IMG/VR virus record: IMGVR_UViG_3300001687_000010
Direction: 5' to 3' (one strand)
Origin: a virus
Taxonomy: Duplodnaviria; Heunggongvirae; Uroviricota; Caudoviricetes
Length of the DNA: 64,000 nucleotides
Shown here: piece by piece, positions 1 to 64,000 of the stretch
How positions within the stretch are numbered: the first letter of the stretch is position 1
Layout: every line of letters begins with the position of its first letter
Notes under the pieces: model-generated
Databases searched by the model: none
Seen by the model: only the letters and a program-made list of their open reading frames with translations
Told to the model about the DNA's origin: nothing
Made by a program: the position numbers and the translations under genes

Positions 1-342
1 CCTAATGGCTCAACCACTGATATCGTTTTAGCGGTAAGTCATACTTTAACCGGACTCGTATCCGGTTCAGAGGTTACATATCAACTTCAGGGAGTGACAC
101 CGAGCGCAGCAGGTGCTCAAGTTTATCATGTAGAAAATGCTAATGTCCCGGTTGATATCGGTGACCTTTCAAAAGGCTATAAAACAACTTATTCTTATAA
201 CTTTGTAGAGAATAGGGATGTAGATATATATGTACATAAAGTGGGTTATGTTTGGTATCCAATTAGAAACCAAACTCTAACTAATGAAAATCAGACGATT
301 CCGGTTTTTCAAACAATAGATAGAAATTATAATAATCCATAA
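1..342 (+). CDS. C-terminal part of a structural (tail-fiber-like) protein; 5' truncated by the window edge
   Basis: Frame open from nt 1 with no stop. Ends ...DRNYNNP, similar to the C-terminus ERNYSNPA of the next ORF. Confidence 0.45.
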   Translation, partial: PNGSTTDIVLAVSHTLTGLVSGSEVTYQLQGVTPSAAGAQVYHVENANVPVDIGDLSKGYKTTYSYNFVENRDVDIYVHKVGYVWYPIRNQTLTNENQTIPVFQTIDRNYNNP

Positions 343-397
343 AATATAAATAAATATTAAGGAGATTTAGTTTTTTAAATTTTAGAGGAGAGAGAAT

Positions 398-1810
398 ATG
401 GCTAAAATAGTAGACCCGGATTTGCTAACCCAAGGAGAGGAAATTGTAATTTCTCCCGGTGTATCCGGCACAATTAGATTACGTCCCGGTAAGGGGGATT
501 TGCTTGGGGAAGATGGTATCACTTTACAGTGTATCTATTCATTTCTTAAAGAAGAATGGAAAACAGATGACCTGTTAATTAAATATCCGTTCCCATTAAT
601 CTCAATTACGGAAGAACAATTTGAATTACAGAACGGATGGAACTGGGCAAATACCACAACTATCCAAACAATTAGAGACGGCGGATGGGCTTTAAAAGCG
701 GCCGATAACGCAACATCAAAAGCGGAATACATGAACCTAACAACTCTTGGTTCTTTTGTGGATTCCGCTAATGACCTTGCGTATTATGTTAATACATCCC
801 CAGTATCAGCCGGTACTCCGGTTGACTTCGTATATGCCGGTCCTGTAAACGAGGCAGTACAAATTTACGGTGTTCCGGGTTACGGTCATGGTGAAGATAG
901 ACGTGGAACTTTTGTTACCTTCTTACGTGAACAAGGCAAAACATATGACCAATACGACCTTTTAACAGAGCAGAATTTAACGGCTTTAACGTATAAGAAA
1001 TATGCATTGCCGCTATCCAATTCATCTGATGTTAAAATTAGTACCAATGACCCTCAAATTGCTTCTGGTGCAACCTATTCTGGTATTGATATTAGTTATT
1101 ATACTTTACCACAAGCAAGAATAATTGGTGGTATAACATATTATTTTCATATTATTATAGATGCCGCCGGCCAAGTTGCAGAAACAGTTTATGAAAAGGT
1201 TCAATATTTACTTAGACAAACCTATAATATAAACTCCAATCCGGCAACATCGGCAGGCTTCCCAATCAGAGGTGATGTTAACGATGAATTGCTTCAGTTT
1301 ATTGGTGATACCCTCCGTACAAACTATGTAGACGGATGGGGAGGTGTTTACATTGATAATTTTGATACCGATGATATCAATAGACTGGAATTTACCGATG
1401 ATGCTGGCGAAATTAGAACATTTCCATATACTGCTACGGGTACATTGGCGTTTAACGATAACTTGGTAAACGACTCTGGATTCCCACCTTATGGCAATGC
1501 GAGATGGTGGATGTTCTTTACGGCTATTGGTACATCTGCTTATGGTACTTCAGCTGCAATCCTTGTGGAAAACGCAAGTGGTAAACAATTATACGGTGAA
1601 GTATCAGCGGCATCAATTCCGTGGACATTTGACTATGACGGTAATGAACAAGCCGGAAGAACTAAAAAGACGAATGCAGCCGTTACGGTTGTGGCCATCG
1701 GTGTCGATACAGCACAATGGGTTAAAACAACTTCAACTATTACTCGAACAACCGGCCAAACAATATCACTTGTTGCCGCACTCGAGAGAAATTATAGTAA
1801 CCCAGCATAA
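398..1810 (+). CDS. hypothetical virion structural protein (T/N/G/Y-rich)
   Basis: 470-aa ORF. GGAGA-type RBS upstream. Composition typical of tail or fiber proteins. First gene of a tightly packed operon. Confidence 0.5.
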   Translation: MAKIVDPDLLTQGEEIVISPGVSGTIRLRPGKGDLLGEDGITLQCIYSFLKEEWKTDDLLIKYPFPLISITEEQFELQNGWNWANTTTIQTIRDGGWALKAADNATSKAEYMNLTTLGSFVDSANDLAYYVNTSPVSAGTPVDFVYAGPVNEAVQIYGVPGYGHGEDRRGTFVTFLREQGKTYDQYDLLTEQNLTALTYKKYALPLSNSSDVKISTNDPQIASGATYSGIDISYYTLPQARIIGGITYYFHIIIDAAGQVAETVYEKVQYLLRQTYNINSNPATSAGFPIRGDVNDELLQFIGDTLRTNYVDGWGGVYIDNFDTDDINRLEFTDDAGEIRTFPYTATGTLAFNDNLVNDSGFPPYGNARWWMFFTAIGTSAYGTSAAILVENASGKQLYGEVSAASIPWTFDYDGNEQAGRTKKTNAAVTVVAIGVDTAQWVKTTSTITRTTGQTISLVAALERNYSNPA

Positions 1811-1830
1811 GGAAATAAGGTGATGTACTT

Positions 1831-2415
1831 ATGGCTGAATACGTTACATTCAACGGGCCAGAGAAGCTCATTATCGTTAATGACGGTGTGACTTCTCTGG
1901 ACGCTCAAAGGGATGTGTACTCTGCTTGGAAACGCTGGATGTTTTCAGAGAGTGCGCCAGTTAGTGGTGGCGACCCTGTTCATCATGCCGCTTATTTACA
2001 AGCAGTTAGAACAATTGGTGGTGACCCGATTGGTGGTGGACAAGTTGTATCACCATATTTCTTTTTAGTCAATGGATGGAGAATTCGGCCATATGAAGGA
2101 AACCATAGATTAGTTGTAGATGGAAACTTGTTCGTAGATGGTGGTGGAAATCCGTTTGTACCGACACAAGGTAATTATAATGTCGTGGTAGAATTACAAA
2201 CATCTTCAAAATCTATTACGACAACCGTATCTGTTAGTGGCGGAACATTGCTTACTCAAGCACAAGAAGATGCTATATTTGCTTTACCCAACGAAGCTGT
2301 AATAGCAGACGCTATATGGGATGAATTTTTAAGTCAACATACATCCGCAGGCACAGCAGGTGAAATTATAAACAAAATAAAGAGGCTTGTGTCTTTGATT
2401 CCGGCAGGTGTATAA
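1831..2415 (+). CDS. hypothetical structural protein
   Basis: 194-aa ORF in the structural operon. Its stop overlaps the next start (TAATGG). Confidence 0.45.
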   Translation: MAEYVTFNGPEKLIIVNDGVTSLDAQRDVYSAWKRWMFSESAPVSGGDPVHHAAYLQAVRTIGGDPIGGGQVVSPYFFLVNGWRIRPYEGNHRLVVDGNLFVDGGGNPFVPTQGNYNVVVELQTSSKSITTTVSVSGGTLLTQAQEDAIFALPNEAVIADAIWDEFLSQHTSAGTAGEIINKIKRLVSLIPAGV

Positions 2416-3524
2416 TGGGCGTGATTGTAACCAGAAGCATAGGAACCGGAAGTACTGCCACCGCTGGATGTGGTGTCTTTACACCGGCGGAAAAACTTGC
2501 ACTCCAAATGGAGATGGAGTTTAAGACTGCCTATGCAAGTTATTATAAAGAATTTGTCTATATAGATGGCGGAGTAAATGATGGTACTTTAGTGAGTGCC
2601 GCTATATGGATTGACCCTGTTAAAACTACCAGACTTTTTACCAAAGATTTTACATATGAAATTGGTGGTGGTGGAAAATATAGCAATCTGGCTCAAACGC
2701 TTTTGCATAGAGATTCAGATAGTGCTCAGTTATTAAAAATATTTGGGTACGATAATGATGATAATCTGGCAAGTGTAACAATATCGGCATCGCCTTTTGT
2801 TAGCGCAGGTGAATGTGACTGGACTGAAGTGGTTCAGGATGCTGTTGCTGACTTATTAACTGCTGGCCCTAATATCCAGTTAACCTATGATGATAATGCA
2901 GGTTCTTTAGAAATATCAGGAGCAAATTGGGGCGGATATATTAATGACCAAATAGTAGCGGCGAGCGCATCTTTAATAAGTTATATAGATACAGTTTCTG
3001 CCGCATCTGTGGAAGCTGATAATCAATTAAGAAATGAATTTGATTGGACATATACATCGATAGTTGATACAAACACTGGAGCAACTTCTTATACTTTGAC
3101 GTCCTCTATTCCAAATAACGCAAAAGCGGTAGAGGTTTTGATGCTCGGTGTTAGCACAAATACAAATAGTCAACCACCTATTGTAAGGTTAGGAGATGCT
3201 GGTGGTGTGGAAACAACCGGATATGCTGGAGTGGTCAGAGGGCCAACTGGTGAAACTGCTGTTTCGAATGGATTTTATCCTTTTAGAACAAATGCATGGA
3301 ATGCAGCCGATTTGCTTGATTGTAGAATAAGATTGACGAGATGGGATGAGAATCTAAATACATGGTTTGCAGATTCTCTTGCTAATGATGGAGCGCAGCT
3401 TAGCACCTTTTCCGGTAAAAAAACAACATCGGAAGTAATGACTACAATACAGTTAACTACACCCGGTGGTACGGCAACATTTGATGCGGGTCAGGCAAGA
3501 GTTAGATATAGAAATATAAAATGA
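2415..3524 (+). CDS. hypothetical structural protein (Gly/Thr/Ser-rich)
   Basis: 369-aa ORF, translationally coupled to its neighbours. Confidence 0.45.
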   Translation: MGVIVTRSIGTGSTATAGCGVFTPAEKLALQMEMEFKTAYASYYKEFVYIDGGVNDGTLVSAAIWIDPVKTTRLFTKDFTYEIGGGGKYSNLAQTLLHRDSDSAQLLKIFGYDNDDNLASVTISASPFVSAGECDWTEVVQDAVADLLTAGPNIQLTYDDNAGSLEISGANWGGYINDQIVAASASLISYIDTVSAASVEADNQLRNEFDWTYTSIVDTNTGATSYTLTSSIPNNAKAVEVLMLGVSTNTNSQPPIVRLGDAGGVETTGYAGVVRGPTGETAVSNGFYPFRTNAWNAADLLDCRIRLTRWDENLNTWFADSLANDGAQLSTFSGKKTTSEVMTTIQLTTPGGTATFDAGQARVRYRNIK

Positions 3525-5548
3525 AAATTTTAGCATTTTTTACAAATAGTGGAGTACCTGCGACCGGCCTATCTCCTACAATTAGAATTAGAGAGTTAGC
3601 CGGGGATACACTTGTGGTCACCGATGCCGCCATGTCCGAAGTAGGGGACGGGCATTACAAATATAATTTTACCACTTATGATGCTACTGTAGATTATTCA
3701 ATTCGATGTGATGGCGGTGTAACTTTACCAACTGCGGAACGCTATACCTATGCCGGTAACGAAAATTATTTTGAGGATACACAGGAAGCTGTATGGTCAG
3801 CACCTGTGACAGCATATTCAGGAATGAATATGACAGGCGCAATGCAATCATTAATTTATGGTGATTTAGTTCATGTTGACGAGGTTTCCGGGACGGGTGT
3901 GGGAACAGCATTTCCAGCAGGAACTTTAAGATACCCTGCTAATGATTTAAACAATGCTCTAACAATAGCGAGAACAAGAGGTTTACATACGGTTCATATT
4001 CACAATGACTTAACCATAGGTAATGGTGCTGATGCAAGTAAATTAATTTTTACTACTGATGGTTTTATGGGAACCGATGTTACTTTAGAAGATGGTGCTG
4101 ATATAGACAGATCCTCTTTTAGATATTTGAATTTACAAGGTGTGCAAACTACCGGAACGCAAATATTAGTTGAAGCGTGTACTATTTATGATTTAGAGAA
4201 TTTCCAAGGTGTTATGAACAATGTAGCATTCGGGCAAGCAAGTGAAATAACACTTAACCCAAATGGGTGGGCGCAAATTATACAGGCAACAGCAGCAGGG
4301 GATGCTGGAAACGAGCCTGAAATCCATATTGGAAATGCCATGTTGAATATATCAGAAATGACCGGACTCCTTAAATTAAAAGGTAAAATTGGTACTGACA
4401 GAACGGTCATAAACAGTACATCAAGTTTTATTATAATAGATTCAACTTGTGTGTCAGGTTCGATAGAACTAATTGGTACAGGTGGATTTAAAGATAATTC
4501 AGGACCAAATTGTAATGTTGACACCGATGCCTTTATTTCACTTTTGACTATCTCTGACCATGTTTGGGATGAAACAGCAAGTGAACATATAATTGCAGGG
4601 TCTACTGGACAGATATTACAAGATATTGATACTAATATAATCGGTGCTTCTGCTACACTTTATAACCAGTTAAGTACAATAATACCATTTAATGTATGGG
4701 AAGAACAATTAGCAGACCATAATGTAGCCGGTACTTATGGAAACGAATTAGCAACTAAAGCTGATATAGTAGCCGCAACATCAACCACAGAAACAGTAGC
4801 AACAAGCGGTGAAACTATTTTCGGAACTGAAACCGGAACATTTTTAAATACCAGATTAAGAGATGACTCATACTGGCAGATTCAGGAAAACGCCACAACG
4901 GGTATTACGGTTGAATTATCATTTAATATACCGGATGAAGATAGAGCAGGTGTTGTAAAAACATATGGTAGATATATTGGTTTACCGGCCGCAACCCATC
5001 ATATGGAATTATGGGCATATAATTATGAAGCTATGGCTTGGGAAGAATTAAAAGAAGAATATTTGCCCGGTGGAAATACATCTGATGCTGAATATACCCA
5101 TGAATATTATGAGCGAAATATAGATAGAACTAATAACAATACTGTCCGTATTAAATTCATTCATCATCCGACAACCTATAATGCGGCTCATTATATGTAT
5201 CTTGATTATGTAGTGGTAACTTCGATTGATGTTATAACCGCTAAAGATATAGCTGAAGCCGTATGGAGTGAGAAAACATCCGGTTATACTGATATAACTC
5301 GATTTGGTGGATTGGTTGCGATAGAAATTAGTAATGATTTAAAACGATTACTTGGTTTAACGCACGAAAATATATTTATCGACAATCCGATTTATGATGG
5401 CTGGGGCAACCTAACCTCGGCAAGGGTCAGAATCTACGGAAATTCGGCCTCTGTGGGGACGTCAGGGGCAGTTATAGGGGAGTATGAGATAACCGCACCG
5501 AGCCACGAGGCAGGCCGATTTAATTCATGGAAACAAATAAAGGTATAA
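3521..5548 (+). CDS. tail fiber / tailspike-like protein with beta-helix-like repeats
   Basis: 675-aa ORF. The central region has repetitive N/G/T-x-I/V-x rungs typical of right-handed parallel beta-helix tailspikes. Confidence 0.5.
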   Translation: MKILAFFTNSGVPATGLSPTIRIRELAGDTLVVTDAAMSEVGDGHYKYNFTTYDATVDYSIRCDGGVTLPTAERYTYAGNENYFEDTQEAVWSAPVTAYSGMNMTGAMQSLIYGDLVHVDEVSGTGVGTAFPAGTLRYPANDLNNALTIARTRGLHTVHIHNDLTIGNGADASKLIFTTDGFMGTDVTLEDGADIDRSSFRYLNLQGVQTTGTQILVEACTIYDLENFQGVMNNVAFGQASEITLNPNGWAQIIQATAAGDAGNEPEIHIGNAMLNISEMTGLLKLKGKIGTDRTVINSTSSFIIIDSTCVSGSIELIGTGGFKDNSGPNCNVDTDAFISLLTISDHVWDETASEHIIAGSTGQILQDIDTNIIGASATLYNQLSTIIPFNVWEEQLADHNVAGTYGNELATKADIVAATSTTETVATSGETIFGTETGTFLNTRLRDDSYWQIQENATTGITVELSFNIPDEDRAGVVKTYGRYIGLPAATHHMELWAYNYEAMAWEELKEEYLPGGNTSDAEYTHEYYERNIDRTNNNTVRIKFIHHPTTYNAAHYMYLDYVVVTSIDVITAKDIAEAVWSEKTSGYTDITRFGGLVAIEISNDLKRLLGLTHENIFIDNPIYDGWGNLTSARVRIYGNSASVGTSGAVIGEYEITAPSHEAGRFNSWKQIKV

Positions 5549-5549
5549 A

Positions 5550-5837
5550 ATGAAATATGAAAATTTTTTAAACGAAATGGGAGCATCATTACAAAAATTA
5601 GCTTTTATCACAGTTAAGGAAATATTGGCTATGGGTTTAAAAAAAGCTGATATTTCAATCTTACAAAAAGATAAAAAACTCCGGGTAAAAATGCCTGATA
5701 GACCGGCCGGTCCCACTCAAACATCTCAAAAAGGATTGGAGTTTGTCGTGGATGTTCTCGGAGAAAATAAAATTTTAATAAATAATAAAGAGAAGGATAT
5801 AAACGAGTTTATAAACGAGGTACTCGGACCAAAATAA
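5550..5837 (+). CDS. small protein with N-terminal leader MKYENFLNE (CTS-like family)
   Basis: N-terminus matches the family consensus M-x-x-x-x-[YF]-L-x-E. Confidence 0.45.
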   Translation: MKYENFLNEMGASLQKLAFITVKEILAMGLKKADISILQKDKKLRVKMPDRPAGPTQTSQKGLEFVVDVLGENKILINNKEKDINEFINEVLGPK

Positions 5838-5847
5838 GGAGCAAAAA

Positions 5848-6162
5848 ATGAGCGCATTAGATAATATTGAATTTTATCTGGCATCGGAAGAAGCCATAAA
5901 TGGTGTAATGTCATTAATTAAGGAGGAGATTCAAATATCCTCTGCGGTAATGAAAAAGACGCTTTTCCGGTTTAATAGCTTTGTGGAAAAGGCCGCTGAT
6001 ATGACCAAACTCCATAATATGATTAACCTTAGAACCAAAAAAATGAATAAAGTTGATAAACTTTTGGCTTGGTTCAGGGTACTGGAGAATGAAAACTTCC
6101 ATGATGAGGCCGCATATGCAGCGATGAGACTCAGAGAACTGGGTTATAGCGGACCTTATTAA
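5848..6162 (+). CDS. hypothetical protein
   Basis: 104-aa ORF with an AGGAG RBS. Confidence 0.4.
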   Translation: MSALDNIEFYLASEEAINGVMSLIKEEIQISSAVMKKTLFRFNSFVEKAADMTKLHNMINLRTKKMNKVDKLLAWFRVLENENFHDEAAYAAMRLRELGYSGPY

Positions 6163-6173
6163 GGGGTAAAATA

Positions 6174-6485
6174 ATGAGATTTAAAGAATATTTGATAAAT
6201 GAAAAACTAAAAAAACCATCTAACCTTAGTGGGGCAAGTGACGAAGAGTTAATGTCTTATGCCGGGGATTTTGAAAACACTAAATGGAATCCAGATAATA
6301 AAGCCGAAGTAATGAGAATAGCTAAAGCTATAAACAAAGAAATTAAAAAAAGAGGGTTCCGTGGTAATGAAATTAAACCGATATTTGAAGCCAAAGGAGA
6401 AACTTGCCCAGTATGTGGTAAAAAGAACGCAAGCGGAAAGCATATTGATAAATGCTTAAAAAAATCAGGGGAGTATGACTGGTAA
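6174..6485 (+). CDS. leader-family protein (MRFKEYLINE) with C-terminal CxxC...C zinc knuckle
   Basis: N-terminal decapeptide motif. CPVCGK...KC motif near the C-terminus. Confidence 0.5.
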   Translation: MRFKEYLINEKLKKPSNLSGASDEELMSYAGDFENTKWNPDNKAEVMRIAKAINKEIKKRGFRGNEIKPIFEAKGETCPVCGKKNASGKHIDKCLKKSGEYDW

Positions 6486-6724
6486 TGAAATTTAGAGATT
6501 ATTTAAACGAGGGAAAGAATTCCATAATTGCTAAAGGCAAAGGAAAAGGCCAGCCAAGATGGGAATATTATGATAGCAGAGGAGTAAAACATTTTGGATG
6601 GGTAGAAAAAACATCAGACAGAGGGGGAACTGATGTTACCTATTTTTTCAGAGATGAAAATACTGACGAGCTTTCCGTTGTCTCAGGAAGTATTTTGAAA
6701 AAAGCAAATAGGATATGGAAATAA
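6485..6724 (+). CDS. leader-family protein (MKFRDYLNE)
   Basis: N-terminal motif. Stop/start overlap with the upstream gene. Confidence 0.5.
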   Translation: MKFRDYLNEGKNSIIAKGKGKGQPRWEYYDSRGVKHFGWVEKTSDRGGTDVTYFFRDENTDELSVVSGSILKKANRIWK

Positions 6725-6961
6725 ATGTCGATAGCAATAGCCACTATGGGAAAATATGTCCGGTATACTTTACAAACCGGCTCACGTGAAGGCGGCGGAA
6801 CTTATGGTTATCCCGTATGGGAACCTTTTAGAAAAAGCAAGCCACAGGTGGTAGTGCGTTCAGTTAGCGTAGATGATAAATTAAGGAGACAAAAACCGAG
6901 GGTAAAAATCGAGACCATTGAAAACGGTAATGGCGAGATTAATTTACAATCATTTAATTAA
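6725..6961 (+). CDS. hypothetical protein
   Basis: 78-aa ORF. Confidence 0.4.
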   Translation: MSIAIATMGKYVRYTLQTGSREGGGTYGYPVWEPFRKSKPQVVVRSVSVDDKLRRQKPRVKIETIENGNGEINLQSFN

Positions 6962-6969
6962 GGTGAGAT

Positions 6970-7236
6970 ATGGATACATATAAAAAATATCTAAACGAAA
7001 GCAAATTGATTAGAAGCCCAAAAGATGATTTTGAAAAACGGCTTTCAGCTTTAGATTCAGAAGTAGAAGATTTTGTTATGTTTCTATTTAATCAAACAAA
7101 AAAACCAAAGAAAACAGAAGCAGATGCTTATAAAGTCCTTTATCAAACATATGCCCAAAAGATGAAGGATTTTCAAAGAGTATTAGTAGAAATCCTAAAA
7201 TATAAAGATAAGGAACAGCAAAGATTTGGTTTTTAA
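6970..7236 (+). CDS. leader-family protein (MDTYKKYLNE)
   Basis: N-terminus is nearly identical to the ORF at 7767 and strikingly similar to the T4 internal-protein capsid targeting sequence MKTYQEFIAE, as I recall it. Confidence 0.5.
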   Translation: MDTYKKYLNESKLIRSPKDDFEKRLSALDSEVEDFVMFLFNQTKKPKKTEADAYKVLYQTYAQKMKDFQRVLVEILKYKDKEQQRFGF

Positions 7237-7248
7237 AGGTGAGAAACT

Positions 7249-7767
7249 ATGATTAGAATAAATACCGCAGAACGAAAGAAACTCAAGTTTGGTGTAGCGG
7301 TAAGTGGAGTCCAGACGAGAGACTTAAACGGCGTACTTAGACTTACATACGAGGGAGTTGAATACGGGTTCAAAACCGAAGTCCTTGACGATAAATTAGC
7401 GGTTGAGATTCCGCCGTTGGATAGTATAATAGCATATGAATTACCCGAAGGTGCTAAACTTACCGGCCGTCTTGAAGTTGTGGCTGAAGATACTTATATA
7501 GTACCGTGGACGGATAACTTTTCCGTTATTAGACCTATTAAAGTCGAGGCAACAATTACCGAAGATGAGGATATACCGGAGAAAGAAATTAGCGTTAAGG
7601 CTACGGTAACTGAAGAAGAGGACGTTAAGGACGTTAAGGAAGGTCTAAAAGGCGCAATAGCTCGAACTGTAGTTAAAGCGGCCGGTACTCATATAGCCAA
7701 GAAGGTCGTGGATAAAAAGAAAAAGAAAAACGAATCTAAATTTAGTAAAGCATTAAGAGGGGAATAA
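7249..7767 (+). CDS. hypothetical protein
   Basis: 172-aa ORF with a GGTGAG RBS. Confidence 0.45.
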   Translation: MIRINTAERKKLKFGVAVSGVQTRDLNGVLRLTYEGVEYGFKTEVLDDKLAVEIPPLDSIIAYELPEGAKLTGRLEVVAEDTYIVPWTDNFSVIRPIKVEATITEDEDIPEKEISVKATVTEEEDVKDVKEGLKGAIARTVVKAAGTHIAKKVVDKKKKKNESKFSKALRGE

Positions 7768-8024
7768 TGGATACTTATAAAAAATACCTAAATGAAGCCG
7801 CTTTATCAGGCAAAACAGTATCAAAAGAAATTGAAAGAGAATTTGAAAGACTTCAAGATGAAATAGATGATTTTATGATGCATACGGAAATGGTTACAAG
7901 AGAATCTGGACCAGATATTGAAAAAATAATGATAGGGCCTTGGAATGCTTTAGATAAAGCCTATGATAATTTTGTATCCAGAGCTAAAAACTTTATAAAA
8001 GCCGCTCATAAACATACTAATTAA
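7767..8024 (+). CDS. leader-family protein (MDTYKKYLNE), paralog of 6970
   Basis: Its first 10 aa are identical to the ORF at 6970. Confidence 0.5.
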   Translation: MDTYKKYLNEAALSGKTVSKEIEREFERLQDEIDDFMMHTEMVTRESGPDIEKIMIGPWNALDKAYDNFVSRAKNFIKAAHKHTN

Positions 8025-9108
8025 GTTTCGCCAGTTCGTCTTTAACAAACATTTCTAATAAAGGTTTATCATTAGTAACCATATCTTCGGGTATGGTTAT
8101 TTTTGTTCCTATCCCCATTCTCTCCGGTATGAGTTCAGGATTTGCGCCCAGTATTTTTTGCCAGTTACCGGCCTTGCCTGTGTACCATTTTGAAATAATA
8201 GCAACCGATTCCCCTTTAAATTTTACAGTATGGGTTAAATCTTGTTCAGAATCTGCTTTTTTCTGTCCTGTATCAGGTATTATCAGGACATTATGTCCGC
8301 TTTTTTGTCCTGATTCGGTTTTTTCGGTATTATCATCGGGACTATTTCCGTTTTCATCGCTAATATTAAACGACCTGAATACCACAAATTTACCCATCGT
8401 TTCATAAACCTCTTTAGCATAGCGGTCACTTCCGCCCACGTATTTATACAGAGCTTTCTTCATATCGTTATGTGTTTCATCAAGATAAATTCGTAATATA
8501 CGACAACCAGAATCGATATTGGTTTCAATATCGTGTAAATCATATTTGCTTTTAAGCCCAAGTTTTTCACCCCATACACCGAAGCGCACCTGCATTAAAC
8601 CTCTGGCAGGGTCTTTTTTAAGTTGACTTATGGCGTATGGATTATAGCCGGATTCCACGTCCATAACCGCTAATACAGCAACAAACGGAACCCCATGCTC
8701 GGCAGATTTATCAAGAATATGAACCGCTATTTGGTCAGCTACTGTGGGCGGAACGGTCTTGCGATATTTAAGGATAAATGCCTTAATCTCATCTTTGGCT
8801 TTATTGCCGACTGCTTCTAACTCCTTAATCCTGTTAGCCGCTTTTAGAACATCATTTGTAAGGGCATCCACTATTTTTTGTTTAGTTTCAAGGGTTTCCA
8901 GAGTATGAGACAGTTTTTGTTCGGTTATATCAGCTTTATCCTCAAACCTATTATACTTAAAAATCGCAAAGAAAAAGAGACCAATAAGCAAAAGAGTCAA
9001 AATACAATGACCCCAATCTATACGGTCTCTCCAATCTCCCCAAGTTCGTTTTTCTCCGGGGAATGAGAAATCATCATAGCGTCCTTTCATAACGGATTCT
9101 CCTTTCAA
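8017..9108 (-). CDS. endolysin: lytic transglycosylase (SLT) domain plus C-terminal LysM, with N-terminal membrane anchor
   Basis: SLT motifs are present: ...MDVESGYNPYAIS...ARGLMQV. A hydrophobic N-terminal segment ILTLLLIGLFFFAIF is present. The C-terminus THTVKFKGESVAIISKWY...GTKITIP has a LysM pattern. Confidence 0.75.
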   Translation of the reverse strand: MKGESVMKGRYDDFSFPGEKRTWGDWRDRIDWGHCILTLLLIGLFFFAIFKYNRFEDKADITEQKLSHTLETLETKQKIVDALTNDVLKAANRIKELEAVGNKAKDEIKAFILKYRKTVPPTVADQIAVHILDKSAEHGVPFVAVLAVMDVESGYNPYAISQLKKDPARGLMQVRFGVWGEKLGLKSKYDLHDIETNIDSGCRILRIYLDETHNDMKKALYKYVGGSDRYAKEVYETMGKFVVFRSFNISDENGNSPDDNTEKTESGQKSGHNVLIIPDTGQKKADSEQDLTHTVKFKGESVAIISKWYTGKAGNWQKILGANPELIPERMGIGTKITIPEDMVTNDKPLLEMFVKDELAKLN

Positions 9109-9158
9109 TTATTCCGTTATTATATAACACTTTTTATCAATTGTAAATAAAATTTAGG

Positions 9159-9611
9159 CTATTTTTGGTTTTGTAATTCTTCTATACGGGCATTTAATTC
9201 TGCAATTTTTGAATTTAACAAGCGTTCTGCGTTTGCAAATCCTTCACTTATGCCGTCCCCTTTGCCTTCGTGCAAGCCTTCTTCATAACCCTTTTCATAA
9301 CCCTGACGCTCACCTTCTTCATAACCTTCACTCCAACCGTCTTCCATACCGGATTCCCGGCCATCTGAAAAACCATCATCATATGCCCCATCATCATCTA
9401 ATTGAAAACCGTCACTTCGGGCTTCCTTATAGCCTTCGGTTTGACCGGCCTCAAAAGCGGCATCCCAAATTGCGTCTATATACATTCCCATTTTTTCTTC
9501 ATCGCTTCTGATTGACCGAGAATAAGCGATATAAACGTCATTTGCGGTTTCACGATTTACAATTGTTTCTAATGCATCTGTAAAAACTGCCATAACACTT
9601 CTCCTATCCAA
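9159..9611 (-). CDS. acidic repeat protein (EGYE/EG repeats)
   Basis: 150-aa ORF. Its start overlaps the 3' end of the polymerase gene. Confidence 0.4.
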   Translation of the reverse strand: MDRRSVMAVFTDALETIVNRETANDVYIAYSRSIRSDEEKMGMYIDAIWDAAFEAGQTEGYKEARSDGFQLDDDGAYDDGFSDGRESGMEDGWSEGYEEGERQGYEKGYEEGLHEGKGDGISEGFANAERLLNSKIAELNARIEELQNQK

Positions 9612-12267
9612 AAATGGAATCTATCATACGTTCTGCCGTAGCCATACTGGTTAACAAATGGTCTTTTCCCATAGGCTGAAGCAGGAACCCTATTTTTTTA
9701 GTAAAAAATTTATCAATCATAGTATCATAATCAATAACCATATACTGGCTAAATTCTTGCGGCCAGCGGTCATTAAAAGTTACAACATCAACCTTAAACA
9801 TATTATCCTTAACATATAAAACTTTTGCTTTATTCCCGTCATATATATCTTCATATTTGTTTGTAAGATTAAGTGCTTCTAAAAGCGTCCGGTAATTATG
9901 CACTCCCCTAACGTGATATGGCGTATGTTTAATTGGGTCATTAACGTCATCTTCATCATCCCTGAATACTCCGTTAAACGCATCGCTTACTTTTGCCGGT
10001 TCTCCGATATATTTATCTATATTGTTTACACTTAAATTGCTTGCTATTTCTTCCGGTGCTACTTCTTTTAATTCTTTTTTATACTGACGAATAGTTTCTA
10101 AAATTTTATCATCCGGTACATTCTTCATAATCATTTCATAAACGTGTTTAAGCCGGGTTCGAATAGCCTCCGCACTATCTGAACGAACCAATTCAAGTCC
10201 CTTAACCGCAAGCTCGTCAGTCGGCACTCCCTCTTCGTTAACAACCCAATACGAGTATTTTTTCTTTTTAACAAAGAGTGCGGTCTTGGCGATAATCTCC
10301 TGCTTAAACATTATGTAAAAATCTTTAACTTGGGAGTTATAATCCTTTAATTGCGTCTCTTCAAAAGTTCGTTTATTTACATAATCTTCCAGTTTGCCTG
10401 AAAATTCTAATATTTTTTCTATTTTTTCATCGTCCGTATAATCAGCCCACCAGTCAAATTGTTTAAAATAATACCCTAATTTTATAAACAGAGAATCAGT
10501 ATCGATATAAGCAACCATATCTTCATCCATCCCCTGCTCTTTAAAAAAGTCGTTAATAAAAACTTCGGCTTGTTTAATTGAATGTCGACCACAAGAGGTA
10601 ATGGCTTCCGCTATATTGGTATTAAAAAATCGACTATAAGGCACTGCGGTGATACCAAACATAGCGTTAAGAATAATCTTTAAAGCCCATTGTAGCGCAA
10701 ATAATTCGTTACCTCTATTCCGTACTTTATCCCTTTCTTCGCCTTCCTGCATATCTGCGGCCTTATTAAAGGTCTGCTTCATTTGAGGCTTGACTTCCTC
10801 AACCCGTTTATTAAATAACTGTCTCTGAACTGCGGCAATAACGCCTAACGGTTTAGTCCTAAAAACAGAACCACATGGGGCTATGGCCAAAAGACCCCGA
10901 CTAACCGCTTCGTTAAATTTAGCAAGGCCAAGACCTCTAAACTCCGCACGTTGCCCGTCCGCCTTAATAATAAAAAATGGCGGAAATTCCCTATCTCGTA
11001 CTGCCGCAATCACTTGTTGTTTTGAAAGGTCTACAATCCGCCCAAAATAGGTTTCATTACTCATGTTTAAGGCTATAATATGGGACGGGTATGAAGATGT
11101 AATATCAATATCTATAATCCAGTCCCACATACCTTTATGCGGTTCTTTAACATAGGCCGCCGGGAATGTTTCCTGCGTACCACCTGCATGATATGGCGCA
11201 CAAAGTCCGGTGCGCCTAAAATAAGTTAATAAAACCCCTTCTATTAATTGCGTCATTGACTGATAATATTTCATAGGGCATTTTGTAAGTAGGGATAAGG
11301 CTTGTATAAGTTTAATATAACCCTTTTTATCCTCTAACTCATCCACCCGCTTACAGTCAATTATATTATAATCAACGTATTTATCCCAGTCTTTTATGTA
11401 TAGTTCTCGTAAATCCTTATACTCTGAATAATCCAGTTTGCCCTTTTCAAGTTCATAGTTGGCTACAAAGTCCAGAGTATATCTCTCTAATTTATCACGG
11501 GCGTACCATTTATAAACATCAATATAATCCAATATATGAATACCGGCTATATCCACGTTTAAATCGTTATATTTGTTAGACCGCCACGTCCTAACGTCCC
11601 CGACTGGCGACATCCTTTTAAAAATACTGGTATTATTGCCATAAAGATTCCGACATCTATTAATAATATACGGCAGGTCAAACCCATAAACGTTCCATCC
11701 GGTAATAACATCCGGGGGATTGTCGTTCATAAACTGTAAAAAGTTTTCAAGCAGTAATTTTTCGTTAGGGCAATGAGAATAATCGGTATCACTATTGCCG
11801 GTATATTTCTTTTCCCCGAAAGTAAATGTCTTTTTATTTATGGAATTTTTTATCGATATTAAACTTATTGGGTCATTTGCCTCAGTTATACTTGGAAATC
11901 CTTCGTTATTAACAACTTCAATATCTATGGTATAGGTAAGCAGTTTAGGTACTTCTAATTCATCGTCAGGGATGTTATGATATCGTTCCGCTAAAAACTG
12001 TATTTCAGGCTTAACTTTGTTCTCAAATATAAATTCGTTATCTTTACAGTATTCGTAATAATGGGAATATGACCTAAAGTCCTTACGGACGACCTGAGTT
12101 CCGTCTATCGTTTTAATATCGGGATATGCGCCACCTGAATGGCCATTTGCCCGTACAAAAACATAAGGAACCCATTCTATCGTATCATAAAAGCGTTCCC
12201 CTTTAATCTGCTCCCATAAATGTATTTTATTTGTTCGGTGTTCGTAGTGTACGTTTATAAAACTCAT
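9604..12267 (-). CDS. family B DNA polymerase with 3'-5' exonuclease (T4 gp43-like)
   Basis: Exo motifs TYTIDIEV and ITGWNVYGFDLPYI are present. Pol motif A DIDITSSYPS, motif B KIILNAMFG and motif C YIDTDS are present. Overall colinear with T4 gp43 as recalled, ending ...IFG. Confidence 0.9.
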   Translation of the reverse strand: MSFINVHYEHRTNKIHLWEQIKGERFYDTIEWVPYVFVRANGHSGGAYPDIKTIDGTQVVRKDFRSYSHYYEYCKDNEFIFENKVKPEIQFLAERYHNIPDDELEVPKLLTYTIDIEVVNNEGFPSITEANDPISLISIKNSINKKTFTFGEKKYTGNSDTDYSHCPNEKLLLENFLQFMNDNPPDVITGWNVYGFDLPYIINRCRNLYGNNTSIFKRMSPVGDVRTWRSNKYNDLNVDIAGIHILDYIDVYKWYARDKLERYTLDFVANYELEKGKLDYSEYKDLRELYIKDWDKYVDYNIIDCKRVDELEDKKGYIKLIQALSLLTKCPMKYYQSMTQLIEGVLLTYFRRTGLCAPYHAGGTQETFPAAYVKEPHKGMWDWIIDIDITSSYPSHIIALNMSNETYFGRIVDLSKQQVIAAVRDREFPPFFIIKADGQRAEFRGLGLAKFNEAVSRGLLAIAPCGSVFRTKPLGVIAAVQRQLFNKRVEEVKPQMKQTFNKAADMQEGEERDKVRNRGNELFALQWALKIILNAMFGITAVPYSRFFNTNIAEAITSCGRHSIKQAEVFINDFFKEQGMDEDMVAYIDTDSLFIKLGYYFKQFDWWADYTDDEKIEKILEFSGKLEDYVNKRTFEETQLKDYNSQVKDFYIMFKQEIIAKTALFVKKKKYSYWVVNEEGVPTDELAVKGLELVRSDSAEAIRTRLKHVYEMIMKNVPDDKILETIRQYKKELKEVAPEEIASNLSVNNIDKYIGEPAKVSDAFNGVFRDDEDDVNDPIKHTPYHVRGVHNYRTLLEALNLTNKYEDIYDGNKAKVLYVKDNMFKVDVVTFNDRWPQEFSQYMVIDYDTMIDKFFTKKIGFLLQPMGKDHLLTSMATAERMIDSIFG

Positions 12268-12387
12268 TCAGCGTCTCGTGCTTCTTCCAATTTTTTAATA
12301 ATATAATCTATATCCGCTTTACTTCTAATGATTATTGTTTGGCTTCCGATAGATGATTGAAAATTACCAAAATACGTTAACTCATAA

Positions 12388-12711
12388 TCACCGTTTTTTC
12401 TTTTTTCTACTTTTGCTCCGCTTGCCTTCATTTTTTGTCCCCTTTTTTGTTTTAAGTTTAGGTTTTGGCATCTGACGTTTTGTACAATTTACTTTATGAA
12501 ACTCATATTTATTGTCAGCCGCTTCTGCATCACGGCCATAAAAATTCATACCACAATGCGGACAAGTTACGCACGTTACTTCCGATATACTATCATAAAC
12601 CGGAATAGCCTTGAATACAAATGGCTCGGTACAGGTGCGTTCCCCTTGTTTAGCAGTACATAAAAAAGCGACTTTAACCTTATCACAACCTTCTTGATTT
12701 GTACACATCAT
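12388..12711 (-). CDS. Cys-rich zinc-binding protein with Lys-rich basic tail
   Basis: Multiple CxxC pairs, and a C-terminus KKGTKNEGKRSKSRKKKKR. Confidence 0.45.
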   Translation of the reverse strand: MMCTNQEGCDKVKVAFLCTAKQGERTCTEPFVFKAIPVYDSISEVTCVTCPHCGMNFYGRDAEAADNKYEFHKVNCTKRQMPKPKLKTKKGTKNEGKRSKSRKKKKR

Positions 12712-13196
12712 ATTTCAAATAACTCGTCATCTAAATGTTTAGTTTTAACCGCTTTTATTTTTGTACGTTTAGGTTTATCAGGCATACCATCGGTTGTCCA
12801 TATATCGTCACTAAAACCTTTTTCGTAAAGTTCCTTTATCATTTTTTGTCGGAGTTCTTCGGCTAAACTTTCCTGAAGGCGGGATAAATTATCCATTTTC
12901 CATCTTTCATATTGCTTAATCTCTTCCGCAGTTCTCGCAATAGCAGTGCCTGTTATTGCCCCTGATGCGGCAACTGAACCCATCGCAAGCCGTCTTTCTT
13001 CTAACTCCATATCATCAATCATTTTACCGATTCGAGCCATATAATCGGTATCATTTGCCGCTTTAATTTGTTCCGCTTGTCTTTTTTCTAAATGTTTTCC
13101 GAATTTATGCATCCGGTCTAACCATTCACTATCTTCTACGCTCACGTGGTTCTCTCCTTTGTGGTTCTGGCGCACGTTCCCGATATCCATCGGCAT
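12708..13196 (-). CDS. hypothetical protein (true start may be an internal Met at about 13190 or 13112)
   Basis: The longest ORF overlaps the helicase 3' end. The internal ATG at about 13190 has an AAGGGA SD 5 nt upstream. Confidence 0.35.
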   Translation of the reverse strand: MPMDIGNVRQNHKGENHVSVEDSEWLDRMHKFGKHLEKRQAEQIKAANDTDYMARIGKMIDDMELEERRLAMGSVAASGAITGTAIARTAEEIKQYERWKMDNLSRLQESLAEELRQKMIKELYEKGFSDDIWTTDGMPDKPKRTKIKAVKTKHLDDELFEI

Positions 13197-14499
13197 CCCT
13201 TATCCATAATTCCATTTCTGTTTCGTCATATATTTTTAGGGAACGGTCATCGTAATACCATTTCCATATATCTCCGACTCGGCCGCCTAACCTATTCTTT
13301 AATATTTTATTATGCAACTCATGCTGATATATCCAGTCGTCAGCATTTGTTCCTATCACGCTCATAAAATCAGCCGTAGCCGGTACGCCTAAACTCTCCG
13401 CTATATAATTAAAATCGACTTCTTCAAATCCGGCAAATCCACCTTCCCTATTTAATTGACTAACCGATACCACAGGAGTTGCAAATTCAAAACTTAAAGC
13501 CCGAAGTTCTTCGGCAACCGCTTTAACCGATTGATAAAGGTCATTAACCTTTTTGAAAGCCGAGCGCATTAGGTTTATATAATCAACGTATATAACATCA
13601 ATACGAATATCTCTTAAAACCAGCTCCCGTAAATACGTCCTAAAATCCCGTACTGACGCCGACCCCGTTGGATACTGCTTAATATGTAATTCGCCACGAC
13701 CTTCGGTTTCTTTAATCGTTTTTAAAGCGTTTTTTAATCGGATACGGTTATCCCCGAAATACATACGGTTTATATCGAGCTTACTAAATATAGCGTCAAA
13801 CCGTTGAGCAAACATATCCTCGGACATTTCAAGGGTAATTAACACCACGTTTTTACCGTGGAGCACTTGTCTGGCCGCCCAGTTTGCCATTAAACCCGAT
13901 TTGAAACCGTGTATTTTAGCCACTATCACCGATAGCGTCATCGGCGGAAAGCCGCCATTAATGAGTTCGTCAAAGGTCGGAAAATATGTGGGTAAACGGA
14001 TATCCGTAACCGTGAACATTTTCCGAAGACGCTTCCCCAGTTCGGCAAAATACATTAAGCCGAGGTCTACTTTTAAATCCTTACAGAGAGCATCCTCTAT
14101 TTTTTCACGGAGATGTTCCAGATTCCTGCCGGAGTCGATAATATCAATCGACTGCGTCATAGCGTGTTTTATGGCTTTATCTTTTAAATATTCGTTTGTT
14201 TGGTTTAAAAGATAACCGCTTTGCTCCGCTATATTAAAATCCAGAGCATTGATTTCGTTTAAATACTCACTTACTTCAGGTTCGTTAATGGTATTTTTTA
14301 TTATATCTTGAGAAGGTAAAGTATTAAACTCGTCAAGATGCTCTGCTGAAGTCTTAAAAATTTTAGCGGCTGAGTCGCTATTAAAATATTCCGGTATAAA
14401 AGCGTTGGTTACTAAAACTAAAAACGCTTTATCGGTTAAAATCCCCTTTGTTATTATTTTTTCTATAAAATTGTCGTCCGGTCTCCCTTCGTTAACCAA
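13129..14499 (-). CDS. DnaB-family replicative helicase (T4 gp41-like)
   Basis: DnaB C-terminal motifs: VLITLEMS (H1a), VIYVDYINLM (Walker B-like) and VSVSQLNRE (H3). Apparent TTG start with a GGGAGG SD. Confidence 0.75.
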   Translation of the reverse strand: MVNEGRPDDNFIEKIITKGILTDKAFLVLVTNAFIPEYFNSDSAAKIFKTSAEHLDEFNTLPSQDIIKNTINEPEVSEYLNEINALDFNIAEQSGYLLNQTNEYLKDKAIKHAMTQSIDIIDSGRNLEHLREKIEDALCKDLKVDLGLMYFAELGKRLRKMFTVTDIRLPTYFPTFDELINGGFPPMTLSVIVAKIHGFKSGLMANWAARQVLHGKNVVLITLEMSEDMFAQRFDAIFSKLDINRMYFGDNRIRLKNALKTIKETEGRGELHIKQYPTGSASVRDFRTYLRELVLRDIRIDVIYVDYINLMRSAFKKVNDLYQSVKAVAEELRALSFEFATPVVSVSQLNREGGFAGFEEVDFNYIAESLGVPATADFMSVIGTNADDWIYQHELHNKILKNRLGGRVGDIWKWYYDDRSLKIYDETEMELWIRDADGYRERAPEPQRREPRERRR

Positions 14500-14514
14500 A
14501 AAGCCTCCCTAACC

Positions 14515-14817
14515 TTACCTCCAGATACTCCTTTTATGAATCCAAACTTGCTCTGCGTTGGTACGGTTTTTAATATTTCTTATCCAGTTATCACGAGTTA
14601 TGACCCCGTAATTACAGCATACGTTATCTATATATTTTTTTATCGGCACAAAATTCTCGGGATGATAGACATCTTGTTTACACCATATATCCTTATAAAC
14701 AGTGAATTGTGCGGATTGATTTACAAAAATAATACCGGGTGCTCGTAATAAACCGGCCATAAAATGTCCAGTATTATCCTTAACCACCACATATAATTTG
14801 AGATTTTGGCCATCCAT
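14515..14817 (-). CDS. hypothetical protein (start taken at MDGQ..., internal to the longest ORF)
   Basis: AAGGAAGG SD 8 nt upstream of this ATG. Confidence 0.4.
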   Translation of the reverse strand: MDGQNLKLYVVVKDNTGHFMAGLLRAPGIIFVNQSAQFTVYKDIWCKQDVYHPENFVPIKKYIDNVCCNYGVITRDNWIRNIKNRTNAEQVWIHKRSIWR

Positions 14818-14885
14818 AGCATTTTTTCCTTCCTTTTCATATAAATATATACAGCAATTATACCCTAAAATCGGCAAGTTGTAAA

Positions 14886-14914
14886 TTTACAATAGGCACT
14901 TTTTGTGCTAAAAT
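14886..14914 (+). promoter_or_regulatory. sigma70-like promoter TTTACA-N17-TGcTAAAAT upstream of the uvsY-like gene
   Basis: Read directly from the sequence. The -10 element sits about 10 nt before the ATG at 14924. Coordinates approximate. Confidence 0.5.
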
Positions 14915-14923
14915 GGATAAAAA

Positions 14924-15334
14924 ATGACGAATGACGAAGAATTAGCAAAACTGCACGAAGAATATCCCATAGAGGATATGGTAAAATTTACGGAACTTAA
15001 CTTACAGGAAAAACTGCAAGATAACCCCTATCAAATAGTTCGTTTCCGGGATTTATACCACAAAGAATTATCGGAACTTGACCGCTTAAATGACCTTCAT
15101 GAAAAATTGGTCGGAAAACGATATGAGTATTACCGTTTTAAGGACGACCACGAGTGGACCAAACCCGAAATAGAGAAGTACGCCTTACCAAAGGATGAGA
15201 AAATAGTCCGCATGAAAAAGATTATTAGGCGACAAGAAGTACGGGTTCGCTTCTTTGAGATGTGCTTCCGGGCGTTTGAAAAACAGGGTTGGTCGATGAA
15301 AGGTTTTATTGATACGATTAAAGGGGGATATTAA
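14924..15334 (+). CDS. UvsY-like recombination mediator (tentative)
   Basis: 136 aa. Weak colinear similarity to T4 UvsY (137 aa) from memory. Lies adjacent to a clear UvsW homolog, as in T4. Confidence 0.45.
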   Translation: MTNDEELAKLHEEYPIEDMVKFTELNLQEKLQDNPYQIVRFRDLYHKELSELDRLNDLHEKLVGKRYEYYRFKDDHEWTKPEIEKYALPKDEKIVRMKKIIRRQEVRVRFFEMCFRAFEKQGWSMKGFIDTIKGGY

Positions 15335-16792
15335 TTGGTAACGATTAAGGTTTATAACTCCTTAAATCTAAAAGTTGATACCGATGACGCAGATTATATG
15401 GATTTAATGCGTCAGGAATTTACCCGCCGAGTACCGAATTTCCAGTTTACGGCCGCTTATAAATCCGGCCATTGGTCGGGTTCGGTCTGCTTAATTGATA
15501 GGTGGAAAAATACCTTTCCTTACGGGTTATTAATGGATTATGTACGGGAGCATAAACGCAGTTTTCCCCGTATGCCGATTAAAGTGGAACCAGCGGTTAA
15601 GGAAATATTCCGGGGACCGGAATTCGAGATTATATACGACCTACCAACCCATAAAGTTAGACCATATCAAGACGATTGCATTCGTGCCTGCATAAAATAT
15701 ACCAAAGGTATTATTCGTTGTGCGACTGCATCCGGTAAATCGCTTGTTATCGCTTACGTTATCCGCAATCTATTAAGGGCAGATATTATACAAAAGAGTA
15801 TAATAATTGTACCCAGTACAGGCTTAATAACACAGTTTTATCAAGACCTCGTGGATTATGGCTTTGATAGTAAAAAAATTGGTACGGCATTCGCCAGACG
15901 CAAGCAATGGGATAAACAAATCGTTATATCTACATGGCAGACCCTTGCTAAAAATCCCGAAAAATTAAACGAATTTGACTGTATTTTCTGTGATGAGACT
16001 CACGGGGCTAAAGCCCATGAGCTAAAAAAACTATTGGAAAACGCCACTAAAGCGAAATATAGATTAGGTTTTACGGGTACGCTACACGCAGGAACTCTGG
16101 ATAATTGGAATACAAAATCCTATTTAGGGCCGGTAATACGGGAATATCCGGCCGGTCTATTAGCAGATGAGGGATGGATTAGTAAAGCAACAATCCATAT
16201 GCTTAATATAGAGTATCATCAAGATACTTGGGATGGGGAATACCATGATATTAGGGACGCTATATTCCAGAATCCATACCGTTTAGACCTGATTAAGGAA
16301 TTAACCGAATATTTAGACCATAATGTCCTAATATTGGTCGATAAGGTGGAAAAAGAAGGCGAGCTGTTAGAAGGGCTTCTGGGTACCGGCAAAAAGGAAG
16401 TGGTGTTTCTATCTGGCCGAGATGATGTTAAAGTGCGGGAGGAGTGGAGAAAGGCCGCAATGAGGCGCAAAGATATAGCCCTGATAGCCACATATGGCAT
16501 ATTTCAGCAAGGAATTAACATCCCTAACCTAAAGTATATAATCTTGGCGGCACCGTTTAAGGCTAAAATAAGGGTACTTCAGTCGATTGGAAGGGCATTA
16601 CGGATTCACTCGGACAAGAAAGACGGGGCGCAGATTTTTGATATCCATGACCATACTAAATTTTTTGAAAAGTACGGGGATATCCGTCTGCGCTATTATG
16701 ACCAAGAGAAGTTTGATATTAAGGAACACGTCTTTTATGAGGGTGAGTCTTTTGATTTTAAAAAGGTTTATTCTATTTCTTCATCGATTTGA
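15335..16792 (+). CDS. uvsW: UvsW-like SF2 DNA/RNA helicase
   Basis: Walker A ATASGKSLV, IIIVPSTGL, VISTWQTL, DExH-like CDETHG, TGTL, and a C-terminal ATYGIFQQGINIPNLKYIILA...LQSIGRALRIH. Near-colinear with T4 UvsW from memory. Confidence 0.8.
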   Translation: MVTIKVYNSLNLKVDTDDADYMDLMRQEFTRRVPNFQFTAAYKSGHWSGSVCLIDRWKNTFPYGLLMDYVREHKRSFPRMPIKVEPAVKEIFRGPEFEIIYDLPTHKVRPYQDDCIRACIKYTKGIIRCATASGKSLVIAYVIRNLLRADIIQKSIIIVPSTGLITQFYQDLVDYGFDSKKIGTAFARRKQWDKQIVISTWQTLAKNPEKLNEFDCIFCDETHGAKAHELKKLLENATKAKYRLGFTGTLHAGTLDNWNTKSYLGPVIREYPAGLLADEGWISKATIHMLNIEYHQDTWDGEYHDIRDAIFQNPYRLDLIKELTEYLDHNVLILVDKVEKEGELLEGLLGTGKKEVVFLSGRDDVKVREEWRKAAMRRKDIALIATYGIFQQGINIPNLKYIILAAPFKAKIRVLQSIGRALRIHSDKKDGAQIFDIHDHTKFFEKYGDIRLRYYDQEKFDIKEHVFYEGESFDFKKVYSISSSI

Positions 16793-16946
16793 TACTAATA
16801 ATTCTTTCCCCGGATTTTAATTGTTCTTCGGCTTCAACTTCAGCATGAGATTCACTGGATGCCATAACCGTGATTTTTCGTTTATTTGTTTTAATGACCC
16901 ATATATCAGGGAACATTCCTTCACATAAATAATCTTTGAATCTCAT
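16773..16946 (-). CDS. leader-family small protein (MRFKDYLCE), starting at the internal Met of the longer ORF
   Basis: N-terminal motif MRFKDYLCE. Confidence 0.45.
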   Translation of the reverse strand: MRFKDYLCEGMFPDIWVIKTNKRKITVMASSESHAEVEAEEQLKSGERIISIKSMKK

Positions 16947-17161
16947 CCTACCCATTTTCCTTTTGGTTTTTGTACCGGAGTATTAATTATTTTTTCAATC
17001 CGAGCAACTACGCTTTGAGTATTACTGGCTAAAGCATCAATCGCAGTTCTATTATCCGTTGTTCTTTTTGCTGTGGCCGCTGTGCGTTGCTCGACTGCCT
17101 TTAAACGGTCTATAATTTTTTTTAAGAGTTGTAAAGTGCGTTGGTCTTGTTCTTCGTTCAT
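16943..17161 (-). CDS. small coiled-coil protein
   Basis: 72-aa ORF. Confidence 0.35.
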   Translation of the reverse strand: MNEEQDQRTLQLLKKIIDRLKAVEQRTAATAKRTTDNRTAIDALASNTQSVVARIEKIINTPVQKPKGKWVG

Positions 17162-17670
17162 TTAACCGTCCCAAGAACTTTATTTAAAACTTTTTTATAT
17201 ATAGGAACTACATTGATTGTATGCATTTTTAAAGCCTTTTTAATTGCTTTTAAAATTATAGGTGTTACATAAATCGAACGCCTTTTTAATAAATCCATAA
17301 ATTCTATATGATGACCGAGTTCCTTGTCCTCAAGTTCACCGAGTGCGCCCCAGAAAGCCATTACTTCATCTTCCGGTAATTTAATTTGACCAAGTATTGT
17401 TCTTGGATTCTGTGACCCCTCGATAACCAATACAACTTCATTCTTTTTATTTAAGTGCTTATATTTTTTGCCTTGGTCATCCAAAGCATCCACTAAATTC
17501 ATAATAACCTCATCGGCTTCAGCCGGTACAGTTATTTTATTATTAGCGGCCTTAACTGTATATCCGCCTATTTTAATTGTATCATACGGATTTTGAACGA
17601 GATTTAGAAGTGCTCTTTTTTCTCGGCTTGTTAGCCTTTCCTCGTTTAGTAAGTACTCTCTCAGCTTCAT
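17158..17670 (-). CDS. leader-family protein (MKLREYLLNE)
   Basis: Start moved to an internal ATG preceded by a GAGGAGAG SD. N-terminal motif present. Confidence 0.5.
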   Translation of the reverse strand: MKLREYLLNEERLTSREKRALLNLVQNPYDTIKIGGYTVKAANNKITVPAEADEVIMNLVDALDDQGKKYKHLNKKNEVVLVIEGSQNPRTILGQIKLPEDEVMAFWGALGELEDKELGHHIEFMDLLKRRSIYVTPIILKAIKKALKMHTINVVPIYKKVLNKVLGTVK

Positions 17671-18088
17671 TGTTATTTCTCTCCTCATAATCCGCAACCC
17701 ACCATATGTTTTCTAAAATTCGGATTATGTTATGAATCTCCTCTTCAATTTCATTTTCATTTATATACCGTTGTCTCGCTAAAGAGTTTATACGGCTTAA
17801 AAACAGTTCAGTGGCTTCGTGAAAAGCCACTTTTCGTATTTCAAAATCATTAGGTGGAATTCCTGACCATGTTTTGCTTAATGTTACAAGGGCTAAACGG
17901 GCTTCTTTATCGGTGCTAACCGAAGCTCTTGCGTCCTCAACATCCCCATGTATGTAATGAAACTCCCATCCTTTAACGCCATAATGGTGAATCCAATTAA
18001 TAAATTCTTCTCTAAAAACATCAAACCATTTTTCACTTACATCATATTCAGTCTTCAGTATCTCGTCAATGGTTTTTTCTTCTTCCAC
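17582..18088 (-). CDS. hypothetical protein with basic C-terminal tail
   Basis: 168-aa ORF. Overlaps the downstream gene by 89 nt. Confidence 0.35.
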   Translation of the reverse strand: MEEEKTIDEILKTEYDVSEKWFDVFREEFINWIHHYGVKGWEFHYIHGDVEDARASVSTDKEARLALVTLSKTWSGIPPNDFEIRKVAFHEATELFLSRINSLARQRYINENEIEEEIHNIIRILENIWWVADYEERNNNEAERVLTKRGKANKPRKKSTSKSRSKSV

Positions 18089-18162
18089 AAGCAGTTGTCT
18101 CCTTACTATTATTTATTTATATCTGGTAAAAATAAATATAAATAGATTATGATAATTATAAG

Positions 18163-18600
18163 TTGGACAACTATATGAGTAAAGACGTATTTTTATGGAG
18201 AATGGCACGGCATGACCAAGGAACTGAAGGTTTTTTATTTACCGCAGGTTTTGATTGTCGGTCTTTAGAATTGCCGTGGAGAGATAATCAACGAAGTATA
18301 TCTTGTATCCCTCCCGGCTCTTATAATGTCGAAATTCGACTCTCACCGAAATATGGTCGTATATATTGGGTACGAAATGTACCAAATCGTAGCTATATTC
18401 TGATACATTCTGGCAATTTTGCAGGCGACACGAAAAAAGGCTTTAAAACTCACGTAAATGGTTGCATTTTGCTTGGACGTAAAATGGGCTATTTAAGTGA
18501 CCAACGTGCGGTGTTAAATTCCAGAATTACGGTCAGAGCTTTTATGGAACATATGGCCGATGAACCGTTTATGTTTCATATTATGGAGGCTTTTGGATAA
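18163..18600 (+). CDS. YkuD / L,D-transpeptidase-like catalytic-domain protein (tentative)
   Basis: The motif ILIHSGNFAG...KTHVNGCILLG resembles the LDT catalytic H..S/T-H-x-x-GC motif. Confidence 0.4.
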   Translation: MDNYMSKDVFLWRMARHDQGTEGFLFTAGFDCRSLELPWRDNQRSISCIPPGSYNVEIRLSPKYGRIYWVRNVPNRSYILIHSGNFAGDTKKGFKTHVNGCILLGRKMGYLSDQRAVLNSRITVRAFMEHMADEPFMFHIMEAFG

Positions 18601-19064
18601 TGAGTAGTTTTTTAGGAGCAGGGTTTAATTTTAATTTGAAATCTGGTGGATTAAGTGTACCAACATGGGTTGAATATTTTGATAATACAGTTTGGGTTGC
18701 TGATGGCCCTGATAATGATGGCTCATGGGATGCAGCGAATAATGAATGGGATTCTGGCCATGAACCAAAAGATGATAATGTGATTTATTTAAGTCCGTTA
18801 GGTGGCTGGGAGGTTAATTTCCGCCCATCAAAAATACGAGTTACCCATAGTAGAGGAAATGACTCGGATGCTTTTATTTACCTTAGAGGAACGAATGGTG
18901 GTATTATAGTAAGACAAGGTGCTTCTTTTGGAGGTACTTTTTATTCAGGTCAGGAAATTGACTTAACATGGAGTGGTTTTGATATATTATATTTGATAAT
19001 GAATATAACATCCGGCGGTGAAATTTCTTGGTCAGTAACTAATATCGAATTTTTAATAGGATAA
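18600..19064 (+). CDS. hypothetical protein
   Basis: 154-aa ORF, translationally coupled to its neighbours. Confidence 0.4.
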   Translation: MSSFLGAGFNFNLKSGGLSVPTWVEYFDNTVWVADGPDNDGSWDAANNEWDSGHEPKDDNVIYLSPLGGWEVNFRPSKIRVTHSRGNDSDAFIYLRGTNGGIIVRQGASFGGTFYSGQEIDLTWSGFDILYLIMNITSGGEISWSVTNIEFLIG

Positions 19065-19065
19065 A

Positions 19066-19530
19066 ATGGAAAAAATAACAAAACTCAATAATTACGTTGA
19101 TTTGGTTCATAGAGTTCAAGAATTGGGTGAATCAACAGGATTTATAGTACATCTTGATAGAGTAAAAAATGAAAAAGATTATAAAGAAGCATTTTCATAT
19201 GAAGATGGTACATTGATTTCATTTTCTAAATATTGTAAAGATTATAAGGATAAAATTTATATTTTCAAATATTTCAGAGTTTATGAGCAAAATAAAATGA
19301 AAGGTTTAGAGTTAATGAAATCCCACCATGATTATTTTTTTAATCAAGGTGTTCGTTATCTAATTGCTCGTGTTTCGCCTTTGTATGAAAATAGAGAAGA
19401 TTATAAAAACAAAACAAAGGTCAAAACAGATACAGAAACTTTGATAAATCATTATATAGAAAATTATACATATAGAGGGAATTATGTTTGTATGAAAAAT
19501 ACTAATATAATTGTAAAGGAGATGAAATAA
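19066..19530 (+). CDS. hypothetical protein (K/Y-rich)
   Basis: 154-aa ORF. Confidence 0.4.
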   Translation: MEKITKLNNYVDLVHRVQELGESTGFIVHLDRVKNEKDYKEAFSYEDGTLISFSKYCKDYKDKIYIFKYFRVYEQNKMKGLELMKSHHDYFFNQGVRYLIARVSPLYENREDYKNKTKVKTDTETLINHYIENYTYRGNYVCMKNTNIIVKEMK

Positions 19531-19856
19531 TGGCTTTAAGAAATTTATGGTCGGAATCAACCGCAGGACAACCAAAATCCCACGTTATTAACGTGCCGAC
19601 AGGAAGTAAAATCGCATATTTTGATTCATTAACAGTCTCAACTCATGGGGCTGACGTAGCGGCCGATGTCGGGATTACTATTGTAAACAATGGTCGGACA
19701 AAATGGGGAGCATGGTTGCGTAGCGCACAAATCTATGGTGCACATTTTAGCGACATAGGTGATATAGAATTAACAAGTAATGATTTAACAGTTGAAACAA
19801 CTTCAGGCGGAGCTGGCGTTATTGTATCCGTTGCCGCAGTTGTTAACATAAGATAA
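19530..19856 (+). CDS. hypothetical protein
   Basis: 108-aa ORF. Confidence 0.4.
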   Translation: MALRNLWSESTAGQPKSHVINVPTGSKIAYFDSLTVSTHGADVAADVGITIVNNGRTKWGAWLRSAQIYGAHFSDIGDIELTSNDLTVETTSGGAGVIVSVAAVVNIR

Positions 19857-19872
19857 TAAGTAGGAGGAAGAA

Positions 19873-20694
19873 ATGGATAAAATCCAAACTGATTACACAG
19901 ATAAAATTCAGGAGGCTTATGAAAAAGTATTAGAGCAAACCCCATATAGCGGTACACATATTAACCATTCAAGTTCAGTATCGCATATTAAAAAGGTTTA
20001 CGGTAATACCTATAAAGTCGTTCAAAGCCCGAGTACAGGCTCATGGTATGTAATGGGCAAAAATGCAGGTGACTGGGTTCCGGTAACAACTCCATTTGCG
20101 AATAAGGAAATGGCTAACCAATTTAAGAGTTGGTTAGATGATTCCACTTCGGATACGCAACAAATGGTCGGAACAACTACAGGTGGGAAACGTATTAGAG
20201 ATAACAAGGATGGTACGGAACCGGCGGCCAGTACTTCTAAGTTAACTGAAGCTTGTGCAAAAAAGAAAAAGAAGATGACTGAAGAGGATGATAAAAAAGG
20301 CGCAAAGTATCAAGCCTTCTTCAAAAAAATGGCCAAAAAGATGGGAATCGACCCGGAAAAAATTGAGGATTTACCGGCCGATAAGAAAAAGAAGTTTTTC
20401 GATGCAGTAGATAAAGGTTGGAAAGCAGATAAAGAGACCGATGTTGATGAGTCAACTATGTTAAATGAACTTACCATACCATCTATTACAGATATGAAAA
20501 TCAAGTTAGGGCAAAGCGGAACATCATTTACTGCTTCATCGGATGGTTTTGATGATAGATATGATGGTCACTTTAAAGGGAGTTTTATGGGTATAGGTCA
20601 AACTCCAGATAAAGCATTATCCGACCTAATGAAAAATATCTATAAACATTATTCTAAAAGCCCACAAATGGGAAAAGGTCATAGGATTAGATAA
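19873..20694 (+). CDS. hypothetical protein with central Lys/Asp-rich segment
   Basis: 273-aa ORF with an AGGAGG RBS. Confidence 0.45.
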   Translation: MDKIQTDYTDKIQEAYEKVLEQTPYSGTHINHSSSVSHIKKVYGNTYKVVQSPSTGSWYVMGKNAGDWVPVTTPFANKEMANQFKSWLDDSTSDTQQMVGTTTGGKRIRDNKDGTEPAASTSKLTEACAKKKKKMTEEDDKKGAKYQAFFKKMAKKMGIDPEKIEDLPADKKKKFFDAVDKGWKADKETDVDESTMLNELTIPSITDMKIKLGQSGTSFTASSDGFDDRYDGHFKGSFMGIGQTPDKALSDLMKNIYKHYSKSPQMGKGHRIR

Positions 20695-20716
20695 TTAATA
20701 ATAAAGAGGTGACGTT

Positions 20717-21343
20717 ATGATATTAGAGACAATTCTCGGTGGCGTAACGGGTTTAATCGGCAATGTCGTGGGTGGAATTTTTAAATATAAGACCGCTAAA
20801 CTCCAAGCAGAGCACGATGAGAAAATGATTAAACTGGAAACAGAAGCAATGGTTATGGAGGCTAAAGCCAATATTGCCATTACACGAGCCACAGTAGAAG
20901 GAGAAATTGAAATAGCCGATAGTAAGGCTTATATGCACAGTCAGATTGCCGGGAATCAAAAATTATTCGGGCAAAAATGGATTGATATGCTATTGGGAAT
21001 CGAGGGTAAATGGAAAATTATTACGGTTCCAGTAGCCGTATTAGTATCATTTTTATTCGGATTCGTAGATTTTTTACGGGGAATAATGCGACCTGCGCTT
21101 ACCGCATATTTAATGGGTATGGCAACATATATAACTATATGGGCATATCATATAATGCAGGGTGCAGGAATAACCGTATCCACTGACCAAGCAGTTAAAA
21201 TATTTGAAGATACGACTTCGATTATTGTATACTTAACTGTTTCATGTGTAACGTGGTGGTTTGGTGACCGCAGAATGGCTAAAACGATTATGCAGATTAA
21301 AGGTGCGGATAGAACAAAAATCGATGACGATATAACGATATAA
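20717..21343 (+). CDS. multi-pass membrane protein, holin candidate
   Basis: N-terminal TM ILETILGGVTGLIGNVVGGIF, an amphipathic linker, then 3 further hydrophobic segments. Confidence 0.4.
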   Translation: MILETILGGVTGLIGNVVGGIFKYKTAKLQAEHDEKMIKLETEAMVMEAKANIAITRATVEGEIEIADSKAYMHSQIAGNQKLFGQKWIDMLLGIEGKWKIITVPVAVLVSFLFGFVDFLRGIMRPALTAYLMGMATYITIWAYHIMQGAGITVSTDQAVKIFEDTTSIIVYLTVSCVTWWFGDRRMAKTIMQIKGADRTKIDDDITI

Positions 21344-21353
21344 AGGAGATAAG

Positions 21354-21836
21354 ATGAGTTCGTTAATTGATAGAATAAACCAGATTATAAACGAGGTTGG
21401 TAGCCTTGATAATTGGATGGATAGAAAAAGAGAAATGGATGAAAGACCCGTCCAGATGTATAAATCCTTAAACGATGCCGCCATATATTTTCCAGAATTA
21501 AAAAAAGGCAGAACTGAGATTTGGTATAAAAAAGGCGAATATCAAATTATGGCTGATTGGGGATTGGGTTATAAATGGTTATTAAAAAATGACCTGCTCC
21601 CACGAAGCACTAAAGATATCCAAAACACCCATATACCACTTGGTAGCGTTCAGGGAACTAATTTAGAAAGAATATTCTATATAATGCAGGGCGAAAACTG
21701 GAGTCCAAATGGCGAGGCCAGAAACCTAATACGCAAAAAAGGTTTAAAACATACCAGTATGAGCGTGGGTGATATCGTTAAAGTCGGCAACAGTTGGAAT
21801 TTAGTGGACGGAGTCGGATTTAAGAAAATTCTATAA
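21354..21836 (+). CDS. hypothetical protein
   Basis: 160-aa ORF with a GGAGA RBS. Confidence 0.4.
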   Translation: MSSLIDRINQIINEVGSLDNWMDRKREMDERPVQMYKSLNDAAIYFPELKKGRTEIWYKKGEYQIMADWGLGYKWLLKNDLLPRSTKDIQNTHIPLGSVQGTNLERIFYIMQGENWSPNGEARNLIRKKGLKHTSMSVGDIVKVGNSWNLVDGVGFKKIL

Positions 21837-21859
21837 AAATACTTGACAAGGACGGTAAA

Positions 21860-22375
21860 ATGAGGTTAAATAGTTACTTAAAAGAGGATAAAAAGGTAGT
21901 CGGGCTTTTGGGTAAAAAACTGGAGAAACTTAAAAAAGAGCACGGATTTATTTCTAAATCCATGTTAACCAAACAAGAGCTTGAGCAACTTAAAAAATCA
22001 GGCGGAAAGGTTCAGGAAATGGTATCAGGCCCCGGAGCACTTGATGGTAAAAGTAAACAGGCGGCTAAAAACGCTATCCTTAAAGCAACTCAAAAGTTTA
22101 CCCATAATAAACTTTATAAAGACCAATATTGGCAAGGGCCAAATGGTGTTTTTAAAGAGTTTGATAATATGAACCTTAATTGGCAACTCGATAAAAACGA
22201 ATATCGTAAAGACCGGGATTCCGGTAAAACCACAAGCAAAGTATGGGATTTTACGATATGGTTTGATGATAATAAAGGCAAACAACAAAAGATAGGCGGA
22301 CAGGTTATTGCTTCCGGTGCCGGTAGTGTAAAAGACCCCTTAGACCGATATGATTTAGTGGTAACGGTTTGGTAA
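21860..22375 (+). CDS. leader-family protein (MRLNSYLKE)
   Basis: N-terminal motif. Confidence 0.5.
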   Translation: MRLNSYLKEDKKVVGLLGKKLEKLKKEHGFISKSMLTKQELEQLKKSGGKVQEMVSGPGALDGKSKQAAKNAILKATQKFTHNKLYKDQYWQGPNGVFKEFDNMNLNWQLDKNEYRKDRDSGKTTSKVWDFTIWFDDNKGKQQKIGGQVIASGAGSVKDPLDRYDLVVTVW

Positions 22376-22384
22376 GGAGTATTT

Positions 22385-22672
22385 ATGCGATTAAAAAATT
22401 ATTTATTGGAAGTCAAAGACTGGCAGAAAAAAAATAAACGATTTGAACTTGAGGTTAAGTATAGTAGTGATGCCGATAAAATTCCAATTTTATTTAGAGA
22501 TGCGGGACTTAAAATTGGGGATGATTGGGATTGGTTAACCTCAAATATTATAGGGATAGGCAAAAAGGCATTTGATGAGGTAGAGGATTGGCTAATGTTC
22601 GGTAAAAAGAACAAAGATGGTTCATGGCCGATAATGAGTGTAGGGACAATCCCACCTAATAAGAGAAAGTAA
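22385..22672 (+). CDS. leader-family protein (MRLKNYLLE)
   Basis: N-terminal motif. Confidence 0.5.
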   Translation: MRLKNYLLEVKDWQKKNKRFELEVKYSSDADKIPILFRDAGLKIGDDWDWLTSNIIGIGKKAFDEVEDWLMFGKKNKDGSWPIMSVGTIPPNKRK

Positions 22673-24009
22673 TGCGATTTAAACGATATCTTGCGGAGGC
22701 AAGGGAAATGTTTAAAGAGTGGCAAAAATATGTGCGTGATAATAAAGAACTTACCGCCGCTGTCGGTGTCCTTGATAAAATAAATAAGTCTGGATACAAG
22801 GCTTATATAGTGGGCGGAACGGTACGGGATATTATTCTCGGAAACCTTAAACCCCATGATATAGATATAGCAACAAATGCGCCTATGGATGAACTTGGGC
22901 GTATGTTTAAAACCTTTGATATTGGCAAGTCTCGTGACTTCGGTATCGTGGTTGTAAGGTACGGCTCATTTTCCTTTGAAGTAGCGCAATTTAGGCAAGA
23001 TGGAAAATATAAAGATGGACGCAGACCAGAAGCGGTTACAATTTCAGGCAGTTTTGAGCAGGATGCGGCAAGACGAGATTTTACAATTAATGCAATGGGC
23101 ATTAACGCCAGCGGAGAAATTATTGATTATTTTGATGGACGAAAAGATATCCAAAACAAAGTGCTTAAAACCGTTGGCGACCCTCGAGAGAGATTCGGTG
23201 AGGATTATCTCCGAATGCTCCGAGCACCAAGATTTGCTTCAAAACTGGCGGCATCACAAAGCGGTGATAAGTTTGCGGATTATATTGTCCAGTTGGATAA
23301 ACTTAAACTTTTAAAATATATTCTGCCGGAAGTCGGAAACCTAAAATGGTTTAGGGAAAACTTAAAACATCATCCCGAAACAAAGGGGGAAGGTGGAACA
23401 GTATATAGTCACGTATTAGCTGCCCTGAGAAAGAGCGATACTGCCGACCCTATAAAGAATTTGGCTATATTATTACATGATGTCGGCAAGGGTGTGACGT
23501 TTGCTCAAAAAGAAGGGCTTCCTACTTATTTTGAACACGCTAAAATGGGCATCGAGCTTGTGCGCCATATTGCTAACCGACTTAGAATGAGCAATAAAGA
23601 TAAGGACGCTTTATTATTCGCAGTCGGCAACCATATGAAGTTTCATAATATCCTAAAAATGAGGCCATCTAAAGTTGCTAAACTTGTAAACGATGACCAC
23701 TGGGATGTTCTAATAGCGGTAGCCAGAGCAGACGAATTTGCACGTGGCGAAACCTTTATGTATAAAGGTGAATTTGAAAAAATAGTTGATAAGGCCATCA
23801 AAATTAAAGAAAAATTTGGTATGCCTGTCGTTAACAAACAGTTAAAACTCGTGGACGGTAAACACGTTATGAATCTTACCAGCCTTAAACCGGGGCCAAA
23901 AATTGGTGAGGTTATTCGTAAAGCAACAGAGTGGATTATGGATAACGATATTACCGACCAAGGAAAAATAGATAATTATATTAAAAAAATTGCGGGAGAA
24001 GCAAAATGA
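22672..24009 (+). CDS. tRNA nucleotidyltransferase (CCA-adding enzyme) with HD domain, carrying the N-terminal leader MRFKRYLAE
   Basis: GGTVRD, DIDIAT, RRDFTINA and RMLRAPRFA head-domain motifs. HDVGKG HD motif present. Confidence 0.85.
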   Translation: MRFKRYLAEAREMFKEWQKYVRDNKELTAAVGVLDKINKSGYKAYIVGGTVRDIILGNLKPHDIDIATNAPMDELGRMFKTFDIGKSRDFGIVVVRYGSFSFEVAQFRQDGKYKDGRRPEAVTISGSFEQDAARRDFTINAMGINASGEIIDYFDGRKDIQNKVLKTVGDPRERFGEDYLRMLRAPRFASKLAASQSGDKFADYIVQLDKLKLLKYILPEVGNLKWFRENLKHHPETKGEGGTVYSHVLAALRKSDTADPIKNLAILLHDVGKGVTFAQKEGLPTYFEHAKMGIELVRHIANRLRMSNKDKDALLFAVGNHMKFHNILKMRPSKVAKLVNDDHWDVLIAVARADEFARGETFMYKGEFEKIVDKAIKIKEKFGMPVVNKQLKLVDGKHVMNLTSLKPGPKIGEVIRKATEWIMDNDITDQGKIDNYIKKIAGEAK

Positions 24010-24302
24010 CTAAATGGAATAAATTAGATGAATATGCCAGTGAGATTGAGGCATATGAAAACGTATTAAATGAAAAATGGAATAAAGAAGAAATTTCGGA
24101 AGGTTTAAAGTGGAAAAAATTATCACCTAACGAATACGAAGCAGTTGGTAAAAAGGTAATTTTTTATGCTATGAAAAAAGGCGGAATATATAGCCTGCTT
24201 GTTTTAGATAAAAAAGGCAAAGGCGATGATGACCCTATTGACTGGTTAGATGCTGATAGCATAGAAGATGCCAAAGCTCAAGCTGAAAAATATAAGGAGT
24301 AA
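24006..24302 (+). CDS. hypothetical protein
   Basis: 98-aa ORF. Confidence 0.4.
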   Translation: MTKWNKLDEYASEIEAYENVLNEKWNKEEISEGLKWKKLSPNEYEAVGKKVIFYAMKKGGIYSLLVLDKKGKGDDDPIDWLDADSIEDAKAQAEKYKE

Positions 24303-24305
24303 ATA

Positions 24306-24971
24306 ATGCGATTTAAAAATTTTCTAAACGAAAAAAAATTTGCTATTGAAGTCTCTGTAAGGGACGCAAGGCGAGCATTAGCTTTGTTAAAAGATGAACG
24401 CATTCCATATAAACCAGATGGGTCTAATTATTATATTTTTAAAACTATGGATGCCCTTTTAAATGCGGAAGATGCTTTTAAACGGGGCAAAATTGAAGTC
24501 CTTGGTATTACAGAATCGGCAGAATCGGTAGAGATTGCTTATACTGATTTGCGTAAAAACAAACGAATGCGCAAAAAGTTTAAAGACCAAAAAGCCCTTG
24601 AAAAATGGCTCGATAAAATGGAAGGCAATATTATTGTTGACGCTTATCTAAATGAAGCCAAAACTATAAAATCCCGTAATGGCATATGGGGTTTTTATAA
24701 CGAGGCACATAGACGGCTCGGTAACGAAAAACTGGCAAAAGAGGCTTTCAGCAAAGCCGCTAATGCACTTATGATGGCAATGAAAGTTAAAGATACAGTA
24801 GCAAGGGATTTTCTTGATTCAAGAGGTGGGCGGCATTTGGCAGATTCTTTAACTGATGCCAATTTAGCAAATCCGAATGTTGTAAATATGATAAAACATC
24901 CGTGGCTTAAAGCAGAGTTTAAGCGTTTTATGAAAGATTACGACCCGGCAGAGTTTACGGCAAGTTTATAA
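24306..24971 (+). CDS. leader-family protein (MRFKNFLNE)
   Basis: N-terminal motif. 221 aa. Confidence 0.5.
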   Translation: MRFKNFLNEKKFAIEVSVRDARRALALLKDERIPYKPDGSNYYIFKTMDALLNAEDAFKRGKIEVLGITESAESVEIAYTDLRKNKRMRKKFKDQKALEKWLDKMEGNIIVDAYLNEAKTIKSRNGIWGFYNEAHRRLGNEKLAKEAFSKAANALMMAMKVKDTVARDFLDSRGGRHLADSLTDANLANPNVVNMIKHPWLKAEFKRFMKDYDPAEFTASL

Positions 24972-24972
24972 A

Positions 24973-25281
24973 ATGAGATTTAAACGCTATTTACAAGAAT
25001 CTAAAATGACCGATGTGGAAGCATTATCAATCTTCGGCTTAACGCCGGATGATTTAGGGAATAGTGCGCTTATAAAAAAGCGTTATCGGGATTTGGTTAA
25101 GACATATCACCCCGATAAAATCGGCAAAAATGATATGATGGTAAAAGTAAATTTAGCTTATGAGATAATTAAAAAACTTAAACCGAGTAAGATATCGGAC
25201 AAGGATGTGGAAAATCTAATGGCTGATTTATATCCCATCTTTAAAAAACCTAAACATAAATTTAAGGGAGTATACGCATGA
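24973..25281 (+). CDS. J-domain (DnaJ-like) protein with leader MRFKRYLQE
   Basis: KRYRDLVKTYHPDK...VNLAYEII matches the J-domain helix II / HPD / helix III pattern. Confidence 0.65.
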   Translation: MRFKRYLQESKMTDVEALSIFGLTPDDLGNSALIKKRYRDLVKTYHPDKIGKNDMMVKVNLAYEIIKKLKPSKISDKDVENLMADLYPIFKKPKHKFKGVYA

Positions 25282-25481
25282 GTAAATTTGAAAAATATAT
25301 TACAGAAGGTTCCATGTCATGGAGAGGGGAAAAAGCTAAAGCCACTATGGAAATTGCTTATGGAGAACCAGCCGTGAGGATTAAATCCAAAGGAATGGAT
25401 ATTAGAATATTGTTACCAAAAGAGGCGATAAATTTCCCAACAAAATTTGATACAGTAGTAGATGTAAGCGTTCAGGTATAA
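25278..25481 (+). CDS. leader-family small protein (MSKFEKYITE)
   Basis: Variant of the N-terminal motif. Confidence 0.45.
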   Translation: MSKFEKYITEGSMSWRGEKAKATMEIAYGEPAVRIKSKGMDIRILLPKEAINFPTKFDTVVDVSVQV

Positions 25482-25483
25482 TT

Positions 25484-25597
25484 ATGAGATTTAAAAATTA
25501 TCTAACCGAATCCATGAGCAGATATTGCCATATTTATAAAGCCAAAAACCGTAAATGGTATGTTGATTTGGCCGATACCGGGTGGTTATTCAACTGA
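25484..25597 (+). CDS. short leader-family ORF (MRFKNYLTE...), probably frameshifted
   Basis: 37 codons, then a stop. The +1 frame stays open for another about 35 codons, to roughly 25700. Confidence 0.3.
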   Translation: MRFKNYLTESMSRYCHIYKAKNRKWYVDLADTGWLFN

Positions 25598-25700
25598 TAA
25601 ATCAGGAAAACACCCGACACCTAAAAGGTCGCCTAATGGTTCCCCTATTAGAGAACCAAGTGCTAATAGAAGACCTTCATATAGTTATTAAGGAGTAATT

Positions 25701-25964
25701 ATGAGATTTAAAGAATATATAACTGAGGCTGATAATAAACATTGGATTACCAGTATTACAAGTGCAACTCATGAGTATATGTTTTTAGGTGGTGGATATA
25801 AAGGCAAGCCTGAAAATGATGAGGCGAGAAAAAAAGCCATTCAAATTAGAAAAAAATATCCAGAATTGAAAAGCGGGACGATTAAACAATTCAAATTTAG
25901 GGAAAATGAAATAAGGGGCAAACTTGATAAATTAAGAGAATTGCCTGAAGGAGCAAAAAGATAA
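25701..25964 (+). CDS. leader-family protein (MRFKEYITE)
   Basis: N-terminal motif. Confidence 0.5.
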   Translation: MRFKEYITEADNKHWITSITSATHEYMFLGGGYKGKPENDEARKKAIQIRKKYPELKSGTIKQFKFRENEIRGKLDKLRELPEGAKR

Positions 25965-26485
25965 TGAGGTTTACAAGGTTTCTTAAAGAAAGTGTAATAG
26001 ACGATGCTCTAAAAGTTGATGAGCCGTCTGTCCGCAGAAAATATAGCGAAGAGGGTGTAAAGAAAAAATTAGACCTTATTCAAAAAGCTATTAAAGAATT
26101 GCGTAATAACGATAAATACGATGATGATGCTAAAGACGCTATTATGGCGGATTTAGAAGATAAACAAGATAAATGGAGTAACGTGGACTCTGAAACAAAA
26201 CCACCTAAACCAGTTGCACCACCTCCTGAAGGTGAAGCGGAACCGAAAACTGATGCGGAAGTTGCGGCCGCAGAAAAAGAAGATGAAATAGCACAAAAAG
26301 AAGAAGATAAGGCTAAACAAAAAGAGGATGAAAAGGCCGCAAAAGAAGAGGAGTTGGCGAAAAAGAAAGAGGATAAGGCCAAAAAAGAAGAAGAGAAAAA
26401 GAAGAAAAACATGGAACGTGCGGAAATGGCCGCAAAAAAGAAAAACGAGGAGCGACTAATTAAGTCTAAAATCTCTTTAAAATGA
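25964..26485 (+). CDS. leader-family protein (MRFTRFLKE) with highly charged K/E/D-rich C-terminal half
   Basis: N-terminal motif. Low-complexity KEED repeats. Confidence 0.5.
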   Translation: MRFTRFLKESVIDDALKVDEPSVRRKYSEEGVKKKLDLIQKAIKELRNNDKYDDDAKDAIMADLEDKQDKWSNVDSETKPPKPVAPPPEGEAEPKTDAEVAAAEKEDEIAQKEEDKAKQKEDEKAAKEEELAKKKEDKAKKEEEKKKKNMERAEMAAKKKNEERLIKSKISLK

Positions 26486-27906
26486 AATATGAAAAGTATT
26501 TAACCCCTAAAGAAGAGGGTACTTTATACGAAGAATATATAACACATTTACTAAGCGAGGCTAAAGGTAAGCTTCGCTTTGTTGTAATAACAGATGAACC
26601 GGAAACCGATTCAGAATTATTTTATACTGCTCGCCGGATTTTAGATGAATCCGGCAAAAAGGGATATGGCGCATATGCTGTAATGGTTGACGGTGCTTAT
26701 ATTAAAGTTGAAGATGGTGTACGCACTATCCATAATGCGGATGATAAAAAAGGTTTTAAAATACAAAATGAAGATACTGTTTGTATAATCCGTGGCTCGA
26801 TTACCCGTAAAGACAGTTGGCTTGATTTAGTAACACAAATGGAAAAGGCCAATATTTGTTGCGTAAACAGTCGAGAATGTATAGAAGTATGTGCTGATAA
26901 ATATAGAACCTATCTCCGGTTGAATGAATATGGTTTAAACCAACCTAAAACCGTTTTAATCCCCAATAAAGGTTATCTTGAGCAGGCTGTCGAGAATTTA
27001 GATATTAAAAAATTCCCAATGATTTTAAAAACATTGAGGGGTTCTAAAGGCATCGGTGTTGTGTTTATTGAATCCGAAAGGTCATTGGACGCCATTGTTC
27101 AGTTAGCATATAAAAGCGATGAATGGGCAGAATTGCTCTTACAGGAGTATATTGAAACCGATAAGGATATTAGAGTACTGGTTTTAGGTGGTAAAGTTTT
27201 AGCATCCATGCAAAGAGAGGTTATTCCCGGTGATTTTAGGTCTAATTTTTCACGTGGGGGCAAAGTTAAAAAGTTTAAGTTAACCTCTTATGAGATAGAG
27301 CAATGTATTTTAGCCGCTAAAGCGGTAAATGGCGTATATGTTGCCGTTGATTTTATACCGGGGAAAAATAGGGATAAAGACCAACCGTTTATTCTTGAAG
27401 TAAACTCATCACCGGGGTCAGAAGGCATAGAAAAGGCCACTGGTGAAAATGTAATAGGTGATATGCTAATGTACTTCGAAGACCCCAAGAATCGCTATTC
27501 AGTGCCTTCTGAGGTAGGTTATAAAGAGATTGTAACCATAGAACCCTTCGGTCAGGTGATTGCTAAATTTGATACGGGCAATTCGGGTGAAAATGTTATC
27601 CATGCCGAAAATATGAAGATTAAGGGCAAAAAGGTAACATGGACGCTAAATGATAAAACGATTACAAGCGATATAATAGATAAAATAAAAATTAAAGTGG
27701 GTGGACTTCGTGATTACCCAGAGGAAAGAGTTTTAATCCATTTAGATGTGGAATTTTTAGGAACCATATATAAGGATGTACCGTTTACTCTGGATGATAG
27801 AGAGCACAGGTCACCAGTGCTTTTAGAACGCCAGTTTATGAGCAGATTAAATGTAATGGTTAACCCACGAAGACGTTATATCGTAACAACAAAATATAGT
27901 TTATAA
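26482..27906 (+). CDS. ATP-grasp enzyme (RimK/glutathione-synthetase-like) with leader-like N-terminus MKYEKYL
   Basis: ATP-grasp signatures are present: GSKGIGVVFIE, EYIETDKDIRVLVLGGKV and DFIPG...ILEVNSSPG. A 130-aa C-terminal extension follows. Confidence 0.7.
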   Translation: MKYEKYLTPKEEGTLYEEYITHLLSEAKGKLRFVVITDEPETDSELFYTARRILDESGKKGYGAYAVMVDGAYIKVEDGVRTIHNADDKKGFKIQNEDTVCIIRGSITRKDSWLDLVTQMEKANICCVNSRECIEVCADKYRTYLRLNEYGLNQPKTVLIPNKGYLEQAVENLDIKKFPMILKTLRGSKGIGVVFIESERSLDAIVQLAYKSDEWAELLLQEYIETDKDIRVLVLGGKVLASMQREVIPGDFRSNFSRGGKVKKFKLTSYEIEQCILAAKAVNGVYVAVDFIPGKNRDKDQPFILEVNSSPGSEGIEKATGENVIGDMLMYFEDPKNRYSVPSEVGYKEIVTIEPFGQVIAKFDTGNSGENVIHAENMKIKGKKVTWTLNDKTITSDIIDKIKIKVGGLRDYPEERVLIHLDVEFLGTIYKDVPFTLDDREHRSPVLLERQFMSRLNVMVNPRRRYIVTTKYSL

Positions 27907-27915
27907 TGAGGTAAA

Positions 27916-28110
27916 ATGGAAAAATATCAAAAATATTTGAAAACTAATATAGATGAATCTTTTTTTTCAGACCCAAGAAATAAGAAAAAAGCACAAGGAT
28001 GGTTTGATTCTTTATGGAGAGAAGCGGATAGCGCAGATAGAAAAGGGCAAAAAGATTACGCAGATGGTATGAGAACTGTATTACACGCATTTAGGCAATC
28101 ATTTCTATGA
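27916..28110 (+). CDS. hypothetical small protein (MEKYQKYLKTN; weak leader-like)
   Basis: 64-aa ORF. Confidence 0.35.
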   Translation: MEKYQKYLKTNIDESFFSDPRNKKKAQGWFDSLWREADSADRKGQKDYADGMRTVLHAFRQSFL

Positions 28111-28484
28111 GATTAAAACGATACTTACAAGAAGCAATAACACTTGATATAGAAATAGGCGATACTGTTTTAGGCGGAAAGTTTAAAAACAAGCGTGTTG
28201 TCGTTAAAGAGATAGGCAAAAATGAGAAAGGGGACTGGACTATCAACGGCAAGCCTTTATTAAAATTCAGGATATTACCCAAAGAAGAAGTAACAGAAGC
28301 ATCAAAAACTTGTTGGAAATGTGGCGCAAAAGAACGCAAATGGGGACATAGAACAGTTGATGGAAAGGATTATTGTAATAAATGTTTTAAAAAACTCCCG
28401 AAAGAAAAACAAGAAGAATGGTTAAAAGCGCATAAACAAAAAGATAAAGACCTTGAAAAACGGATGATGGATTTATTAAAATGA
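28107..28484 (+). CDS. leader-family protein (MRLKRYLQE) with C-terminal zinc ribbon
   Basis: N-terminal motif. C-terminal motif CWKCG...CNKC. Confidence 0.5.
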   Translation: MRLKRYLQEAITLDIEIGDTVLGGKFKNKRVVVKEIGKNEKGDWTINGKPLLKFRILPKEEVTEASKTCWKCGAKERKWGHRTVDGKDYCNKCFKKLPKEKQEEWLKAHKQKDKDLEKRMMDLLK

Positions 28485-29179
28485 GACTACAGACTTACCT
28501 AATTGAATCCAGTTTCGTACTAACGATTAAAGACATAGAACAAGTCGCTATGAAAGCAGGCGGACGCTTCCGCAGTGAGGCTGAAAAAAACGCAGAGCAG
28601 TTTTTAGACTGGTGGTACGAGAAACCGGAACTAAAAAAGGATTTAGGTTATTTTTTTAAGGCCGCAACAAAGGCAGGGCAAATGGCGTTAAAGATGCTCG
28701 GCCCCGTACCTTACTATAACAGAAATGACCTTATTAACAATATTTTAGATACGCAAGAATTCCCAACCAATCCTAAAGATTTTTTTCCCATCCCCATATA
28801 CATATCTTCAGGCAAAAATGACCGCTTTACAGTGGGTATACTTATCCATGCTAACGGTAAAAAAGAGTTATTTGAGGGCAATGACGAGGCCACAAGCGAG
28901 ACTTATGACTTAGTGGACAAGATATTAGGTAACGTCAAGCCCGTAACCGTTTATGGTTATCACGGTGAAAAGACTGTAGAGGATATACGCAGAACAAATA
29001 CCTTACCGGAAGGGCTTTATATGTCTCCCGATAAAAAATATGCGTTAGGATACTGGTCATTGAAAGAAAATCGGATTCCCTTCTCCTGCGTGGCTATGAG
29101 TAACGCCTTTAGAAAGGAATCCGATAAAGATTGGAAAGTAAAAAAAGATACTAAAATTAAAAACTTTAAGTTTATATAA
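28481..29179 (+). CDS. leader-family protein (MRLQTYLIE)
   Basis: N-terminal motif. 232 aa. Confidence 0.5.
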   Translation: MRLQTYLIESSFVLTIKDIEQVAMKAGGRFRSEAEKNAEQFLDWWYEKPELKKDLGYFFKAATKAGQMALKMLGPVPYYNRNDLINNILDTQEFPTNPKDFFPIPIYISSGKNDRFTVGILIHANGKKELFEGNDEATSETYDLVDKILGNVKPVTVYGYHGEKTVEDIRRTNTLPEGLYMSPDKKYALGYWSLKENRIPFSCVAMSNAFRKESDKDWKVKKDTKIKNFKFI

Positions 29180-29180
29180 T

Positions 29181-29316
29181 TGGCACCGGACGATGGATTC
29201 GAACCATCAATGGCTTAAAGAATATCGGCCTAATACTCAACCATTCCTACAACCTTATTCCGGCTTTCCCTCATCCCTCATGAGCAGGATTTAGTATCCG
29301 GTAGATGCGTCCGGTG
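29181..29316 (-). tRNA. tRNA-like element of about 136 nt with a canonical 3' half and a large internal insertion
   Basis: The minus strand has a 7-bp acceptor stem (ACCGGAC/GTCCGGT), a T-arm GATGG-TTCGAAT-CCATC, discriminator G and an encoded CCA. About 60 extra nt lie between the acceptor 5' strand and the T-arm. Confidence 0.4.
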
Positions 29317-29322
29317 TAATAT

Positions 29323-30315
29323 TTAATCCTGCGGAAACGCTTCGTCTAACGCTTCCATTAACGACATATCTTCAGTTCCCGTTGATATAACTTCAGGGGC
29401 ATCATCAGAAGCCGTTTCGGTTAAACCGCTATTCCATTCATCATCATCGTCTGCGCTTGCGTTTTCTATGGTGTTTCCATTTCCGCTTTTTACCGGGACG
29501 TTTACCGGAATGTTTGTGTTTTTTCTTCCGGTTGGTGTTGTTGTGCTTCTTACGTTTGCCCCGGTATTGTACTTTTTTGACGCAATTTTCTCCACTTCTT
29601 CTTTAATAAACGCTTCTTTATCCCATTCACAGGTGATAAACGGTTTGACTTTTGCGTCCACAATTTTCATTGCGCCACAAGGTGCCTTCCATCGTACCTG
29701 ACCGGCTACACCATTTTTAGCGATAACAAGCGATATGTTATGGTTTTGATTAACAAATGCATGGTCTGTGCCGGAAAAACCCGTACCCATTCCGTGGTGG
29801 GAATGTATAGCCCCGATAACAGGTAAGTTATTAAATTCTTCGCATTCAATGTTATCGACACTGGTTGCGGTAACTTCCTGTTTGGGGATAAAAATATCAC
29901 TGACCACGTGGGGTTCTTTTTCAGCGTCATCGCTAAGTAAATAAGCAAACCATTCAATGTTCGGGAACTTTTCCATCAGGGCATCGATTTTAACTTTCGC
30001 TAAAGGCTTAACCCACACTTTAACATGGCCGGGGGCTTTGCTACAATCTTTAACTTCATCAACTTCCGTTTCCCAACATTCTTCTTTAGGTTGAGAATAT
30101 ACGTTGTTGATATAAGTCTGGTTGTTAAAATGATAGCCCTGACCTGCAGGCCATTGACCATTCCAATTCTTATTGTAATTCATTTTTGCTCCTTTCGGTT
30201 TCTTGGGAAGGTGCTTAATAGCATTTCCTCTACACCACGGACAATTTTTATGCGAACCATCCTGACCATCTCGCCAGTATTTCATTCCGCAAAAACCACA
30301 TAAAATGATAGGCAT
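29323..30315 (-). CDS. JAB/MPN (JAMM) metalloprotease with N-terminal zinc ribbon; putative Ubl-processing / deconjugating enzyme
   Basis: JAMM motif HSHHGMGTGFSGTD (HxHx7SxxD) is present. N-terminal zinc ribbon CGFCG...CPWC is present. Its start overlaps the stop of the E1-like gene by 1 nt. Confidence 0.75.
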   Translation of the reverse strand: MPIILCGFCGMKYWRDGQDGSHKNCPWCRGNAIKHLPKKPKGAKMNYNKNWNGQWPAGQGYHFNNQTYINNVYSQPKEECWETEVDEVKDCSKAPGHVKVWVKPLAKVKIDALMEKFPNIEWFAYLLSDDAEKEPHVVSDIFIPKQEVTATSVDNIECEEFNNLPVIGAIHSHHGMGTGFSGTDHAFVNQNHNISLVIAKNGVAGQVRWKAPCGAMKIVDAKVKPFITCEWDKEAFIKEEVEKIASKKYNTGANVRSTTTPTGRKNTNIPVNVPVKSGNGNTIENASADDDDEWNSGLTETASDDAPEVISTGTEDMSLMEALDEAFPQD

Positions 30316-30941
30316 TAAATTCTCCTTGCGTTGAATAAACCTTTTATATTGGTAACAACTTCATTATCACTGTATTTTAAAATTTTAGCAACCGCAAGTG
30401 CGGCAATTATCGAAGCCGGAACGACCCACGAAGGTACGGTGCGGTATCCGGGTTCAGTTTCTCCCCATTCAGCAACACGGTTATGAAGACTCATATCTTC
30501 ACCATCATAACCGGCCTTGAAATAACGCATTCCCTGTTGTTTAGCCAGTCTTTGATTTTCGGCTTGAATTTTATCATCATCCGTACAATCCACCAACCAT
30601 TTGGTTCCGGGCGCATGGGCATCATTGAATTTATACGGCATAGCATATACCGTACAATCCGGTCTGAGAGTGTTAATAACGACCTTGAGAGCATCGGTTT
30701 TATTATAACCAATAAACTTATGCGGTACATCTAACCGATTAAGGTTATGCTCTTCAATTTCATCGAAATCAAAAAGCCATAACAGCTCGACTCCCGACAT
30801 TGCTAAAAATTTTCCGACCCAAAAACCAATTCCGCCACAACCAACTATGGTAACGGACGTGTCGGTATTAAGTTTAAGTTTTTCCTGTCTGGTGTATAGG
30901 TTACTCATTTTATCTCCTTTCTTTAACCGTCTATTGACCAA
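30315..30941 (-). CDS. E1-like ThiF/MoeB-family adenylyltransferase
   Basis: Rossmann motif VTIVGCGGIGFWVGKFLAMSGV...LFDFDEIEEHNLNRL and a downstream DCTDD motif are present. 208 aa. Confidence 0.8.
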   Translation of the reverse strand: MVNRRLKKGDKMSNLYTRQEKLKLNTDTSVTIVGCGGIGFWVGKFLAMSGVELLWLFDFDEIEEHNLNRLDVPHKFIGYNKTDALKVVINTLRPDCTVYAMPYKFNDAHAPGTKWLVDCTDDDKIQAENQRLAKQQGMRYFKAGYDGEDMSLHNRVAEWGETEPGYRTVPSWVVPASIIAALAVAKILKYSDNEVVTNIKGLFNARRI

Positions 30942-31825
30942 ACATCTTGAGTTGTATTGCCTGTAACTCCGGTTCTAACCGATTCCTGACCGATGTTAAG
31001 GCGTTCATCTGTAGCCCGTCTACGTTCTGACCTTGAGTTTATAACTCTATGGCGAAACAATGTCGCCTTGCGTGGCAAACCACGTGGTGAACTATGAGCA
31101 ATTGAATTTGAATTTACATTTTCTAATACCGCTTCAGCCGCTCTGGCTATCGCTATAATATCATCTGCATTTCTCCATGATTTTGGGTAACTCCATTGTC
31201 CCCAACAATCTGGATTTTGCTGATGATAATGGTCAAAATATTCAAGGCCGATAGGTTTATGCGTTGATACTCTCGTAACTCTGTTATCTTTTGTTTGAAC
31301 CATATAAATTACATTAGATATTAATTTTTTAGAATATCGTGGCTCAATCGGTCTTTGGTCAACAAATTTAGGCCAATATACACCCTGTACTAACCAAATT
31401 AATTCCCCTTGCCGACTGCCTTTTACAACGGACAATCCCCGTTTGGCGTGTTCCATTGTAACTTGAGGCATCGGAATCGCCTGTTGTAATTGACGCTTTA
31501 ATTCCCGTTCCTTGCGCTCGGCTTCTGCCTTAATACGAGATGTGGATTCAACAATTTCGGTAACTTTTTGGTTAAGGCGATTCTTAATCTCCTGCATTTT
31601 GGTACGCAGTTTTTGCCTAAACTCTTCCCGAATTTCATCCTCAATGGCTATCGGTTCTTCACTAACGACCTGTAACTTTAAAAGTTTATTACCGGAACGA
31701 ATGGTTATTCCTTCGTTTTGAATATCGTCAACTTGAACGCTATCAACAATACCAAACATTTCCGTTAAGGTACGTTGCGCCGTTTCACTTAGATTTGAAT
31801 CTATTTCTGGTGGTCGTGGTGCCAT
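30923..31825 (-). CDS. operon-embedded protein of unknown function (possible divergent E2-like component or substrate)
   Basis: 300 aa. N-terminal coiled coil. The C-terminal region ...FDHYHQQNPDCWGQW is loosely UBC-like (H/N/P...C). Preceded by its own promoter. Confidence 0.4.
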   Translation of the reverse strand: MAPRPPEIDSNLSETAQRTLTEMFGIVDSVQVDDIQNEGITIRSGNKLLKLQVVSEEPIAIEDEIREEFRQKLRTKMQEIKNRLNQKVTEIVESTSRIKAEAERKERELKRQLQQAIPMPQVTMEHAKRGLSVVKGSRQGELIWLVQGVYWPKFVDQRPIEPRYSKKLISNVIYMVQTKDNRVTRVSTHKPIGLEYFDHYHQQNPDCWGQWSYPKSWRNADDIIAIARAAEAVLENVNSNSIAHSSPRGLPRKATLFRHRVINSRSERRRATDERLNIGQESVRTGVTGNTTQDVWSIDG

Positions 31826-31852
31826 ATATAAACTCCTAACGATTTTTTATAT

Positions 31853-31882
31853 ATTATATAATGAAAAAACTAAAATGTAAAC
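31853..31882 (-). promoter_or_regulatory. promoter TGTTTACA-N17-TATAAT on the minus strand driving the 300-aa / E1 / JAB genes
   Basis: Read from the reverse complement. TAGGAG RBS 8 nt before the ATG at 31825. Coordinates +-2. Confidence 0.5.
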
Positions 31883-31888
31883 AAATAA

Positions 31889-31920
31889 AAAGAGGATTTC
31901 CTAAAAGAAAATCCTCTTTT
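31889..31920. terminator. bidirectional rho-independent terminator between the Ubl gene and the downstream operon
   Basis: Perfect 13-14 bp stem AAAGAGGATTTTC/GAAAATCCTCTTT with a 6-nt loop, flanked by T-runs on both strands. Coordinates +-2. Confidence 0.55.
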
Positions 31921-31975
31921 ACTTTTTTGTGATGGCCATCACATATTTTATCCGAAGGCAAAATATGTAATAATA

Positions 31976-32242
31976 TTAGCCTGCTACGTCATAAGGACGT
32001 AATTCAAGCCTCATGCCCTCTTCGATGGTATCCGGGGCCTCTGACGGGCGAATCTCGTCACCATTCAAAAAGGTACGGAACTTGCCGAGACCGGCATCAC
32101 GGGCGGTGCTTTTAACAACCTCTACGAAGTTGGCACCGGGTTCGATTTCACGGTCACTGTTGTTAACCCGAATTGAGGTTGAGTAACGTGACGGTTCGTC
32201 ATCATAAACTTGCTCTGGTGTGCTATCCCAATTATCAGTCAT
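31976..32242 (-). CDS. ThiS/MoaD-like ubiquitin-like beta-grasp protein
   Basis: 88 aa. The C-terminal half FLNGDEIRPSEAPDTIEEGMRLELRPYDVAG fits the ThiS/MoaD pattern (VNGE.V....L.DGD.I.I.P.V.GG), but ends AG rather than GG. AGGAGG RBS. Confidence 0.6.
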   Translation of the reverse strand: MTDNWDSTPEQVYDDEPSRYSTSIRVNNSDREIEPGANFVEVVKSTARDAGLGKFRTFLNGDEIRPSEAPDTIEEGMRLELRPYDVAG

Positions 32243-32304
32243 TTTTTTGCCTCCTATAAGATTTTAATTGTTGATAAAATAAAACTTCAACTTTTAAGTA
32301 ATAC

Positions 32305-32333
32305 CACTATACCATAAAGTGATTAAGTTGTAA
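32305..32333 (-). promoter_or_regulatory. promoter TTTACA-N17-TATAGT on the minus strand upstream of the Ubl gene
   Basis: Read from the reverse complement of 32290-32340. Confidence 0.45.
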
Positions 32334-32580
32334 ACAAACTTTCTGATTTTTCTTTCCAATGTTCACATTTATTATTAGAATCATTAATAATAGAATCGCA
32401 TATATCCGGTCTTTTTATATGCATACATAGGTCATGTGCCTTTAATACAGTTTTATCAGATTGATAAACAATCGGCCCTTCTAAAAAATGATGACAGTTA
32501 CTGCATTTTTTATATCCTATACCATACCATACATCATAGGCTTTTAGTTTTCTTTTACTTTTTAATATATCGTCAAACAT
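32323..32580 (-). CDS. Cys/His-rich small protein
   Basis: 85-aa ORF with CxxC, HxxxC and CxxxC motifs. Confidence 0.4.
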   Translation of the reverse strand: MFDDILKSKRKLKAYDVWYGIGYKKCSNCHHFLEGPIVYQSDKTVLKAHDLCMHIKRPDICDSIINDSNNKCEHWKEKSESLFTT

Positions 32581-32582
32581 AT

Positions 32583-33332
32583 TTATAGTTCTCTATTAAA
32601 TAGGTAATACTGTTCAGATTCATCCGCATTGATTGCGTGAATAAATCCACCGTCCGCTTTTTCAAGATATGCAAACTTTAAAACAAACGTATCATTAATA
32701 ACCGCAAGCAGACTTAAAATATTTTTATAATCATAACATATCTGAACATCGGCTTGACCTGCTTCAGCTTCACCAAACGGAAATATATGCCGACTTGAAA
32801 ACTCGTTTGTTAAGTCGGTTATCTCAAGCGTAAAGCGTCCATCTTTAACAACCACATACGCCTTACCAAAGTTAGGCGCAACAGTTTTAATTTTCTCTAT
32901 ACGTTCCTGCATAGCATCATCAATCGCTATGGTCTTAAATGATGGATATTCGTCTCTTGCACTTTTAGGAAATATATTCCTTTGAATTGATACTGGCTTA
33001 CAAAAGTTAATAAAACTTTCGGATACCGATGATATAACGTGTATATGGGGCTTATCTCCATCCACGATTTCAATATCGGCTTCTTCATCCCATATTTTTA
33101 GCGCAGGGTCAAGCACCCTCAACGGTTCTGAAAAATGAAACTCGATATCATCCGTTGTCGGAAAATCAATCATATTGTTCGGTATGTTAATCTGCGTAAT
33201 AATATCTTTTTGCTGAGATATCATACTGGATTTAATCCGACCCTCTTCAAATTTTAAATGTAAAGCTGCTATACTGTTGTTTAACGTCACCTTCTTTATT
33301 ACTTCTCTAAACTCCGGGATATTAATTTTCAT
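32583..33332 (-). CDS. sliding clamp (T4 gp45-like)
   Basis: 249 aa. Immediately downstream of the clamp-loader genes. Weak colinear similarity to gp45 from memory. Confidence 0.5.
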   Translation of the reverse strand: MKINIPEFREVIKKVTLNNSIAALHLKFEEGRIKSSMISQQKDIITQINIPNNMIDFPTTDDIEFHFSEPLRVLDPALKIWDEEADIEIVDGDKPHIHVISSVSESFINFCKPVSIQRNIFPKSARDEYPSFKTIAIDDAMQERIEKIKTVAPNFGKAYVVVKDGRFTLEITDLTNEFSSRHIFPFGEAEAGQADVQICYDYKNILSLLAVINDTFVLKFAYLEKADGGFIHAINADESEQYYLFNREL

Positions 33333-33745
33333 AATACTCTCTCCATGAATTTTTTCACCATACTCGCTTCCCTTTCCGACATATCATATTCTAACATTAA
33401 ACGGTTTATGTCTTCTTGTTCACGTAAATAGGTTTTTTGCTTTTTTGTATATCGTATAAAACGCCGTCCTTTTGGAATAGAGGCATAATAATAATTATAC
33501 ACCATTTCATCAGGAATGTAAAAAAGCAGGGGATTAATTTTTGAAACATATTCTATACAATCCGCCTCGTGGCTCAACCATAATGATAAAAGGAAAGCCG
33601 GTGCTGCTTTTTTAACATAAGCGTATTTATTCGTTTTGTTACATATTTGATTTAGAAAGTCAAACAGGTTTGGTCCCTTCTCTTCTTCTTCTTCGGGTTC
33701 CTGTTTAATCTTTTTGCGTTCCTGTAAAACATCAAGGATGCTCAT
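33329..33745 (-). CDS. clamp-loader small subunit (T4 gp62-like)
   Basis: ICNKTNK...VYNYYYASIPKGRRFIRY resembles the gp62 region INNKTK...HFNYLMAAVPRGKRYGKW. Confidence 0.5.
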   Translation of the reverse strand: MSILDVLQERKKIKQEPEEEEEKGPNLFDFLNQICNKTNKYAYVKKAAPAFLLSLWLSHEADCIEYVSKINPLLFYIPDEMVYNYYYASIPKGRRFIRYTKKQKTYLREQEDINRLMLEYDMSEREASMVKKFMERVL

Positions 33746-34671
33746 ATAGCACCTATCTTAGACATAGTATGTACCATTTGCATAAAATTTATCTCCTTAA
33801 TGGGATAATCCAAGTCGTTACGCAAATGCTCACCTATTAACATAATGGTCTCATCCGGTTTTTTAAACTTTTGCCAGTTTTCATATAGAAAATTAAACAG
33901 TGCAACATAGTTTATATAATTGCTCCGTAATAAAACCCTGATTCTATCGTAGTTCTTATCAAACATACAATCTAATATCTGGGCATATATATCCTCTGGA
34001 GAATATATATCGGAGTCCCTTAATTCCCCATCTATTGAATTCTCCTGCATAGCCCATATGGTTTTGCGGATATCTGGATAGCATTTTTTAATAAGGTTAG
34101 CCAATACTTTCGATTCGAATTTAATACCTTCAGTTCTGAGGATATTGGCCATAAATAGGCCGATATCTCTTTTAGGTGGGTTATCGAAGGGTATCTCAAT
34201 ACAACGTGACCGGATGGGGCTTAAAATTTGATGGACTTCATTGGTCATAAGAATAAAGCGGCACAATTCTTGTACATCTTCCATGAGCTGTTTAAGCATT
34301 TTTTGTGCGCCAGACTGCCCTTTGGATAATGCGTCCGCTTCGTTTAATATGACTATTTTAAGTTTTGCGCTACCAGCGTATGCGAATGGTTTAACGTCTT
34401 CCCGAATAAACTCGATACCAGTTTTATCCGATGCGTTTATCCACATATTAGGAAGGTCGGTCTCTTTTAGGTATATTTTGGTAAATGTTCCCTTACCGAC
34501 TCCGGCTGAGCCATATAATAATAGGTTGGGTACTTCTTTAATTGCTTTTTCAAGTTTAGGTCTTATAGTATCGTTTAAGACCATTTCGTTTAAATTTTGA
34601 GGTTCATATTTGAACGTCCAAATCTCACGTTCGTCTTTTATCATATTATAAATCCCATCCCCATCTTTCAT
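33742..34671 (-). CDS. clamp-loader AAA+ ATPase (T4 gp44 / RFC-like)
   Basis: Walker A GSAGVGKGT, Walker B IVILNEAD and sensor-1 SRC motif SRCIEIPF are present. Confidence 0.8.
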   Translation of the reverse strand: MKDGDGIYNMIKDEREIWTFKYEPQNLNEMVLNDTIRPKLEKAIKEVPNLLLYGSAGVGKGTFTKIYLKETDLPNMWINASDKTGIEFIREDVKPFAYAGSAKLKIVILNEADALSKGQSGAQKMLKQLMEDVQELCRFILMTNEVHQILSPIRSRCIEIPFDNPPKRDIGLFMANILRTEGIKFESKVLANLIKKCYPDIRKTIWAMQENSIDGELRDSDIYSPEDIYAQILDCMFDKNYDRIRVLLRSNYINYVALFNFLYENWQKFKKPDETIMLIGEHLRNDLDYPIKEINFMQMVHTMSKIGAI

Positions 34672-35224
34672 CTAATTCTTCTTGCGTTGGTATTTCTTCT
34701 GGTTTAGGCGGAGGTGGGGGCCCGCCTGACGTCCATACTTCTTTTTCCTCAACATCTTCCACTATTTGTTCTACCATACCCTCTACATTTATATCTTCAG
34801 GTACAGGTAATAGCGTCCCACAATTAGCGCATTCTGAACCGCTAATTTTATAATTTATTTCGTGATGGCAAGTATCGCAATATTTCGGCAAATTTGATTC
34901 ACTAAGCGAATCCCATACCCGTTCTGCTTCTTCAGGTGTTAACACATTACTATTTTCAAGAATATCCATTATATCGGTATCTATATTATCAAGCGTGGTT
35001 TCTATTTCAAGTGAAGCTTGTGCATCTATTAAATCTACCGTATCAACCGCACTTTCAAATATTTTTTCCACAATTTCTTGCGCTAACGGGCTATTATCCG
35101 GGACGCTTATTTTCACTTCAGGATTATTAAAAATATGTTTAACTCGTTCTGTTAACGAATCTGCCAATTCTTTAATAATCAGTTCTTTAACTTTTTGAGA
35201 TATGCCTAATGTTTCCATTTTCAC
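34646..35224 (-). CDS. acidic protein with CxxC...CxxC zinc-ribbon and poly-Pro segment
   Basis: 192-aa ORF. CDTCHH...CANCG motif. PPPPPKPEE segment. Confidence 0.4.
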   Translation of the reverse strand: MKMETLGISQKVKELIIKELADSLTERVKHIFNNPEVKISVPDNSPLAQEIVEKIFESAVDTVDLIDAQASLEIETTLDNIDTDIMDILENSNVLTPEEAERVWDSLSESNLPKYCDTCHHEINYKISGSECANCGTLLPVPEDINVEGMVEQIVEDVEEKEVWTSGGPPPPPKPEEIPTQEELDERWGWDL

Positions 35225-35234
35225 CTACTTGCTT

Positions 35235-35438
35235 TTAGATAATAGGTTTATCTGAAACTATCCATCCCAATTCTCTAACAATCCAATCGTAACCAGCCAC
35301 AACTGAAGTGCCGTTTATTTTACACCCCGCATTGCGACTGCCATAACAATATTCAAGTGTATGAACCCTATCTTTTCGAATTACCCATATGTTACCATTG
35401 GGTAATTTTACTTTTATAGTCTCTTTTTCCCAACTCAT
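35235..35438 (-). CDS. hypothetical small protein
   Basis: 67-aa ORF. Confidence 0.35.
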   Translation of the reverse strand: MSWEKETIKVKLPNGNIWVIRKDRVHTLEYCYGSRNAGCKINGTSVVAGYDWIVRELGWIVSDKPII

Positions 35439-35716
35439 TATGAAGTCATCACTGCATCTTTTAGTTTACGGGCAGGCTTAAATCTAACCACAAGCCTTTC
35501 CGGTACAAAAACCTTTTCTCCAGTTCTCGGGTTTCGAGCTGTCCTTGATTCGGTTTTTTTAACTTTAAAGGTTCCAAAGTTAGGTAAAGTCGCTTTTCCA
35601 GTTTTTAAAATACTTTCAGTAATACCGGACATTAAAACATCCACAACTATACCGGCTTCTTGGGCAGTGATTCCCGTCTTATCCATTAAATATCGTTTTA
35701 ATCCACCTTTGCCCAT
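35438..35716 (-). CDS. HU/IHF-family DNA-binding protein
   Basis: GFGTFKVKKTESRTARNPRTGEKVFVPERLVVRFKPA matches the HU beta-arm signature. A promoter TTTACA-N17-TATTAT lies upstream at about 35729-35757 (minus strand). Confidence 0.7.
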   Translation of the reverse strand: MGKGGLKRYLMDKTGITAQEAGIVVDVLMSGITESILKTGKATLPNFGTFKVKKTESRTARNPRTGEKVFVPERLVVRFKPARKLKDAVMTS

Positions 35717-35863
35717 AAAATCACCTTTTTATACAAAATTTTATTACATAATACCATACTGAGGCCATATTGTAAACAGACCTAAAAAAAATATACCGTT
35801 TGTTTACAATTTTAATAAAAAATGTTACACTATACGCATTTTAAAAAGGAGAGGAGTATAATT

Positions 35864-36160
35864 ATGGTTAAAAAACACATTTTCGAATTACCAAATCCTG
35901 AAGCTAAACGTCTACCTATTGTAGACCAGTGCTTGGGTGGACGGGAATATGTAACCGTTGAAAAAGGCAAAAAGGTTACAAAAGTTATTCCCGATTGTAG
36001 CCGTATTTTTGAGCTTACTAACGGCACTAAGGTTTGTTGCGCTTATGGGAACCCTGCCGCAATCCATAGACAGGGATGTGCGCTCGGTGATAACAAAGAA
36101 GATATTAGACAAGAAACAGGCACAACCTTAAAACGGAAATTTAAGCGGAAAAATTGGTAA
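35864..36160 (+). CDS. hypothetical protein (start at MVKK...)
   Basis: Strong SD AAAGGAGAGGAG 8 nt upstream. A TTTACA promoter-like element lies upstream at about 35785. Confidence 0.45.
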   Translation: MVKKHIFELPNPEAKRLPIVDQCLGGREYVTVEKGKKVTKVIPDCSRIFELTNGTKVCCAYGNPAAIHRQGCALGDNKEDIRQETGTTLKRKFKRKNW

Positions 36161-36366
36161 TGCTTTATTGTGACGAATGTGCGGAAAATCATAATTTAGA
36201 AAAACGAGCATTTAGAATTTTTTATGCCGACTGTGAGTTATGCGGTAAAAAATTTATTGAGTGCAATTTCTCGTGCGAGGTTGACGATTGGAAAAATACA
36301 CTACTGGAACGGGTCAAAAAATTTTGGTACATCATAAAGAAGATTGTGAAGGTGAATACTGCGTAA
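36154..36366 (+). CDS. Cys-rich small protein
   Basis: 70-aa ORF (CDEC...CELCG). Overlaps the next ORF in another frame. Confidence 0.35.
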   Translation: MVMLYCDECAENHNLEKRAFRIFYADCELCGKKFIECNFSCEVDDWKNTLLERVKKFWYIIKKIVKVNTA

Positions 36367-36596
36367 TTCATAACCCGTCTGACCATATTATGAAAGATTG
36401 GCCGACCCATTGGCGTGACGATAGGCGAATAATGGAACGCATATGTCCGCACGGCATTGGTCATCCTGACCCTGATGATTTGGCCTTTAAAAGACGTATG
36501 GCAGAAAAATGGGGACGAAAAGATTATGATAAAGGTATCCACGGATGTGATGGATGCTGTAGTGATTCTTTAAAAGATATCGATTTTGACCTTTAA
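36288..36596 (+). CDS. Cys/His-rich protein (possibly fused with the previous ORF via a frameshift)
   Basis: 102 aa with several H/C clusters. Confidence 0.35.
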   Translation: MEKYTTGTGQKILVHHKEDCEGEYCVIHNPSDHIMKDWPTHWRDDRRIMERICPHGIGHPDPDDLAFKRRMAEKWGRKDYDKGIHGCDGCCSDSLKDIDFDL

Positions 36597-36652
36597 GGTC
36601 ATTAACAGGGGATAGACTAACCCCATAAAATTCAACGGAAGGAGCAAAACCT

Positions 36653-37963
36653 ATGAAAAAACTTAGTCTAACTAAAATCGTAGGTATGGTCTTTATCGGC
36701 ACTCTCTTTATTATTGGTCTTATTTGTACGCCAATGATTTTTGAGACTGTTGAAAAAGGAACATACCAAGTTAAACAAGCCGCTGTAAGCGGTACAATGT
36801 CGGCCAAAATGACACCCGGACTTTGGTTACAAATGTTCGGTGATATTGATACTTGGCCAAAAGCTGAAACCTACTTTTTTACCGCAGAAAAAGATACTGA
36901 TGCCGGTGATGAAGATGGTGACGCTTCAATAGAAGTGAGGTTTAATGACGGTTCACTTTGTAAAATCAGTGGAACGCTTCGTATTGTAATGCCGACTACT
37001 GAAGGTGAAGCCATATCTCTTGTTGTTAACCGGGGTCATAAAACATATAATGACCTTCAGGAAAAACTTATTAAACCGACCCTTCGTAACGTCCTTCGTT
37101 CCACTGCCAACCTTATGTCGGCACGGGAATCTTATTCAGAAAAACGCCTTGATTTTATCACATGGTCACGTGACCAGATTAATAATGGCGTATATAAAAC
37201 TGAAGAAGAAGTCCGTGAGGTTACAGACCTTGTAACGGGCGAAAAAACTTGGCGTAAAGTCAAAAAGATTCGCACTGATAATAGTGGTACACCTTTATAT
37301 GAGTCCAATCCGTTAAATGGTTTGGGTATCCAATTGGCCAACTTTGAAATCAAGACATTCGTCTATGAGAAAAAAGTTCAGGAGCAGATTGCAGCCCAAC
37401 AGGAAGCACGGATGGCCGTGGAAACTGCTAAAGCAAAAGCCGAAGAAGCCAAACAGGAAGAGCTAAAAGCGGTTGCCGAAGGTAAGAAAAACGTAGCCAT
37501 TGCGAAGTACGAAAAAGAGCAGGAAAAAGTGAAAGCGGTTGTCGATGCTCAAAAGGCCAAAGAAGTTCAGGAGCTTGATGCTCAGAGAGACAAAAACGTT
37601 GCGGTTATTGCCGGTGAAAAACGTAAAGAAGTTGCCGCTCTTGATAAAGATGCCGCCGCTTTGAAAAAGCAAGAGCAAATCTTGTTAGGTCAGGGTGAAG
37701 CCGAAAGGAAGAAATTGGTATTAGCCGCTGACGGTGCTCTGGCGCAAAAACTTGAGACTTATGAACGGGTTAATGCTATGTACGCTGAAGCCATTAAAGG
37801 CTATAAAGGCAACTGGGTGCCGACTACTGTGTTAGGCGCAAGTGGTAACTCAGAAGCCGCTGGTGGCGCACAGACGCTTATTAATTTATTAACTGCTAAA
37901 ACCGCCGCTGACTTGGCACTTGATATGTCAGTTCCGGCCGGTGCATCCGTTGACAAAAAATAA
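36653..37963 (+). CDS. SPFH / band-7 (HflK/C- or flotillin-like) membrane protein
   Basis: N-terminal TM, SPFH-like core, then a long Ala/Lys/Glu-rich coiled coil. Confidence 0.6.
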   Translation: MKKLSLTKIVGMVFIGTLFIIGLICTPMIFETVEKGTYQVKQAAVSGTMSAKMTPGLWLQMFGDIDTWPKAETYFFTAEKDTDAGDEDGDASIEVRFNDGSLCKISGTLRIVMPTTEGEAISLVVNRGHKTYNDLQEKLIKPTLRNVLRSTANLMSARESYSEKRLDFITWSRDQINNGVYKTEEEVREVTDLVTGEKTWRKVKKIRTDNSGTPLYESNPLNGLGIQLANFEIKTFVYEKKVQEQIAAQQEARMAVETAKAKAEEAKQEELKAVAEGKKNVAIAKYEKEQEKVKAVVDAQKAKEVQELDAQRDKNVAVIAGEKRKEVAALDKDAAALKKQEQILLGQGEAERKKLVLAADGALAQKLETYERVNAMYAEAIKGYKGNWVPTTVLGASGNSEAAGGAQTLINLLTAKTAADLALDMSVPAGASVDKK

Positions 37964-38048
37964 GTCCTTTTAAGGCCAGATGGCTTGAGCTACGGTTCAA
38001 GCCATCGAGCAATATGAGGACAAAACATAACATAAAAAGGAGCAAACT

Positions 38049-38318
38049 ATGTTTATTCAGGCTATTATCGTAATATTATTACTTGTTGGTTTATTATATG
38101 CGTTCTGGCGTATATTTGTTAAAGATTGGCTTATTGATTTAGGTTATATCCCAAAGGAACCTAAAACACATTATACAGAACGACTGGATAAAACTCAAGA
38201 GAATTATGAAAATATAAAAGCCAGTACTGAAGCCGTTAAACAAGAAAAAAAGCTTGTCGGTGAGATTAAAAAGATGGAAAAGACCATCGAAGAAGCCGAT
38301 AATGAAATTGACAATTAA
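38049..38318 (+). CDS. small membrane protein
   Basis: N-terminal TM IQAIIVILLLVGLLYAFW. AAAGGAG RBS. Confidence 0.4.
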   Translation: MFIQAIIVILLLVGLLYAFWRIFVKDWLIDLGYIPKEPKTHYTERLDKTQENYENIKASTEAVKQEKKLVGEIKKMEKTIEEADNEIDN

Positions 38319-38384
38319 TTTTTTTGTTGACAATACTTCCTATTTAGTATATACTCGTGGTATAATTACGGATAGGAGTATGCT

Positions 38385-38861
38385 ATGGAATTAAAATATT
38401 CGGCTAAAGGTACGCCATATATTGATTTAGGCAAATATGGTCGATTGATATTCAGCAAGTATACCGCACACCCGGAATTGGGATATAAATATCTTGCGTA
38501 TAACAATAGTGGTTTCAAAAAAATAGCGACCACTATTGTTAATGCAGAAGGTAAAAAAGAACGGATATTTACATATAAGCAATTTCGGGATTCCGATATG
38601 TTTAACTTTAAGATGAAAAGGGATGAAAAGGGTATTAGGGGAATTCCACGTGGAACTATTCCGCAAAAAATAGGGCAAGCCTTAATACAGATATTTGATT
38701 CCTTAACCGAAGATGGTTATATGCCCTATTCTAATTTGGAATTATTAGGGACTATATTGACCGAATTGGATATGAACGAAATAAAGAAAGTGACGAAGAA
38801 AAAGGCGAGGAGAAGTATCAAGAAGGAGATTAAAAAGGTTGACGAAAAACGTAACGATTAG
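38385..38861 (+). CDS. hypothetical protein
   Basis: 158-aa ORF. Confidence 0.4.
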   Translation: MELKYSAKGTPYIDLGKYGRLIFSKYTAHPELGYKYLAYNNSGFKKIATTIVNAEGKKERIFTYKQFRDSDMFNFKMKRDEKGIRGIPRGTIPQKIGQALIQIFDSLTEDGYMPYSNLELLGTILTELDMNEIKKVTKKKARRSIKKEIKKVDEKRND

Positions 38862-39141
38862 ATTATATGATTGTAATAGATGTGGGAGAAACGGTTGTCG
38901 GGGAGATATCATTAGGGACGGAAAAGGCGGAATTAAAAAATTTATCGGCTGTCCGGGTATGGTAACACCAGATTATATGAGGTGTACGTTATTAGAACGG
39001 GCTTCAGAAAATCACGGTTCTTTTATAGCATTAGGAACTATATTAGAGCAAATGGATTTACAGTTTGACGAGATACCTCGATGGCCTTATTTTAGGTTTA
39101 TATTTAAAGAATCACAACAGGAAGTGCAGACCATAATTTAG
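38839..39141 (+). CDS. hypothetical protein
   Basis: 100-aa ORF. Confidence 0.4.
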   Translation: MTKNVTIRLYDCNRCGRNGCRGDIIRDGKGGIKKFIGCPGMVTPDYMRCTLLERASENHGSFIALGTILEQMDLQFDEIPRWPYFRFIFKESQQEVQTII

Positions 39142-39149
39142 GAGTCATC

Positions 39150-39296
39150 ATGTATAACAATATAACATCCGAAGACGATTTTGAAATGGAAGAAATCGAG
39201 TGCGATTGCGGAGACCCTGATTGTTTAATTTGCAATCCGCCAGAAGATGATTGTGAAAACGAAGGTGATGAGTGCGAACAATGCGGTGGCGGATGA
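39150..39296 (+). CDS. acidic Cys-rich micro-protein (48 aa)
   Basis: AGGAG RBS. CDCGDPDCLICNP...CEQCG. Not in the ORF track (shorter than 60 aa). Confidence 0.35.
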   Translation: MYNNITSEDDFEMEEIECDCGDPDCLICNPPEDDCENEGDECEQCGGG

Positions 39297-39319
39297 GGGA
39301 CTCAGCCGTAAACAGTTTG

Positions 39320-39348
39320 TTTACAAGTTCAGATTTTTGAGTTATAAT
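39320..39348 (+). promoter_or_regulatory. promoter GTTTGTTTACAAG-N17-TATAAT
   Basis: TTTACA / 17 nt / TATAAT read directly. Upstream of the small ORF at 39382. Confidence 0.55.
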
Positions 39349-39381
39349 ATATAAATAAGAAATGAGGAGAAGTTTAGACTA

Positions 39382-39531
39382 ATGTCCAGAACTGAATTTA
39401 TAACTATTCATAGAGAACGCCAAACGCTCATTAAGAGTGGCGGGACAATTGCGACCATGCCGAGACCTCTGTTTACAATGCCATCCCACTTATGGTATAA
39501 TATTAATGAATCAGAGGATAAAGGCGTATGA
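39382..39531 (+). CDS. small ORF (about 49 aa)
   Basis: GAGGAG RBS. Coordinates approximate. Confidence 0.3.
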   Translation: MSRTEFITIHRERQTLIKSGGTIATMPRPLFTMPSHLWYNINESEDKGV

Positions 39532-39566
39532 TTGGATAGAGTGTATATATAGATTTTTATAAAACC

Positions 39567-39601
39567 CTCTATCCACATACCGGATAGGGGGTTTTTTTAT
39601 T
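39567..39601 (+). terminator. rho-independent terminator
   Basis: 10-bp stem CCCTCTATCC/GGATAGGGGG (one G-U pair) with a 7-nt loop, followed by TTTTTTT. Confidence 0.6.
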
Positions 39602-39604
39602 GTT

Positions 39605-39844
39605 ATGAACATTTATGACCCAAAAAATAAAGATGTGGTAAACGCCATTAAGTTTTGCCTTAATTGGGGAAACGGTATGAAATTACTCGGTGTTAAATAC
39701 AGCACTGATAAAGAGATATATAAATGCCGAGTGTTTGACCCTAACTGGGGCGGACGAACCACAATCCGGTTAGATGAGAAGTTTGTACGCCATGCAATCC
39801 AATGGATACAGAAAGGTGGTAAGGCATTATGGACTGGCAATTAA
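39605..39844 (+). CDS. hypothetical protein
   Basis: 79-aa ORF. Confidence 0.4.
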   Translation: MNIYDPKNKDVVNAIKFCLNWGNGMKLLGVKYSTDKEIYKCRVFDPNWGGRTTIRLDEKFVRHAIQWIQKGGKALWTGN

Positions 39845-40062
39845 GAGTTGTTAAACAATACAGAGATGTTCCTTATGGACAGGGTAAAAAAGATTGGTTT
39901 TACGGCATATTTGAAGTGCTATTAAATGAAGATGGGGAACTTCTTTGTATGGGATTAGACCCTATCGCACCTATGCCCACGGAATTTGAAGAGCTAAGAG
40001 GGGACGTTGTAAGAATGCTCGACTCAATGGGTAAGCCTGTTTTAGAATGGCAAGGCTTGTAA
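39829..40062 (+). CDS. hypothetical protein
   Basis: 77-aa ORF. Confidence 0.4.
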   Translation: MDWQLRVVKQYRDVPYGQGKKDWFYGIFEVLLNEDGELLCMGLDPIAPMPTEFEELRGDVVRMLDSMGKPVLEWQGL

Positions 40063-40340
40063 ACCCTTAATTAACGGGGCTTGACGGGTAGTATTTAGAG
40101 TAGTAAAATTATATCTACTCTCATAAACTGAACCGGATTCAGTGGCCAAAAGTGGCGTTTTCAGAGGATCCGGGTGAAATGGTATAAGTACCCGAATTCA
40201 TTACACCCGAGTCCCTATACTGTTATAAGGGGATAGACGAGAAAATCGATTGTGTGGCCTCTCACGGGGCCGGTTGAAAGCACCTATAAAAACGGGCATT
40301 TATGGGGCAATTTTCACTGAATAAGGTTCATTAATTATAA

Positions 40341-40415
40341 GCGGGTATGGTGTTAGTGGTAGCACGATTGATTGCCTATCAGTAAGGCTCGGTTCGAGTC
40401 CGAGTACTCGCTCCA
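40341..40415 (+). tRNA. tRNA-Gly (anticodon GCC)
   Basis: Cloverleaf parsed by hand: acceptor GCGGGTA/TACTCGC, anticodon loop TTGCCTA, T-loop TTCGAGT, encoded CCA. Confidence 0.7.
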
Positions 40416-40434
40416 AAAGGTTTTGTGATGGAAT

Positions 40435-40512
40435 CGGGAATTAGTGTTTAACGGACAAGCACGAGGCATTTGGGATGCTTTAGACTCGGTTCAAATCCGG
40501 GATTCCCGACCA
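40435..40512 (+). tRNA. tRNA-Pro (anticodon TGG)
   Basis: Acceptor CGGGAAT/ATTCCCG, anticodon loop TTTGGGA, T-loop TTCAAAT, CCA. Confidence 0.65.
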
Positions 40513-40603
40513 AATAAAAAACGGACCCGAGGCGAAAGTTGCCGATGAGTCTCCAAAACTCATGTCGATGGGGAGCATTACCTCACGGGTCTGCCAGATA
40601 TAA

Positions 40604-40679
40604 TGCAGGGTAGCTTAATTGGCAAAGCGTCTGACTGTTAATCAGAAAGATGGAGGTTCGATGCCTCTCCCTGCAGCCA
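40604..40679 (+). tRNA. tRNA-Asn (anticodon GTT)
   Basis: Acceptor TGCAGGG/CCCTGCA, D-arm GCTT-AATTGGCA-AAGC, anticodon loop CTGTTAA, CCA. Confidence 0.75.
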
Positions 40680-40692
40680 AAAAATATAATAT

Positions 40693-40771
40693 GCAGAGGT
40701 AGCTCAGTCCGGTAGCAGCTCTTGGGTGAAGTCCAAGGTAGTCGGGGGTTCAAATCCTCCTCTCTGCACCA
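40693..40771 (+). tRNA. tRNA-Phe (anticodon GAA)
   Basis: Acceptor GCAGAGG/TCTCTGC, anticodon stem CTTGG/CCAAG with loop GTGAAGT, CCA. Confidence 0.7.
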
Positions 40772-40776
40772 GTTTT

Positions 40777-40852
40777 GGTCGGCTCGTCCAAATGGCAAGG
40801 ACGCTCGCCTGATTAGCGAGAAATCAAGGTTCGAATCCTTGGCTGACTACCA
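40777..40852 (+). tRNA. tRNA-Ile (anticodon GAT)
   Basis: D-arm GTCC-AAATGGCAA-GGAC, anticodon stem CTCGC/GCGAG with loop CTGATTA, CCA. Confidence 0.7.
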
Positions 40853-40864
40853 AATAAAATATGA

Positions 40865-40939
40865 TGCGGAGTAGAGGAGTGGTCACCTTACAAGGCTCAT
40901 AACCTTGAGACACGGGTTCAAATCCCGTCTCCGCTACCA
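40865..40939 (+). tRNA. tRNA-Met (anticodon CAT), 1:72 mismatch
   Basis: Anticodon stem CAAGG/CCTTG with loop CTCATAA. The T1-T72 mismatch could indicate an initiator-type or aberrant acceptor. Confidence 0.6.
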
Positions 40940-40944
40940 ATTTT

Positions 40945-41022
40945 GCTGGCATCTTCTAAAAGGAATAGGCTGCAAGCCTTTCAAGCTTGACGATGCGGGT
41001 TCGAATCCCGCTGCCAGCACCA
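40945..41022 (+). tRNA. tRNA (anticodon probably TTC, Glu) with atypical D-arm
   Basis: Perfect acceptor GCTGGCA/TGCCAGC, T-arm GCGGG-TTCGAAT-CCCGC, anticodon stem CAAGC/GCTTG with loop CTTTCAA. The D-region does not fold canonically. Confidence 0.5.
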
Positions 41023-41482
41023 GTTTCAAGGATGGTTACAGCAAACAAAATCATTCCATTGTAAGGACGTGGTTGTGGGTTCGAGTCCCACTCCGTGGTT
41101 GTGGGTTCGAGTCCCACTCCCGGCCCCAAAATTATGGCCGGGATAGCTCAATGGGTAGAGCACGAAGATAATACCATCCTGACTTTTTAAGGGGCAGTCC
41201 CTGTTGGATATTTTTGCAAGAGGGTGTCTGGCAGGGGATTAAAATTTACCCTGCATAAGGATAATTACAGCAAAGAACACTTGGTTAAAGAGGTTCAATT
41301 CCTTACTGCCCCGCCAATTTTGGACCCTAAATGATGCTAATAGGGAATTAGCACTTTGTGAAGATAGGCCAATCTTTGTATGCAAAGTCCGGTTCGATTC
41401 CGGTGCGAAGCAGTGGACTGCATTTCTGTTAGCGCAGAAATTAGTTAGGTTCGATTCCTAACCGTTTAGGGTTTAATTTAAT

Positions 41483-41558
41483 GGGCCTGTGGTGTAATAG
41501 GGAACACGGAACCCTTGCAAGGTTTAAGCTGAGAGTTCGAGTCTCTCCGGGTCCACCA
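41483..41558 (+). tRNA. tRNA-Ala (anticodon TGC)
   Basis: Acceptor GGGCCTG/CGGGTCC (two G-U pairs), D-arm GTGT-AATAGGGA-ACAC, anticodon loop CTTGCAA, CCA. Confidence 0.7.
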
Positions 41559-41741
41559 TTTGACAATTTTACGCAATAGACGTAAAAAAATTAAGGCTTT
41601 TGTGTTATGGAGTCATATTTAGAATATAATATGCGGATGTTACGAAGTAAAGTTAGAGTGGCTAAAGAGGCTAAAAAAAATGACTGGCCTGACCTATATA
41701 GATATTCTATAAAATCAGCGGAAGAATTAATTGAAGAATTA

Positions 41742-41827
41742 GGAGAGTACCTCAATTCGGTGATAAACAAGGTTTGAACCCTTGGGCATGGTAAAACATG
41801 GGCGTTCGATTCGTCTACTCTCCTCCA
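41742..41827 (+). tRNA. tRNA-Ser (anticodon TGA), class II
   Basis: Perfect acceptor GGAGAGT/ACTCTCC, anticodon stem CAAGG/CCTTG with loop TTTGAAC, long variable arm CATG-GTAAAA-CATG, CCA. 86 nt. Confidence 0.65.
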
Positions 41828-41842
41828 AAAAGGACTTGACTT

Positions 41843-42013
41843 ATGAAATGGTGCGATTTATTATGTAAGTACGCTGAATGGCCGGATAAGATTCAAGACG
41901 GGTCAAAATCCTGTCAGACGTTTGTCGGGCTATATTGTAAGAAAAAGAAGCGAATAGTTTATAAAAATCAACCTTGTGATGAGAAAGAAGAGGTAAAATG
42001 TTATGGATGCTAA
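41843..42013 (+). CDS. Cys-rich micro-protein (56 aa)
   Basis: MKWCDLLCKY...KCYGC. In frame up to the start of the ORF at 42003. Not in the ORF track. Confidence 0.35.
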   Translation: MKWCDLLCKYAEWPDKIQDGSKSCQTFVGLYCKKKKRIVYKNQPCDEKEEVKCYGC

Positions 42014-42194
42014 AGTATTACGTTGTTTAATGGAAGGGGATTTAGAAGAAAGATTTGATAAAATTACGTTTTTTCTCTGCGATTTGGTGGTAGACGCAGT
42101 TGAAAAGTGGCTTAGTTTATGCGAATGGGTCGGGGATAAAGCAATTATAGTTTTTGATGGCATATTTAATCCGGCTGAGTTAGGACCACGATAA
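42003..42194 (+). CDS. hypothetical small protein
   Basis: 63-aa ORF. Confidence 0.35.
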   Translation: MDAKVLRCLMEGDLEERFDKITFFLCDLVVDAVEKWLSLCEWVGDKAIIVFDGIFNPAELGPR

Positions 42195-42442
42195 TGGCTC
42201 ACGACTGGAAATATGTAAATATCACTCCCGGTACGAAATATTTTAAATATTTCGGTTGCCATGACCTTAGAGAGTGCCGAAAATGTGGCAAAATACAGGC
42301 AAAACACGCCGATTATATTTGGGGTCGGGTAAGTGGATATTATTGGGAACCCAAAGTCGGACGTTGTCCTACCGATAAAAAGGGAGATAAAAATGATAGC
42401 ATCAATGGCACAAGGAAGAAGATTAAAGTATCAAATGGCTAA
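42194..42442 (+). CDS. Cys-rich small protein (zinc-ribbon-like)
   Basis: CHDLRECRKCG...GRCP. Confidence 0.4.
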   Translation: MAHDWKYVNITPGTKYFKYFGCHDLRECRKCGKIQAKHADYIWGRVSGYYWEPKVGRCPTDKKGDKNDSINGTRKKIKVSNG

Positions 42443-42614
42443 ATTTACTGATGGTCAACTCAAAACAGTAAAAAAGAAATACCCTGCGCTTGCCGATATG
42501 ATTGATGAACTTTTAAAATGGCCAGAGCATATTAGAAAGGAAGATGGGTTTGACCCTGATAAATGCAATTGCCCTGATTGCCGTGATGAAAGGAAAAAAG
42601 CAAAAAAAAGCTAA
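42393..42614 (+). CDS. small protein with CxxC...CxxC (start at internal Met)
   Basis: SD AAGGGAGATAAAA directly upstream. The same SD string precedes the ORF at 42684. Confidence 0.4.
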   Translation: MIASMAQGRRLKYQMAKFTDGQLKTVKKKYPALADMIDELLKWPEHIRKEDGFDPDKCNCPDCRDERKKAKKS

Positions 42615-42683
42615 AGTTTCCCTTGACTCTGCCGATATATTGTTATAGGATAAAGGTATAACAATAAAAAAGGGAGATAAAAA

Positions 42684-42908
42684 ATGGGATGGACAAAAGT
42701 TACGGATAAAAAGTTTGCTACCGAATTAAGCGATATTGAAGCCTATCAACTGGCTACACAGGGCAAGCAAGTTCGTTGCCCGAAATGTCGGGTATATATC
42801 CCGAATATTTTAGTCGGATGCAAACACGCTATGGATAAAGAAGGTGATGTTACGCATTTTACCCTTCGACATGGTTGTGGCGCAAATTTAGTTATCTTTA
42901 ACGATTAA
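42684..42908 (+). CDS. zinc-ribbon small protein
   Basis: SD AAGGGAGATAAAA. CPKCRV...CKHA...HGCG. Confidence 0.45.
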   Translation: MGWTKVTDKKFATELSDIEAYQLATQGKQVRCPKCRVYIPNILVGCKHAMDKEGDVTHFTLRHGCGANLVIFND

Positions 42909-42925
42909 TATAAAAGGTGATAAAA

Positions 42926-43111
42926 ATGGGTTTTAATAACGGCATTATTAATAAGGTAGAAAAACCCGTACAATATCGAGTTAGGGCAGAACATACAAGC
43001 GGTAAAATGCTTAATGTACTTATTACGGGTAAAACCATTCAACAGATTCATCAAACCTTCGGTAAACATGGTTTTGTTGTTAATCGATGGTCGAAAGTAG
43101 AAGGGAGTTAG
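42926..43111 (+). CDS. hypothetical small protein
   Basis: SD AAAGGTGATAAAA precedes the internal ATG. Confidence 0.4.
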   Translation: MGFNNGIINKVEKPVQYRVRAEHTSGKMLNVLITGKTIQQIHQTFGKHGFVVNRWSKVEGS

Positions 43112-43117
43112 TTAGTA

Positions 43118-43318
43118 ATGTGCGAAAAATGCGTCAGACGACATAAAAGACTTGGCTTGCCGAAATGGTTTTCTTACGGTAAAGCCAAAGTTTATGCCCA
43201 TCGTTTAGTTAATGGGGAACCGATTCCGCTTTTTTACGATAGACGTGTTAACGTAGCAATCGAAGCGCACGTCCATAAAATCGAAAGAGTAAGAAGTAAA
43301 AATGAAAAAGTTAATTGA
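43118..43318 (+). CDS. hypothetical small protein
   Basis: 66-aa ORF. Confidence 0.4.
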   Translation: MCEKCVRRHKRLGLPKWFSYGKAKVYAHRLVNGEPIPLFYDRRVNVAIEAHVHKIERVRSKNEKVN

Positions 43319-43514
43319 CAATTGGGAAGAGTTAGGCTATAATAGTTATGAACGAACAGTCGGCACTTTTCCCGTACTATGTAATACAATTTATTGCCGT
43401 CATAGCGAATATCGAGAGTATTTAGGCGGATATTATTGTAATTTTTTAGGCCGAATGGTTGAAAACGGTCAAATTTGTAAAGGAGAAAAAGATGCCAGAG
43501 AAGCGACAGCATGA
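43302..43514 (+). CDS. Cys-rich small protein
   Basis: 70-aa ORF. Confidence 0.35.
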   Translation: MKKLIDNWEELGYNSYERTVGTFPVLCNTIYCRHSEYREYLGGYYCNFLGRMVENGQICKGEKDAREATA

Positions 43515-43647
43515 AAAGGTGATTGAAACGCCTGATTTTACAGTTGCAAAATATGTTTACACCGACCATGCAGGAAACCCGATTTATTTTGACGGTGTAG
43601 TGTACTGGGTTGTATTGCCTAACGGTATTATAGAAAATTACGGTTAA
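43492..43647 (+). CDS. hypothetical small protein (start at internal Met)
   Basis: SD AAAGGAGAAAAAG upstream. Confidence 0.4.
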   Translation: MPEKRQHEKVIETPDFTVAKYVYTDHAGNPIYFDGVVYWVVLPNGIIENYG

Positions 43648-43716
43648 AAAATAGGTGGGCTTCGGGGAACCAAGCCGGGAAAGGGATGGGTAATTTCTAT
43701 AAGAAAGGGCCAAACG

Positions 43717-43863
43717 ATGTCATCTAAAGAAATTGTCGTCAAAAACACGGAGTTAGAAGTTAACATTTATCCGGTTGTTATTTGCCCTAAATGCAATGAG
43801 GTTATGAAATTTAAACCGACTGGCAGAACGGGTGAAATGATTTGTGGGTGTAAAGATGAATAA
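43717..43863 (+). CDS. zinc-ribbon micro-protein (48 aa)
   Basis: CPKCN...CGC. Coordinates approximate. Not in the ORF track. Confidence 0.3.
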   Translation: MSSKEIVVKNTELEVNIYPVVICPKCNEVMKFKPTGRTGEMICGCKDE

Positions 43864-44218
43864 ATATGTTATCGCAATGACTATTGAAGATATGGGTTCA
43901 GGTGTTACCGATATCTATCAAGATGTTTTTAAAGGGGATAATAAATACGAAGCGTTAGGTCGGGCTTTTGAACGCTTTAGCCAAGCCGGTGTAGTCCATA
44001 AATATCAGGTCACATTGGTTGAGCGTGACGCAAGAAAAAATAGTTGGCCTGAACATCTTGATAAATACGCTAAATTTTTAAAAGAAGGGCAGAAAATACA
44101 GGCTATTAAATTCCGCCGAGAAGAAACTGGCGAGGGATTAAAGGATGCTAAACATTTTATCGACCATTTAGTTGATAAATATCCCGATATATATAAACGA
44201 CCAACTTCGGAGTGGTAA
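43856..44218 (+). CDS. hypothetical protein
   Basis: Starts at the internal ATG (MNKYVIAM...). Confidence 0.45.
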   Translation: MNKYVIAMTIEDMGSGVTDIYQDVFKGDNKYEALGRAFERFSQAGVVHKYQVTLVERDARKNSWPEHLDKYAKFLKEGQKIQAIKFRREETGEGLKDAKHFIDHLVDKYPDIYKRPTSEW

Positions 44219-44346
44219 AATGCCGATTAATGGGGGATGTTCCCGCTTGCGGTCTGTAAAACCGTTGCACGTAAAAAGAATTGTGGGTGGTTGTGCGAGT
44301 AGTTCGATTCTTCCATCCCCCACCACCAAAAAAAGAAAGGCCGATA

Positions 44347-44541
44347 ATGGATAAAGATAAGGCCGAAATTGTTATCGAAAAATGCCAAGCTCTGGCTACC
44401 GACAAAGGCGCAACTAAAGGTGAGCGAATTGTTGCTAACCATAAGGCGCAGACATTAATCGATAAGCATATAAACGATTCTAATATCTGGATAGCCGATA
44501 CCATATGGATGCCTGACGCATGGTTTATAAGAAAGGGATAA
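44347..44541 (+). CDS. hypothetical small protein
   Basis: Start at MDKDK, preceded by an A-rich SD. Confidence 0.4.
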   Translation: MDKDKAEIVIEKCQALATDKGATKGERIVANHKAQTLIDKHINDSNIWIADTIWMPDAWFIRKG

Positions 44542-44765
44542 ATGATTGATACCTTAATATTAATTGGTGGGTTTATCCTTGCTATGTATTGTGGTGTTAA
44601 AATTTGGTGCAGTAAAAGCCAGAGAGACAGCTTTTTGACCGAAGAAGAAAGGAATGCGCTAAATGGATATAAAGGACTTGATAAAGATTTGTAACACCTG
44701 TCCGTACCGGAATAAACAGGATAATATGTATTTTATGGCGTGGTGGTCACACTGCCAAAAAGAAT

Positions 44766-45041
44766 GTGAGTTATTGGCTAATGTGGAGAAGTTTAAAAAG
44801 AATTTTGAATCCTGACCTTGTTTATTGGATTGATAGCCATATTGAATATATTAAAGATTATTTTTATATTCTAAAAACCAATGTTGATTATGATTTAGGC
44901 TTACATCCAGACCATGATGCTTACAGGGAACCGGATGAAGATGAAAATATCTGGCGTTTAGAACGCATGGGTATTGAAAATCACGATTATTATAAAAAAG
45001 AATGGGTATGGGATAGCCGAAAAGATTGGGACGAAGGATAA
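44766..45041 (+). CDS. hypothetical protein
   Basis: 91-aa ORF. Confidence 0.4.
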   Translation: MSYWLMWRSLKRILNPDLVYWIDSHIEYIKDYFYILKTNVDYDLGLHPDHDAYREPDEDENIWRLERMGIENHDYYKKEWVWDSRKDWDEG

Positions 45042-45058
45042 ATGAAATGAACAAATAC

Positions 45059-45132
45059 GGCCCGTTAGTTTAGTGGTAAAATGGGTGGCTGTCGACCACT
45101 CGTTAGGGGTTCGATTCCCCTACGGGCCGCCA
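45059..45132 (+). tRNA. tRNA-Asp (anticodon GTC)
   Basis: Perfect acceptor GGCCCGT/ACGGGCC, anticodon stem GGTGG/CCACT with loop CTGTCGA, T-arm AGGGG-TTCGATT-CCCCT, CCA. Confidence 0.75.
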
Positions 45133-45153
45133 TTTAAAAATGTGAGGTGACTA

Positions 45154-45366
45154 ATGGATTGCCCTAAATGCAATTTTTGGATATCAGATAGAGTATCCGA
45201 ATTTTTTGACCATAAAAGAGGTATGGTTGTAAACAAATGGGTCTGTATAAATTGTGGCCATATTTATATCACAGAGGATAAAATCGAAGATGTACTGGGG
45301 GAAGTAAACAGCATTCCGCCAGAATATTATATAGACGACTGGGATGAAGATGATACCAGTATTTAG
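45154..45366 (+). CDS. zinc-ribbon small protein
   Basis: CPKCN...CINCG. Confidence 0.45.
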   Translation: MDCPKCNFWISDRVSEFFDHKRGMVVNKWVCINCGHIYITEDKIEDVLGEVNSIPPEYYIDDWDEDDTSI

Positions 45367-45443
45367 GAGTGTAGCCCAATTTGGCAGAGGCACATGGCTT
45401 AGAACCATGACAGTGATGGGTTCGAATCCCTCCACTCCTACCA
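45365..45443 (+). tRNA. tRNA with anticodon TAG (Leu-like); member of a paralog trio with identical 5' half
   Basis: Its 5' portion AGGAGTGTAGCCCAATTTGGCAGAGGCA matches the elements at 48482 and 57240. Anticodon stem CATGG/CCATG with loop CTTAGAA. Short variable arm. CCA. Confidence 0.55.
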
Positions 45444-45595
45444 GTTAAATTTATGTTTAGAAAAATACTAATAAAAATATTACTCAGATTAGAGTATATG
45501 GCCATTGATATTGCCGGTATATTTAACCGACTTCAGGTTAGGTTAAAAGGTACTCGATGGAAAATAGAAAAATATTGATTAGGAGAATTTGTGTT

Positions 45596-45913
45596 ATGAG
45601 TAGAAGTACAGAAGAATGGGAACAAGAAGTTATTAGCGTGTTAAAAGGAACATCCCCTGAAGAACCAATTACGGTTAGGGATATAGCCGATATTCTCGGC
45701 ATTAATGATGGCCCCAGTTGCCCTCGCACCAGAAAGTATATTCTGAGCGCAATGAAAAATAATAACGTGGCCATTGGTTCTAACCGCAAAGGATATTACC
45801 TTATTAAAACGGCTAAACAATGCCAAGAGTACCTTAACGAACTGTTAGGTCGCTCAGTGGCTTTATCCGAGCGAATCAAGATTACTTGGTACGCTTTTAA
45901 TGGAAGAAACTAA
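45596..45913 (+). CDS. putative winged-helix DNA-binding protein
   Basis: ITVRDIADILGI...; start at internal Met. Function uncertain. Confidence 0.4.
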   Translation: MSRSTEEWEQEVISVLKGTSPEEPITVRDIADILGINDGPSCPRTRKYILSAMKNNNVAIGSNRKGYYLIKTAKQCQEYLNELLGRSVALSERIKITWYAFNGRN

Positions 45914-45936
45914 TGAAAAAACTTAAACAGAATACT

Positions 45937-46012
45937 GGGTGTATAGCTCAACGGTAGAGCAACTGGCTCTTAACCAGTAGGTTGACGGGTTCAAATCCCT
46001 CTGCACCCACCA
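45937..46012 (+). tRNA. tRNA-Lys (anticodon CTT)
   Basis: D-arm GCTC-AACGGTA-GAGC, anticodon stem ACTGG/CCAGT with loop CTCTTAA, CCA. Confidence 0.7.
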
Positions 46013-46022
46013 AAATTTATGT

Positions 46023-46107
46023 GGGTCGTTGACCGAATGGTAAGGGGCTGGACTTTTAATCCAGTGGGTTTATCCCATTCCGGGTTCGAATCCCGGGCGG
46101 CCCACCA
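46023..46107 (+). tRNA. 85-nt tRNA with anticodon TTT and a long variable arm (unusual class-II-like Lys?)
   Basis: Acceptor GGGTCGT/GCGGCCC, anticodon stem CTGGA/TCCAG with loop CTTTTAA, variable hairpin GGG-TTTAT-CCC, T-arm CCGGG-TTCGAAT-CCCGG, CCA. Confidence 0.5.
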
Positions 46108-46125
46108 TATTCTGGATGTTTAAAA

Positions 46126-46485
46126 ATGGCTAATTTTCCAATAGGCATAATAATAGCCGGTGCTGTGGTTATTTATCTCGTTTATAGAAATGCGAAAAAA
46201 ATGCAGCAGGCGATTGATAATGCTAATAAACCAATAGTTTCCTATGCTGGTTATTTAAATAAATTATGTCTTATGACGAATAAATCGACATATGACATAT
46301 TTTATATAGCCGCAGAACCACATAAAATACCTAAATGGATGGTAGAAAAGGATTTTAGTAACTGGATTAAAAAATTTGGAGCTGATGATAAAATGCCTAA
46401 TTATGTTAAAGAATTTTTAGATGAAGGCAAGGAAATAATCGAGGAAGCATACGTTAACCCTTTTACATGGACATCAAAAATATGA
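46126..46485 (+). CDS. small membrane protein
   Basis: N-terminal TM FPIGIIIAGAVVIYLVY. Confidence 0.4.
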   Translation: MANFPIGIIIAGAVVIYLVYRNAKKMQQAIDNANKPIVSYAGYLNKLCLMTNKSTYDIFYIAAEPHKIPKWMVEKDFSNWIKKFGADDKMPNYVKEFLDEGKEIIEEAYVNPFTWTSKI

Positions 46486-46688
46486 ATGAGATTGGAATTA
46501 TACGACCTATTTTTGACGGCTCGGCATTTGATGGTATACTGCGCCTTTTTATCGGGAATGAAATGTTTTTATTCCCATTATTATTAATAGCGTTAATTTT
46601 GCTTTTGAAAGGACAATTAAAACCAAATGAAAAATCTAATATTCAAGAATCAGATGACGTTCAAAGGGACGATAACGAAAATAAGTGA
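46467..46688 (+). CDS. small membrane protein
   Basis: Hydrophobic core FLFPLLLIALILLL. Confidence 0.35.
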   Translation: MDIKNMNEIGIIRPIFDGSAFDGILRLFIGNEMFLFPLLLIALILLLKGQLKPNEKSNIQESDDVQRDDNENK

Positions 46689-46905
46689 TAACGATAATGC
46701 AGTGCGGACTCCTTCTATGGATGGTTATTTTGATAACTTACCTGAAATCGGTGAACGTTTTAATATAATCGGAGAATCGTTAACAAAAGGTTTAACGGCA
46801 CGATTGATATCGACCAGTCCGGTACAGGGAATGGATATAAGTGGTCGGTATATTATGTTTAAAACCGAAAATTCAGATTATACTTTAGAATACGAAATCA
46901 TTTAA
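46627..46905 (+). CDS. hypothetical protein
   Basis: 92-aa ORF. Confidence 0.4.
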   Translation: MKNLIFKNQMTFKGTITKISDNDNAVRTPSMDGYFDNLPEIGERFNIIGESLTKGLTARLISTSPVQGMDISGRYIMFKTENSDYTLEYEII

Positions 46906-46919
46906 GAAAGGATAAAACT

Positions 46920-47453
46920 GTGGCACGAGATGAATGGGGTCCAGATTTATGGGATTCCGGGCTTAGTGCTGAAGAGCGTCTGAAAGAATTTGAAAAACGG
47001 ATGAAGCGAGCGAGAGCTAAAATATCCGGTAGACGAATTCAACAAAGAGCAAATAATGCGCTAAAACGGACTGATAGAACATTAAAATATAACCCCAAAA
47101 CCGAAACGATTGAGGATGTCTGGAATACTAAATCAGATTATTCAAAATCAAATTATACAAAAAGGTTAAAACGTATGGCAAAAACAGCAGGTGGTATAAG
47201 TCTTGGTGGTATACTTTTTTGGGGCTTTATTATGTACCAATTATTTTGGGATAAAGATGAACCTAAAGAAGTTAAAGAAACACCTAAACCGATTGAACAA
47301 GTTAAAAAAACGGTTGAAAAGGTTAAAAACGATGTAGATAAAACCATCACAAAAGCTAAAGAAAAATTAAAAGAAGACCAAAAGAAGGAACCGGAATCGG
47401 ATTCTCCTTATGGGTCTAATGATGTTTACGGAGATACAAAAAGCAAATATTAA
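46920..47453 (+). CDS. membrane-anchored Lys-rich protein
   Basis: Central TM GGISLGGILFWGFIMYQLFW. Confidence 0.4.
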   Translation: MARDEWGPDLWDSGLSAEERLKEFEKRMKRARAKISGRRIQQRANNALKRTDRTLKYNPKTETIEDVWNTKSDYSKSNYTKRLKRMAKTAGGISLGGILFWGFIMYQLFWDKDEPKEVKETPKPIEQVKKTVEKVKNDVDKTITKAKEKLKEDQKKEPESDSPYGSNDVYGDTKSKY

Positions 47454-47456
47454 AAA

Positions 47457-47531
47457 GCCGGTATAGCTCAACAGGGAGAGCGGCCGCCTTGTAAGCGGTT
47501 GACCGGGGTTCGAGTCCTCGTTCCGGCTCCA
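47457..47531 (+). tRNA. tRNA-Thr (anticodon TGT)
   Basis: D-arm GCTC-AACAGGGA-GAGC, anticodon stem GCCGC/GCGGT with loop CTTGTAA, CCA. Confidence 0.7.
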
Positions 47532-47619
47532 AAAAAAATGAACTTTTTTTACTCAAAAGTGCGTCAACTAATATAAATAGTTATAAGGTGAGATAACCAC
47601 CTTTTATTAGTTTACGCTT

Positions 47620-48186
47620 ATGAGTAAATCAAAGAACGTAATTAACTGGAGACGGCGCACTAAAGAACGTATGGTCGCCGCCTTTGATAAAAAATGCTGT
47701 ATCTGCGGAAAAACCTACCCACAGGAATGTTTTGAATTCCATCATTTAGACCCTTCCGAGAAATCTTTTGGACTTGGTACAATTAGGTCAAATTGCATAT
47801 CATGGGAAAAAATAGTTGCGGAATTACGCAAGTGCGTTATGGTATGTGCTAATTGCCATCGGTTAGTCGAATATGGCTATATACAAATACCGTCCGACCC
47901 ATATATGTTTAATGAAAAATATACAGATTATAAAAAGAATTTTCCGACTCAGCAGCTTAAAACAGATAACTGCAGGTGCGGACGAAAAAAACCAGTGACG
48001 CAGAAATACTGCTCACGGGATTGTTATAACATATATAGACGGCATACTAATTGGCCGACTAAATATGAATTACGAGATTTACTTAAAGAACACTCCATGA
48101 AAAAAATCGGGCAATTATATGGAGTATCTGCTTCAGCGGTAAATAAATGGAAAAAATATTACGGATTAGGAGGTCGCAAAAAATGA
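47620..48186 (+). CDS. HNH homing-endonuclease-like protein
   Basis: Motifs CCICG...FEFHHLDPSEK...CANCHRLVEYG. C-terminal HTH-like tail. Confidence 0.75.
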   Translation: MSKSKNVINWRRRTKERMVAAFDKKCCICGKTYPQECFEFHHLDPSEKSFGLGTIRSNCISWEKIVAELRKCVMVCANCHRLVEYGYIQIPSDPYMFNEKYTDYKKNFPTQQLKTDNCRCGRKKPVTQKYCSRDCYNIYRRHTNWPTKYELRDLLKEHSMKKIGQLYGVSASAVNKWKKYYGLGGRKK

Positions 48187-48401
48187 CTATGCAATAAATT
48201 AACTAAAAAGGAGGTGCATAGTCAGTGCATAAGCGACCTCAAAAAAAATCCAGCCGAAAGGTTGGACGTGCGTCCCGTAAACCGGCACATAATCGCTATA
48301 ATCTTGAGCGAAGATGGGAACGGAATAAAGAGAGACGTATTGCTAAACAAGCCCGTAAAGAAGCGAAGAAAGCTGCTAAAAAAGCACAAAAAAATGAGTA
48401 A

Positions 48402-48478
48402 GCCGGGATAGTTTAAGGCGGATAAAACACATCCTTGGTACGGATGAGATTCGGGTTCGAATCCCGGTGCTGGCTCCA
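48402..48478 (+). tRNA. tRNA-Thr (anticodon GGT)
   Basis: D-arm GTTT-AAGGCGGATA-AAAC, anticodon stem CATCC/GGATG with loop TTGGTAC, CCA. One acceptor mismatch. Confidence 0.6.
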
Positions 48479-48481
48479 TAT

Positions 48482-48560
48482 GGCGGAGTAGCCCAACTTG
48501 GCAGAGGCATACGGTTTAAGCCCGTAAAAGTGATGGGTTCGAATCCCTCCTCCGCTACCA
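48482..48560 (+). tRNA. tRNA with anticodon TAA (Leu-like); trio member
   Basis: 5' half GGCGGAGTAGCCCAACTTGGCAGAGGCA. Anticodon stem TACGG/CCGTA with loop TTTAAGC. Short variable arm. CCA. Confidence 0.55.
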
Positions 48561-48597
48561 GTTTTTAAGGTTGATTACAGCAAACAACTATGGCGAA

Positions 48598-48669
48598 ACC
48601 GGATATTGCTGGTTCGAATCCAGCCTCCCCTACTTGAAGGGGAGTGACCTAAGTGGTAAAGGTGCCGGT
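48598..48669 (+). ncRNA. circularly-permuted tRNA-like element (3' half precedes 5' half)
   Basis: Order: ACCGG-ATATT, then T-arm GCTGG-TTCGAAT-CCAGC, then CTCCCCT, then a 6-nt linker, then AGGGGAG-TG-ACCT-AAGTGGTAA-AGGT-G-CCGGT. The acceptor (7/7), D-arm and anticodon stem (5/5) are all complementary only across the permutation. Confidence 0.4.
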
Positions 48670-48734
48670 CAAAAAATATCAACCTGTATTTATTACTTAG
48701 TATGTCGGTTTTTTGCCGACATTGGGAGATTAAA

Positions 48735-49103
48735 ATGGCGGATAGATTAACGCATAATGCAGATTGCTTTGCTATTTTAGGCGAAGAATTTGACCATGTT
48801 AACGGATGGTTAGATGCTTGTGCCGCAAAATACCCGCCTCCCTTGTTTTTAGAGTATCATCGAAAATTCCGCCACCACGATAGGGGTGTTAAAGAAGTAC
48901 GCCAAAAATGGGGAATAAAAGCGGAAGAAGCGGCAAAAATCCATATTATTCGGGATGTAGAGATTTATATAAACAGAGAAGGAAAGCCGTTTATAGAATA
49001 CTGCACTTATGATAAATTGGATAAAATTTATAAACAAGCCTTAAAATACTGCCACGATTGGCAGGGGCCGCTTGATGAACGTTGGTTAAAAGGTTTAAAA
49101 TAG
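48735..49103 (+). CDS. hypothetical protein
   Basis: Start at MADRL with a GGGAGA SD. 122 aa. Confidence 0.45.
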   Translation: MADRLTHNADCFAILGEEFDHVNGWLDACAAKYPPPLFLEYHRKFRHHDRGVKEVRQKWGIKAEEAAKIHIIRDVEIYINREGKPFIEYCTYDKLDKIYKQALKYCHDWQGPLDERWLKGLK

Positions 49104-49175
49104 CCCCTTAGTAGACTGGTATAACGTCTGCCTTACAAGCAGAAGAAGATGGTTCGATTCCTTCAGGGGCTACCA
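49102..49175 (+). tRNA. tRNA-Val (anticodon TAC)
   Basis: Perfect acceptor AGCCCCT/AGGGGCT, anticodon stem TCTGC/GCAGA with loop CTTACAA, CCA. D-arm ambiguous. Confidence 0.6.
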
Positions 49176-49179
49176 GTTT

Positions 49180-49271
49180 GCTCCGGTAGTTTAACGGTAA
49201 AACGGCGTCCTTATAAGGCGTAAACTCCAGATTAGAGTGAGTTGCTGGTTCGAATCCAGCCCGGAGTACCA
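49180..49271 (+). tRNA. 92-nt class-II-like tRNA with apparent anticodon TAT
   Basis: D-arm GTTT-AACGGTA-AAAC, anticodon stem GCGTC/GGCGT with loop CTTATAA, long variable arm ACTC...GAGT, T-arm GCTGG-TTCGAAT-CCAGC, CCA. Confidence 0.5.
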
Positions 49272-49276
49272 CATAT

Positions 49277-49351
49277 AGCCCGTTGGTGAAATGGGAACAC
49301 GGAAGGCTTTGACCCTTTCATGACTTGGTTCGATTCCAAGGCGGGCTTCCA
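49277..49351 (+). tRNA. tRNA-Gln (anticodon TTG)
   Basis: Anticodon stem GAAGG/CCTTT with loop CTTTGAC, T-arm CTTGG-TTCGATT-CCAAG, CCA. Confidence 0.65.
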
Positions 49352-49378
49352 CTTAAATAAATATATTTAGGTGGGAAA

Positions 49379-49492
49379 ATGCCGAAAAAATGCGATAAAT
49401 GTAAAGAAAAAACGTATTGCTTCTATCCTTGGAAAAAGGATAAATGGATTTGTGGCGAATGTAAAGATAAAGAACGAGATAAACGCAAATAA
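49379..49492 (+). CDS. zinc-ribbon micro-protein (37 aa)
   Basis: AGGTGGG SD. CDKCK...CGEC. Confidence 0.4.
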   Translation: MPKKCDKCKEKTYCFYPWKKDKWICGECKDKERDKRK

Positions 49493-49496
49493 TATG

Positions 49497-49570
49497 GTGG
49501 GGTTAGGCTAATGGTAAGCCGAGAGGTTGTGGCCCTCTTGATACGGGTTCGATTCCCGTACCTCACCCCA
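49497..49570 (+). tRNA. tRNA-His (anticodon GTG) with encoded G-1
   Basis: Acceptor GTGGGGT/ACCTCAC preceded by G(-1), opposite discriminator C. Anticodon stem AGAGG/CCTCT with loop TTGTGGC. CCA. Confidence 0.7.
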
Positions 49571-49588
49571 ATTTTTTAAGAAGAAGTG

Positions 49589-49617
49589 TTTACAATTAAA
49601 CACTTTTTTTGTATAAT
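49589..49617 (+). promoter_or_regulatory. promoter GTGTTTACAAT-N17-TATAAT
   Basis: Consensus -35-like TTTACA and perfect TATAAT with a 17-nt spacer. Confidence 0.55.
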
Positions 49618-49653
49618 ATAAAAGGGAATTTTTATGAAAGGAATCTAATTTGT

Positions 49654-49914
49654 ATGGCTGTCCGAAAAGCGAAAAAAGTGCTAAAAAAGGTTGACAAAAG
49701 TTTTGGTAGAGTTTATTGTCTTGACGGAAAATACCATAAATGGGAATGGATGTTTACAGACCATTTCGGTGGCAAAATCAAATGGTGCGAAAAATGCGGT
49801 AGTTTAACCGAATTTAAGCCCGGAACACGTTGGTCAGAGGGTAAACGGGTTACGGATAAAAATAAGAAACCTTATATTAAAATGCCTCAATTAGCCAGTG
49901 TATCCAAGAGGTAA
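49654..49914 (+). CDS. zinc-ribbon small protein (start at MAVRK)
   Basis: Start lies downstream of the promoter. CLDG...CEKCG. The 3' end overlaps tRNA-Cys. Confidence 0.4.
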   Translation: MAVRKAKKVLKKVDKSFGRVYCLDGKYHKWEWMFTDHFGGKIKWCEKCGSLTEFKPGTRWSEGKRVTDKNKKPYIKMPQLASVSKR

Positions 49915-49968
49915 GGCGACTGCCTGCAAAGCAGTTTGTTTACGGTTCGACTCCGTACACTGGCTCCA
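49894..49968 (+). tRNA. tRNA-Cys (anticodon GCA)
   Basis: Perfect acceptor GCCAGTG/CACTGGC, anticodon stem ACTGC/GCAGT with loop CTGCAAA, T-arm TACGG-TTCGACT-CCGTA, CCA. Confidence 0.7.
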
Positions 49969-49987
49969 AAAGAAAGGAAGGTGTAAG

Positions 49988-50389
49988 GTGAAGAAATTGT
50001 TTATTATTTTCGGAATCATTCTTGGAATCGGCCTTAATGTACATGGCGATGAAACAGCAAATATTACTTTAGCATGGGATGCTAATGAAGAACCCGAAAT
50101 AACAGGCTATAACCTTTATACCAAACACCACGTTAACGAAACATATACGCTATTAAGTGAAATTTTAGAAGAGGATTTAGATAATCCTCTCATGCCTCAA
50201 ATTAAAATATGGGGCTTAGATAAAAACCTTACTCATTATTTTGTATGTACCGCTAAAACAGAAACGCAGGAAAGCGAATTCTCAAAAGAAGTGATATGGA
50301 CAGCAGAAAACGCTAATAATGGTACAGCACAAAAAACTAATGGAAGCACAGGTGGCGGATGTTTTATAAGTACAATAATGCGCCCGTAG
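49988..50389 (+). CDS. secreted fibronectin-type-III-like domain protein
   Basis: GTG start after an AAGGAAGG SD. Signal peptide MKKLFIIFGIILGIGLNVHG. NITLAWDANEEPEITGYNLY is an FN3-like signature. Confidence 0.5.
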   Translation: MKKLFIIFGIILGIGLNVHGDETANITLAWDANEEPEITGYNLYTKHHVNETYTLLSEILEEDLDNPLMPQIKIWGLDKNLTHYFVCTAKTETQESEFSKEVIWTAENANNGTAQKTNGSTGGGCFISTIMRP

Positions 50390-50455
50390 CAAAGCGGAAT
50401 TGCAACAGTCTTCTAAACTGTTAAGACGAAGGTTCGAGTCCTTCCGGGCGTACCA
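50380..50455 (+). tRNA. tRNA-Arg (anticodon TCT)
   Basis: Anticodon stem ACAGT/ACTGT with loop CTTCTAA, T-arm GAAGG-TTCGAGT-CCTTC, CCA. Overlaps the previous CDS stop. Confidence 0.65.
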
Positions 50456-50458
50456 TAT

Positions 50459-50533
50459 GGCCCCATCGTCTAACGGTTAGGATGTTGCCCTCTCACGGCA
50501 GAGATATGGGTTCGAATCCCGTTGGGGCTACCA
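50459..50533 (+). tRNA. tRNA-Glu (anticodon CTC)
   Basis: Acceptor GGCCCCA/TGGGGCT, anticodon loop CTCTCAC, CCA. Colinear with canonical tRNA-Glu. Confidence 0.7.
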
Positions 50534-50788
50534 AATGGAGAGTTAAAAATGACTATATATTGTGGTTATTGCCATAAGAACATGACTAACGAAAAGTACG
50601 AAAATCATATGTGCTTAAAATGGGTATGGGAACGTATAAAGAGAAAATTCAATGGATGGAATATATTTAAAAAATAAACCGGAAATCCAAAAGCAAATGT
50701 GGCTATGGATGGAAGAAATGCAAGACCGACATCCCCATATAGAATTCGGATGGTGGGGATTTATGCCGTGCATTATTGTGAGGGAATT

Positions 50789-50905
50789 ATGAAAAAAGAA
50801 AAATACTATTGTACTTATTGCGGCCATGAAGTAGAAATTGGTCAAAAATCAAAAGATAAAGGCCAATGTTCAAATTGCGGATGGCGGATACTGAAAAAAG
50901 AATAA
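50789..50905 (+). CDS. zinc-ribbon micro-protein
   Basis: CTYCG...CSNCG. Start chosen at the internal Met. Confidence 0.4.
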   Translation: MKKEKYYCTYCGHEVEIGQKSKDKGQCSNCGWRILKKE

Positions 50906-51099
50906 TGTACTATTGTCGATATTGTGGAGCAAAATTTGTAAACATATGGTTAAAACCATATTGTCCTAAATGCGGTAAAATAAATCCAAATTTTGTAACA
51001 AGACCGCAGTTAGAAAAATTAGCTATAAAGATGACCAAAAAACAAATGGATTTAGTTTTTAAAAAGAGTTATAGAAAGGAAAATTATATGGCCCCGTAG
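50881..51099 (+). CDS. zinc-ribbon small protein
   Basis: CRYCG...CPKCG. Confidence 0.4.
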   Translation: MADTEKRIMYYCRYCGAKFVNIWLKPYCPKCGKINPNFVTRPQLEKLAIKMTKKQMDLVFKKSYRKENYMAP

Positions 51100-51166
51100 C
51101 TCAACTGGACGAGCCTCCGGCTACGAACCGGAGTGTATGCAGGTTCGAGTCCTGTCGGGGCTTCCA
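51090..51166 (+). tRNA. tRNA-Arg (anticodon ACG)
   Basis: Perfect acceptor GGCCCCG/CGGGGCT, D-arm GCTC-AACTGGAC-GAGC, anticodon stem TCCGG/CCGGA with loop CTACGAA, CCA. Confidence 0.75.
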
Positions 51167-51270
51167 TTAAAATGAAAATATTATTTTTAACAATATTAAC
51201 AACTATGTTTTTATGGGGGATACCTTTATTTGCTATAATCCCGTTATTAATAATATATGTAATGATATTT

Positions 51271-51345
51271 TGCCCTGTGGTGTAACGGTAACACGCAAGA
51301 CTCTGAATCTTGTAGCTTCTGGTTCGAATCCAGACGGGGCAGCCA
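51271..51345 (+). tRNA. tRNA-Gln (anticodon CTG)
   Basis: D-arm GTGT-AACGGTA-ACAC, anticodon stem CAAGA/TCTTG with loop CTCTGAA, T-arm TCTGG-TTCGAAT-CCAGA, CCA. Confidence 0.7.
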
Positions 51346-51357
51346 AAAAGGAGAGGG

Positions 51358-51597
51358 ATGAAACTTTTAGACAAAAAGTTTATGAATGATAAACTTCGGG
51401 ATATTATTCGACTTGGTTCTGTCTTATTGCTTGCCATCCCTTGTATTATATTAGGAGTTGGATTAATATTTGCTCAAATATTTTTTGAAAAGAAGGTGGG
51501 AAATATACGGCTAAATAATATAAAGGAGAAATTGTATGCCGTTATTTCACTGTGTAAAATGCCATCACGAATGGGAAGGCATATTAGAAAAAAATAA
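51358..51597 (+). CDS. small membrane protein
   Basis: TM LGSVLLLAIPCIILGVGLIFAQIFF. Confidence 0.4.
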   Translation: MKLLDKKFMNDKLRDIIRLGSVLLLAIPCIILGVGLIFAQIFFEKKVGNIRLNNIKEKLYAVISLCKMPSRMGRHIRKK

Positions 51598-51718
51598 TCC
51601 TATATGCGACTGGTGCGGGGCGCACGGTTATATTATAGAAGAAAAAACGCCATTTGAAAAAATGATTGAAGATTTAGAATGTTCTGATTGGAATATTGAC
51701 GAATTTTTAAAAATTTAA
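51536..51718 (+). CDS. zinc-ribbon micro-protein
   Basis: CVKCHH...CDWCG. Confidence 0.4.
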   Translation: MPLFHCVKCHHEWEGILEKNNPICDWCGAHGYIIEEKTPFEKMIEDLECSDWNIDEFLKI

Positions 51719-51734
51719 GAAAGGGGATGTGGCC

Positions 51735-51884
51735 ATGTTTAAAATTAAAACAATTACATATAAAATTGAATGTGAATGTGGATGTACCTTTTCAGCATCT
51801 CGTGAAGAAAATAAAAGTATATTTTTTAAATGCCCCGGATGTGATAAAAAAGGCGGAATAAATCCGAAAGAAAAAATAAATTAA
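51735..51884 (+). CDS. zinc-ribbon micro-protein (49 aa)
   Basis: GGGGATG SD. ECECGC...CPGC. Coordinates approximate. Confidence 0.35.
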   Translation: MFKIKTITYKIECECGCTFSASREENKSIFFKCPGCDKKGGINPKEKIN

Positions 51885-51966
51885 TCAGCAAAAATGTTAT
51901 TTTTAACAACAAAAAAAGATAAATAAGAGTAAGAAAGGGGAAATACGTTAAGGGAGTTTTAACAAT

Positions 51967-53162
51967 TTGGATAAAATACTTTTAGGTGATTGTGAAGAAC
52001 AACTAAAGGGGTTAGAGAACGAAAGTGTAGACCTAATAGCAAGGCCGTCCCTAAAGTAAGCATATGGAAGGAATGTTTAAGGGTATTAAAACCCGGAGGA
52101 TTTGCATTTGTAATGAGTGCACCTCGCCAAGATGTTTGGGCAAGGATGGTTTTTAATTTAGAAGAAGCCGGATTTAAATCAGATTTTACGCCTATATTTT
52201 GGGCATATCGTACTGGATTTCCGAAGCCGATTAATATTAGTAAGGCTATTGATAGGAGAGAAGGTGCAGAAAGACCTGTTTTAGGGGAGCATAAATCAGG
52301 TATTGGTAAAGCATTTAGTGGAGATGGAACTTGGGGAACTGGTTCCGAAACCGTTTTTGATACCGCACCGGCCACAGAAGAAGCCAAAGAAGCTGATGGA
52401 TGGTTTGGTGGATATCAACCCAAGCCTGCGGTAGAGGTTATTATAGTGGCTATGAAACCGTTATCCGAAAAAACTTATGTTGACCAGTGGCTTAAAAATA
52501 AAAGAGGTTCGACAAATTTAGATGCGGTTAGAGTGCCTTATGATGACGATAAAGACCGCAAAAGTTTTGGGGATATACGAGAATGGGCTGCTAAAAATAC
52601 AGATACGAGTAAAATGTTTGGTGATTTGCCGTATGTAGAATACGCAACCAGTGATAAAGGTCGATTTCCCGGCAATTTAATTATATCCGATAAAGCCCTT
52701 ACAGATGATTTTGCTAAGATTTTTAGCCTCGATAAATGGGGACAGGAATTTGAGTTTTTACAAAATTACCCATTTTTAACGGTAGCAAAACCAAGCCGGT
52801 CAGAACGTGATGAGGGTTTAGAAGATTCTGATTTAGAGAAAAAAGAACTTAATATCAAATCCGGTATGGCCGGTATGCTCGGTGATTGTGGTGAAGCGCA
52901 AAATATACACCCAACGGTTAAGCCAGTTAAACTTATGGCGTATTTAATTGTTTTAGCGAGTCATCCGGGCGATACTATATTAGACCCGTTTGTGGGTTCC
53001 GGTACGACCTGTATAGCGTCCGCTCATTTAAACCGGAGAACTATTGGTATAGAACTTGACCCGGAATATCATAAAATAGCGCAAGCCCGTTTAGACGTGG
53101 CTTTAGATAAAGCGAGTAGCGTACAAAAAAATGATGATAAAATTGATAGTTTGTTTGAATGA
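51967..53162 (+). pseudogene. N4/N6 DNA methyltransferase (PF01555-like) that is disrupted
   Basis: N-terminal frame (TTG at about 51967): LDKILLGDCEEQLKGLENESVDLIARPSLK then a stop. The expected DPPY motif is missing. The C-terminal frame (track ORF 52113-53162) carries ...WKECLRVLKPGGFAFV... and motif I ILDPFVGSGTTCIAS. Confidence 0.6.
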
Positions 53163-53419
53163 GAAGAGCTGAACGCATTAAAAACAATAAAATATTGTTA
53201 GCCTATGGTAAGCGGATTTGCTCTGTATGTGAGGATACCAAAGATTTAAAGGAATTCCCTTATCAGGGGCCAAAATTAGGCTTTTACGGTAAGTGCCGTG
53301 ATTGTTTGAATAAAGAGATGTATTTATCTTATCAGGAAGAACGGCGTGAATGGAACCGTAAGCGCAAAGAACGGGAAGAGCAGGCTAAAAATGATAAAAT
53401 CGATACTTTGTTCAAATAA
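53159..53419 (+). CDS. hypothetical protein with CxxC...CxxC
   Basis: 86-aa ORF. Its C-terminus KNDKIDTLFK repeats the MTase C-terminus KNDDKIDSLFE. Confidence 0.4.
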   Translation: MRRAERIKNNKILLAYGKRICSVCEDTKDLKEFPYQGPKLGFYGKCRDCLNKEMYLSYQEERREWNRKRKEREEQAKNDKIDTLFK

Positions 53420-53797
53420 AGGCCAGATAGGAGAATTGCTTTTTTATTGTTTTATTGCTGCAATCATAGGCATATTGGCATGGGAAGGTTTAGAGTGGTT
53501 AACTGAATGGTTTAATGCCCATTTTACGGTAATTTGGAAATGAAAAAGAAAAAAATATACGACAAAGAAAAACACGAACTTCAAAAAGCGTTGAGGATTC
53601 CTACCGCTAAAAAGGGACAGGTGTTTAAAGATAAAACCAAATATACTCGAAAGAAAAAACATAAACGAAGGCTGGGACAAGACTAAAGAGTCTCTGTCCC
53701 AGCCTTCGCCGCACCACTGTGCGTGGCTAACAGTAGCTTGTGCATATTTCGCCCCGCTGAAGCAAATGGATTATAACACATAATTGGTGAATTGTAA

Positions 53798-53998
53798 ATG
53801 ACTCCAGACCAAGAAACTTTTAAATTTTATTTAGATACGTTGCATCATCATGAGATTTTACCGACCAGATTATATTTAATATCCCGAATTCAAAAGAGTT
53901 TGGATCCGGGTGAGCGCAAAATGTATAAAAAAAGGTATGATATTTTAGAAAAATATAATCCTAATGAATCATGGAAAGGATGGGTGGATAAAATATGA
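53798..53998 (+). CDS. hypothetical small protein
   Basis: 66-aa ORF. Confidence 0.4.
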   Translation: MTPDQETFKFYLDTLHHHEILPTRLYLISRIQKSLDPGERKMYKKRYDILEKYNPNESWKGWVDKI

Positions 53999-54214
53999 AA
54001 AAATGGTTTAAAAAAAAATTTGGCAAGAATGGAAAGAGTGCGTTAAACGGGATAGAGAGTTTAAAAAAGCACTTCGGGAATATTTAGGCATTCCTGATTA
54101 ACGGAGGCAATAATGAGCGAACTATGGTTAGGTTTACTTTGGCCTATAATTTGCTTTGGATTGGGTTTTTTATTTGGTTTATTAGCAGGTGTAAAAATTA
54201 AAAAAGGAGACTAA

Positions 54215-54418
54215 ATGGAAACGGACTTGGTCCGGATATCATCGGATTATTTCGTGGCCGGAATAGAACTCGATGGTATCCATTCAGTATGCGTTACGGC
54301 CGCTCCCATATTAAAATATATGAGGGGCAAAAAATTAAAATGGATTATGGATTATTGTGCTAAAAAAGGTTGGAAGTTTGAGTATAAAATAAACGGTAGA
54401 TGGGAACAATGGAATTAA
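54215..54418 (+). CDS. hypothetical small protein
   Basis: 67-aa ORF with a GGAGA RBS. Confidence 0.4.
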   Translation: METDLVRISSDYFVAGIELDGIHSVCVTAAPILKYMRGKKLKWIMDYCAKKGWKFEYKINGRWEQWN

Positions 54419-54696
54419 AGCCTTATACACTTAATTCATTTTTTTACGGCGTAAAACACTCTTTGTGTTGGTTATTACATAACCATATTATTGTACATAA
54501 TATTACATAAGTAAGCAATGCTCACTTCGTTCACATTGTTACATATGAAATACTATGTACAATAATAGTTCCATTGCACATGGAACAACACAAAGAGATA
54601 TTTCCGCCCCGCTGGACAAGAATATTTTACCATGTTTTTTCCAAATTGTAAACAAAAAAAGTGAAAAAAAGTGAAAAAAGTTTGAGGAGATTGAAA

Positions 54697-54894
54697 ATGT
54701 TTAATAATAAAAAGGTGTTAACAGAAGAAGAAAAAGTCGAGAATGCAAAGGTTGCTGTGGCTTATAATCAATTGCCGTTAATGAAAAAGTTTGATTTTTG
54801 GGTTATGGTTATTAGGTACTGGTATAACGGTGATGATTGGGATTTTGCTAAAGCCTACGCAATGAGTGTTATTAAAGGATTTAAGCGGTATTAA
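54697..54894 (+). CDS. hypothetical small protein (start MFNNKK)
   Basis: GAGGAG SD 8 nt upstream of the internal ATG. Confidence 0.4.
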   Translation: MFNNKKVLTEEEKVENAKVAVAYNQLPLMKKFDFWVMVIRYWYNGDDWDFAKAYAMSVIKGFKRY

Positions 54895-54908
54895 TAAACT
54901 ATAATCCG

Positions 54909-54937
54909 TTTACAATTGGTCGTCAATAGGTTATAAT
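54909..54937 (+). promoter_or_regulatory. promoter CCGTTTACAAT-N17-TATAAT
   Basis: Perfect -10 element, 17-nt spacer. ATG of a micro-ORF lies 7 nt downstream of the -10 element. Confidence 0.5.
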
Positions 54938-54943
54938 TAAACG

Positions 54944-55090
54944 ATGTATTGGTATCTAATAACAATATACGAGTGTCCAGTATGCGGTAAAAGAACCGAA
55001 TACAGGGAACGTCAATATTCACCAAGACCGGACGACCCTGAAGAACGGCATAGGTATTTTCATCAGTATGATTACTGCGAGGGTTTATGA
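54944..55090 (+). CDS. zinc-ribbon micro-protein (48 aa)
   Basis: ECPVCG...; its stop overlaps the next start (ATGA). Confidence 0.35.
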   Translation: MYWYLITIYECPVCGKRTEYRERQYSPRPDDPEERHRYFHQYDYCEGL

Positions 55091-55488
55091 AAAAAATTAT
55101 AATCATAGGTAGTCGAAGGCGAGATGGCCAAAAAGACCTTGAAACCGTTTTTAACGAATTCCGCAAGCATTATGAGGACGGGGATATTATTATCTCCGGT
55201 GGATGTCCTAAAGGTGGGGATAGGTTTGCCGAAGTAATAGCTCAAAAATTAGGGCTAACAGAAAATAACGGCAAGTTAATTATCCATAGACCTTTATATC
55301 CTATCAAGGGTTCGCCTAAGTGGGTATATGCTCAAGCCTTTTATGAGCGCAATACGTTAGTGGCCGCAGAGGCCGATAAGGATTCAGTGGTTATCGCTTG
55401 TGTATCCCCGGAACGTACTGGTGGCACAGAGGATACGTTGCGTAAAATTAATAAAATGGGCAAAGACCCGTTAGTGAGGTTAGTATGA
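55087..55488 (+). CDS. SLOG / DUF2493-like Rossmann-fold protein (tentative)
   Basis: KKIIIIGSRRR...IIISGGCPKGGDRFAE resembles the GSR...SGGA.G.D pattern of DprA/DUF2493 SLOG proteins. Confidence 0.4.
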   Translation: MKKIIIIGSRRRDGQKDLETVFNEFRKHYEDGDIIISGGCPKGGDRFAEVIAQKLGLTENNGKLIIHRPLYPIKGSPKWVYAQAFYERNTLVAAEADKDSVVIACVSPERTGGTEDTLRKINKMGKDPLVRLV

Positions 55489-55865
55489 AAAAATTTATTA
55501 TCGCTATGACGATAGCAATTTTATTTAGTTGCCTGATTGGTTTATTGATGGGTTGTGCTACATTACCGACTGAGCCGACTGATGGCCCTAAAGGTTTACC
55601 GACTAACGAAGCGGATATAGTGGATATAACCATATTTAATTCGTTAGATGAGCCGGTTGAGGTATGGGTTTATCAGGGGAGTAATTTTAATGACGAATTA
55701 TACAATTTTTATGTTAACCCGAATACGAGGTATTATATTAAACTTCAAAAGGACGGGGTTTATAAAGTTTGTATAATTCTGATTTTTGGAACCGAAGTGG
55801 ATGCCAAATGCGTCCTTAAAAAAACAATGGTTAATGAAGAGTGGACTATACAGAAAAATAAATAG
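55485..55865 (+). CDS. lipoprotein
   Basis: Signal peptide plus lipobox: MKKFIIAMTIAILFSCLIGLLMGC. Confidence 0.55.
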   Translation: MKKFIIAMTIAILFSCLIGLLMGCATLPTEPTDGPKGLPTNEADIVDITIFNSLDEPVEVWVYQGSNFNDELYNFYVNPNTRYYIKLQKDGVYKVCIILIFGTEVDAKCVLKKTMVNEEWTIQKNK

Positions 55866-55938
55866 CGGGTGTAGTGTAATGGTAACACGTCAGCCTTCCA
55901 AGCTGACTTTGAGAGTTCGAATCTCTCCACTCGCTCCA
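55865..55938 (+). tRNA. tRNA-Gly (anticodon TCC)
   Basis: D-arm GTGT-AATGGTA-ACAC, anticodon stem TCAGC/GCTGA with loop CTTCCAA, T-arm GAGAG-TTCGAAT-CTCTC, CCA. Confidence 0.75.
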
Positions 55939-55951
55939 AAAGGTGAAAAAA

Positions 55952-56131
55952 ATGGTACACGGTGAAGTTTGTCCAAAATGCGGTTCAAAAAATGTTACGG
56001 ATAATGAAATAGCTTATACTTATGAACCAGTAGCACGAACCAGTGCTGACTGGTATTGTCCAGATTGCGGTTGTGATTATGCCGTATTGTATAAATTTGA
56101 CGAGATTCAAATCAATGAAGAAAACGATTGA
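55952..56131 (+). CDS. zinc-ribbon micro-protein
   Basis: CPKCGS...CPDCGC. SD AAAGGTGA. Confidence 0.4.
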   Translation: MVHGEVCPKCGSKNVTDNEIAYTYEPVARTSADWYCPDCGCDYAVLYKFDEIQINEEND

Positions 56132-56281
56132 ATATATTGAAATTATATTTTGGAAATCTGTATTTGCCATCGCATGGGTAGGGTGTTGGATTGAAGATGA
56201 AATTTGGACACCCATATGGTGGTTTTTTAATAAAAGAAAATTTGAAAGAAAGGGGAAATAAACGCAAGGAGAATTTAAGCT

Positions 56282-56950
56282 GTGCCTATAAGAGTTCAAA
56301 GACATAATTTTGAAGAGTTAGCAACTGTTACTTTTCGAGTAAGGAGAGGAAGATTAAGATTACATCGTACTGAAGCCAAGGATTATGATTACCGGAACGA
56401 ACCATTCTGGCAAAAAAATAAACATACTATAAATGCCGCAGATATTGTGGACGATGCTATGGATGGTTTGTTTGATGATATATTAAACCCCGACCCTCAG
56501 ATTAGATATAATATGGGGTTAGAAATTTATAAAAATTTACCCGAAGAATTGCCTGTTATAACCGTTAAAAATCCGTGGGCAGATTGCCTTGTAAGAGGAT
56601 TTAAGGATATCGAAAACAGAGGATGGAATACCGGACATAGAGGGCCGGTTGTAATACATTCAAGCAAGACTCCTGATAAGGCAGGGTTTCGTGGGGCTGA
56701 CTACGAGATTAAGAAAAATTATTTAGCCAGTGCTTTAAGTTATTATAATAATGGTTATTTAATCGGCATGGTTAATATAATCGATGTTATTAAACAATCT
56801 GACTCAATATGGGCAGATGGTTTTTCTAAATACTATTGGGTTATAAGGGATGCTATTATGTTCCCGTCCCCGATAGTGGCTAAAGGTAAGTTGGGCTTTT
56901 GGACATATAAAGATGACCAAAGGCTTTTAAGAGACCAAATAAGAGTTTAG
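56282..56950 (+). CDS. ASCH/PUA-like domain protein (tentative)
   Basis: GTG start after an AAGGAGA SD. VITVKNPWADCLVRGFKDIENRGW...GPVVIHSS resembles ASCH. Confidence 0.45.
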   Translation: MPIRVQRHNFEELATVTFRVRRGRLRLHRTEAKDYDYRNEPFWQKNKHTINAADIVDDAMDGLFDDILNPDPQIRYNMGLEIYKNLPEELPVITVKNPWADCLVRGFKDIENRGWNTGHRGPVVIHSSKTPDKAGFRGADYEIKKNYLASALSYYNNGYLIGMVNIIDVIKQSDSIWADGFSKYYWVIRDAIMFPSPIVAKGKLGFWTYKDDQRLLRDQIRV

Positions 56951-57037
56951 GAAGGGTGAGCGGAATGGTATCGCAGCGGTTTGCTAAACCGTCTCAGGGT
57001 AAAACCTGTACGGGTTCGACTCCCGTTCCTTCCTCCA
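56950..57037 (+). tRNA. tRNA-Ser (anticodon GCT), class II
   Basis: Acceptor GGAAGGG/TCCTTCC, anticodon stem GCGGT/ACCGT with loop TTGCTAA, long variable arm CAGG-GTAAAA-CCTG, CCA. 88 nt. Confidence 0.65.
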
Positions 57038-57053
57038 TTTAGGAGAATTTGTT

Positions 57054-57239
57054 ATGGATATGACTAAAGAAGAAGTGGCCTCGCTATACCGGATTTATTC
57101 CGATTATGGGGCAAACGAAAAAGAACATCCCAGAGTTATGGGTGTTTTAGGTGAGCTATGGGATGCCGTCCGTGATAAGGACGAAATCCGAATACGAGTA
57201 TCCACAAAAGTGGAATCATCAGAGGAAAAAGCAATATAA
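57054..57239 (+). CDS. hypothetical small protein
   Basis: 61-aa ORF. Confidence 0.4.
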   Translation: MDMTKEEVASLYRIYSDYGANEKEHPRVMGVLGELWDAVRDKDEIRIRVSTKVESSEEKAI

Positions 57240-57317
57240 GGCGGAGTAGCCCAACTTGGCAGAGGCAATAGATTCAAAACCTATTCAGTGTCGGTTCGAA
57301 TCCGACTTCCGCTACCA
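57240..57317 (+). tRNA. tRNA with probable anticodon CAA (Leu-like); trio member
   Basis: 5' half is identical to 48482 (GGCGGAGTAGCCCAACTTGGCAGAGGCA). Anticodon region AATAG-A-TTCAAAA-C-CTATT. T-arm GTCGG-TTCGAAT-CCGAC. CCA. Confidence 0.5.
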
Positions 57318-57321
57318 TAAA

Positions 57322-57405
57322 GCCGAAGTGGTGGAACAGGTAGACACGCAGTCTTGAGGGGGCTGTGCTTATGGCGTGTGGGTTCGAGTCCCACCTTCGG
57401 CACCA
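57322..57405 (+). tRNA. tRNA-Leu (anticodon GAG), class II
   Basis: Perfect acceptor GCCGAAG/CTTCGGC, anticodon stem CAGTC/GGCTG with loop TTGAGGG, long variable arm, T-arm GTGGG-TTCGAGT-CCCAC, CCA. Confidence 0.7.
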
Positions 57406-57412
57406 GAAAGTG

Positions 57413-57441
57413 TTTACAATGTTAAAATTTTTATGTAAAAT
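57413..57441 (+). promoter_or_regulatory. promoter AGTGTTTACAAT-N17-TAAAAT
   Basis: Same architecture as the other copies. Confidence 0.45.
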
Positions 57442-57606
57442 AGGTTGGCATAAGTATACCCTAAGATTAGAGTTAAATCCGTTGGGTACTCACGATTATA
57501 ATGTGCCGTTTGAAGCGGTTGAATATTGTACCCGTTGCGGTAAAGAGAAAGAGCGATTTGGGGGAACAGTAGGCACACCAATTATAAGAAAGGGGAAGGA
57601 ATAAAA

Positions 57607-58359
57607 ATGGATGACGAGCAAAAAAAGCCGTTAGAGTTAAAGGATTTGTTAGACTCTAAACTGCCGATTTTAGAACGGTTCAGGGAGATGGCTCCCGGAA
57701 CGTTTAAGCATTCACAAAACGTATCACTTTTATGTGAATCTGTAGGCTTAGAACTGGATTTAGATATCGACCTTATGAAGGTAGCCGGTATGTACCATGA
57801 CCTCGGTAAACTAAATTCACCAGAGCTGTTCTCTGAAAATCAAAACGGTAAAAACCCACATGAGAATTTAGACCCGATGGTTAGTTATCATTTAATTACA
57901 CGTCACGTGGGTGATACGATTTTGTTAATGCTTAACAATTTTGATGATTTTACTCAAAAGCAAAAATTAATGGAAATTATGTCGCAACATCACGGGAACA
58001 CGGTACTCCAGTTTTTCTATAAAAAATCAAAGTCAAAAGTGGAAGACCCGTTTAGGTATAAATCGGTTCCGCCACAAAGTATTGAGGCCGCTGTTTTAAT
58101 GATTTGTGATAGTGTGGAAGCAACCGCAAGGTCGCTGGACGCCGCCGATGATTTAAAAGATTCAAAGGATAGGCGGTCTGTTATAAACACAACTGTCGAT
58201 AGGTTAATGCAGGATTATCAGCTTGATGATATAAAAGTGGGAATGTTGCGGAAAGTTAAAACTGTACTGTATAAGGAATTGGATAACATTTACCATAAGC
58301 GTGAAGTTTATGGGGATGAAAAGGCCGAAACTGAAGATGACGATACTATAAAAGTGTGA
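57607..58359 (+). CDS. HD-domain phosphohydrolase
   Basis: H...HD motif: KHSQNVSLL...AGMYHDLGK. Confidence 0.65.
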   Translation: MDDEQKKPLELKDLLDSKLPILERFREMAPGTFKHSQNVSLLCESVGLELDLDIDLMKVAGMYHDLGKLNSPELFSENQNGKNPHENLDPMVSYHLITRHVGDTILLMLNNFDDFTQKQKLMEIMSQHHGNTVLQFFYKKSKSKVEDPFRYKSVPPQSIEAAVLMICDSVEATARSLDAADDLKDSKDRRSVINTTVDRLMQDYQLDDIKVGMLRKVKTVLYKELDNIYHKREVYGDEKAETEDDDTIKV

Positions 58360-58367
58360 GGTGCGGT

Positions 58368-58529
58368 ATGGAAGAATATATCGGGCGAGAAGAAGCTGAA
58401 CAAACGATTAAACAAGCCATAGATGATTATTTACCAATAGAAGAGCTTCAGCAAATTTTGGATATCATCTATGGGGATGAATTTTTAGTTGTCGAAGATG
58501 ACGATATTCCAGAAGAAGAAGAGGACTAA
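58368..58529 (+). CDS. acidic micro-protein (53 aa)
   Basis: GAGGTG SD. C-terminal DDDIPEEEED. Confidence 0.35.
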   Translation: MEEYIGREEAEQTIKQAIDDYLPIEELQQILDIIYGDEFLVVEDDDIPEEEED

Positions 58530-58727
58530 ATTGTTCTGTGTAAATACTATGCAGAATGGTAAAGAAAAAATGCTTACGTCAAGTATTCCGGCCAAAGGAA
58601 CGCTTGATGGTCAAGGGAGTGGGTGATTGTACAGTCTGCGTACCGGATAAAAATAACAAAAATTGCAGAATGTATTACCCGATTAGTATAAATATAGTTG
58701 AAATAGAAACAACTGGGAGGAAAAAAG

Positions 58728-59012
58728 ATGCCGAAGTGCGTTAAGTGTTCGGGTGTATTTCCGCCCGAATTCTCTGCGCTAATACCGACTGATAGGCTTG
58801 GCGAAGAACAACCACATATGTGCTTGTTTTGCGAGTTAAATATTAATGAGGTTACGATAGAGAAAGGCGAAGGGAAAACGGAAAAATATACTAAGGAACA
58901 ATGTAAAAAGGATTACGATGTTTTTTTAAAACAATTGAAGGAGAAAAAGAACGTTGCTCAACTCCTCGTGAAGGGAGATAACAATGTCGCAGGTAATATT
59001 ATTAAACGCTGA
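58728..59012 (+). CDS. zinc-ribbon small protein
   Basis: CVKCSG...CLFCE. Confidence 0.45.
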   Translation: MPKCVKCSGVFPPEFSALIPTDRLGEEQPHMCLFCELNINEVTIEKGEGKTEKYTKEQCKKDYDVFLKQLKEKKNVAQLLVKGDNNVAGNIIKR

Positions 59013-59493
59013 TTATAGTTTTTTAAATCTGCTCGGATGGAAAAGGGCTTTTGCCCTTATCAGCAAGGGCAAGGTAGAGGTCTTGAAATTTGGCAATAAA
59101 GTCATTCGTGACGCTAAAGGACGTCTGCTAAAAATTCCTGCGGTTTTGCGGCTTGTAAAACTGATTAGAACAGTTTACAAGACCAGAGTGCCGTTTAGTA
59201 AAAAGAACGTGATGGTTCGGGATGGATTTAAGTGCGTATATTGTGGAACTGAGGGAGTCAGATTTACAATCGACCATGTTTTCCCGAAATCAAAAGGTGG
59301 TATATCTTCATTTGAAAACTGCGTAACGGCTTGTAAGCCCTGTAATAACGACAAGGGTGATAGAAGTTGTTCTGAGGCAAAGATGTACCCTAAAACCAAA
59401 CTTATCACTCCGACTATTTCTGAATTTTTGAGAATGAAAATTAAGACTCTTGGAATTCAGGATGTACTGGATGATATATTCAAAGCTATGTAA
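58984..59493 (+). CDS. HNH endonuclease
   Basis: RDGFKCVYCG...IDHVFPKSKGG...NCVTACKPCNNDKGD. Confidence 0.7.
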   Translation: MSQVILLNADYSFLNLLGWKRAFALISKGKVEVLKFGNKVIRDAKGRLLKIPAVLRLVKLIRTVYKTRVPFSKKNVMVRDGFKCVYCGTEGVRFTIDHVFPKSKGGISSFENCVTACKPCNNDKGDRSCSEAKMYPKTKLITPTISEFLRMKIKTLGIQDVLDDIFKAM

Positions 59494-59621
59494 TAACGAC
59501 CGAGGATGGACGTGGAGGTGGCAGTTCAATACATTGCCTTAAAACTCGGTTTATACCGGGGCGTGTAGGTTTGTTATTACTTTAAGAAAGGGGAAATAAA
59601 GTTTAGGGAGAGTTAAAATTA

Positions 59622-60728
59622 GTGGCTACGAAGAGTTTTTACAAGCCGATTAAAGTCCCTGCTCGGCTTGGGTTTTTAAGTTATTTGGGAGATACGCAGG
59701 GTTGTGGTACAATTAGGGTTATTCATCCATATCTATTATTAAATCATTTCAGGGCGAAGGGAGTTCAGGTTTTAACCCAAACTATGAACCACTACTGCTT
59801 CGATATAAATTATTACAAGCAGTTTACCTTCTGCCAATTCCAACGTTCATCCACTGAACATCATTATAAATTATTACTTCATTTTAAGACCCAAGTTCAG
59901 CAGAAGTATAATGTACCCATAATTTATGAGATTGACGATATGCTTATTGGTATACCGGATTATAATTATGCGGTTAATTATTATGCTAAAAATGAAGATT
60001 GGGTAAAGAAGTGTATGGGTATTTCGGACGCTATGATAACGTCTACCGACCACTTAAAAAAGGTTTATACGGAATACTGCGGAAATATAGCCGTTATCGA
60101 GAATCATCTTCCCAAGTTTATTTGGGGGGATATTTACCCGGCGCATGAATATAAGGATGAAGACGAAAAGATTAAAATTATATGGGCTGGTTCGCAAAAC
60201 CATTTTGCGTCAAAGGCTTTAACGCCAGAGACTAAAGGTGGAGATTTTGGGGAAGAACTTTTAAAGTTTATTCGCAAAACAACGGACGTATATGACTGGT
60301 ATATTATGGGTTCAATGCCGGAAGAACTGGAACCCGTAAAAAACAAAATATGTTTCGTTCCGTGGAAGCATATATTTGAGTATCCTAAATGCGTTAAAGA
60401 AATTGAGGCCGATATTGCTATTGCTCCTTTAGAGGATAACCCGTTTAATGCCTGTAAAAGCAATATTAAACAACTTGAGTATACGGCTATGGGAGCGGCC
60501 GGTGTTTATAGCGATGTTATACCATATAAAAAGGCTAAAATTAAGGTTAAAACCGATGAAGAAATGATATCGGAAATCGAGCGTTTAGCAGGGGATATTG
60601 ATGCTCGTGCGAGAACTTTTAAGGCGGATTTAGCGGCCGTCCGAAGCCAGTTATGGTGGGAAGAGTTTGATAACGTCAAAAAATACATAAATACCTATTT
60701 AGGGTTATTTAAGCAGAGGTTGCCATGA
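59622..60728 (+). CDS. glycosyltransferase-like protein, possibly DNA beta-glucosyltransferase-like (tentative)
   Basis: The C-terminal half (KIIWAGSQNH...IAPLEDNPFNACKSNIKQLEYTAMGAAGVYSD) loosely parallels T4 beta-gt (DVIYGGSFRSG...IGDKNYNDNFITLRVWETMASDAV) from memory. Confidence 0.35.
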   Translation: MATKSFYKPIKVPARLGFLSYLGDTQGCGTIRVIHPYLLLNHFRAKGVQVLTQTMNHYCFDINYYKQFTFCQFQRSSTEHHYKLLLHFKTQVQQKYNVPIIYEIDDMLIGIPDYNYAVNYYAKNEDWVKKCMGISDAMITSTDHLKKVYTEYCGNIAVIENHLPKFIWGDIYPAHEYKDEDEKIKIIWAGSQNHFASKALTPETKGGDFGEELLKFIRKTTDVYDWYIMGSMPEELEPVKNKICFVPWKHIFEYPKCVKEIEADIAIAPLEDNPFNACKSNIKQLEYTAMGAAGVYSDVIPYKKAKIKVKTDEEMISEIERLAGDIDARARTFKADLAAVRSQLWWEEFDNVKKYINTYLGLFKQRLP

Positions 60729-61024
60729 TTGAGATAACGGAAAACTCAGAATTGATAAGCAAACAAGGCAAAATAGTCGTGGATTTTTGGGCCCCGTGGT
60801 GCGGGCCCTGTCGTGCAATTGCCCCGATTTTAAAACAGTTAGAATCGGAATATATAAACATTAAATTCGCTAAATGTAATGTGGATGATTGGCCGAATAT
60901 AGCACAAAATTTTAATATTAAGGCTATACCGACTGTTTTGGTTATAAACGATGGTAATATAGTGCAACAATTTGTTGGTATTCAGAGTAAGAGTACCATA
61001 GAAAAATGTTTGGATAAATTATGA
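60725..61024 (+). CDS. thioredoxin
   Basis: Active site VVDFWAPWCGPCRAIAP. Confidence 0.8.
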   Translation: MIEITENSELISKQGKIVVDFWAPWCGPCRAIAPILKQLESEYINIKFAKCNVDDWPNIAQNFNIKAIPTVLVINDGNIVQQFVGIQSKSTIEKCLDKL

Positions 61025-61308
61025 TAATATTTGAAAATAAACGTGTTTTTTTGTGGTGTGAAGTACCTATGAGAACGGAGAGAGATTCTTATAAGGGCTA
61101 TTGGGTACGTTCTCATGTTAAGTTTTTACGGTCAGGAAGTAGGTTTAAGGTAGATGATACTGTTTATCTGGCTACGTCCGAGCCGTATTACCGTAAAGTT
61201 GAAGAACCGGAACCGACTTTATTAAGAATGGTCGCCGGTATGTTTGAACCGCAACAGGAAAAACCGGAAGAGGGCTGGACGGTAAATTATGTTAAGGAGC
61301 ATAAATAA
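61021..61308 (+). CDS. hypothetical protein
   Basis: 95-aa ORF. Confidence 0.4.
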   Translation: MIIFENKRVFLWCEVPMRTERDSYKGYWVRSHVKFLRSGSRFKVDDTVYLATSEPYYRKVEEPEPTLLRMVAGMFEPQQEKPEEGWTVNYVKEHK

Positions 61309-62037
61309 GTGGTAAAACCGGAAGATGTGTACACAAGTTTAATACGGAATAAATGTATTTTTAATGGAAAATCCCATCCTATTAGTATAACTATACCCGA
61401 AGCGGAACCGGATAAATGGATAGTTAAGAAAAATGGTTCTAAACGGGCTTCCCGTATATTCAATTCTGAAGAAGAAGCAATCACTTATATAAAAGAGCAT
61501 TATGGACAGGGTTATCGAAAGTCAGTTCGCAAAGGCAAAAAAATGCCTGCGGAGTACATGGCCGCTTTGCGCCAAATGGCTCACTGGTTTAATACTAAGT
61601 GGCGTGATATAGATATGGATAGGTATTTTGAGTGCGGTTTAGAACTGTACGGCAACCGGCTAAATTATATGAATTTTACCGACCATAAGATTATTAAGCT
61701 GTACATACAAAAAGACAAAAACATTAAACGCAAGGCCAAGTTTACTAAGGAAGCTCTCGTGGAATCGGCTAAATTTGTTAAGCAATATATGCGAGAGAAT
61801 AATATGACCTTTTTAAAGTACCGGATGACGAGGGATACAAGGCTATTAGCAGTTGACCATTATTTACAGAATAAAATAGACCATAACTTTTTAACGTGGT
61901 TAATATCATTTGGCCTTGTGACTTTATATGATGACGATATTGCGGTAATACCGTATATAAACGAGAATTATCGTGAAACTTTAAACGAATTAGAAAATGT
62001 TAGACCGTTTTTAACGGAATTAGCAAGGAGGATGTAA
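61309..62037 (+). CDS. hypothetical protein
   Basis: GTG start after an AAGGAG SD. 242 aa. Confidence 0.45.
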   Translation: MVKPEDVYTSLIRNKCIFNGKSHPISITIPEAEPDKWIVKKNGSKRASRIFNSEEEAITYIKEHYGQGYRKSVRKGKKMPAEYMAALRQMAHWFNTKWRDIDMDRYFECGLELYGNRLNYMNFTDHKIIKLYIQKDKNIKRKAKFTKEALVESAKFVKQYMRENNMTFLKYRMTRDTRLLAVDHYLQNKIDHNFLTWLISFGLVTLYDDDIAVIPYINENYRETLNELENVRPFLTELARRM

Positions 62038-62759
62038 TGAACGATTTTGACGATATTATGGATATTGTGGGCGGTGCTAATAAAAAGCAATATGTTTGTT
62101 TTGTTATGGACCATAGTGGCTCGATGGGCGAAAAAATGGAAGCCTTAAAACTGGATTCTAAACGGAAGAGTGATTTGGCTATGTCTAATTTTAACGAGCA
62201 ACTTCAGGCGTTAAAGGCCGAAGTGGATATGGACGTTATCGTAACCATTGTGGAGTTTGATAACCAGTTTAAATGCCCGGTCGAAAATAAGCTGATAGAG
62301 TCTATTGAGCCATTAAAAAATTACTGGACGGGCGGAATGACTGCGTTATATGACGCAATTGCTTTCGGGATTACAAAAGTGCAATCCATGATGGATAAAG
62401 ACCCAAGTGATGATAAGGCCGCATTGGTTATTATCCAGACGGACGGGCAAGAAAATTATTCGCAGGAATATCAGGGTGACGAAGGGCGTTTACGGCTTAA
62501 AGAACGCATTGAAGAACTTGAAAAAACGGACTTATGGACGTTTACATTCCTTGGTGAAAATATCGATAAAAAGATTGCTATGGATATGGGCTTACAAGCC
62601 GGTAATGTTTTAAATTACGCCGGGACGCATGATGGTTATAAAATGTCGAATGAGGTTACTATGTCCGGTATTAGTAAATATTTGAATGCCCGGAAAGCCG
62701 GTGATACATATGTAACTGATTTTATGACGGATTATGAAGAATCTGAAGGTGAAAAATGA
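62037..62759 (+). CDS. von Willebrand factor A (vWA) domain protein
   Basis: MIDAS motifs VMDHSGSM...T...IIQTDGQEN. Confidence 0.7.
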   Translation: MNDFDDIMDIVGGANKKQYVCFVMDHSGSMGEKMEALKLDSKRKSDLAMSNFNEQLQALKAEVDMDVIVTIVEFDNQFKCPVENKLIESIEPLKNYWTGGMTALYDAIAFGITKVQSMMDKDPSDDKAALVIIQTDGQENYSQEYQGDEGRLRLKERIEELEKTDLWTFTFLGENIDKKIAMDMGLQAGNVLNYAGTHDGYKMSNEVTMSGISKYLNARKAGDTYVTDFMTDYEESEGEK

Positions 62760-63061
62760 ATATTCCAGAAAAATTAAAGATTTTGGGTAAATATATTACA
62801 GTAGCCAAAGTGGATAAAATCGATGATGATGATAATTTTTTAGGCATGTGGAAAGCTGCAGAACGCAGAATCGAGTTACGGGCGGATGATGATGAATCGG
62901 ATATAAATGAAATTTTTTTACACGAGATAATAGAGTGTATAAATGATAGATGTGATTTGGGCTTAAATCATACCAAATTAAGCGTATTATCTGAGGTTTT
63001 ATGGCAAATTATAGGCGACAATAATTTGGATTTTAGGAGGGACAATGAGTCAGGAGTATAA
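62756..63061 (+). CDS. hypothetical protein
   Basis: 101-aa ORF. Confidence 0.4.
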   Translation: MNIPEKLKILGKYITVAKVDKIDDDDNFLGMWKAAERRIELRADDDESDINEIFLHEIIECINDRCDLGLNHTKLSVLSEVLWQIIGDNNLDFRRDNESGV

Positions 63062-63221
63062 AGGAGAGTTAATTAAAGACCCGAAACCTAACGGCAAAAT
63101 GCTCACAAAAGAGGAAAAAAAGGGCAAACTTCTTAAATCGGAAGGCGCAAAGGGCAATCCGTTATGGAAAGATGATAAACTAAATGAGCAAAAAAATGCC
63201 AAAAAACGGCTAAATGAGTAA
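63045..63221 (+). CDS. Lys-rich micro-protein (58 aa)
   Basis: TTAGGAGG SD. Overlaps the previous stop by 17 nt. Confidence 0.35.
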   Translation: MSQEYKGELIKDPKPNGKMLTKEEKKGKLLKSEGAKGNPLWKDDKLNEQKNAKKRLNE

Positions 63222-63263
63222 TAGAACCCTAAGTAAATAATTTTTTTATTTTGCGAATGTTTG

Positions 63264-63291
63264 TTTACAATTGGGAAAAATGTGTTATAAT
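63264..63291 (+). promoter_or_regulatory. promoter GTTTGTTTACAAT-N16-TGtTATAAT (extended -10)
   Basis: Upstream of the secreted-protein gene at 63358. Confidence 0.55.
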
Positions 63292-63357
63292 AGCGTATTA
63301 TTTTAACAATGACCATAAGGTCAAATAACCTAAACTCATAGGAAAGGAGAAAATTCT

Positions 63358-64000
63358 ATGAAAAAATTGTTTATTTTAGTTGTGGCAATGGCGTTGGTTA
63401 TCGGTGCCGGTAATGTGTTTGCATTTGGTGATATTGAAGACAATGATACCACCAATAATGGTATCATTGGTGATAAAAATCATCACAACATTATTAATAC
63501 TGGTGAAATGAATAATGGCCCGTTAGCCGGTGGAACTGTTATTAACAAAGGCGGCGAAGGTGGAGATGGTGGAAGTGTAAATATTGGAAATGGTATGTTG
63601 AATAAAAACTTTTCACCGGAAGCAACAATCGAGAAAGGTGCCGTTGATATTGATATTGAAGGCGATAAGCAAATCAATAAGCAGTTGGCCATTCAAGGCA
63701 ATAAGCAAAGTATGGTTTATAATGAGGCCAAAAACCCTGTAAATTATGACCATATTTCGGCTACTGCACCTTCTTCAACACCGGATATGATTACTCACCC
63801 GGATGCCGATGATATTAAAACCAAATTCGGCCTTTTTGAAGAATTGACGGAAGGCGAGATTACTCAGGTTCAGGCCCGTATGGCTTCTAAAGGCGCACCG
63901 GATGTTAAGGTTTTGAAGTCCCTTATGTTTGAGGGCAAAGACCAACTGAACAACCTTTTTCTTACCGACAAAAAGCGTGGAACCTATATGGGTACGATTA
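63358..64000 (+). CDS. secreted protein with signal peptide; 3' truncated by the window edge
   Basis: GGAAAGGAGAA SD. Signal peptide MKKLFILVVAMALVIGAGNVFA. Frame open to the end of the window. Start coordinate approximate. Confidence 0.5.
   Translation, partial: MKKLFILVVAMALVIGAGNVFAFGDIEDNDTTNNGIIGDKNHHNIINTGEMNNGPLAGGTVINKGGEGGDGGSVNIGNGMLNKNFSPEATIEKGAVDIDIEGDKQINKQLAIQGNKQSMVYNEAKNPVNYDHISATAPSSTPDMITHPDADDIKTKFGLFEELTEGEITQVQARMASKGAPDVKVLKSLMFEGKDQLNNLFLTDKKRGTYMGTI

Follow-up and report, generated by a model that had tools for sequence, protein, structure and literature searches.

In an uncultivated far-T4 myovirus, at least 25 proteins that are not otherwise related begin with the same 9-10-residue peptide, counted over the window analyzed here (64,000 nucleotides) and its flanking contigs. 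With a probability of roughly 0.7, we consider this leader to be a T4-type capsid targeting sequence (CTS), that is, a propeptide cleavable by the prohead protease gp21. Within the window, M-[RK]-[FLY]-x-x-[YF]-[LI]-x-E stands at the start of 18 ORFs, and degenerate versions are present on two further ORFs; the 20 start coordinates listed in an earlier note on this DNA are all ORF starts with the peptides it gave. The most conserved columns read aromatic/hydrophobic-x-x-aromatic-[LI]-x-E. Every computable check that followed from the note's T4-CTS-like reading came out favorably, which lends support to that reading.

In a six-frame scan of the 64 kb, the pattern M[RK][FLY][KRTNQE]x[YF][LI]x(1-2)E matched 16 times; all 16 matches are ORF starts inside 5550-29179, with none internal to an ORF and none outside this interval. 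A slightly narrower pattern, observed 15 times, did not occur in 200 dinucleotide-preserving shuffles (mean 0.0, maximum 0), and a broad pattern was observed 20 times against 2.7 +/- 1.9 in such shuffles. A 91-kb composite of the phage has the core [FYW]xx[FYW][LIV]x(1-2)E at 17 true N-termini and within real genes only about 4 times. As had been claimed, the leader is spelled by different codons (AGA, AGG, CGA, and CGC for Arg; TTA, TTG, CTA, and CTT for Leu), and its nucleotide information is codon-periodic, the conserved codons being rich in information at their first two positions and poor at the third. This shows that selection acts on the peptide and not on the DNA. Upstream of the leader genes, no conservation was seen beyond the Shine-Dalgarno sequence. 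The mature parts are mutually unrelated, again as claimed, with no pair alike at E <= 0.01 in BLASTP. Mature cargoes with a pI above 8 make up 76%, versus 46% of other proteins (p = 0.014).

Mutagenesis of the T4 CTS (Mullaney & Black 1996, summarized in PMC9026906) assigned residues 4 and 7 to targeting and residues 8 and 10 to processing; when the leaders are aligned, the four most conserved positions coincide with these four. The cut by gp21 after L/I-X-E, which the earlier note stated, agrees with PMC9026906, and the T4 CTS that it gave, MKTYQEFIAE, is right for IPII and IPIII (both MKTYQEFIAE↓A, the arrow marking the bond after Glu) and wrong for IPI (MKTFKEF...ITE↓A). The 10-residue leaders MDTYKKYLNE, MSKFEKYITE, and MKTFEKYLNE retain T4 CTS numbering, and metagenomic variants such as MKTFKQFIEES are similar to the IPI leader MKTFKEF. 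Like the T4 CTS, the leader is N-terminal and 9-10 residues long (longer in degenerate members, as in IPI), has aromatics three apart followed by [IL]-x-E, with a small residue after Glu in most members here, and is the sole element common to otherwise unrelated proteins. It differs in that the commonest form (M-R-F-K-x-Y-L-x-E) is one residue shorter and basic at positions 2 and 4, in that at least 25 genes carry it here compared with three in T4, and in that some of the predicted cargoes are multi-domain enzymes as large as 474 aa. In a set of 164 non-redundant leaders from metagenomes, Glu is often followed by K, E, Q, or D besides S, G, and A; these leaders are thus looser than the T4 cleavage sites compared with them, which counts against the CTS reading.

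Homologs of gp21, gp22, and gp23, including the T4-type prohead protease and capsid protein that were to be looked for, are encoded by this phage: the flanking contigs carry a portal (Portal_T4), a Peptidase_S77 protease, a gp22-type T4_CASP scaffold, and Gp23. The gp21-type protease is 40% identical to T4 gp21, and its His and Ser motifs (GELxHP and SSRGLGS) are intact. The gp23 propeptide closes with [W/F/Y]-L-x-E↓[A/T/G], a motif that is kept in relatives of 57-97% identity and is followed by a hypervariable stretch. It is important to note that WLQE↓A of this phage does not stand opposite the known T4 gp23 cleavage site, FLTE↓A, in a MAFFT alignment, so the capsid cleavage site is predicted rather than positionally homologous.

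The first cluster of leader genes lies on the + strand. It consists of a 95-aa ORFan without a match in Pfam or PHROG (MKYENFLNE↓M; 5550..5837), a 103-aa protein with a Cys-rich, zinc-ribbon-like C-terminal tail (MRFKEYLINE↓K; 6174..6485), a 79-aa protein (MKFRDYLNE↓G; 6485..6724), and two proteins of 88 aa (MDTYKKYLNE↓S; 6970..7236) and 85 aa (MDTYKKYLNE↓A; 7767..8024). The 10-residue leader at 6970 is in exact T4 register (Y4, Y7, L8, E10). No cargo shows convincing similarity to IPI, IPII, or IPIII; the 7767 protein comes nearest, with a weak full-length BLASTP match to IPII (23% identity over 79 aa, E = 0.003 in a 26-sequence database) that alone is not significant. Two leader genes on the - strand encode proteins of 57 aa (MRFKDYLCE↓G; 16773..16946) and 170 aa (MKLREYLLNE↓E; 17158..17670).

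The second cluster, on the + strand, begins with a 171-aa protein (MRLNSYLKE↓D; 21860..22375) and a 95-aa protein (MRLKNYLLE↓V; 22385..22672). The latter is 94.7% identical to its ortholog, and all five differences fall within the first 10 residues and leave the constrained columns unchanged. Next is a 445-aa CCA-adding enzyme with PolyA_pol head and HD domains (MRFKRYLAE↓A; 22672..24009), whose catalytic domain begins at residue 44, so that the leader is an N-terminal add-on; it is kept in the orthologs of relatives L040 and L034. It is followed by a 221-aa member of phrog_8020, function unknown (MRFKNFLNE↓K; 24306..24971), a 102-aa J-domain (DnaJ) protein (MRFKRYLQE↓S; 24973..25281), and a 67-aa protein with a 10-residue leader in T4 register (MSKFEKYITE↓G; 25278..25481). 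The 37-aa ORF at 25484..25597 (MRFKNYLTE↓S), not present in L040, is probably a decayed member or remnant of the family. Further downstream are an 87-aa protein (MRFKEYITE↓A; 25701..25964) and a 173-aa protein with an acidic/lysine-rich low-complexity tail (MRFTRFLKE↓S; 25964..26485). The two degenerate leaders come next. The first, MKYEKYLTPKEE, is on a 474-aa RimK-type ATP-grasp enzyme with a Zn_protease-like domain at its C-terminus (26482..27906); it keeps the aromatic pair, with the next L-x-E sites farther downstream, an IPI-like layout. The second, MEKYQKYLKTNIDE↓S, is on a 64-aa protein (27916..28110) and retains Y4, Y7, and L8, the first [LI]-x-E being shifted to residues 12-14, as in T4 IPI. 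The cluster closes with a 125-aa CxxC...CxxC zinc-ribbon-like protein (MRLKRYLQE↓A; 28107..28484) and a 232-aa protein with a C-terminal ADP-ribosyltransferase (ART) fold (MRLQTYLIE↓S; 28481..29179). In the last of these, H161, Y180, and E213 are conserved, the leader is kept in 17 of 20 homologs down to about 40% identity, and the AlphaFold2 model falls below pLDDT 50 in residues 1-9 (the leader) alone.

The T4-type late promoter octamer TATAAATA stands at the head of every leader-gene block and also precedes the portal, gp21, and gp22 genes by 8-80 nt. The copy at 345..352 (+), 45 nt upstream of gene 398, heads the + strand block running into cluster 1 (5550-8024); that at 18137..18144 (+), 30 nt upstream of gene 18175, heads the + strand block at 18.2-29.2 kb that includes cluster 2; and that at 18114..18121 (-), 25 nt upstream of the ORF 18088..17582, heads the minus-strand block with genes 17670 and 16946. 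There are 24 copies in 91 kb, where about 16.5 are expected, and 13 of the 24 are correctly placed. Judged by this octamer, the leader genes would be expressed late. The earlier note had confined the family to two clusters; this is refuted by seven further leader genes that its proposed genome scan brought to light on the flanking contigs, located next to the portal gene, within the head module, and behind the terminase gene. One of them (MNFEKYLTE↓A) sits between gp21 and gp22. In the replication, tRNA, and small-ORF regions at 29-73 kb, none of about 75 genes has the leader.

Comparison with relatives shows the leader to be a portable module that can be gained or lost and that persists when cargoes are swapped. 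In one swap relative to an 89%-related phage, homology spans the leader codons, collapses after the Glu codon, and returns at the next gene, and orthologs change at unconstrained leader positions only. The earlier note described the cassettes as hypervariable-looking; cluster 2 is for the most part syntenic with the 89% relative and not strongly hypervariable, although such swaps behind a retained leader happen. Two orthologs in the close relative have no leader, including that of the 16946 protein, which is joined to the upstream ORF via ...G-LKE-GMFPD; the leader is thus dispensable for those two proteins, which counts against the CTS reading. So does the absence of any R-S-E (Alt-type) ART or known anti-restriction domain among 107 metagenomic cargoes.

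The closest cultured phage shares at most 35% identity in the major capsid protein, and similar leaders are found in cultured phages. Agrobacterium jumbo phage Atu_ph07 has M-[RK]-[WL]-x-x-L-x-E-type N-termini in 13 genes (gp43, gp53-63, and gp113), and all 13 products are in the published virion mass spectrometry table, against a regional baseline of about 57/190. These data place the proteins in the virion, though not specifically in the head interior, and the particles were purified by PEG only (PMC6102473). Its gp21 homolog is gp204; its CCA enzyme, gp18, is leaderless and absent from the virion list. As in the present phage, gp53-gp63 form a tandem array, all starting M-[RK]-W-x-Q-L-[TN]-E (Attai et al. 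2018, PMC6102473), and the array is homologous to a metagenomic protein with an MNFKQFLYE leader (28% identity, E = 2e-10). However, the leader of Atu_ph07 is shorter by one residue and has no second aromatic, and gp53-gp63 are paralogs, whereas the cargoes here are unrelated. The N-terminal motif is not mentioned in the Atu_ph07 paper, in the main text of which 'N-terminal' and 'paralog' occur 0 times (PMC6102473). In the cultured Erwinia phage Gravdalen (Tevenvirinae), MKFKEFLSE↓G, essentially the consensus of the family described here, is encoded at an ipI-like locus beside a tRNA cluster.

Other explanations of the leader have to be weighed. It might be a virion-assembly tag for a site other than the head (tail, baseplate, or whisker) or a gp21-independent propeptide: cluster 1 directly follows tail-fiber-like genes in the same late block, the Atu_ph07 gp53-63 cluster also has a tail-fiber-like protein, and the Atu_ph07 paper, on a phage with whisker-like appendages, shows virion association only. 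We regard this as unlikely, because the constrained positions match those that serve head targeting and gp21 processing in the T4 CTS, the same motif closes the propeptide of the capsid protein, leader members lie between gp21 and gp22, and enzymes (CCA-adding, ATP-grasp, ART fold, J-domain) rather than fiber-like proteins make up the cargoes. A cytoplasmic peptide unrelated to packaging, such as a degron, a tag recognized by chaperones or proteases, or an inhibitory propeptide of the zymogen type that sets the timing of late accessory enzymes, would fit the plausible cytoplasmic roles of many enzyme cargoes, the disorder of the leader relative to the fold, and its loss in two orthologs. Such a peptide would nevertheless leave unexplained the agreement with the T4 CTS at all four determinants, the gp23 propeptide motif and head-module members, and the 13/13 virion detection in Atu_ph07, and we think it quite improbable.

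It is very improbable that the conservation reflects a nucleic-acid signal in the 5' coding region (a translation enhancer, a RegA-like repressor site, or an incidentally translated recombination sequence). The A+T-rich leader codons favor initiation, and the homology breakpoints of a cassette swap coincide with the leader end, so the leader sequence may also act as a recombination junction. Against a nucleic-acid signal are the low third codon position, the change of codon families at six-fold degenerate Arg and Leu, the one-residue register shift between 9- and 10-residue members with the peptide pattern kept, the unconserved upstream sequence, and the leaderless 29-73 kb region. A single paralogous family, diverged beyond recognition except at the N-terminus, would account for genes that are clustered, co-oriented, and often small, and the two MDTYKKYLNE proteins do resemble distant paralogs. 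That can hardly be the general case, given the unrelated, independently defined folds (PolyA_pol+HD, DnaJ, RimK ATP-grasp, ART fold), the dissimilar mature parts, leaderless cellular and phage homologs of the cargo families (e.g., Atu_ph07 gp18), and a leader that comes, goes, and persists as cargoes are replaced.

Known systems offer further points of comparison for the CTS reading. The polymorphic ip loci of T-even phages encode at least 10 Ip families recognized by their signal sequence, of which Ip1-3 are injected and inhibit GmrSD type IV restriction enzymes (PMC12373910, PMC3012670). They likewise combine diverse cargoes with a conserved leader, and cargo is replaced while the locus stays fixed, homology breaking off where the leader ends; T-even ip genes occupy two loci, whereas the leader genes here occupy at least six genomic sites, with no indication that GmrSD is the target of their cargoes. 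In giant phages (phiKZ, 201phi2-1, and SPN3US), head and ejection proteins have long N-terminal propeptides that are cut after Glu by a gp21-related prohead protease and have been proposed to direct proteins into the prohead (PMC5694885). Unlike the present leaders, those are mostly >100 residues long, use A/S-x-E instead of L/I-x-E, and have no common 9-10-residue consensus (PMC5694885).

The 28481 protein can be compared with T4 Alt, being an ART-fold enzyme that begins with an [LI]-x-E propeptide and is encoded by a phage possessing gp21. T4 packages about 40 copies of Alt, an ADP-ribosyltransferase of the R-S-E class, which gp21 processes and which is injected. At 232 aa, the 28481 protein is small; its site is of the H-Y-E type, its fold is closest to the Rhs toxin TreTu, and also to Tpt1 and PARPs, and it has no sequence homology to Alt.

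By analogy with T4, we infer packaging, cleavage, and injection in this phage as well. After late transcription, the two hydrophobic/aromatic leader residues, three apart, would bind the gp22-based scaffolding core during prohead assembly; the gp21-type protease would cut after the Glu of [LI]-x-E and free the mature protein inside the head; and the mature, mostly basic proteins would be ejected with the DNA at the next infection, at least some of them acting immediately on the host. Candidates for immediate action are the ADP-ribosyltransferase-fold protein, the CCA-adding (repair) enzyme, the ATP-grasp ligase, and the J-domain protein. That the cargoes might serve as an anti-defense arsenal is something we infer one step further. 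If the CTS reading is true, one core would hold at least 25 protein species, including enzymes of 445 aa and 474 aa, which counts against it. As the leader matches the head-loading and co-injection signal of T4, the family is most likely a much expanded, enzyme-rich version of this known delivery mechanism.

Using the pattern M[RK][FLY][KRTNQE]x[YF][LI]x(1-2)E, a six-frame scan of the whole window returned 16 matches, all of them ORF starts and all within 5550-29179; there was no match inside any ORF and none elsewhere in the 64 kb. When two genes that start with MDTYKKYLNE and two degenerate members (26482 and 27916, named, like other leader genes here, by their start positions) are added, the window holds 20 carriers of this N-terminal leader. 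The start coordinates in the earlier note are sound, as each is the first codon of an ORF with the peptide claimed for it. In its strict form, the pattern was observed 15 times and never in 200 dinucleotide-preserving shuffles of the window, and in its broad form 20 times, compared with 2.7 ± 1.9 in such shuffles. Across the same phage, the total is 25 clear members plus some four degenerate ones in about 100 kb, with none among the roughly 75 genes at 29-73 kb (replication genes, 29 tRNAs, and many small ORFs). All matches start at the initiator Met, in keeping with the capsid targeting sequence (CTS) of phage T4, which lies at the extreme N-terminus and spans 10-19 residues. The leader Glu is residue 9 or 10 in 23 members, 16 of which have A, S or G as the following residue, and lies further downstream in the degenerate members. 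At 25484-25691, a 37-aa ORF starts with a perfect leader (MRFKNYLTES), and a 43-aa ORF lies behind it in a different frame. This locus has no counterpart in the related phage and is probably a frameshifted or decaying leader gene.

Selection acts on the leader peptide. Its Arg codons are AGA, AGG, CGA, and CGC and its Leu codons are TTA, TTG, CTA, and CTT, while the per-nucleotide information is codon-periodic (1.91, 1.69, and 0.49 bits at the three positions of the Glu codon), which bears out the earlier view that varied codons maintain one peptide. Upstream of the leader genes, no conserved sequence was found except a Shine-Dalgarno. That the shared stretch is a nucleic-acid (RNA) signal is rejected by the codon periodicity, and we regard it as very improbable. 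The same low standing applies to the idea that the carriers are a decayed family of paralogs. After removal of the first 12 residues, no pair of mature proteins was similar (BLASTP, E ≤ 0.01), leaving the leader as the sole similarity among them, just as had been proposed; the carriers belong to different Pfam families and folds, and such unrelated cargoes argue against a single ancestral gene.

T4-like myoviruses among the pelagiphages and cyanophages have a gp43 that is ~29% identical to the DNA polymerase of this phage, and megablast with 24 kb of the window found nothing close at the DNA level among cultured phages. Capsid protein identity to cultured phages does not exceed 35%, so no close relative has a virion proteome. 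The window was joined with public contigs encoding window proteins into a 91.4-kb composite, with 0 and 5 mismatches in the overlaps. Upstream of the window, the composite carries a T4-type portal, a Peptidase_S77 protease, a T4_CASP scaffold, and a Gp23 capsid protein. Contig L013, which overlaps the window with 0 mismatches, holds the domains PF03420 Peptidase_S77, PF25623 T4_CASP, PF07068 Gp23, and PF07230 Portal_T4, and L098, an IMG/VR fragment of the same phage (major capsid protein and PrkA 100% identical), adds the large terminase. A query with the 102-aa N-terminus of the portal missed the phage's own portal, and the head module was reached via a neighbouring leader protein. The protease has 207 aa, is 40% identical to the T4 prohead protease gp21 (BLASTP, E = 1e-27), and contains the GELxHP and SSRGLGS motifs. 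Because such an enzyme is encoded, the objection that the genome might lack a T4-type prohead protease falls.

Further leader genes, which the earlier note had suggested looking for, occur around this head module. The 10 kb adjoining the portal contains MKFRDYIKE↓G, MKLRNFLRE↓E, MKFRDWLIDE↓E, and MSEKFRQYLTE↓S (the arrow marks the predicted cut). MNFEKYLTE↓A lies between gp21 and the scaffold gene gp22, where T4 keeps small core proteins, and MKTFEKYLNE↓G and MRFKKYLNE↓Q lie directly 3' of the terminase. Two further proteins, MAETYQAFYINE↓V (96 aa) and MRTDLIEKYLTPKKE (82 aa), carry probable variants.

A second N-terminal motif, M-x-(x)-[IL]-L/I-[DE]-R-I-[DN]-x-x-[IL]-[NS]-[EQ], is common to three otherwise dissimilar proteins (window 21354-21836, + strand; L013 13925-14389; and 3106-3642, - strand, of L001, another contig of this phage), with the peptides MSSLIDRINQIINE, MDILERIDEKLSQ, and MSILDRIDEHLNE. 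One of these proteins is located between gp21 and gp22, and the motif may be a second propeptide class containing [LI]-x-E. Among the portal-adjacent leader genes (L001 1309-1761, - strand, about 8 kb upstream of the window) is one for a 150-aa protein whose N-terminal endonuclease domain is Tn7 TnsA-like; a related phage (L008) also has this protein. Between the major capsid and large terminase genes, upstream of the window, lies a trio of PrkA (AAA_PrkA), DUF444 (YeaH-like), and a 539-aa ORF that we take to be SpoVR-like (L013 17651-20303 and L098 1290-6538). This trio is a bacterial stress/sporulation-associated operon, an unusual insertion into a head module.

In T4, the first 10 residues of IPIII are enough for packaging. 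Residues 4 and 7 of the CTS are the main determinants of targeting, residues 8 and 10 govern processing, and gp21 cuts after L/I-X-E (PMC9026906), the last being in agreement with the earlier note. The CTS given there, MKTYQEFIAE, is correct for IPII and IPIII, which start MKTYQEFIAE↓A in the T4 record, and incorrect for IPI, which starts MKTFKEFTSTTTPVSTITE↓A. The T4 determinants are thus Y4, F7, I8, and E10, that is, aromatic-x-x-aromatic-[IL]-x-E. Replacing the Glu by Asp blocks the cut in T4. Among the 15 nine-residue leaders, the columns read M15 at position 1, R11 and K4 at 2, F9, L5, and Y1 at 3, Y11 and F4 at 6, L13 and I2 at 7, and E15 at 9. From columns 3, 6, 7, and 9, the four positions mapped in T4 are the most constrained positions of the leader, at equal spacing. 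F/L/Y and then Y/F/W, three residues apart, are among the most conserved columns (sites 4 and 7 in ten-residue members, 3 and 6 in nine-residue members), and [L/I]-x-E with an invariant Glu, which matches the processing determinants in sequence, is found in 15/15 nine-residue members. The ten-residue leaders keep the T4 numbering exactly. The degenerate 26482 and 27916 members resemble IPI, with the aromatic pair intact and the first [LI]-x-E displaced downstream (in the 27916 protein, IDE at residues 12-14).

When IPI, IPII, and IPIII were compared with 26 leader proteins by BLASTP, no homology between mature proteins was established: IPII and the 7767 protein are 23% identical over 79 aa, with E = 0.003 in a 26-sequence database, and the others gave E > 0.05. 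That T-even phages use a CTS and have diverse Ip proteins is textbook knowledge. In T4 itself the CTS has three carriers; the present phage has at least 25. At least ten Ip families occur in T4 relatives (PMC12373910), and a 2022 review speculated that the CTS may be a general loading route for proteins in T4-like phages (PMC9026906).

The major capsid protein serves as an internal control. The known maturation site of T4 gp23 is ...GSFLTE↓AEIGG. In the phage and 20 relatives (57-97% identity), gp23 has a conserved N-terminal propeptide with the end [W/F/Y/H/S]-L-x-E↓[A/T/G], as in WLQE↓A, FLME↓T, and YLTE↓A, and a hypervariable stretch follows directly. The C-terminal half of the leader has this aromatic-L-x-E↓small motif too. 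The call was based on conservation across closer relatives; because the site is not opposite the T4 site in a MAFFT alignment with T4 gp23, it is a predicted cut site and not a statement of homology.

The leader behaves as a portable module. In comparison with contig 3300042731_004948, whose portal is 89% identical, most leader genes have orthologs that keep the leader, and two orthologs are entirely without it. The 22385 protein and its ortholog differ at 5/95 residues, all within the first ten (MRLKNYLLEV vs MRFKDYLSEA), and none of the five breaks the constrained pattern. At one portal-adjacent locus, a shared leader precedes unrelated cargoes in the two phages (100 vs 134 aa). The DNA there is homologous at ~90% across the upstream gene and up to the end of the leader's Glu codon; homology is lost immediately beyond it and returns at the next gene, which is the pattern described for the T-even ipI locus. 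In the 28481 family, the leader is kept in 17/20 homologs down to about 40% identity, with E9 nearly invariant. In the 89% relative (L040 5085-5456, - strand), a 72-aa upstream ORF and the cargo of a leader gene (window 16773-17161, - strand) are fused in frame. The junction, ...KGKWVG-LKE-GMFPD, has a bare L-x-E in place of the leader, so the fusion could still be cut there.

Late expression of the leader genes is plausible from the placement of the T4 late-promoter octamer TATAAATA and the uninterrupted gene block. The composite contains 24 copies of the octamer (about 16.5 expected), 13 of which lie 8-80 nt upstream of start codons. Among these 13 are copies that precede the portal, the gp21 operon, and gp22, as well as those at 345(+), 18137(+), and 18114(-), which head the three blocks with the window's leader genes. 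An ATAAATA repeat heads the portal-adjacent block. Sigma-70-like sites were at background level and the promoter and terminator scans were uninformative; the 18.1-29.2 kb block has no strong terminator within it. At 18114-18144, the octamers stand back to back on opposite strands, 23 nt apart, between divergent gene blocks, which makes this interval a candidate late promoter region for both directions. Behind the promoter at 18137, a gene for a DUF5675 protein (18163-18600, + strand) comes first; several ORFans come next, and then a multi-pass membrane protein of 208 aa (20717-21343). This stretch upstream of the second leader cluster may be a lysis or late accessory block.

Dozens of contigs from uncultivated viruses, 4 to 360 kb in length, hold leader clusters. 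A degenerate back-translation search gave 99 IMG/VR loci, 47 of which have two or more leader ORFs at ORF starts, with up to ten in 14 kb and with contigs of 343 and 360 kb included. The census undercounts leaders with CGN Arg or Lys at position 2, since the pattern used AGR Arg codons only. Some metagenomic variants, MKTFKQFIEES and MITFKQFLDEA among them, look like the T4 IPI leader, and contigs that combine a gp21 homolog with leader genes were obtained independently. Only 8/99 loci include a recognisable T4-type core gene, because the loci are short, and membership of the T4 superfamily can be claimed for part, not all, of the contigs. Among cultured phages, Vibrio phage pv27 has MKFKQFLAES and MKFKEYLNEL adjoining the terminase, and Erwinia phage Gravdalen (Winklervirus, Tevenvirinae) has MKFKEFLSE↓G beside a tRNA cluster; the annotated start is 21 codons upstream of that Met. 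Vibrio phage Va1 is another cultured candidate carrier.

Five homologs of a metagenomic leader protein (MNFKQFLYE..., 295 aa) are encoded by the Agrobacterium jumbo phage Atu_ph07, in which eleven consecutive genes start M-[RK]-[WL]-x-Q-L-x-E, a variant that, unlike the leader of the present phage, is without the second aromatic residue. These are gp53-gp63, as assigned by the paper's CDS anchors and molecular masses. Its ESI-MS/MS virion table (PMC6102473 Table S5) lists 11/11, at 12-46% coverage and with 3-31 unique peptides. The first 150 kb of Atu_ph07 contain two further clear leader-like N-termini, gp43 (MRLIDLLES) and an extended gp113 (MKTLQDYLTES), so that 13/13 leader-like proteins are in the virion table, compared with a regional baseline of ~57/190. 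Atu_ph07 also encodes a gp21 homolog, gp204, and its CCA-adding enzyme, gp18, is without a leader and absent from the virion list. The main text of PMC6102473 does not discuss the motif, as neither 'N-terminal' nor 'paralog' occurs in it. The gp113 ORF (record 84393-85148; 34393-35148 in our numbering) reaches 29 codons further upstream, where MKTLQDYLTES comes with a GAGGA Shine-Dalgarno of its own. The start codons of gp113 and of Gravdalen CDS0139 (3947-4510, annotated 21 codons upstream of MKFKEFLSEG) are probably misannotated in the public records.

The CCA-adding enzyme, J-domain, and ATP-grasp cargoes that the earlier note had read from the sequence are indeed encoded behind leaders in the window. 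The catalytic domain of the CCA-adding enzyme starts at residue 44, ~20 residues later than in the leaderless Atu_ph07 enzyme; the ATP-grasp enzyme is RimK-type, and the other cargoes include two zinc-ribbon-like proteins and many ORFans, PHROGs and Pfam giving nothing for most cargoes. At 40341-57405 (+ strand), 29 tRNA genes lie among small ORFs. All 29/29 encode their own 3' CCA, so the CCA-adding enzyme would act in tRNA repair and not maturation. Mature cargoes have a pI above 8 in 76% of cases, compared with 46% of other proteins (p = 0.014). The 28481 cargo has the core fold of an ADP-ribosyltransferase (ART) with a conserved catalytic triad, and the conserved H161, Y180, and E213 of its family point to a site of the H-Y-E type, not of the R-S-E type as in T4 Alt. 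Among 107 non-redundant metagenomic cargoes (≥ 140 aa), Pfam identified AAA_33 and Zeta-toxin-like P-loop kinases, DnaJ, PolyA_pol, cytidylyltransferase-like domains, Amidoligase_2, and HD_4, and none with Alt-like, Ocr-like, or other known anti-restriction domains. Directly after the second leader cluster (29323-31825, - strand) come a 330-aa Prok-JAB/MPN protein with an N-terminal Cys-rich segment, a 208-aa ThiF/E1-like protein, and a 300-aa ORFan, a row that looks like a phage ubiquitin-like conjugation/deconjugation module.

We consider that the leader is best explained as a T4-type capsid targeting and processing leader, with a probability of about 0.7. Leader genes would be transcribed late, the leader would bind each protein to the core, gp21 would cleave it, and the mature proteins would be ejected and take counter-defence roles. 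Incorporation in the virion is supported indirectly, by analogy with Atu_ph07, whose particles were only PEG-purified and whose detections show association with the virion rather than a place within it (PMC6102473). The [L/I]-x-E match and the gp21 homolog are joined here by the position of leader genes beside the core genes. An alternative is that the peptide is a tag for assembly into another part of the virion, which the Atu_ph07 detections would also fit; we think this unlikely. Slightly less likely still is a regulatory peptide acting in the cytoplasm, a reading to be set against the 13/13 virion detections in Atu_ph07. Going beyond the capsid targeting and processing reading, it is a tentative proposal, at somewhat under even odds, that the leader is a portable capsid-delivery code extending from T-evens to far-T4 and Rak2/Atu_ph07-like jumbo phages. 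Under that joint proposal, and equally tentatively, the code would here have given rise to an injected 'enzyme kit', whose 25 or more proteins would include an ART-fold enzyme, a CCA-repair enzyme, an ATP-grasp ligase, and a J-domain co-chaperone. P-loop kinases, nucleotidyltransferases, and an alarmone-hydrolase-like protein would belong to the kit in relatives.

The literature searched held no earlier case of at least 25 carriers (roughly 15% of the genes examined), of enzyme-rich cargo behind a CTS-type leader, or of the same leader in a far-T4 uncultivated lineage with a variant in jumbo phages, and no earlier link of the leader to the Atu_ph07 virion array. The scale, the cargo, the spread, and that link thus appear to be new here; the CTS and Ip diversity were already known. 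Because they act ahead of all phage gene expression, proteins that are injected together with the phage DNA are prime counter-defence candidates. To our knowledge, they have so far been found only by virion proteomics, phage by phage. The ART-fold protein, CCA-adding enzyme, ATP-grasp ligase, and J-domain proteins suggest that whole enzymes are delivered, not only small inhibitors. If the delivery-code reading is true, no phage outside the nucleus-forming phages would have a larger predicted set of injected proteins, and the injected proteins of a phage would be readable from sequence alone. The leader would also serve as a ready-made tag for engineered protein delivery in non-model phages. 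If the signal marks packaged proteins across the T4 superfamily, injected proteins would become predictable from genomes and metagenomes.

Follow-up and report, generated by a model that had tools for sequence, protein, structure and literature searches.

A tRNA nucleotidyltransferase gene with a putative capsid-targeting leader in an uncultured relative of phage T4

The locus described here has counterparts in several well-studied systems, the closest of which is the capsid targeting sequence (CTS) of phage T4. The T4 internal proteins are basic, and the CTS, which three to six T4 proteins carry, is a module of about ten residues at the extreme N-terminus of cargo that is otherwise unrelated and mostly basic. 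In IPII and IPIII it reads MKTYQEFIAE/A, with Ala next after the Glu, and the genes for the polymorphic internal proteins of the T-even phages vary strongly among relatives. The T4 ADP-ribosyltransferase Alt, which modifies RNA polymerase, is also packaged in the head and injected, and its short N-terminal propeptide is cleaved by gp21 after MELITE. Alt is thus a precedent for an enzyme with a short cleaved propeptide that is delivered with the DNA and acts at once on host machinery, although its target is RNA polymerase and not tRNA, and we know of no tRNA-processing enzyme that is packaged. The phiKZ-like and SPN3US giant phages (propeptide-bearing ejection or inner-body proteins) and phage P1 (Dar proteins) likewise load many different proteins into the head for delivery to the host, a T4-related prohead protease processing them, but there the propeptides are long and variable, have another cleavage motif and form no short universal tag. 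In the mutational mapping of the T4 CTS by Mullaney and Black, residues 4 and 7 served targeting, whereas residues 8 and 10 served processing (PMC9026906).

The second set of counterparts is enzymatic. Among class II tRNA nucleotidyltransferases, a flexible loop of full length separates CCA-adding from CC-adding enzymes, and motif E is reported to steady the helix-turn of the nucleotide-templating motif D and to touch the primer end (PMC7730189). In jumbo phages, CCA enzymes have been assigned the role of tRNA repair factors and are found alongside large sets of tRNAs and genes for RNA repair (PMC7824862), and they are annotated in many large phages, including Klebsiella, Vibrio, Sinorhizobium and mycobacterial phages. 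Here we compare both systems with a locus in 64,000 nucleotides of DNA from a tailed phage (IMG/VR record IMGVR_UViG_3300001687_000010), which we refer to as the window.

The CCA-adding-type enzyme and its deletion allele

A preliminary description of the window had reported an ORF at 22672-24009 that begins MRFKRYLAE and encodes a complete class II CCA-adding enzyme with an HD domain. We find the ORF at exactly these coordinates on the + strand, with a product of 445 residues, and the motifs that had been named were all recovered by alignment and Pfam searches: GGTVRD (residues 48-53), DIDIAT (63-68), RRDFTINA (134-141), a motif D of the RxLRAPRFA type (EDYLRMLRAPRFA, 177-189, beginning EDYLRMLR) and the HD domain (Table 1). 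Together with motif C (IIDYFDGRKDI, residues 150-160), motifs A, B, C and D are all present in the alignment to solved CCA enzymes, and the flexible loop, DGKYKDGRRPEAVTISGSFEQDAA, has no gap against that of 1MIV. The Pfam PolyA_pol head domain was matched at residues 44-165 (4e-32, 111.7 against a cut-off of 23) and Pfam HD at residues 264-340 (3.8e-6, 27.6 against a cut-off of 22).

The closest solved structures are the CCA-adding enzymes of Geobacillus (1MIV) and Planococcus (6IBP), both at about 1e-40 and both sharing motifs A-D and the flexible loop in the head domain, with a weaker match to poly(A) polymerase (5e-30). The nearest cellular head domains belong to Bacillota and are 44-47% identical. 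The top NCBIfam model was similarly that of CCA tRNA nucleotidyltransferase (PRK13299, 217 bits, compared with 140 bits for pcnB), although its score missed the equivalog cut-off of 290, and the E. coli Cca model NF008137 reached 133.6 against a cut-off of 451, so that the window ORF has no equivalog-level similarity to the E. coli enzyme. Because the scores fall below these cut-offs, specificity for CCA over CC, A or poly(A) addition rests on motif reasoning. Homology to cellular enzymes begins only at about residue 21-29, and compared with the bacterial class II enzymes the phage ORF adds an N-terminal extension of about 20 residues.

More than 120 orthologs were found, at 64-87% identity and with invariant catalytic and HD residues; their length is about 475 residues, against 445 in the window copy. 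In the HD domain, H247, H269, D270, H289, H321, H325 and D354 are invariant across 40 orthologs, which is consistent with an active phosphohydrolase as in the multifunctional addition and repair enzyme of E. coli, whose C-terminal HD domain has the same conserved His and Asp residues. With 40 orthologs as input, AlphaFold2 modelled the window protein so poorly (mean pLDDT 56, pTM 0.36) that the model was set aside. Assignment to the class II CCA-adding type with an HD domain is well supported by homology, and CCA addition is the predicted activity. By itself the CCA enzyme is an ordinary, already known kind of phage gene. Its identity to the enzymes of jumbo phages and of other large phages does not exceed 33%.

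Table 1. Positions of features in the window
Feature	Position	Strand	Basis or remark
Second cluster of small leader ORFs; two begin MDTYKKYLNE, closest to T4 MKTYQEFIAE	5550..8024	+	
Tandem AATAAATATAAATA, T4-late-promoter-like	18131..18144	+	31 nt upstream of gene 18175; suggestive only
Two upstream leader ORFs: MRLNSYLKE (171 aa) and MRLKNYLLE (95 aa)	21860..22672	+	The latter translationally coupled to the CCA gene
Leader MRFKRYLAE, nine residues, T4 CTS-like	22672..22698	+	Leader alignments; putative prohead-protease site after Glu9
CCA-enzyme ORF, class II CCA-adding-type tRNA nucleotidyltransferase with HD domain	22672..24009	+	Deletion allele; intact allele 478 aa
Motif A, catalytic carboxylates: GGTVRD ... 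DIDIAT	22813..22875	+	Alignment to 1MIV
Flexible loop, full length, then motif B RRDFTINA	22999..23094	+	Ungapped against 1MIV
Motif D EDYLRMLRAPRFA, amino-acid template for CTP/ATP	23200..23238	+	Alignment; role from PMC7730189
Junction of 99-nt in-frame deletion; 33 aa lost, including motif E/PF12627	23246..23247	+	Comparison with other assemblies
HD phosphohydrolase domain	23410..23742	+	Pfam HD; ortholog alignment
Downstream run of leader ORFs	24306..29179	+	Strict starts 24306, 24973 (J-domain), 25278, 25701, 25964, 28107, 28481
Leader ORF broken by 89-nt deletion	start 25484	+	
Degenerate leaders	starts 26482 (RimK-like ATP-grasp), 27916	+	
29 tRNA genes, each with encoded 3' CCA	40341..57405	+	ARAGORN

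The enzyme as it stands in the window is, however, not complete. Compared with other assemblies, whose flanking sequence is otherwise identical, the window allele lacks exactly 99 nt between 23246 and 23247, and the protein alignment shows a clean gap of 33 residues straight after RFASKL. The lost peptide, GLEIEKGTEKAIQKLSTNIKELAPERIYDELVK, is the neck segment that contains motif E (ER...E, Pfam PF12627); it is near-invariant across the 40-sequence ortholog alignment, and its counterpart in solved CCA enzymes is their ER...E segment. Five assemblies that are otherwise near-identical retain the segment, as do about 120 orthologs. Two assemblies of essentially the same phage (L064 and L065) have no mismatch to the window over 1367 nt elsewhere in the gene, an 86-kb ENA contig (L079) encodes an intact enzyme of 478 residues, and three others (L081, L082 and L083) keep the 99 nt as well.

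With motif E missing, the activity of the window allele is doubtful, and the allele has probably been crippled, the rest of the population having the gene intact. We also consider it rather likely that the window gene is a decaying or non-functional remnant, or else an enzyme of altered specificity, in which case tRNA repair could be proposed for the intact alleles only. Such decay would fit the removal of 33 near-invariant residues, the detection of PF12627 in orthologs but not in the window copy, and the presence of another deletion, of 89 nt, that breaks a nearby ORF of the same window. It fits less well with a deletion that is in frame in a gene otherwise 100% identical to the intact alleles, features which indicate that the deletion is very recent. 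The deletion could, moreover, be an assembly artefact of the window's source, and short-read contigs from other samples end inside the CCA gene, a hint of local heterogeneity. The deletion allele also serves as a caution, in that a check of motifs alone would have rated the window copy complete.

Another part of the preliminary description was that the phage, with about 29 tRNA genes, maintains or repairs its own tRNA pool. ARAGORN found exactly 29 tRNA genes in the window, and CCA is encoded in 29 of the 29. Since every one of these genes encodes its own CCA, the phage tRNAs would mature without the enzyme, whose role would be repair of 3' ends, as in E. coli, and not their synthesis; repair of the phage tRNA pool is plausible. 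In L068, a relative from an NCBI metagenome-assembled genome, the gene directly upstream encodes an RNA ligase and overlaps the start of the CCA gene, and an HD_4 protein is encoded two genes downstream, an arrangement that looks like a tRNA repair module. We propose that the enzyme, in which an HD phosphohydrolase domain is joined to a phage form of the bacterial class II CCA-adding enzyme, would rebuild the damaged 3' ends of the 29 phage tRNAs and of host tRNAs by restoring CCA and possibly also by removing 2',3'-cyclic or 3' phosphates. That pre-existing host tRNAs are the enzyme's target, as had also been suggested, is pure speculation.

A nine-residue leader on unrelated proteins

The start codon of the CCA gene overlaps the stop of the preceding ORF, and the following ORF in turn overlaps the stop of the CCA gene; overlaps at both ends place the gene in a tightly coupled operon. 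The + strand block to which it belongs opens with gene 18175 and runs through the CCA gene. The tandem ATAAATA motif at 18131 resembles motifs ahead of the scaffold genes of relatives, as a single site, whereas TATAAATA showed no enrichment over the whole window, and a scan for sigma-70 promoters and terminators performed no better than on shuffled sequences. The window has a second deletion, of 89 nt between 25577 and 25578, which disrupts an ORF neighbouring the CCA gene.

The preliminary description had taken the N-terminus of the CCA enzyme for a putative capsid-targeting leader, and by our count this leader stands at the start of many ORFs. The module has the consensus M-[RK]-[FL]-x-x-Y-[LI]-x-E. 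The strict pattern that we used, [FYLWIM]-x-x-[YFW]-[LIM]-x-E, had to end by residue 16 and was matched by 15 of the 123 called window ORFs, against 0.8 expected from internal positions (P ~1e-14); with about five looser variants included, there are roughly 20 leader genes. All CCA orthologs examined carry the leader or a close variant of it (...HLYE), apparent exceptions being gene calls that start at Met13. From the loci of the family we collected 145 distinct leader proteins, in 76% of which the distance from Met to Glu is exactly nine residues. Numbered back from the Glu at position 0, they have L/F/I/Y at -6, Y/F at -3 and L/I at -2, with Arg or Lys in 90% at -7 and Asn in 41% at -1. Tyr, Leu/Ile and Glu are fixed while their neighbours vary, and conservation ends right after the Glu.

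The controls were clean. The leader pattern matched none of about 650 ORFs in unrelated phages (15 loci that have a distant CCA gene), and its only hits in 70 kb of T4 were ipII and ipIII. Within the phage family the nine-residue tag is absent from the core genes, namely polymerase, helicases, UvsW/Y, portal, protease, scaffold and capsid. The leader proteins of the window are basic, with a pI of at least 8.9 in 16 of 20, compared with 19 of 51 other proteins (P = 0.001). Their cargo includes the CCA enzyme, J-domain, DUF5661 and RNA ligase proteins, which are mutually unrelated, and none of the leader proteins, nor any small protein of the head module described below, matched a PHROGs family. 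In cyanophage B23, a DUF5661 homolog occurs within a larger protein that has no leader. Descent of all leader genes from a single paralog family was rejected because the cargo folds are unrelated. The leader can be viewed as a label that this phage family places on a large share of its accessory proteins: in L068, 21 of 23 consecutive genes are tagged, including those for RNA ligase, nucleotidase and HD proteins, and the cargo genes are nearly all different from one relative to the next.

This turnover of cargo is what cassette exchange predicts, and the leader might accordingly be a recombination joint for cassette swaps, or else an expression element that serves translation initiation or re-initiation in packed operons. 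Many tagged genes do overlap the preceding stop and have no good Shine-Dalgarno sequence (22672, 24973, 28107 and 28481), and the first leader codons are A/T-rich (AGA TTT AAA). Against both forms of this explanation, the codons of the fixed residues vary synonymously (TAT/TAC for Tyr, GAA/GAG for Glu, and TTA/CTA/CTT/TTG/ATA/ATT for Leu/Ile), from which it follows that the leader is selected as a peptide. The pattern of fixed and variable positions in the 145 proteins argues for the same, and the tag is present also on genes with strong Shine-Dalgarno sequences. We therefore rejected conservation at the DNA level and hold an expression element or recombination joint to be improbable. Judged by its enrichment and conservation, the leader is a genuine, strongly selected N-terminal module.

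Likeness of the leader to the T4 capsid targeting sequence

With the Glu residues aligned, Y4, F7, I8 and E10 of T4 are matched in the leader by a residue that is hydrophobic or aromatic (-6), by Y or F (-3), by L/I (-2) and by E (0), in a module of similar size at the extreme N-terminus. The aromatic match to Tyr4 is only approximate, because position -6 is Leu as often as Phe. The CCA enzyme itself reads YLAE-AR where IPII has FIAE-AR, and some leaders of ten residues come nearer still to T4 (MDTYKKYLNE in the window, MKAYKKYINE and METYKKYLIE in relatives). The likeness extends to the cargo, which as in T4 and other T-even phages is unrelated, mostly basic and strongly variable among relatives. 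The leader differs from the T4 CTS in being mostly one residue shorter, with Arg or Lys at position 2, and in standing on dozens of genes per genome, sizeable enzymes among them.

Such a signal would require T4-type head machinery, and the phage comes from the appropriate lineage. The DNA polymerase of the window is a T4 gp43 homolog with 29% identity to cultured phages, UvsW-, UvsY- and gp44-like genes are also present, and a T4-type portal (Portal_T4) lies in the same genome, 10 kb to the left of the window, where the IMG/VR contig stops within the portal gene. Our attempts to extend the head module of this genome yielded only two fragments when the protein database was searched with the portal fragment, and only relatives at 41-56% in a metagenome scan. 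From the window genome itself the evidence is the portal, and that for protease, scaffold and capsid comes from the head modules of relatives, locus L045 being excluded for its many frameshifts. In these modules the order is portal, a small acidic protein, S77 prohead protease, small proteins, gp22-type scaffold and gp23, with matches to Peptidase_S77, T4_CASP and Gp23 (in L046 and others). Between the capsid protein and its counterparts in T4-like cyanophages the identity is about 35%, the best identities of capsid protein and polymerase to cultured phages being 29-35%; a megablast search with the region gave no hit among cultured phages, and contigs of the family reach 210-232 kb. The phage belongs to a deep, uncultured branch of the T4 superfamily.

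Three features of the head modules of relatives bear on cleavage and packaging. The major capsid protein has N-[YF]-L-x-E followed by Ala or Thr at the site that matches FLTE/A of T4 gp23, presumably the cleavage site of the capsid protein. The scaffolds share with T4 gp22 an enrichment in [LI]-x-E, which is about 2-fold, although coiled-coil periodicity could contribute to this. Finally, small basic proteins that bear the leader are encoded between the protease and scaffold genes, where components of the prohead core are expected.

On this evidence, capsid targeting is the best reading of the leader, with targeting and cleavage alike predicted from genes. The preliminary description had raised a CTS only as a possibility, and that part of it is strengthened by the register with T4, the T4-type head machinery of relatives, the basic leader proteins within the head module and the clean controls. 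The module would most likely act like the T4 CTS: during prohead assembly its two hydrophobic or aromatic residues would bind to the scaffolding core, cleavage after [LI]-x-E would fall to the gp21-type (S77) prohead protease, and the processed enzyme would remain in the head and enter the next cell with the DNA. Timing of expression has to be viewed in this light. CTS cargo must be made late, at prohead assembly, so that expression only late, which had been named as a result that would speak against delivery of the enzyme, is compatible with packaging, and the argument is to be turned round. For the combined explanation, a repair enzyme carrying a capsid-targeting leader, we have a slight preference overall.

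The number of tagged genes is the main difficulty. Roughly 20 in the window and 21 of 23 consecutive genes in L068 are, to our knowledge, far above any known set of packaged proteins, and with so many genes the tag may have some other shared purpose. It could, for instance, be a handle for a host or phage protease or chaperone that tunes the lifetime or activity of its bearers, or it could be a localisation signal. A set as large and functionally mixed as this one (RNA ligase, nucleotidase, HD hydrolases, J-domain, ATP-grasp) would suit such a tag, and the tRNA repair enzymes of T4, Pnkp and Rnl1, are not packaged as far as we know. A tag unconnected with the capsid would, however, leave unexplained the match in register to the T4 CTS at four mapped positions, the [FY]-L-x-E ending shared with the putative maturation site of the capsid protein and the presence of tagged basic proteins inside the head module, and we identified no candidate protein that would read it. 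We judge a non-capsid tag to be rather unlikely, and a T4-type signal for capsid targeting and cleavage, on a scale not described before, to be the best explanation of the leader.

Taken further, capsid targeting might be a general address label, by which tens of accessory proteins per genome are preloaded in the head and injected as a toolkit before phage transcription begins; we put this forward tentatively, as a possibility that we hold with some doubt. The label is carried by tRNA repair enzymes (CCA enzyme, RNA ligase and HD hydrolases), by a J-domain protein and by enzymes of nucleotide metabolism.

Since phage CCA enzymes are already known, it is the tag that gives the locus its value. 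Should the leader indeed work as a capsid address, these phages would deliver an unusually broad set of enzymes together with their DNA, which would give a new view of how host defences are met by functions regarded as early, tRNA repair among them. The more than 140 leader proteins would then form a natural catalogue of cargo, the leader itself could serve as a minimal tag with which to package foreign proteins in T4-type heads, and the tag would provide a simple sequence rule by which injected proteins may be predicted in metagenomic T4-like genomes.

Breaks and a second deletion around the CCA gene

In L081, a JGI contig from essentially the same phage as the window, the gene for the CCA-adding-type tRNA nucleotidyltransferase ends at 248 aa and unrelated sequence lies beyond it, while the interior of the gene is also the end point of several short-read contigs. 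Taken together, these observations are suggestive of a heterogeneous population at the CCA locus or of a break in the assembly there. Compared with three further assemblies of essentially this phage (L064, L065 and L079), the window also carries a second deletion close to the CCA gene, which frameshifts a 98-aa leader-bearing ORF (MRFKNYLTES...). Two tRNA genes in the window are unusually long as called by ARAGORN, and their excess length may reflect an intron, an extra arm or an imperfect call.

Coordinates of features in the window and in related loci
Feature	Locus	Position	Strand
Region of the early-ending CCA gene	L081	3352-3841	
Leader-bearing ORF with the 89-nt deletion (junction 25577|25578)	window	25484-25691	
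tRNA-Ile(tat), 92 nt	window	49180-49271	
tRNA-Lys(ttt), 85 nt	window	46023-46107	
273-aa protein	window	19873-20694	+
Protein sharing its N-terminal region	L060	4077-4394	
PrkA/DUF444 region	L046	7202-10795	
PrkA/DUF444 region	L048	9102-14749	
PrkA/DUF444 region	L052	7256-12491	
Additional gene	L061	8845-10170	
Expanded paralog family	L068	1305-15074	
Rubrerythrin/encapsulated-ferritin-like protein	L068	15441-15791	
J-domain protein (DnaJ, HPD motif)	window	24973-25281	+
RimK-like ATP-grasp enzyme	window	26482-27906	+
ThiF (E1-like) and Prok-JAB proteins	window	29323-30908	-

Genes near the head module of relatives

A short distance downstream of the capsid gene, relatives of the phage encode a PrkA kinase and DUF444 pair, which in L048 and L052 is followed by one more large gene, the third. 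An additional gene in L061, another relative, appears SpoVR-like by eye only. The 273-aa protein of the window has an N-terminal region (...GTHI.H..S..HIKKVYGNTYKV...) in common with a protein whose gene lies within the head module of the relative L060.

Leader-bearing genes and their neighbours

In L068, a relative's locus from an NCBI metagenome-assembled genome, the run of leader genes contains an expanded family of paralogs, roughly 200-300 aa in length, that share a '..KKDC..F' box conserved some 25 residues in. The rubrerythrin-like protein of this locus has a longer leader, MSILNKIDKYISE, similar to that of a small protein encoded beside the prohead protease in relatives. In the window, the RimK-like enzyme, which has a C-terminal Zn-protease-like domain, begins with a degenerate leader (MKYEKYLTP) without the Glu, and directly after the leader cluster the ThiF and Prok-JAB genes stand side by side as a predicted ubiquitin-like conjugation/deconjugation pair. 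The small J-domain protein, with the leader MRFKRYLQE, may be a chaperone hijacker.
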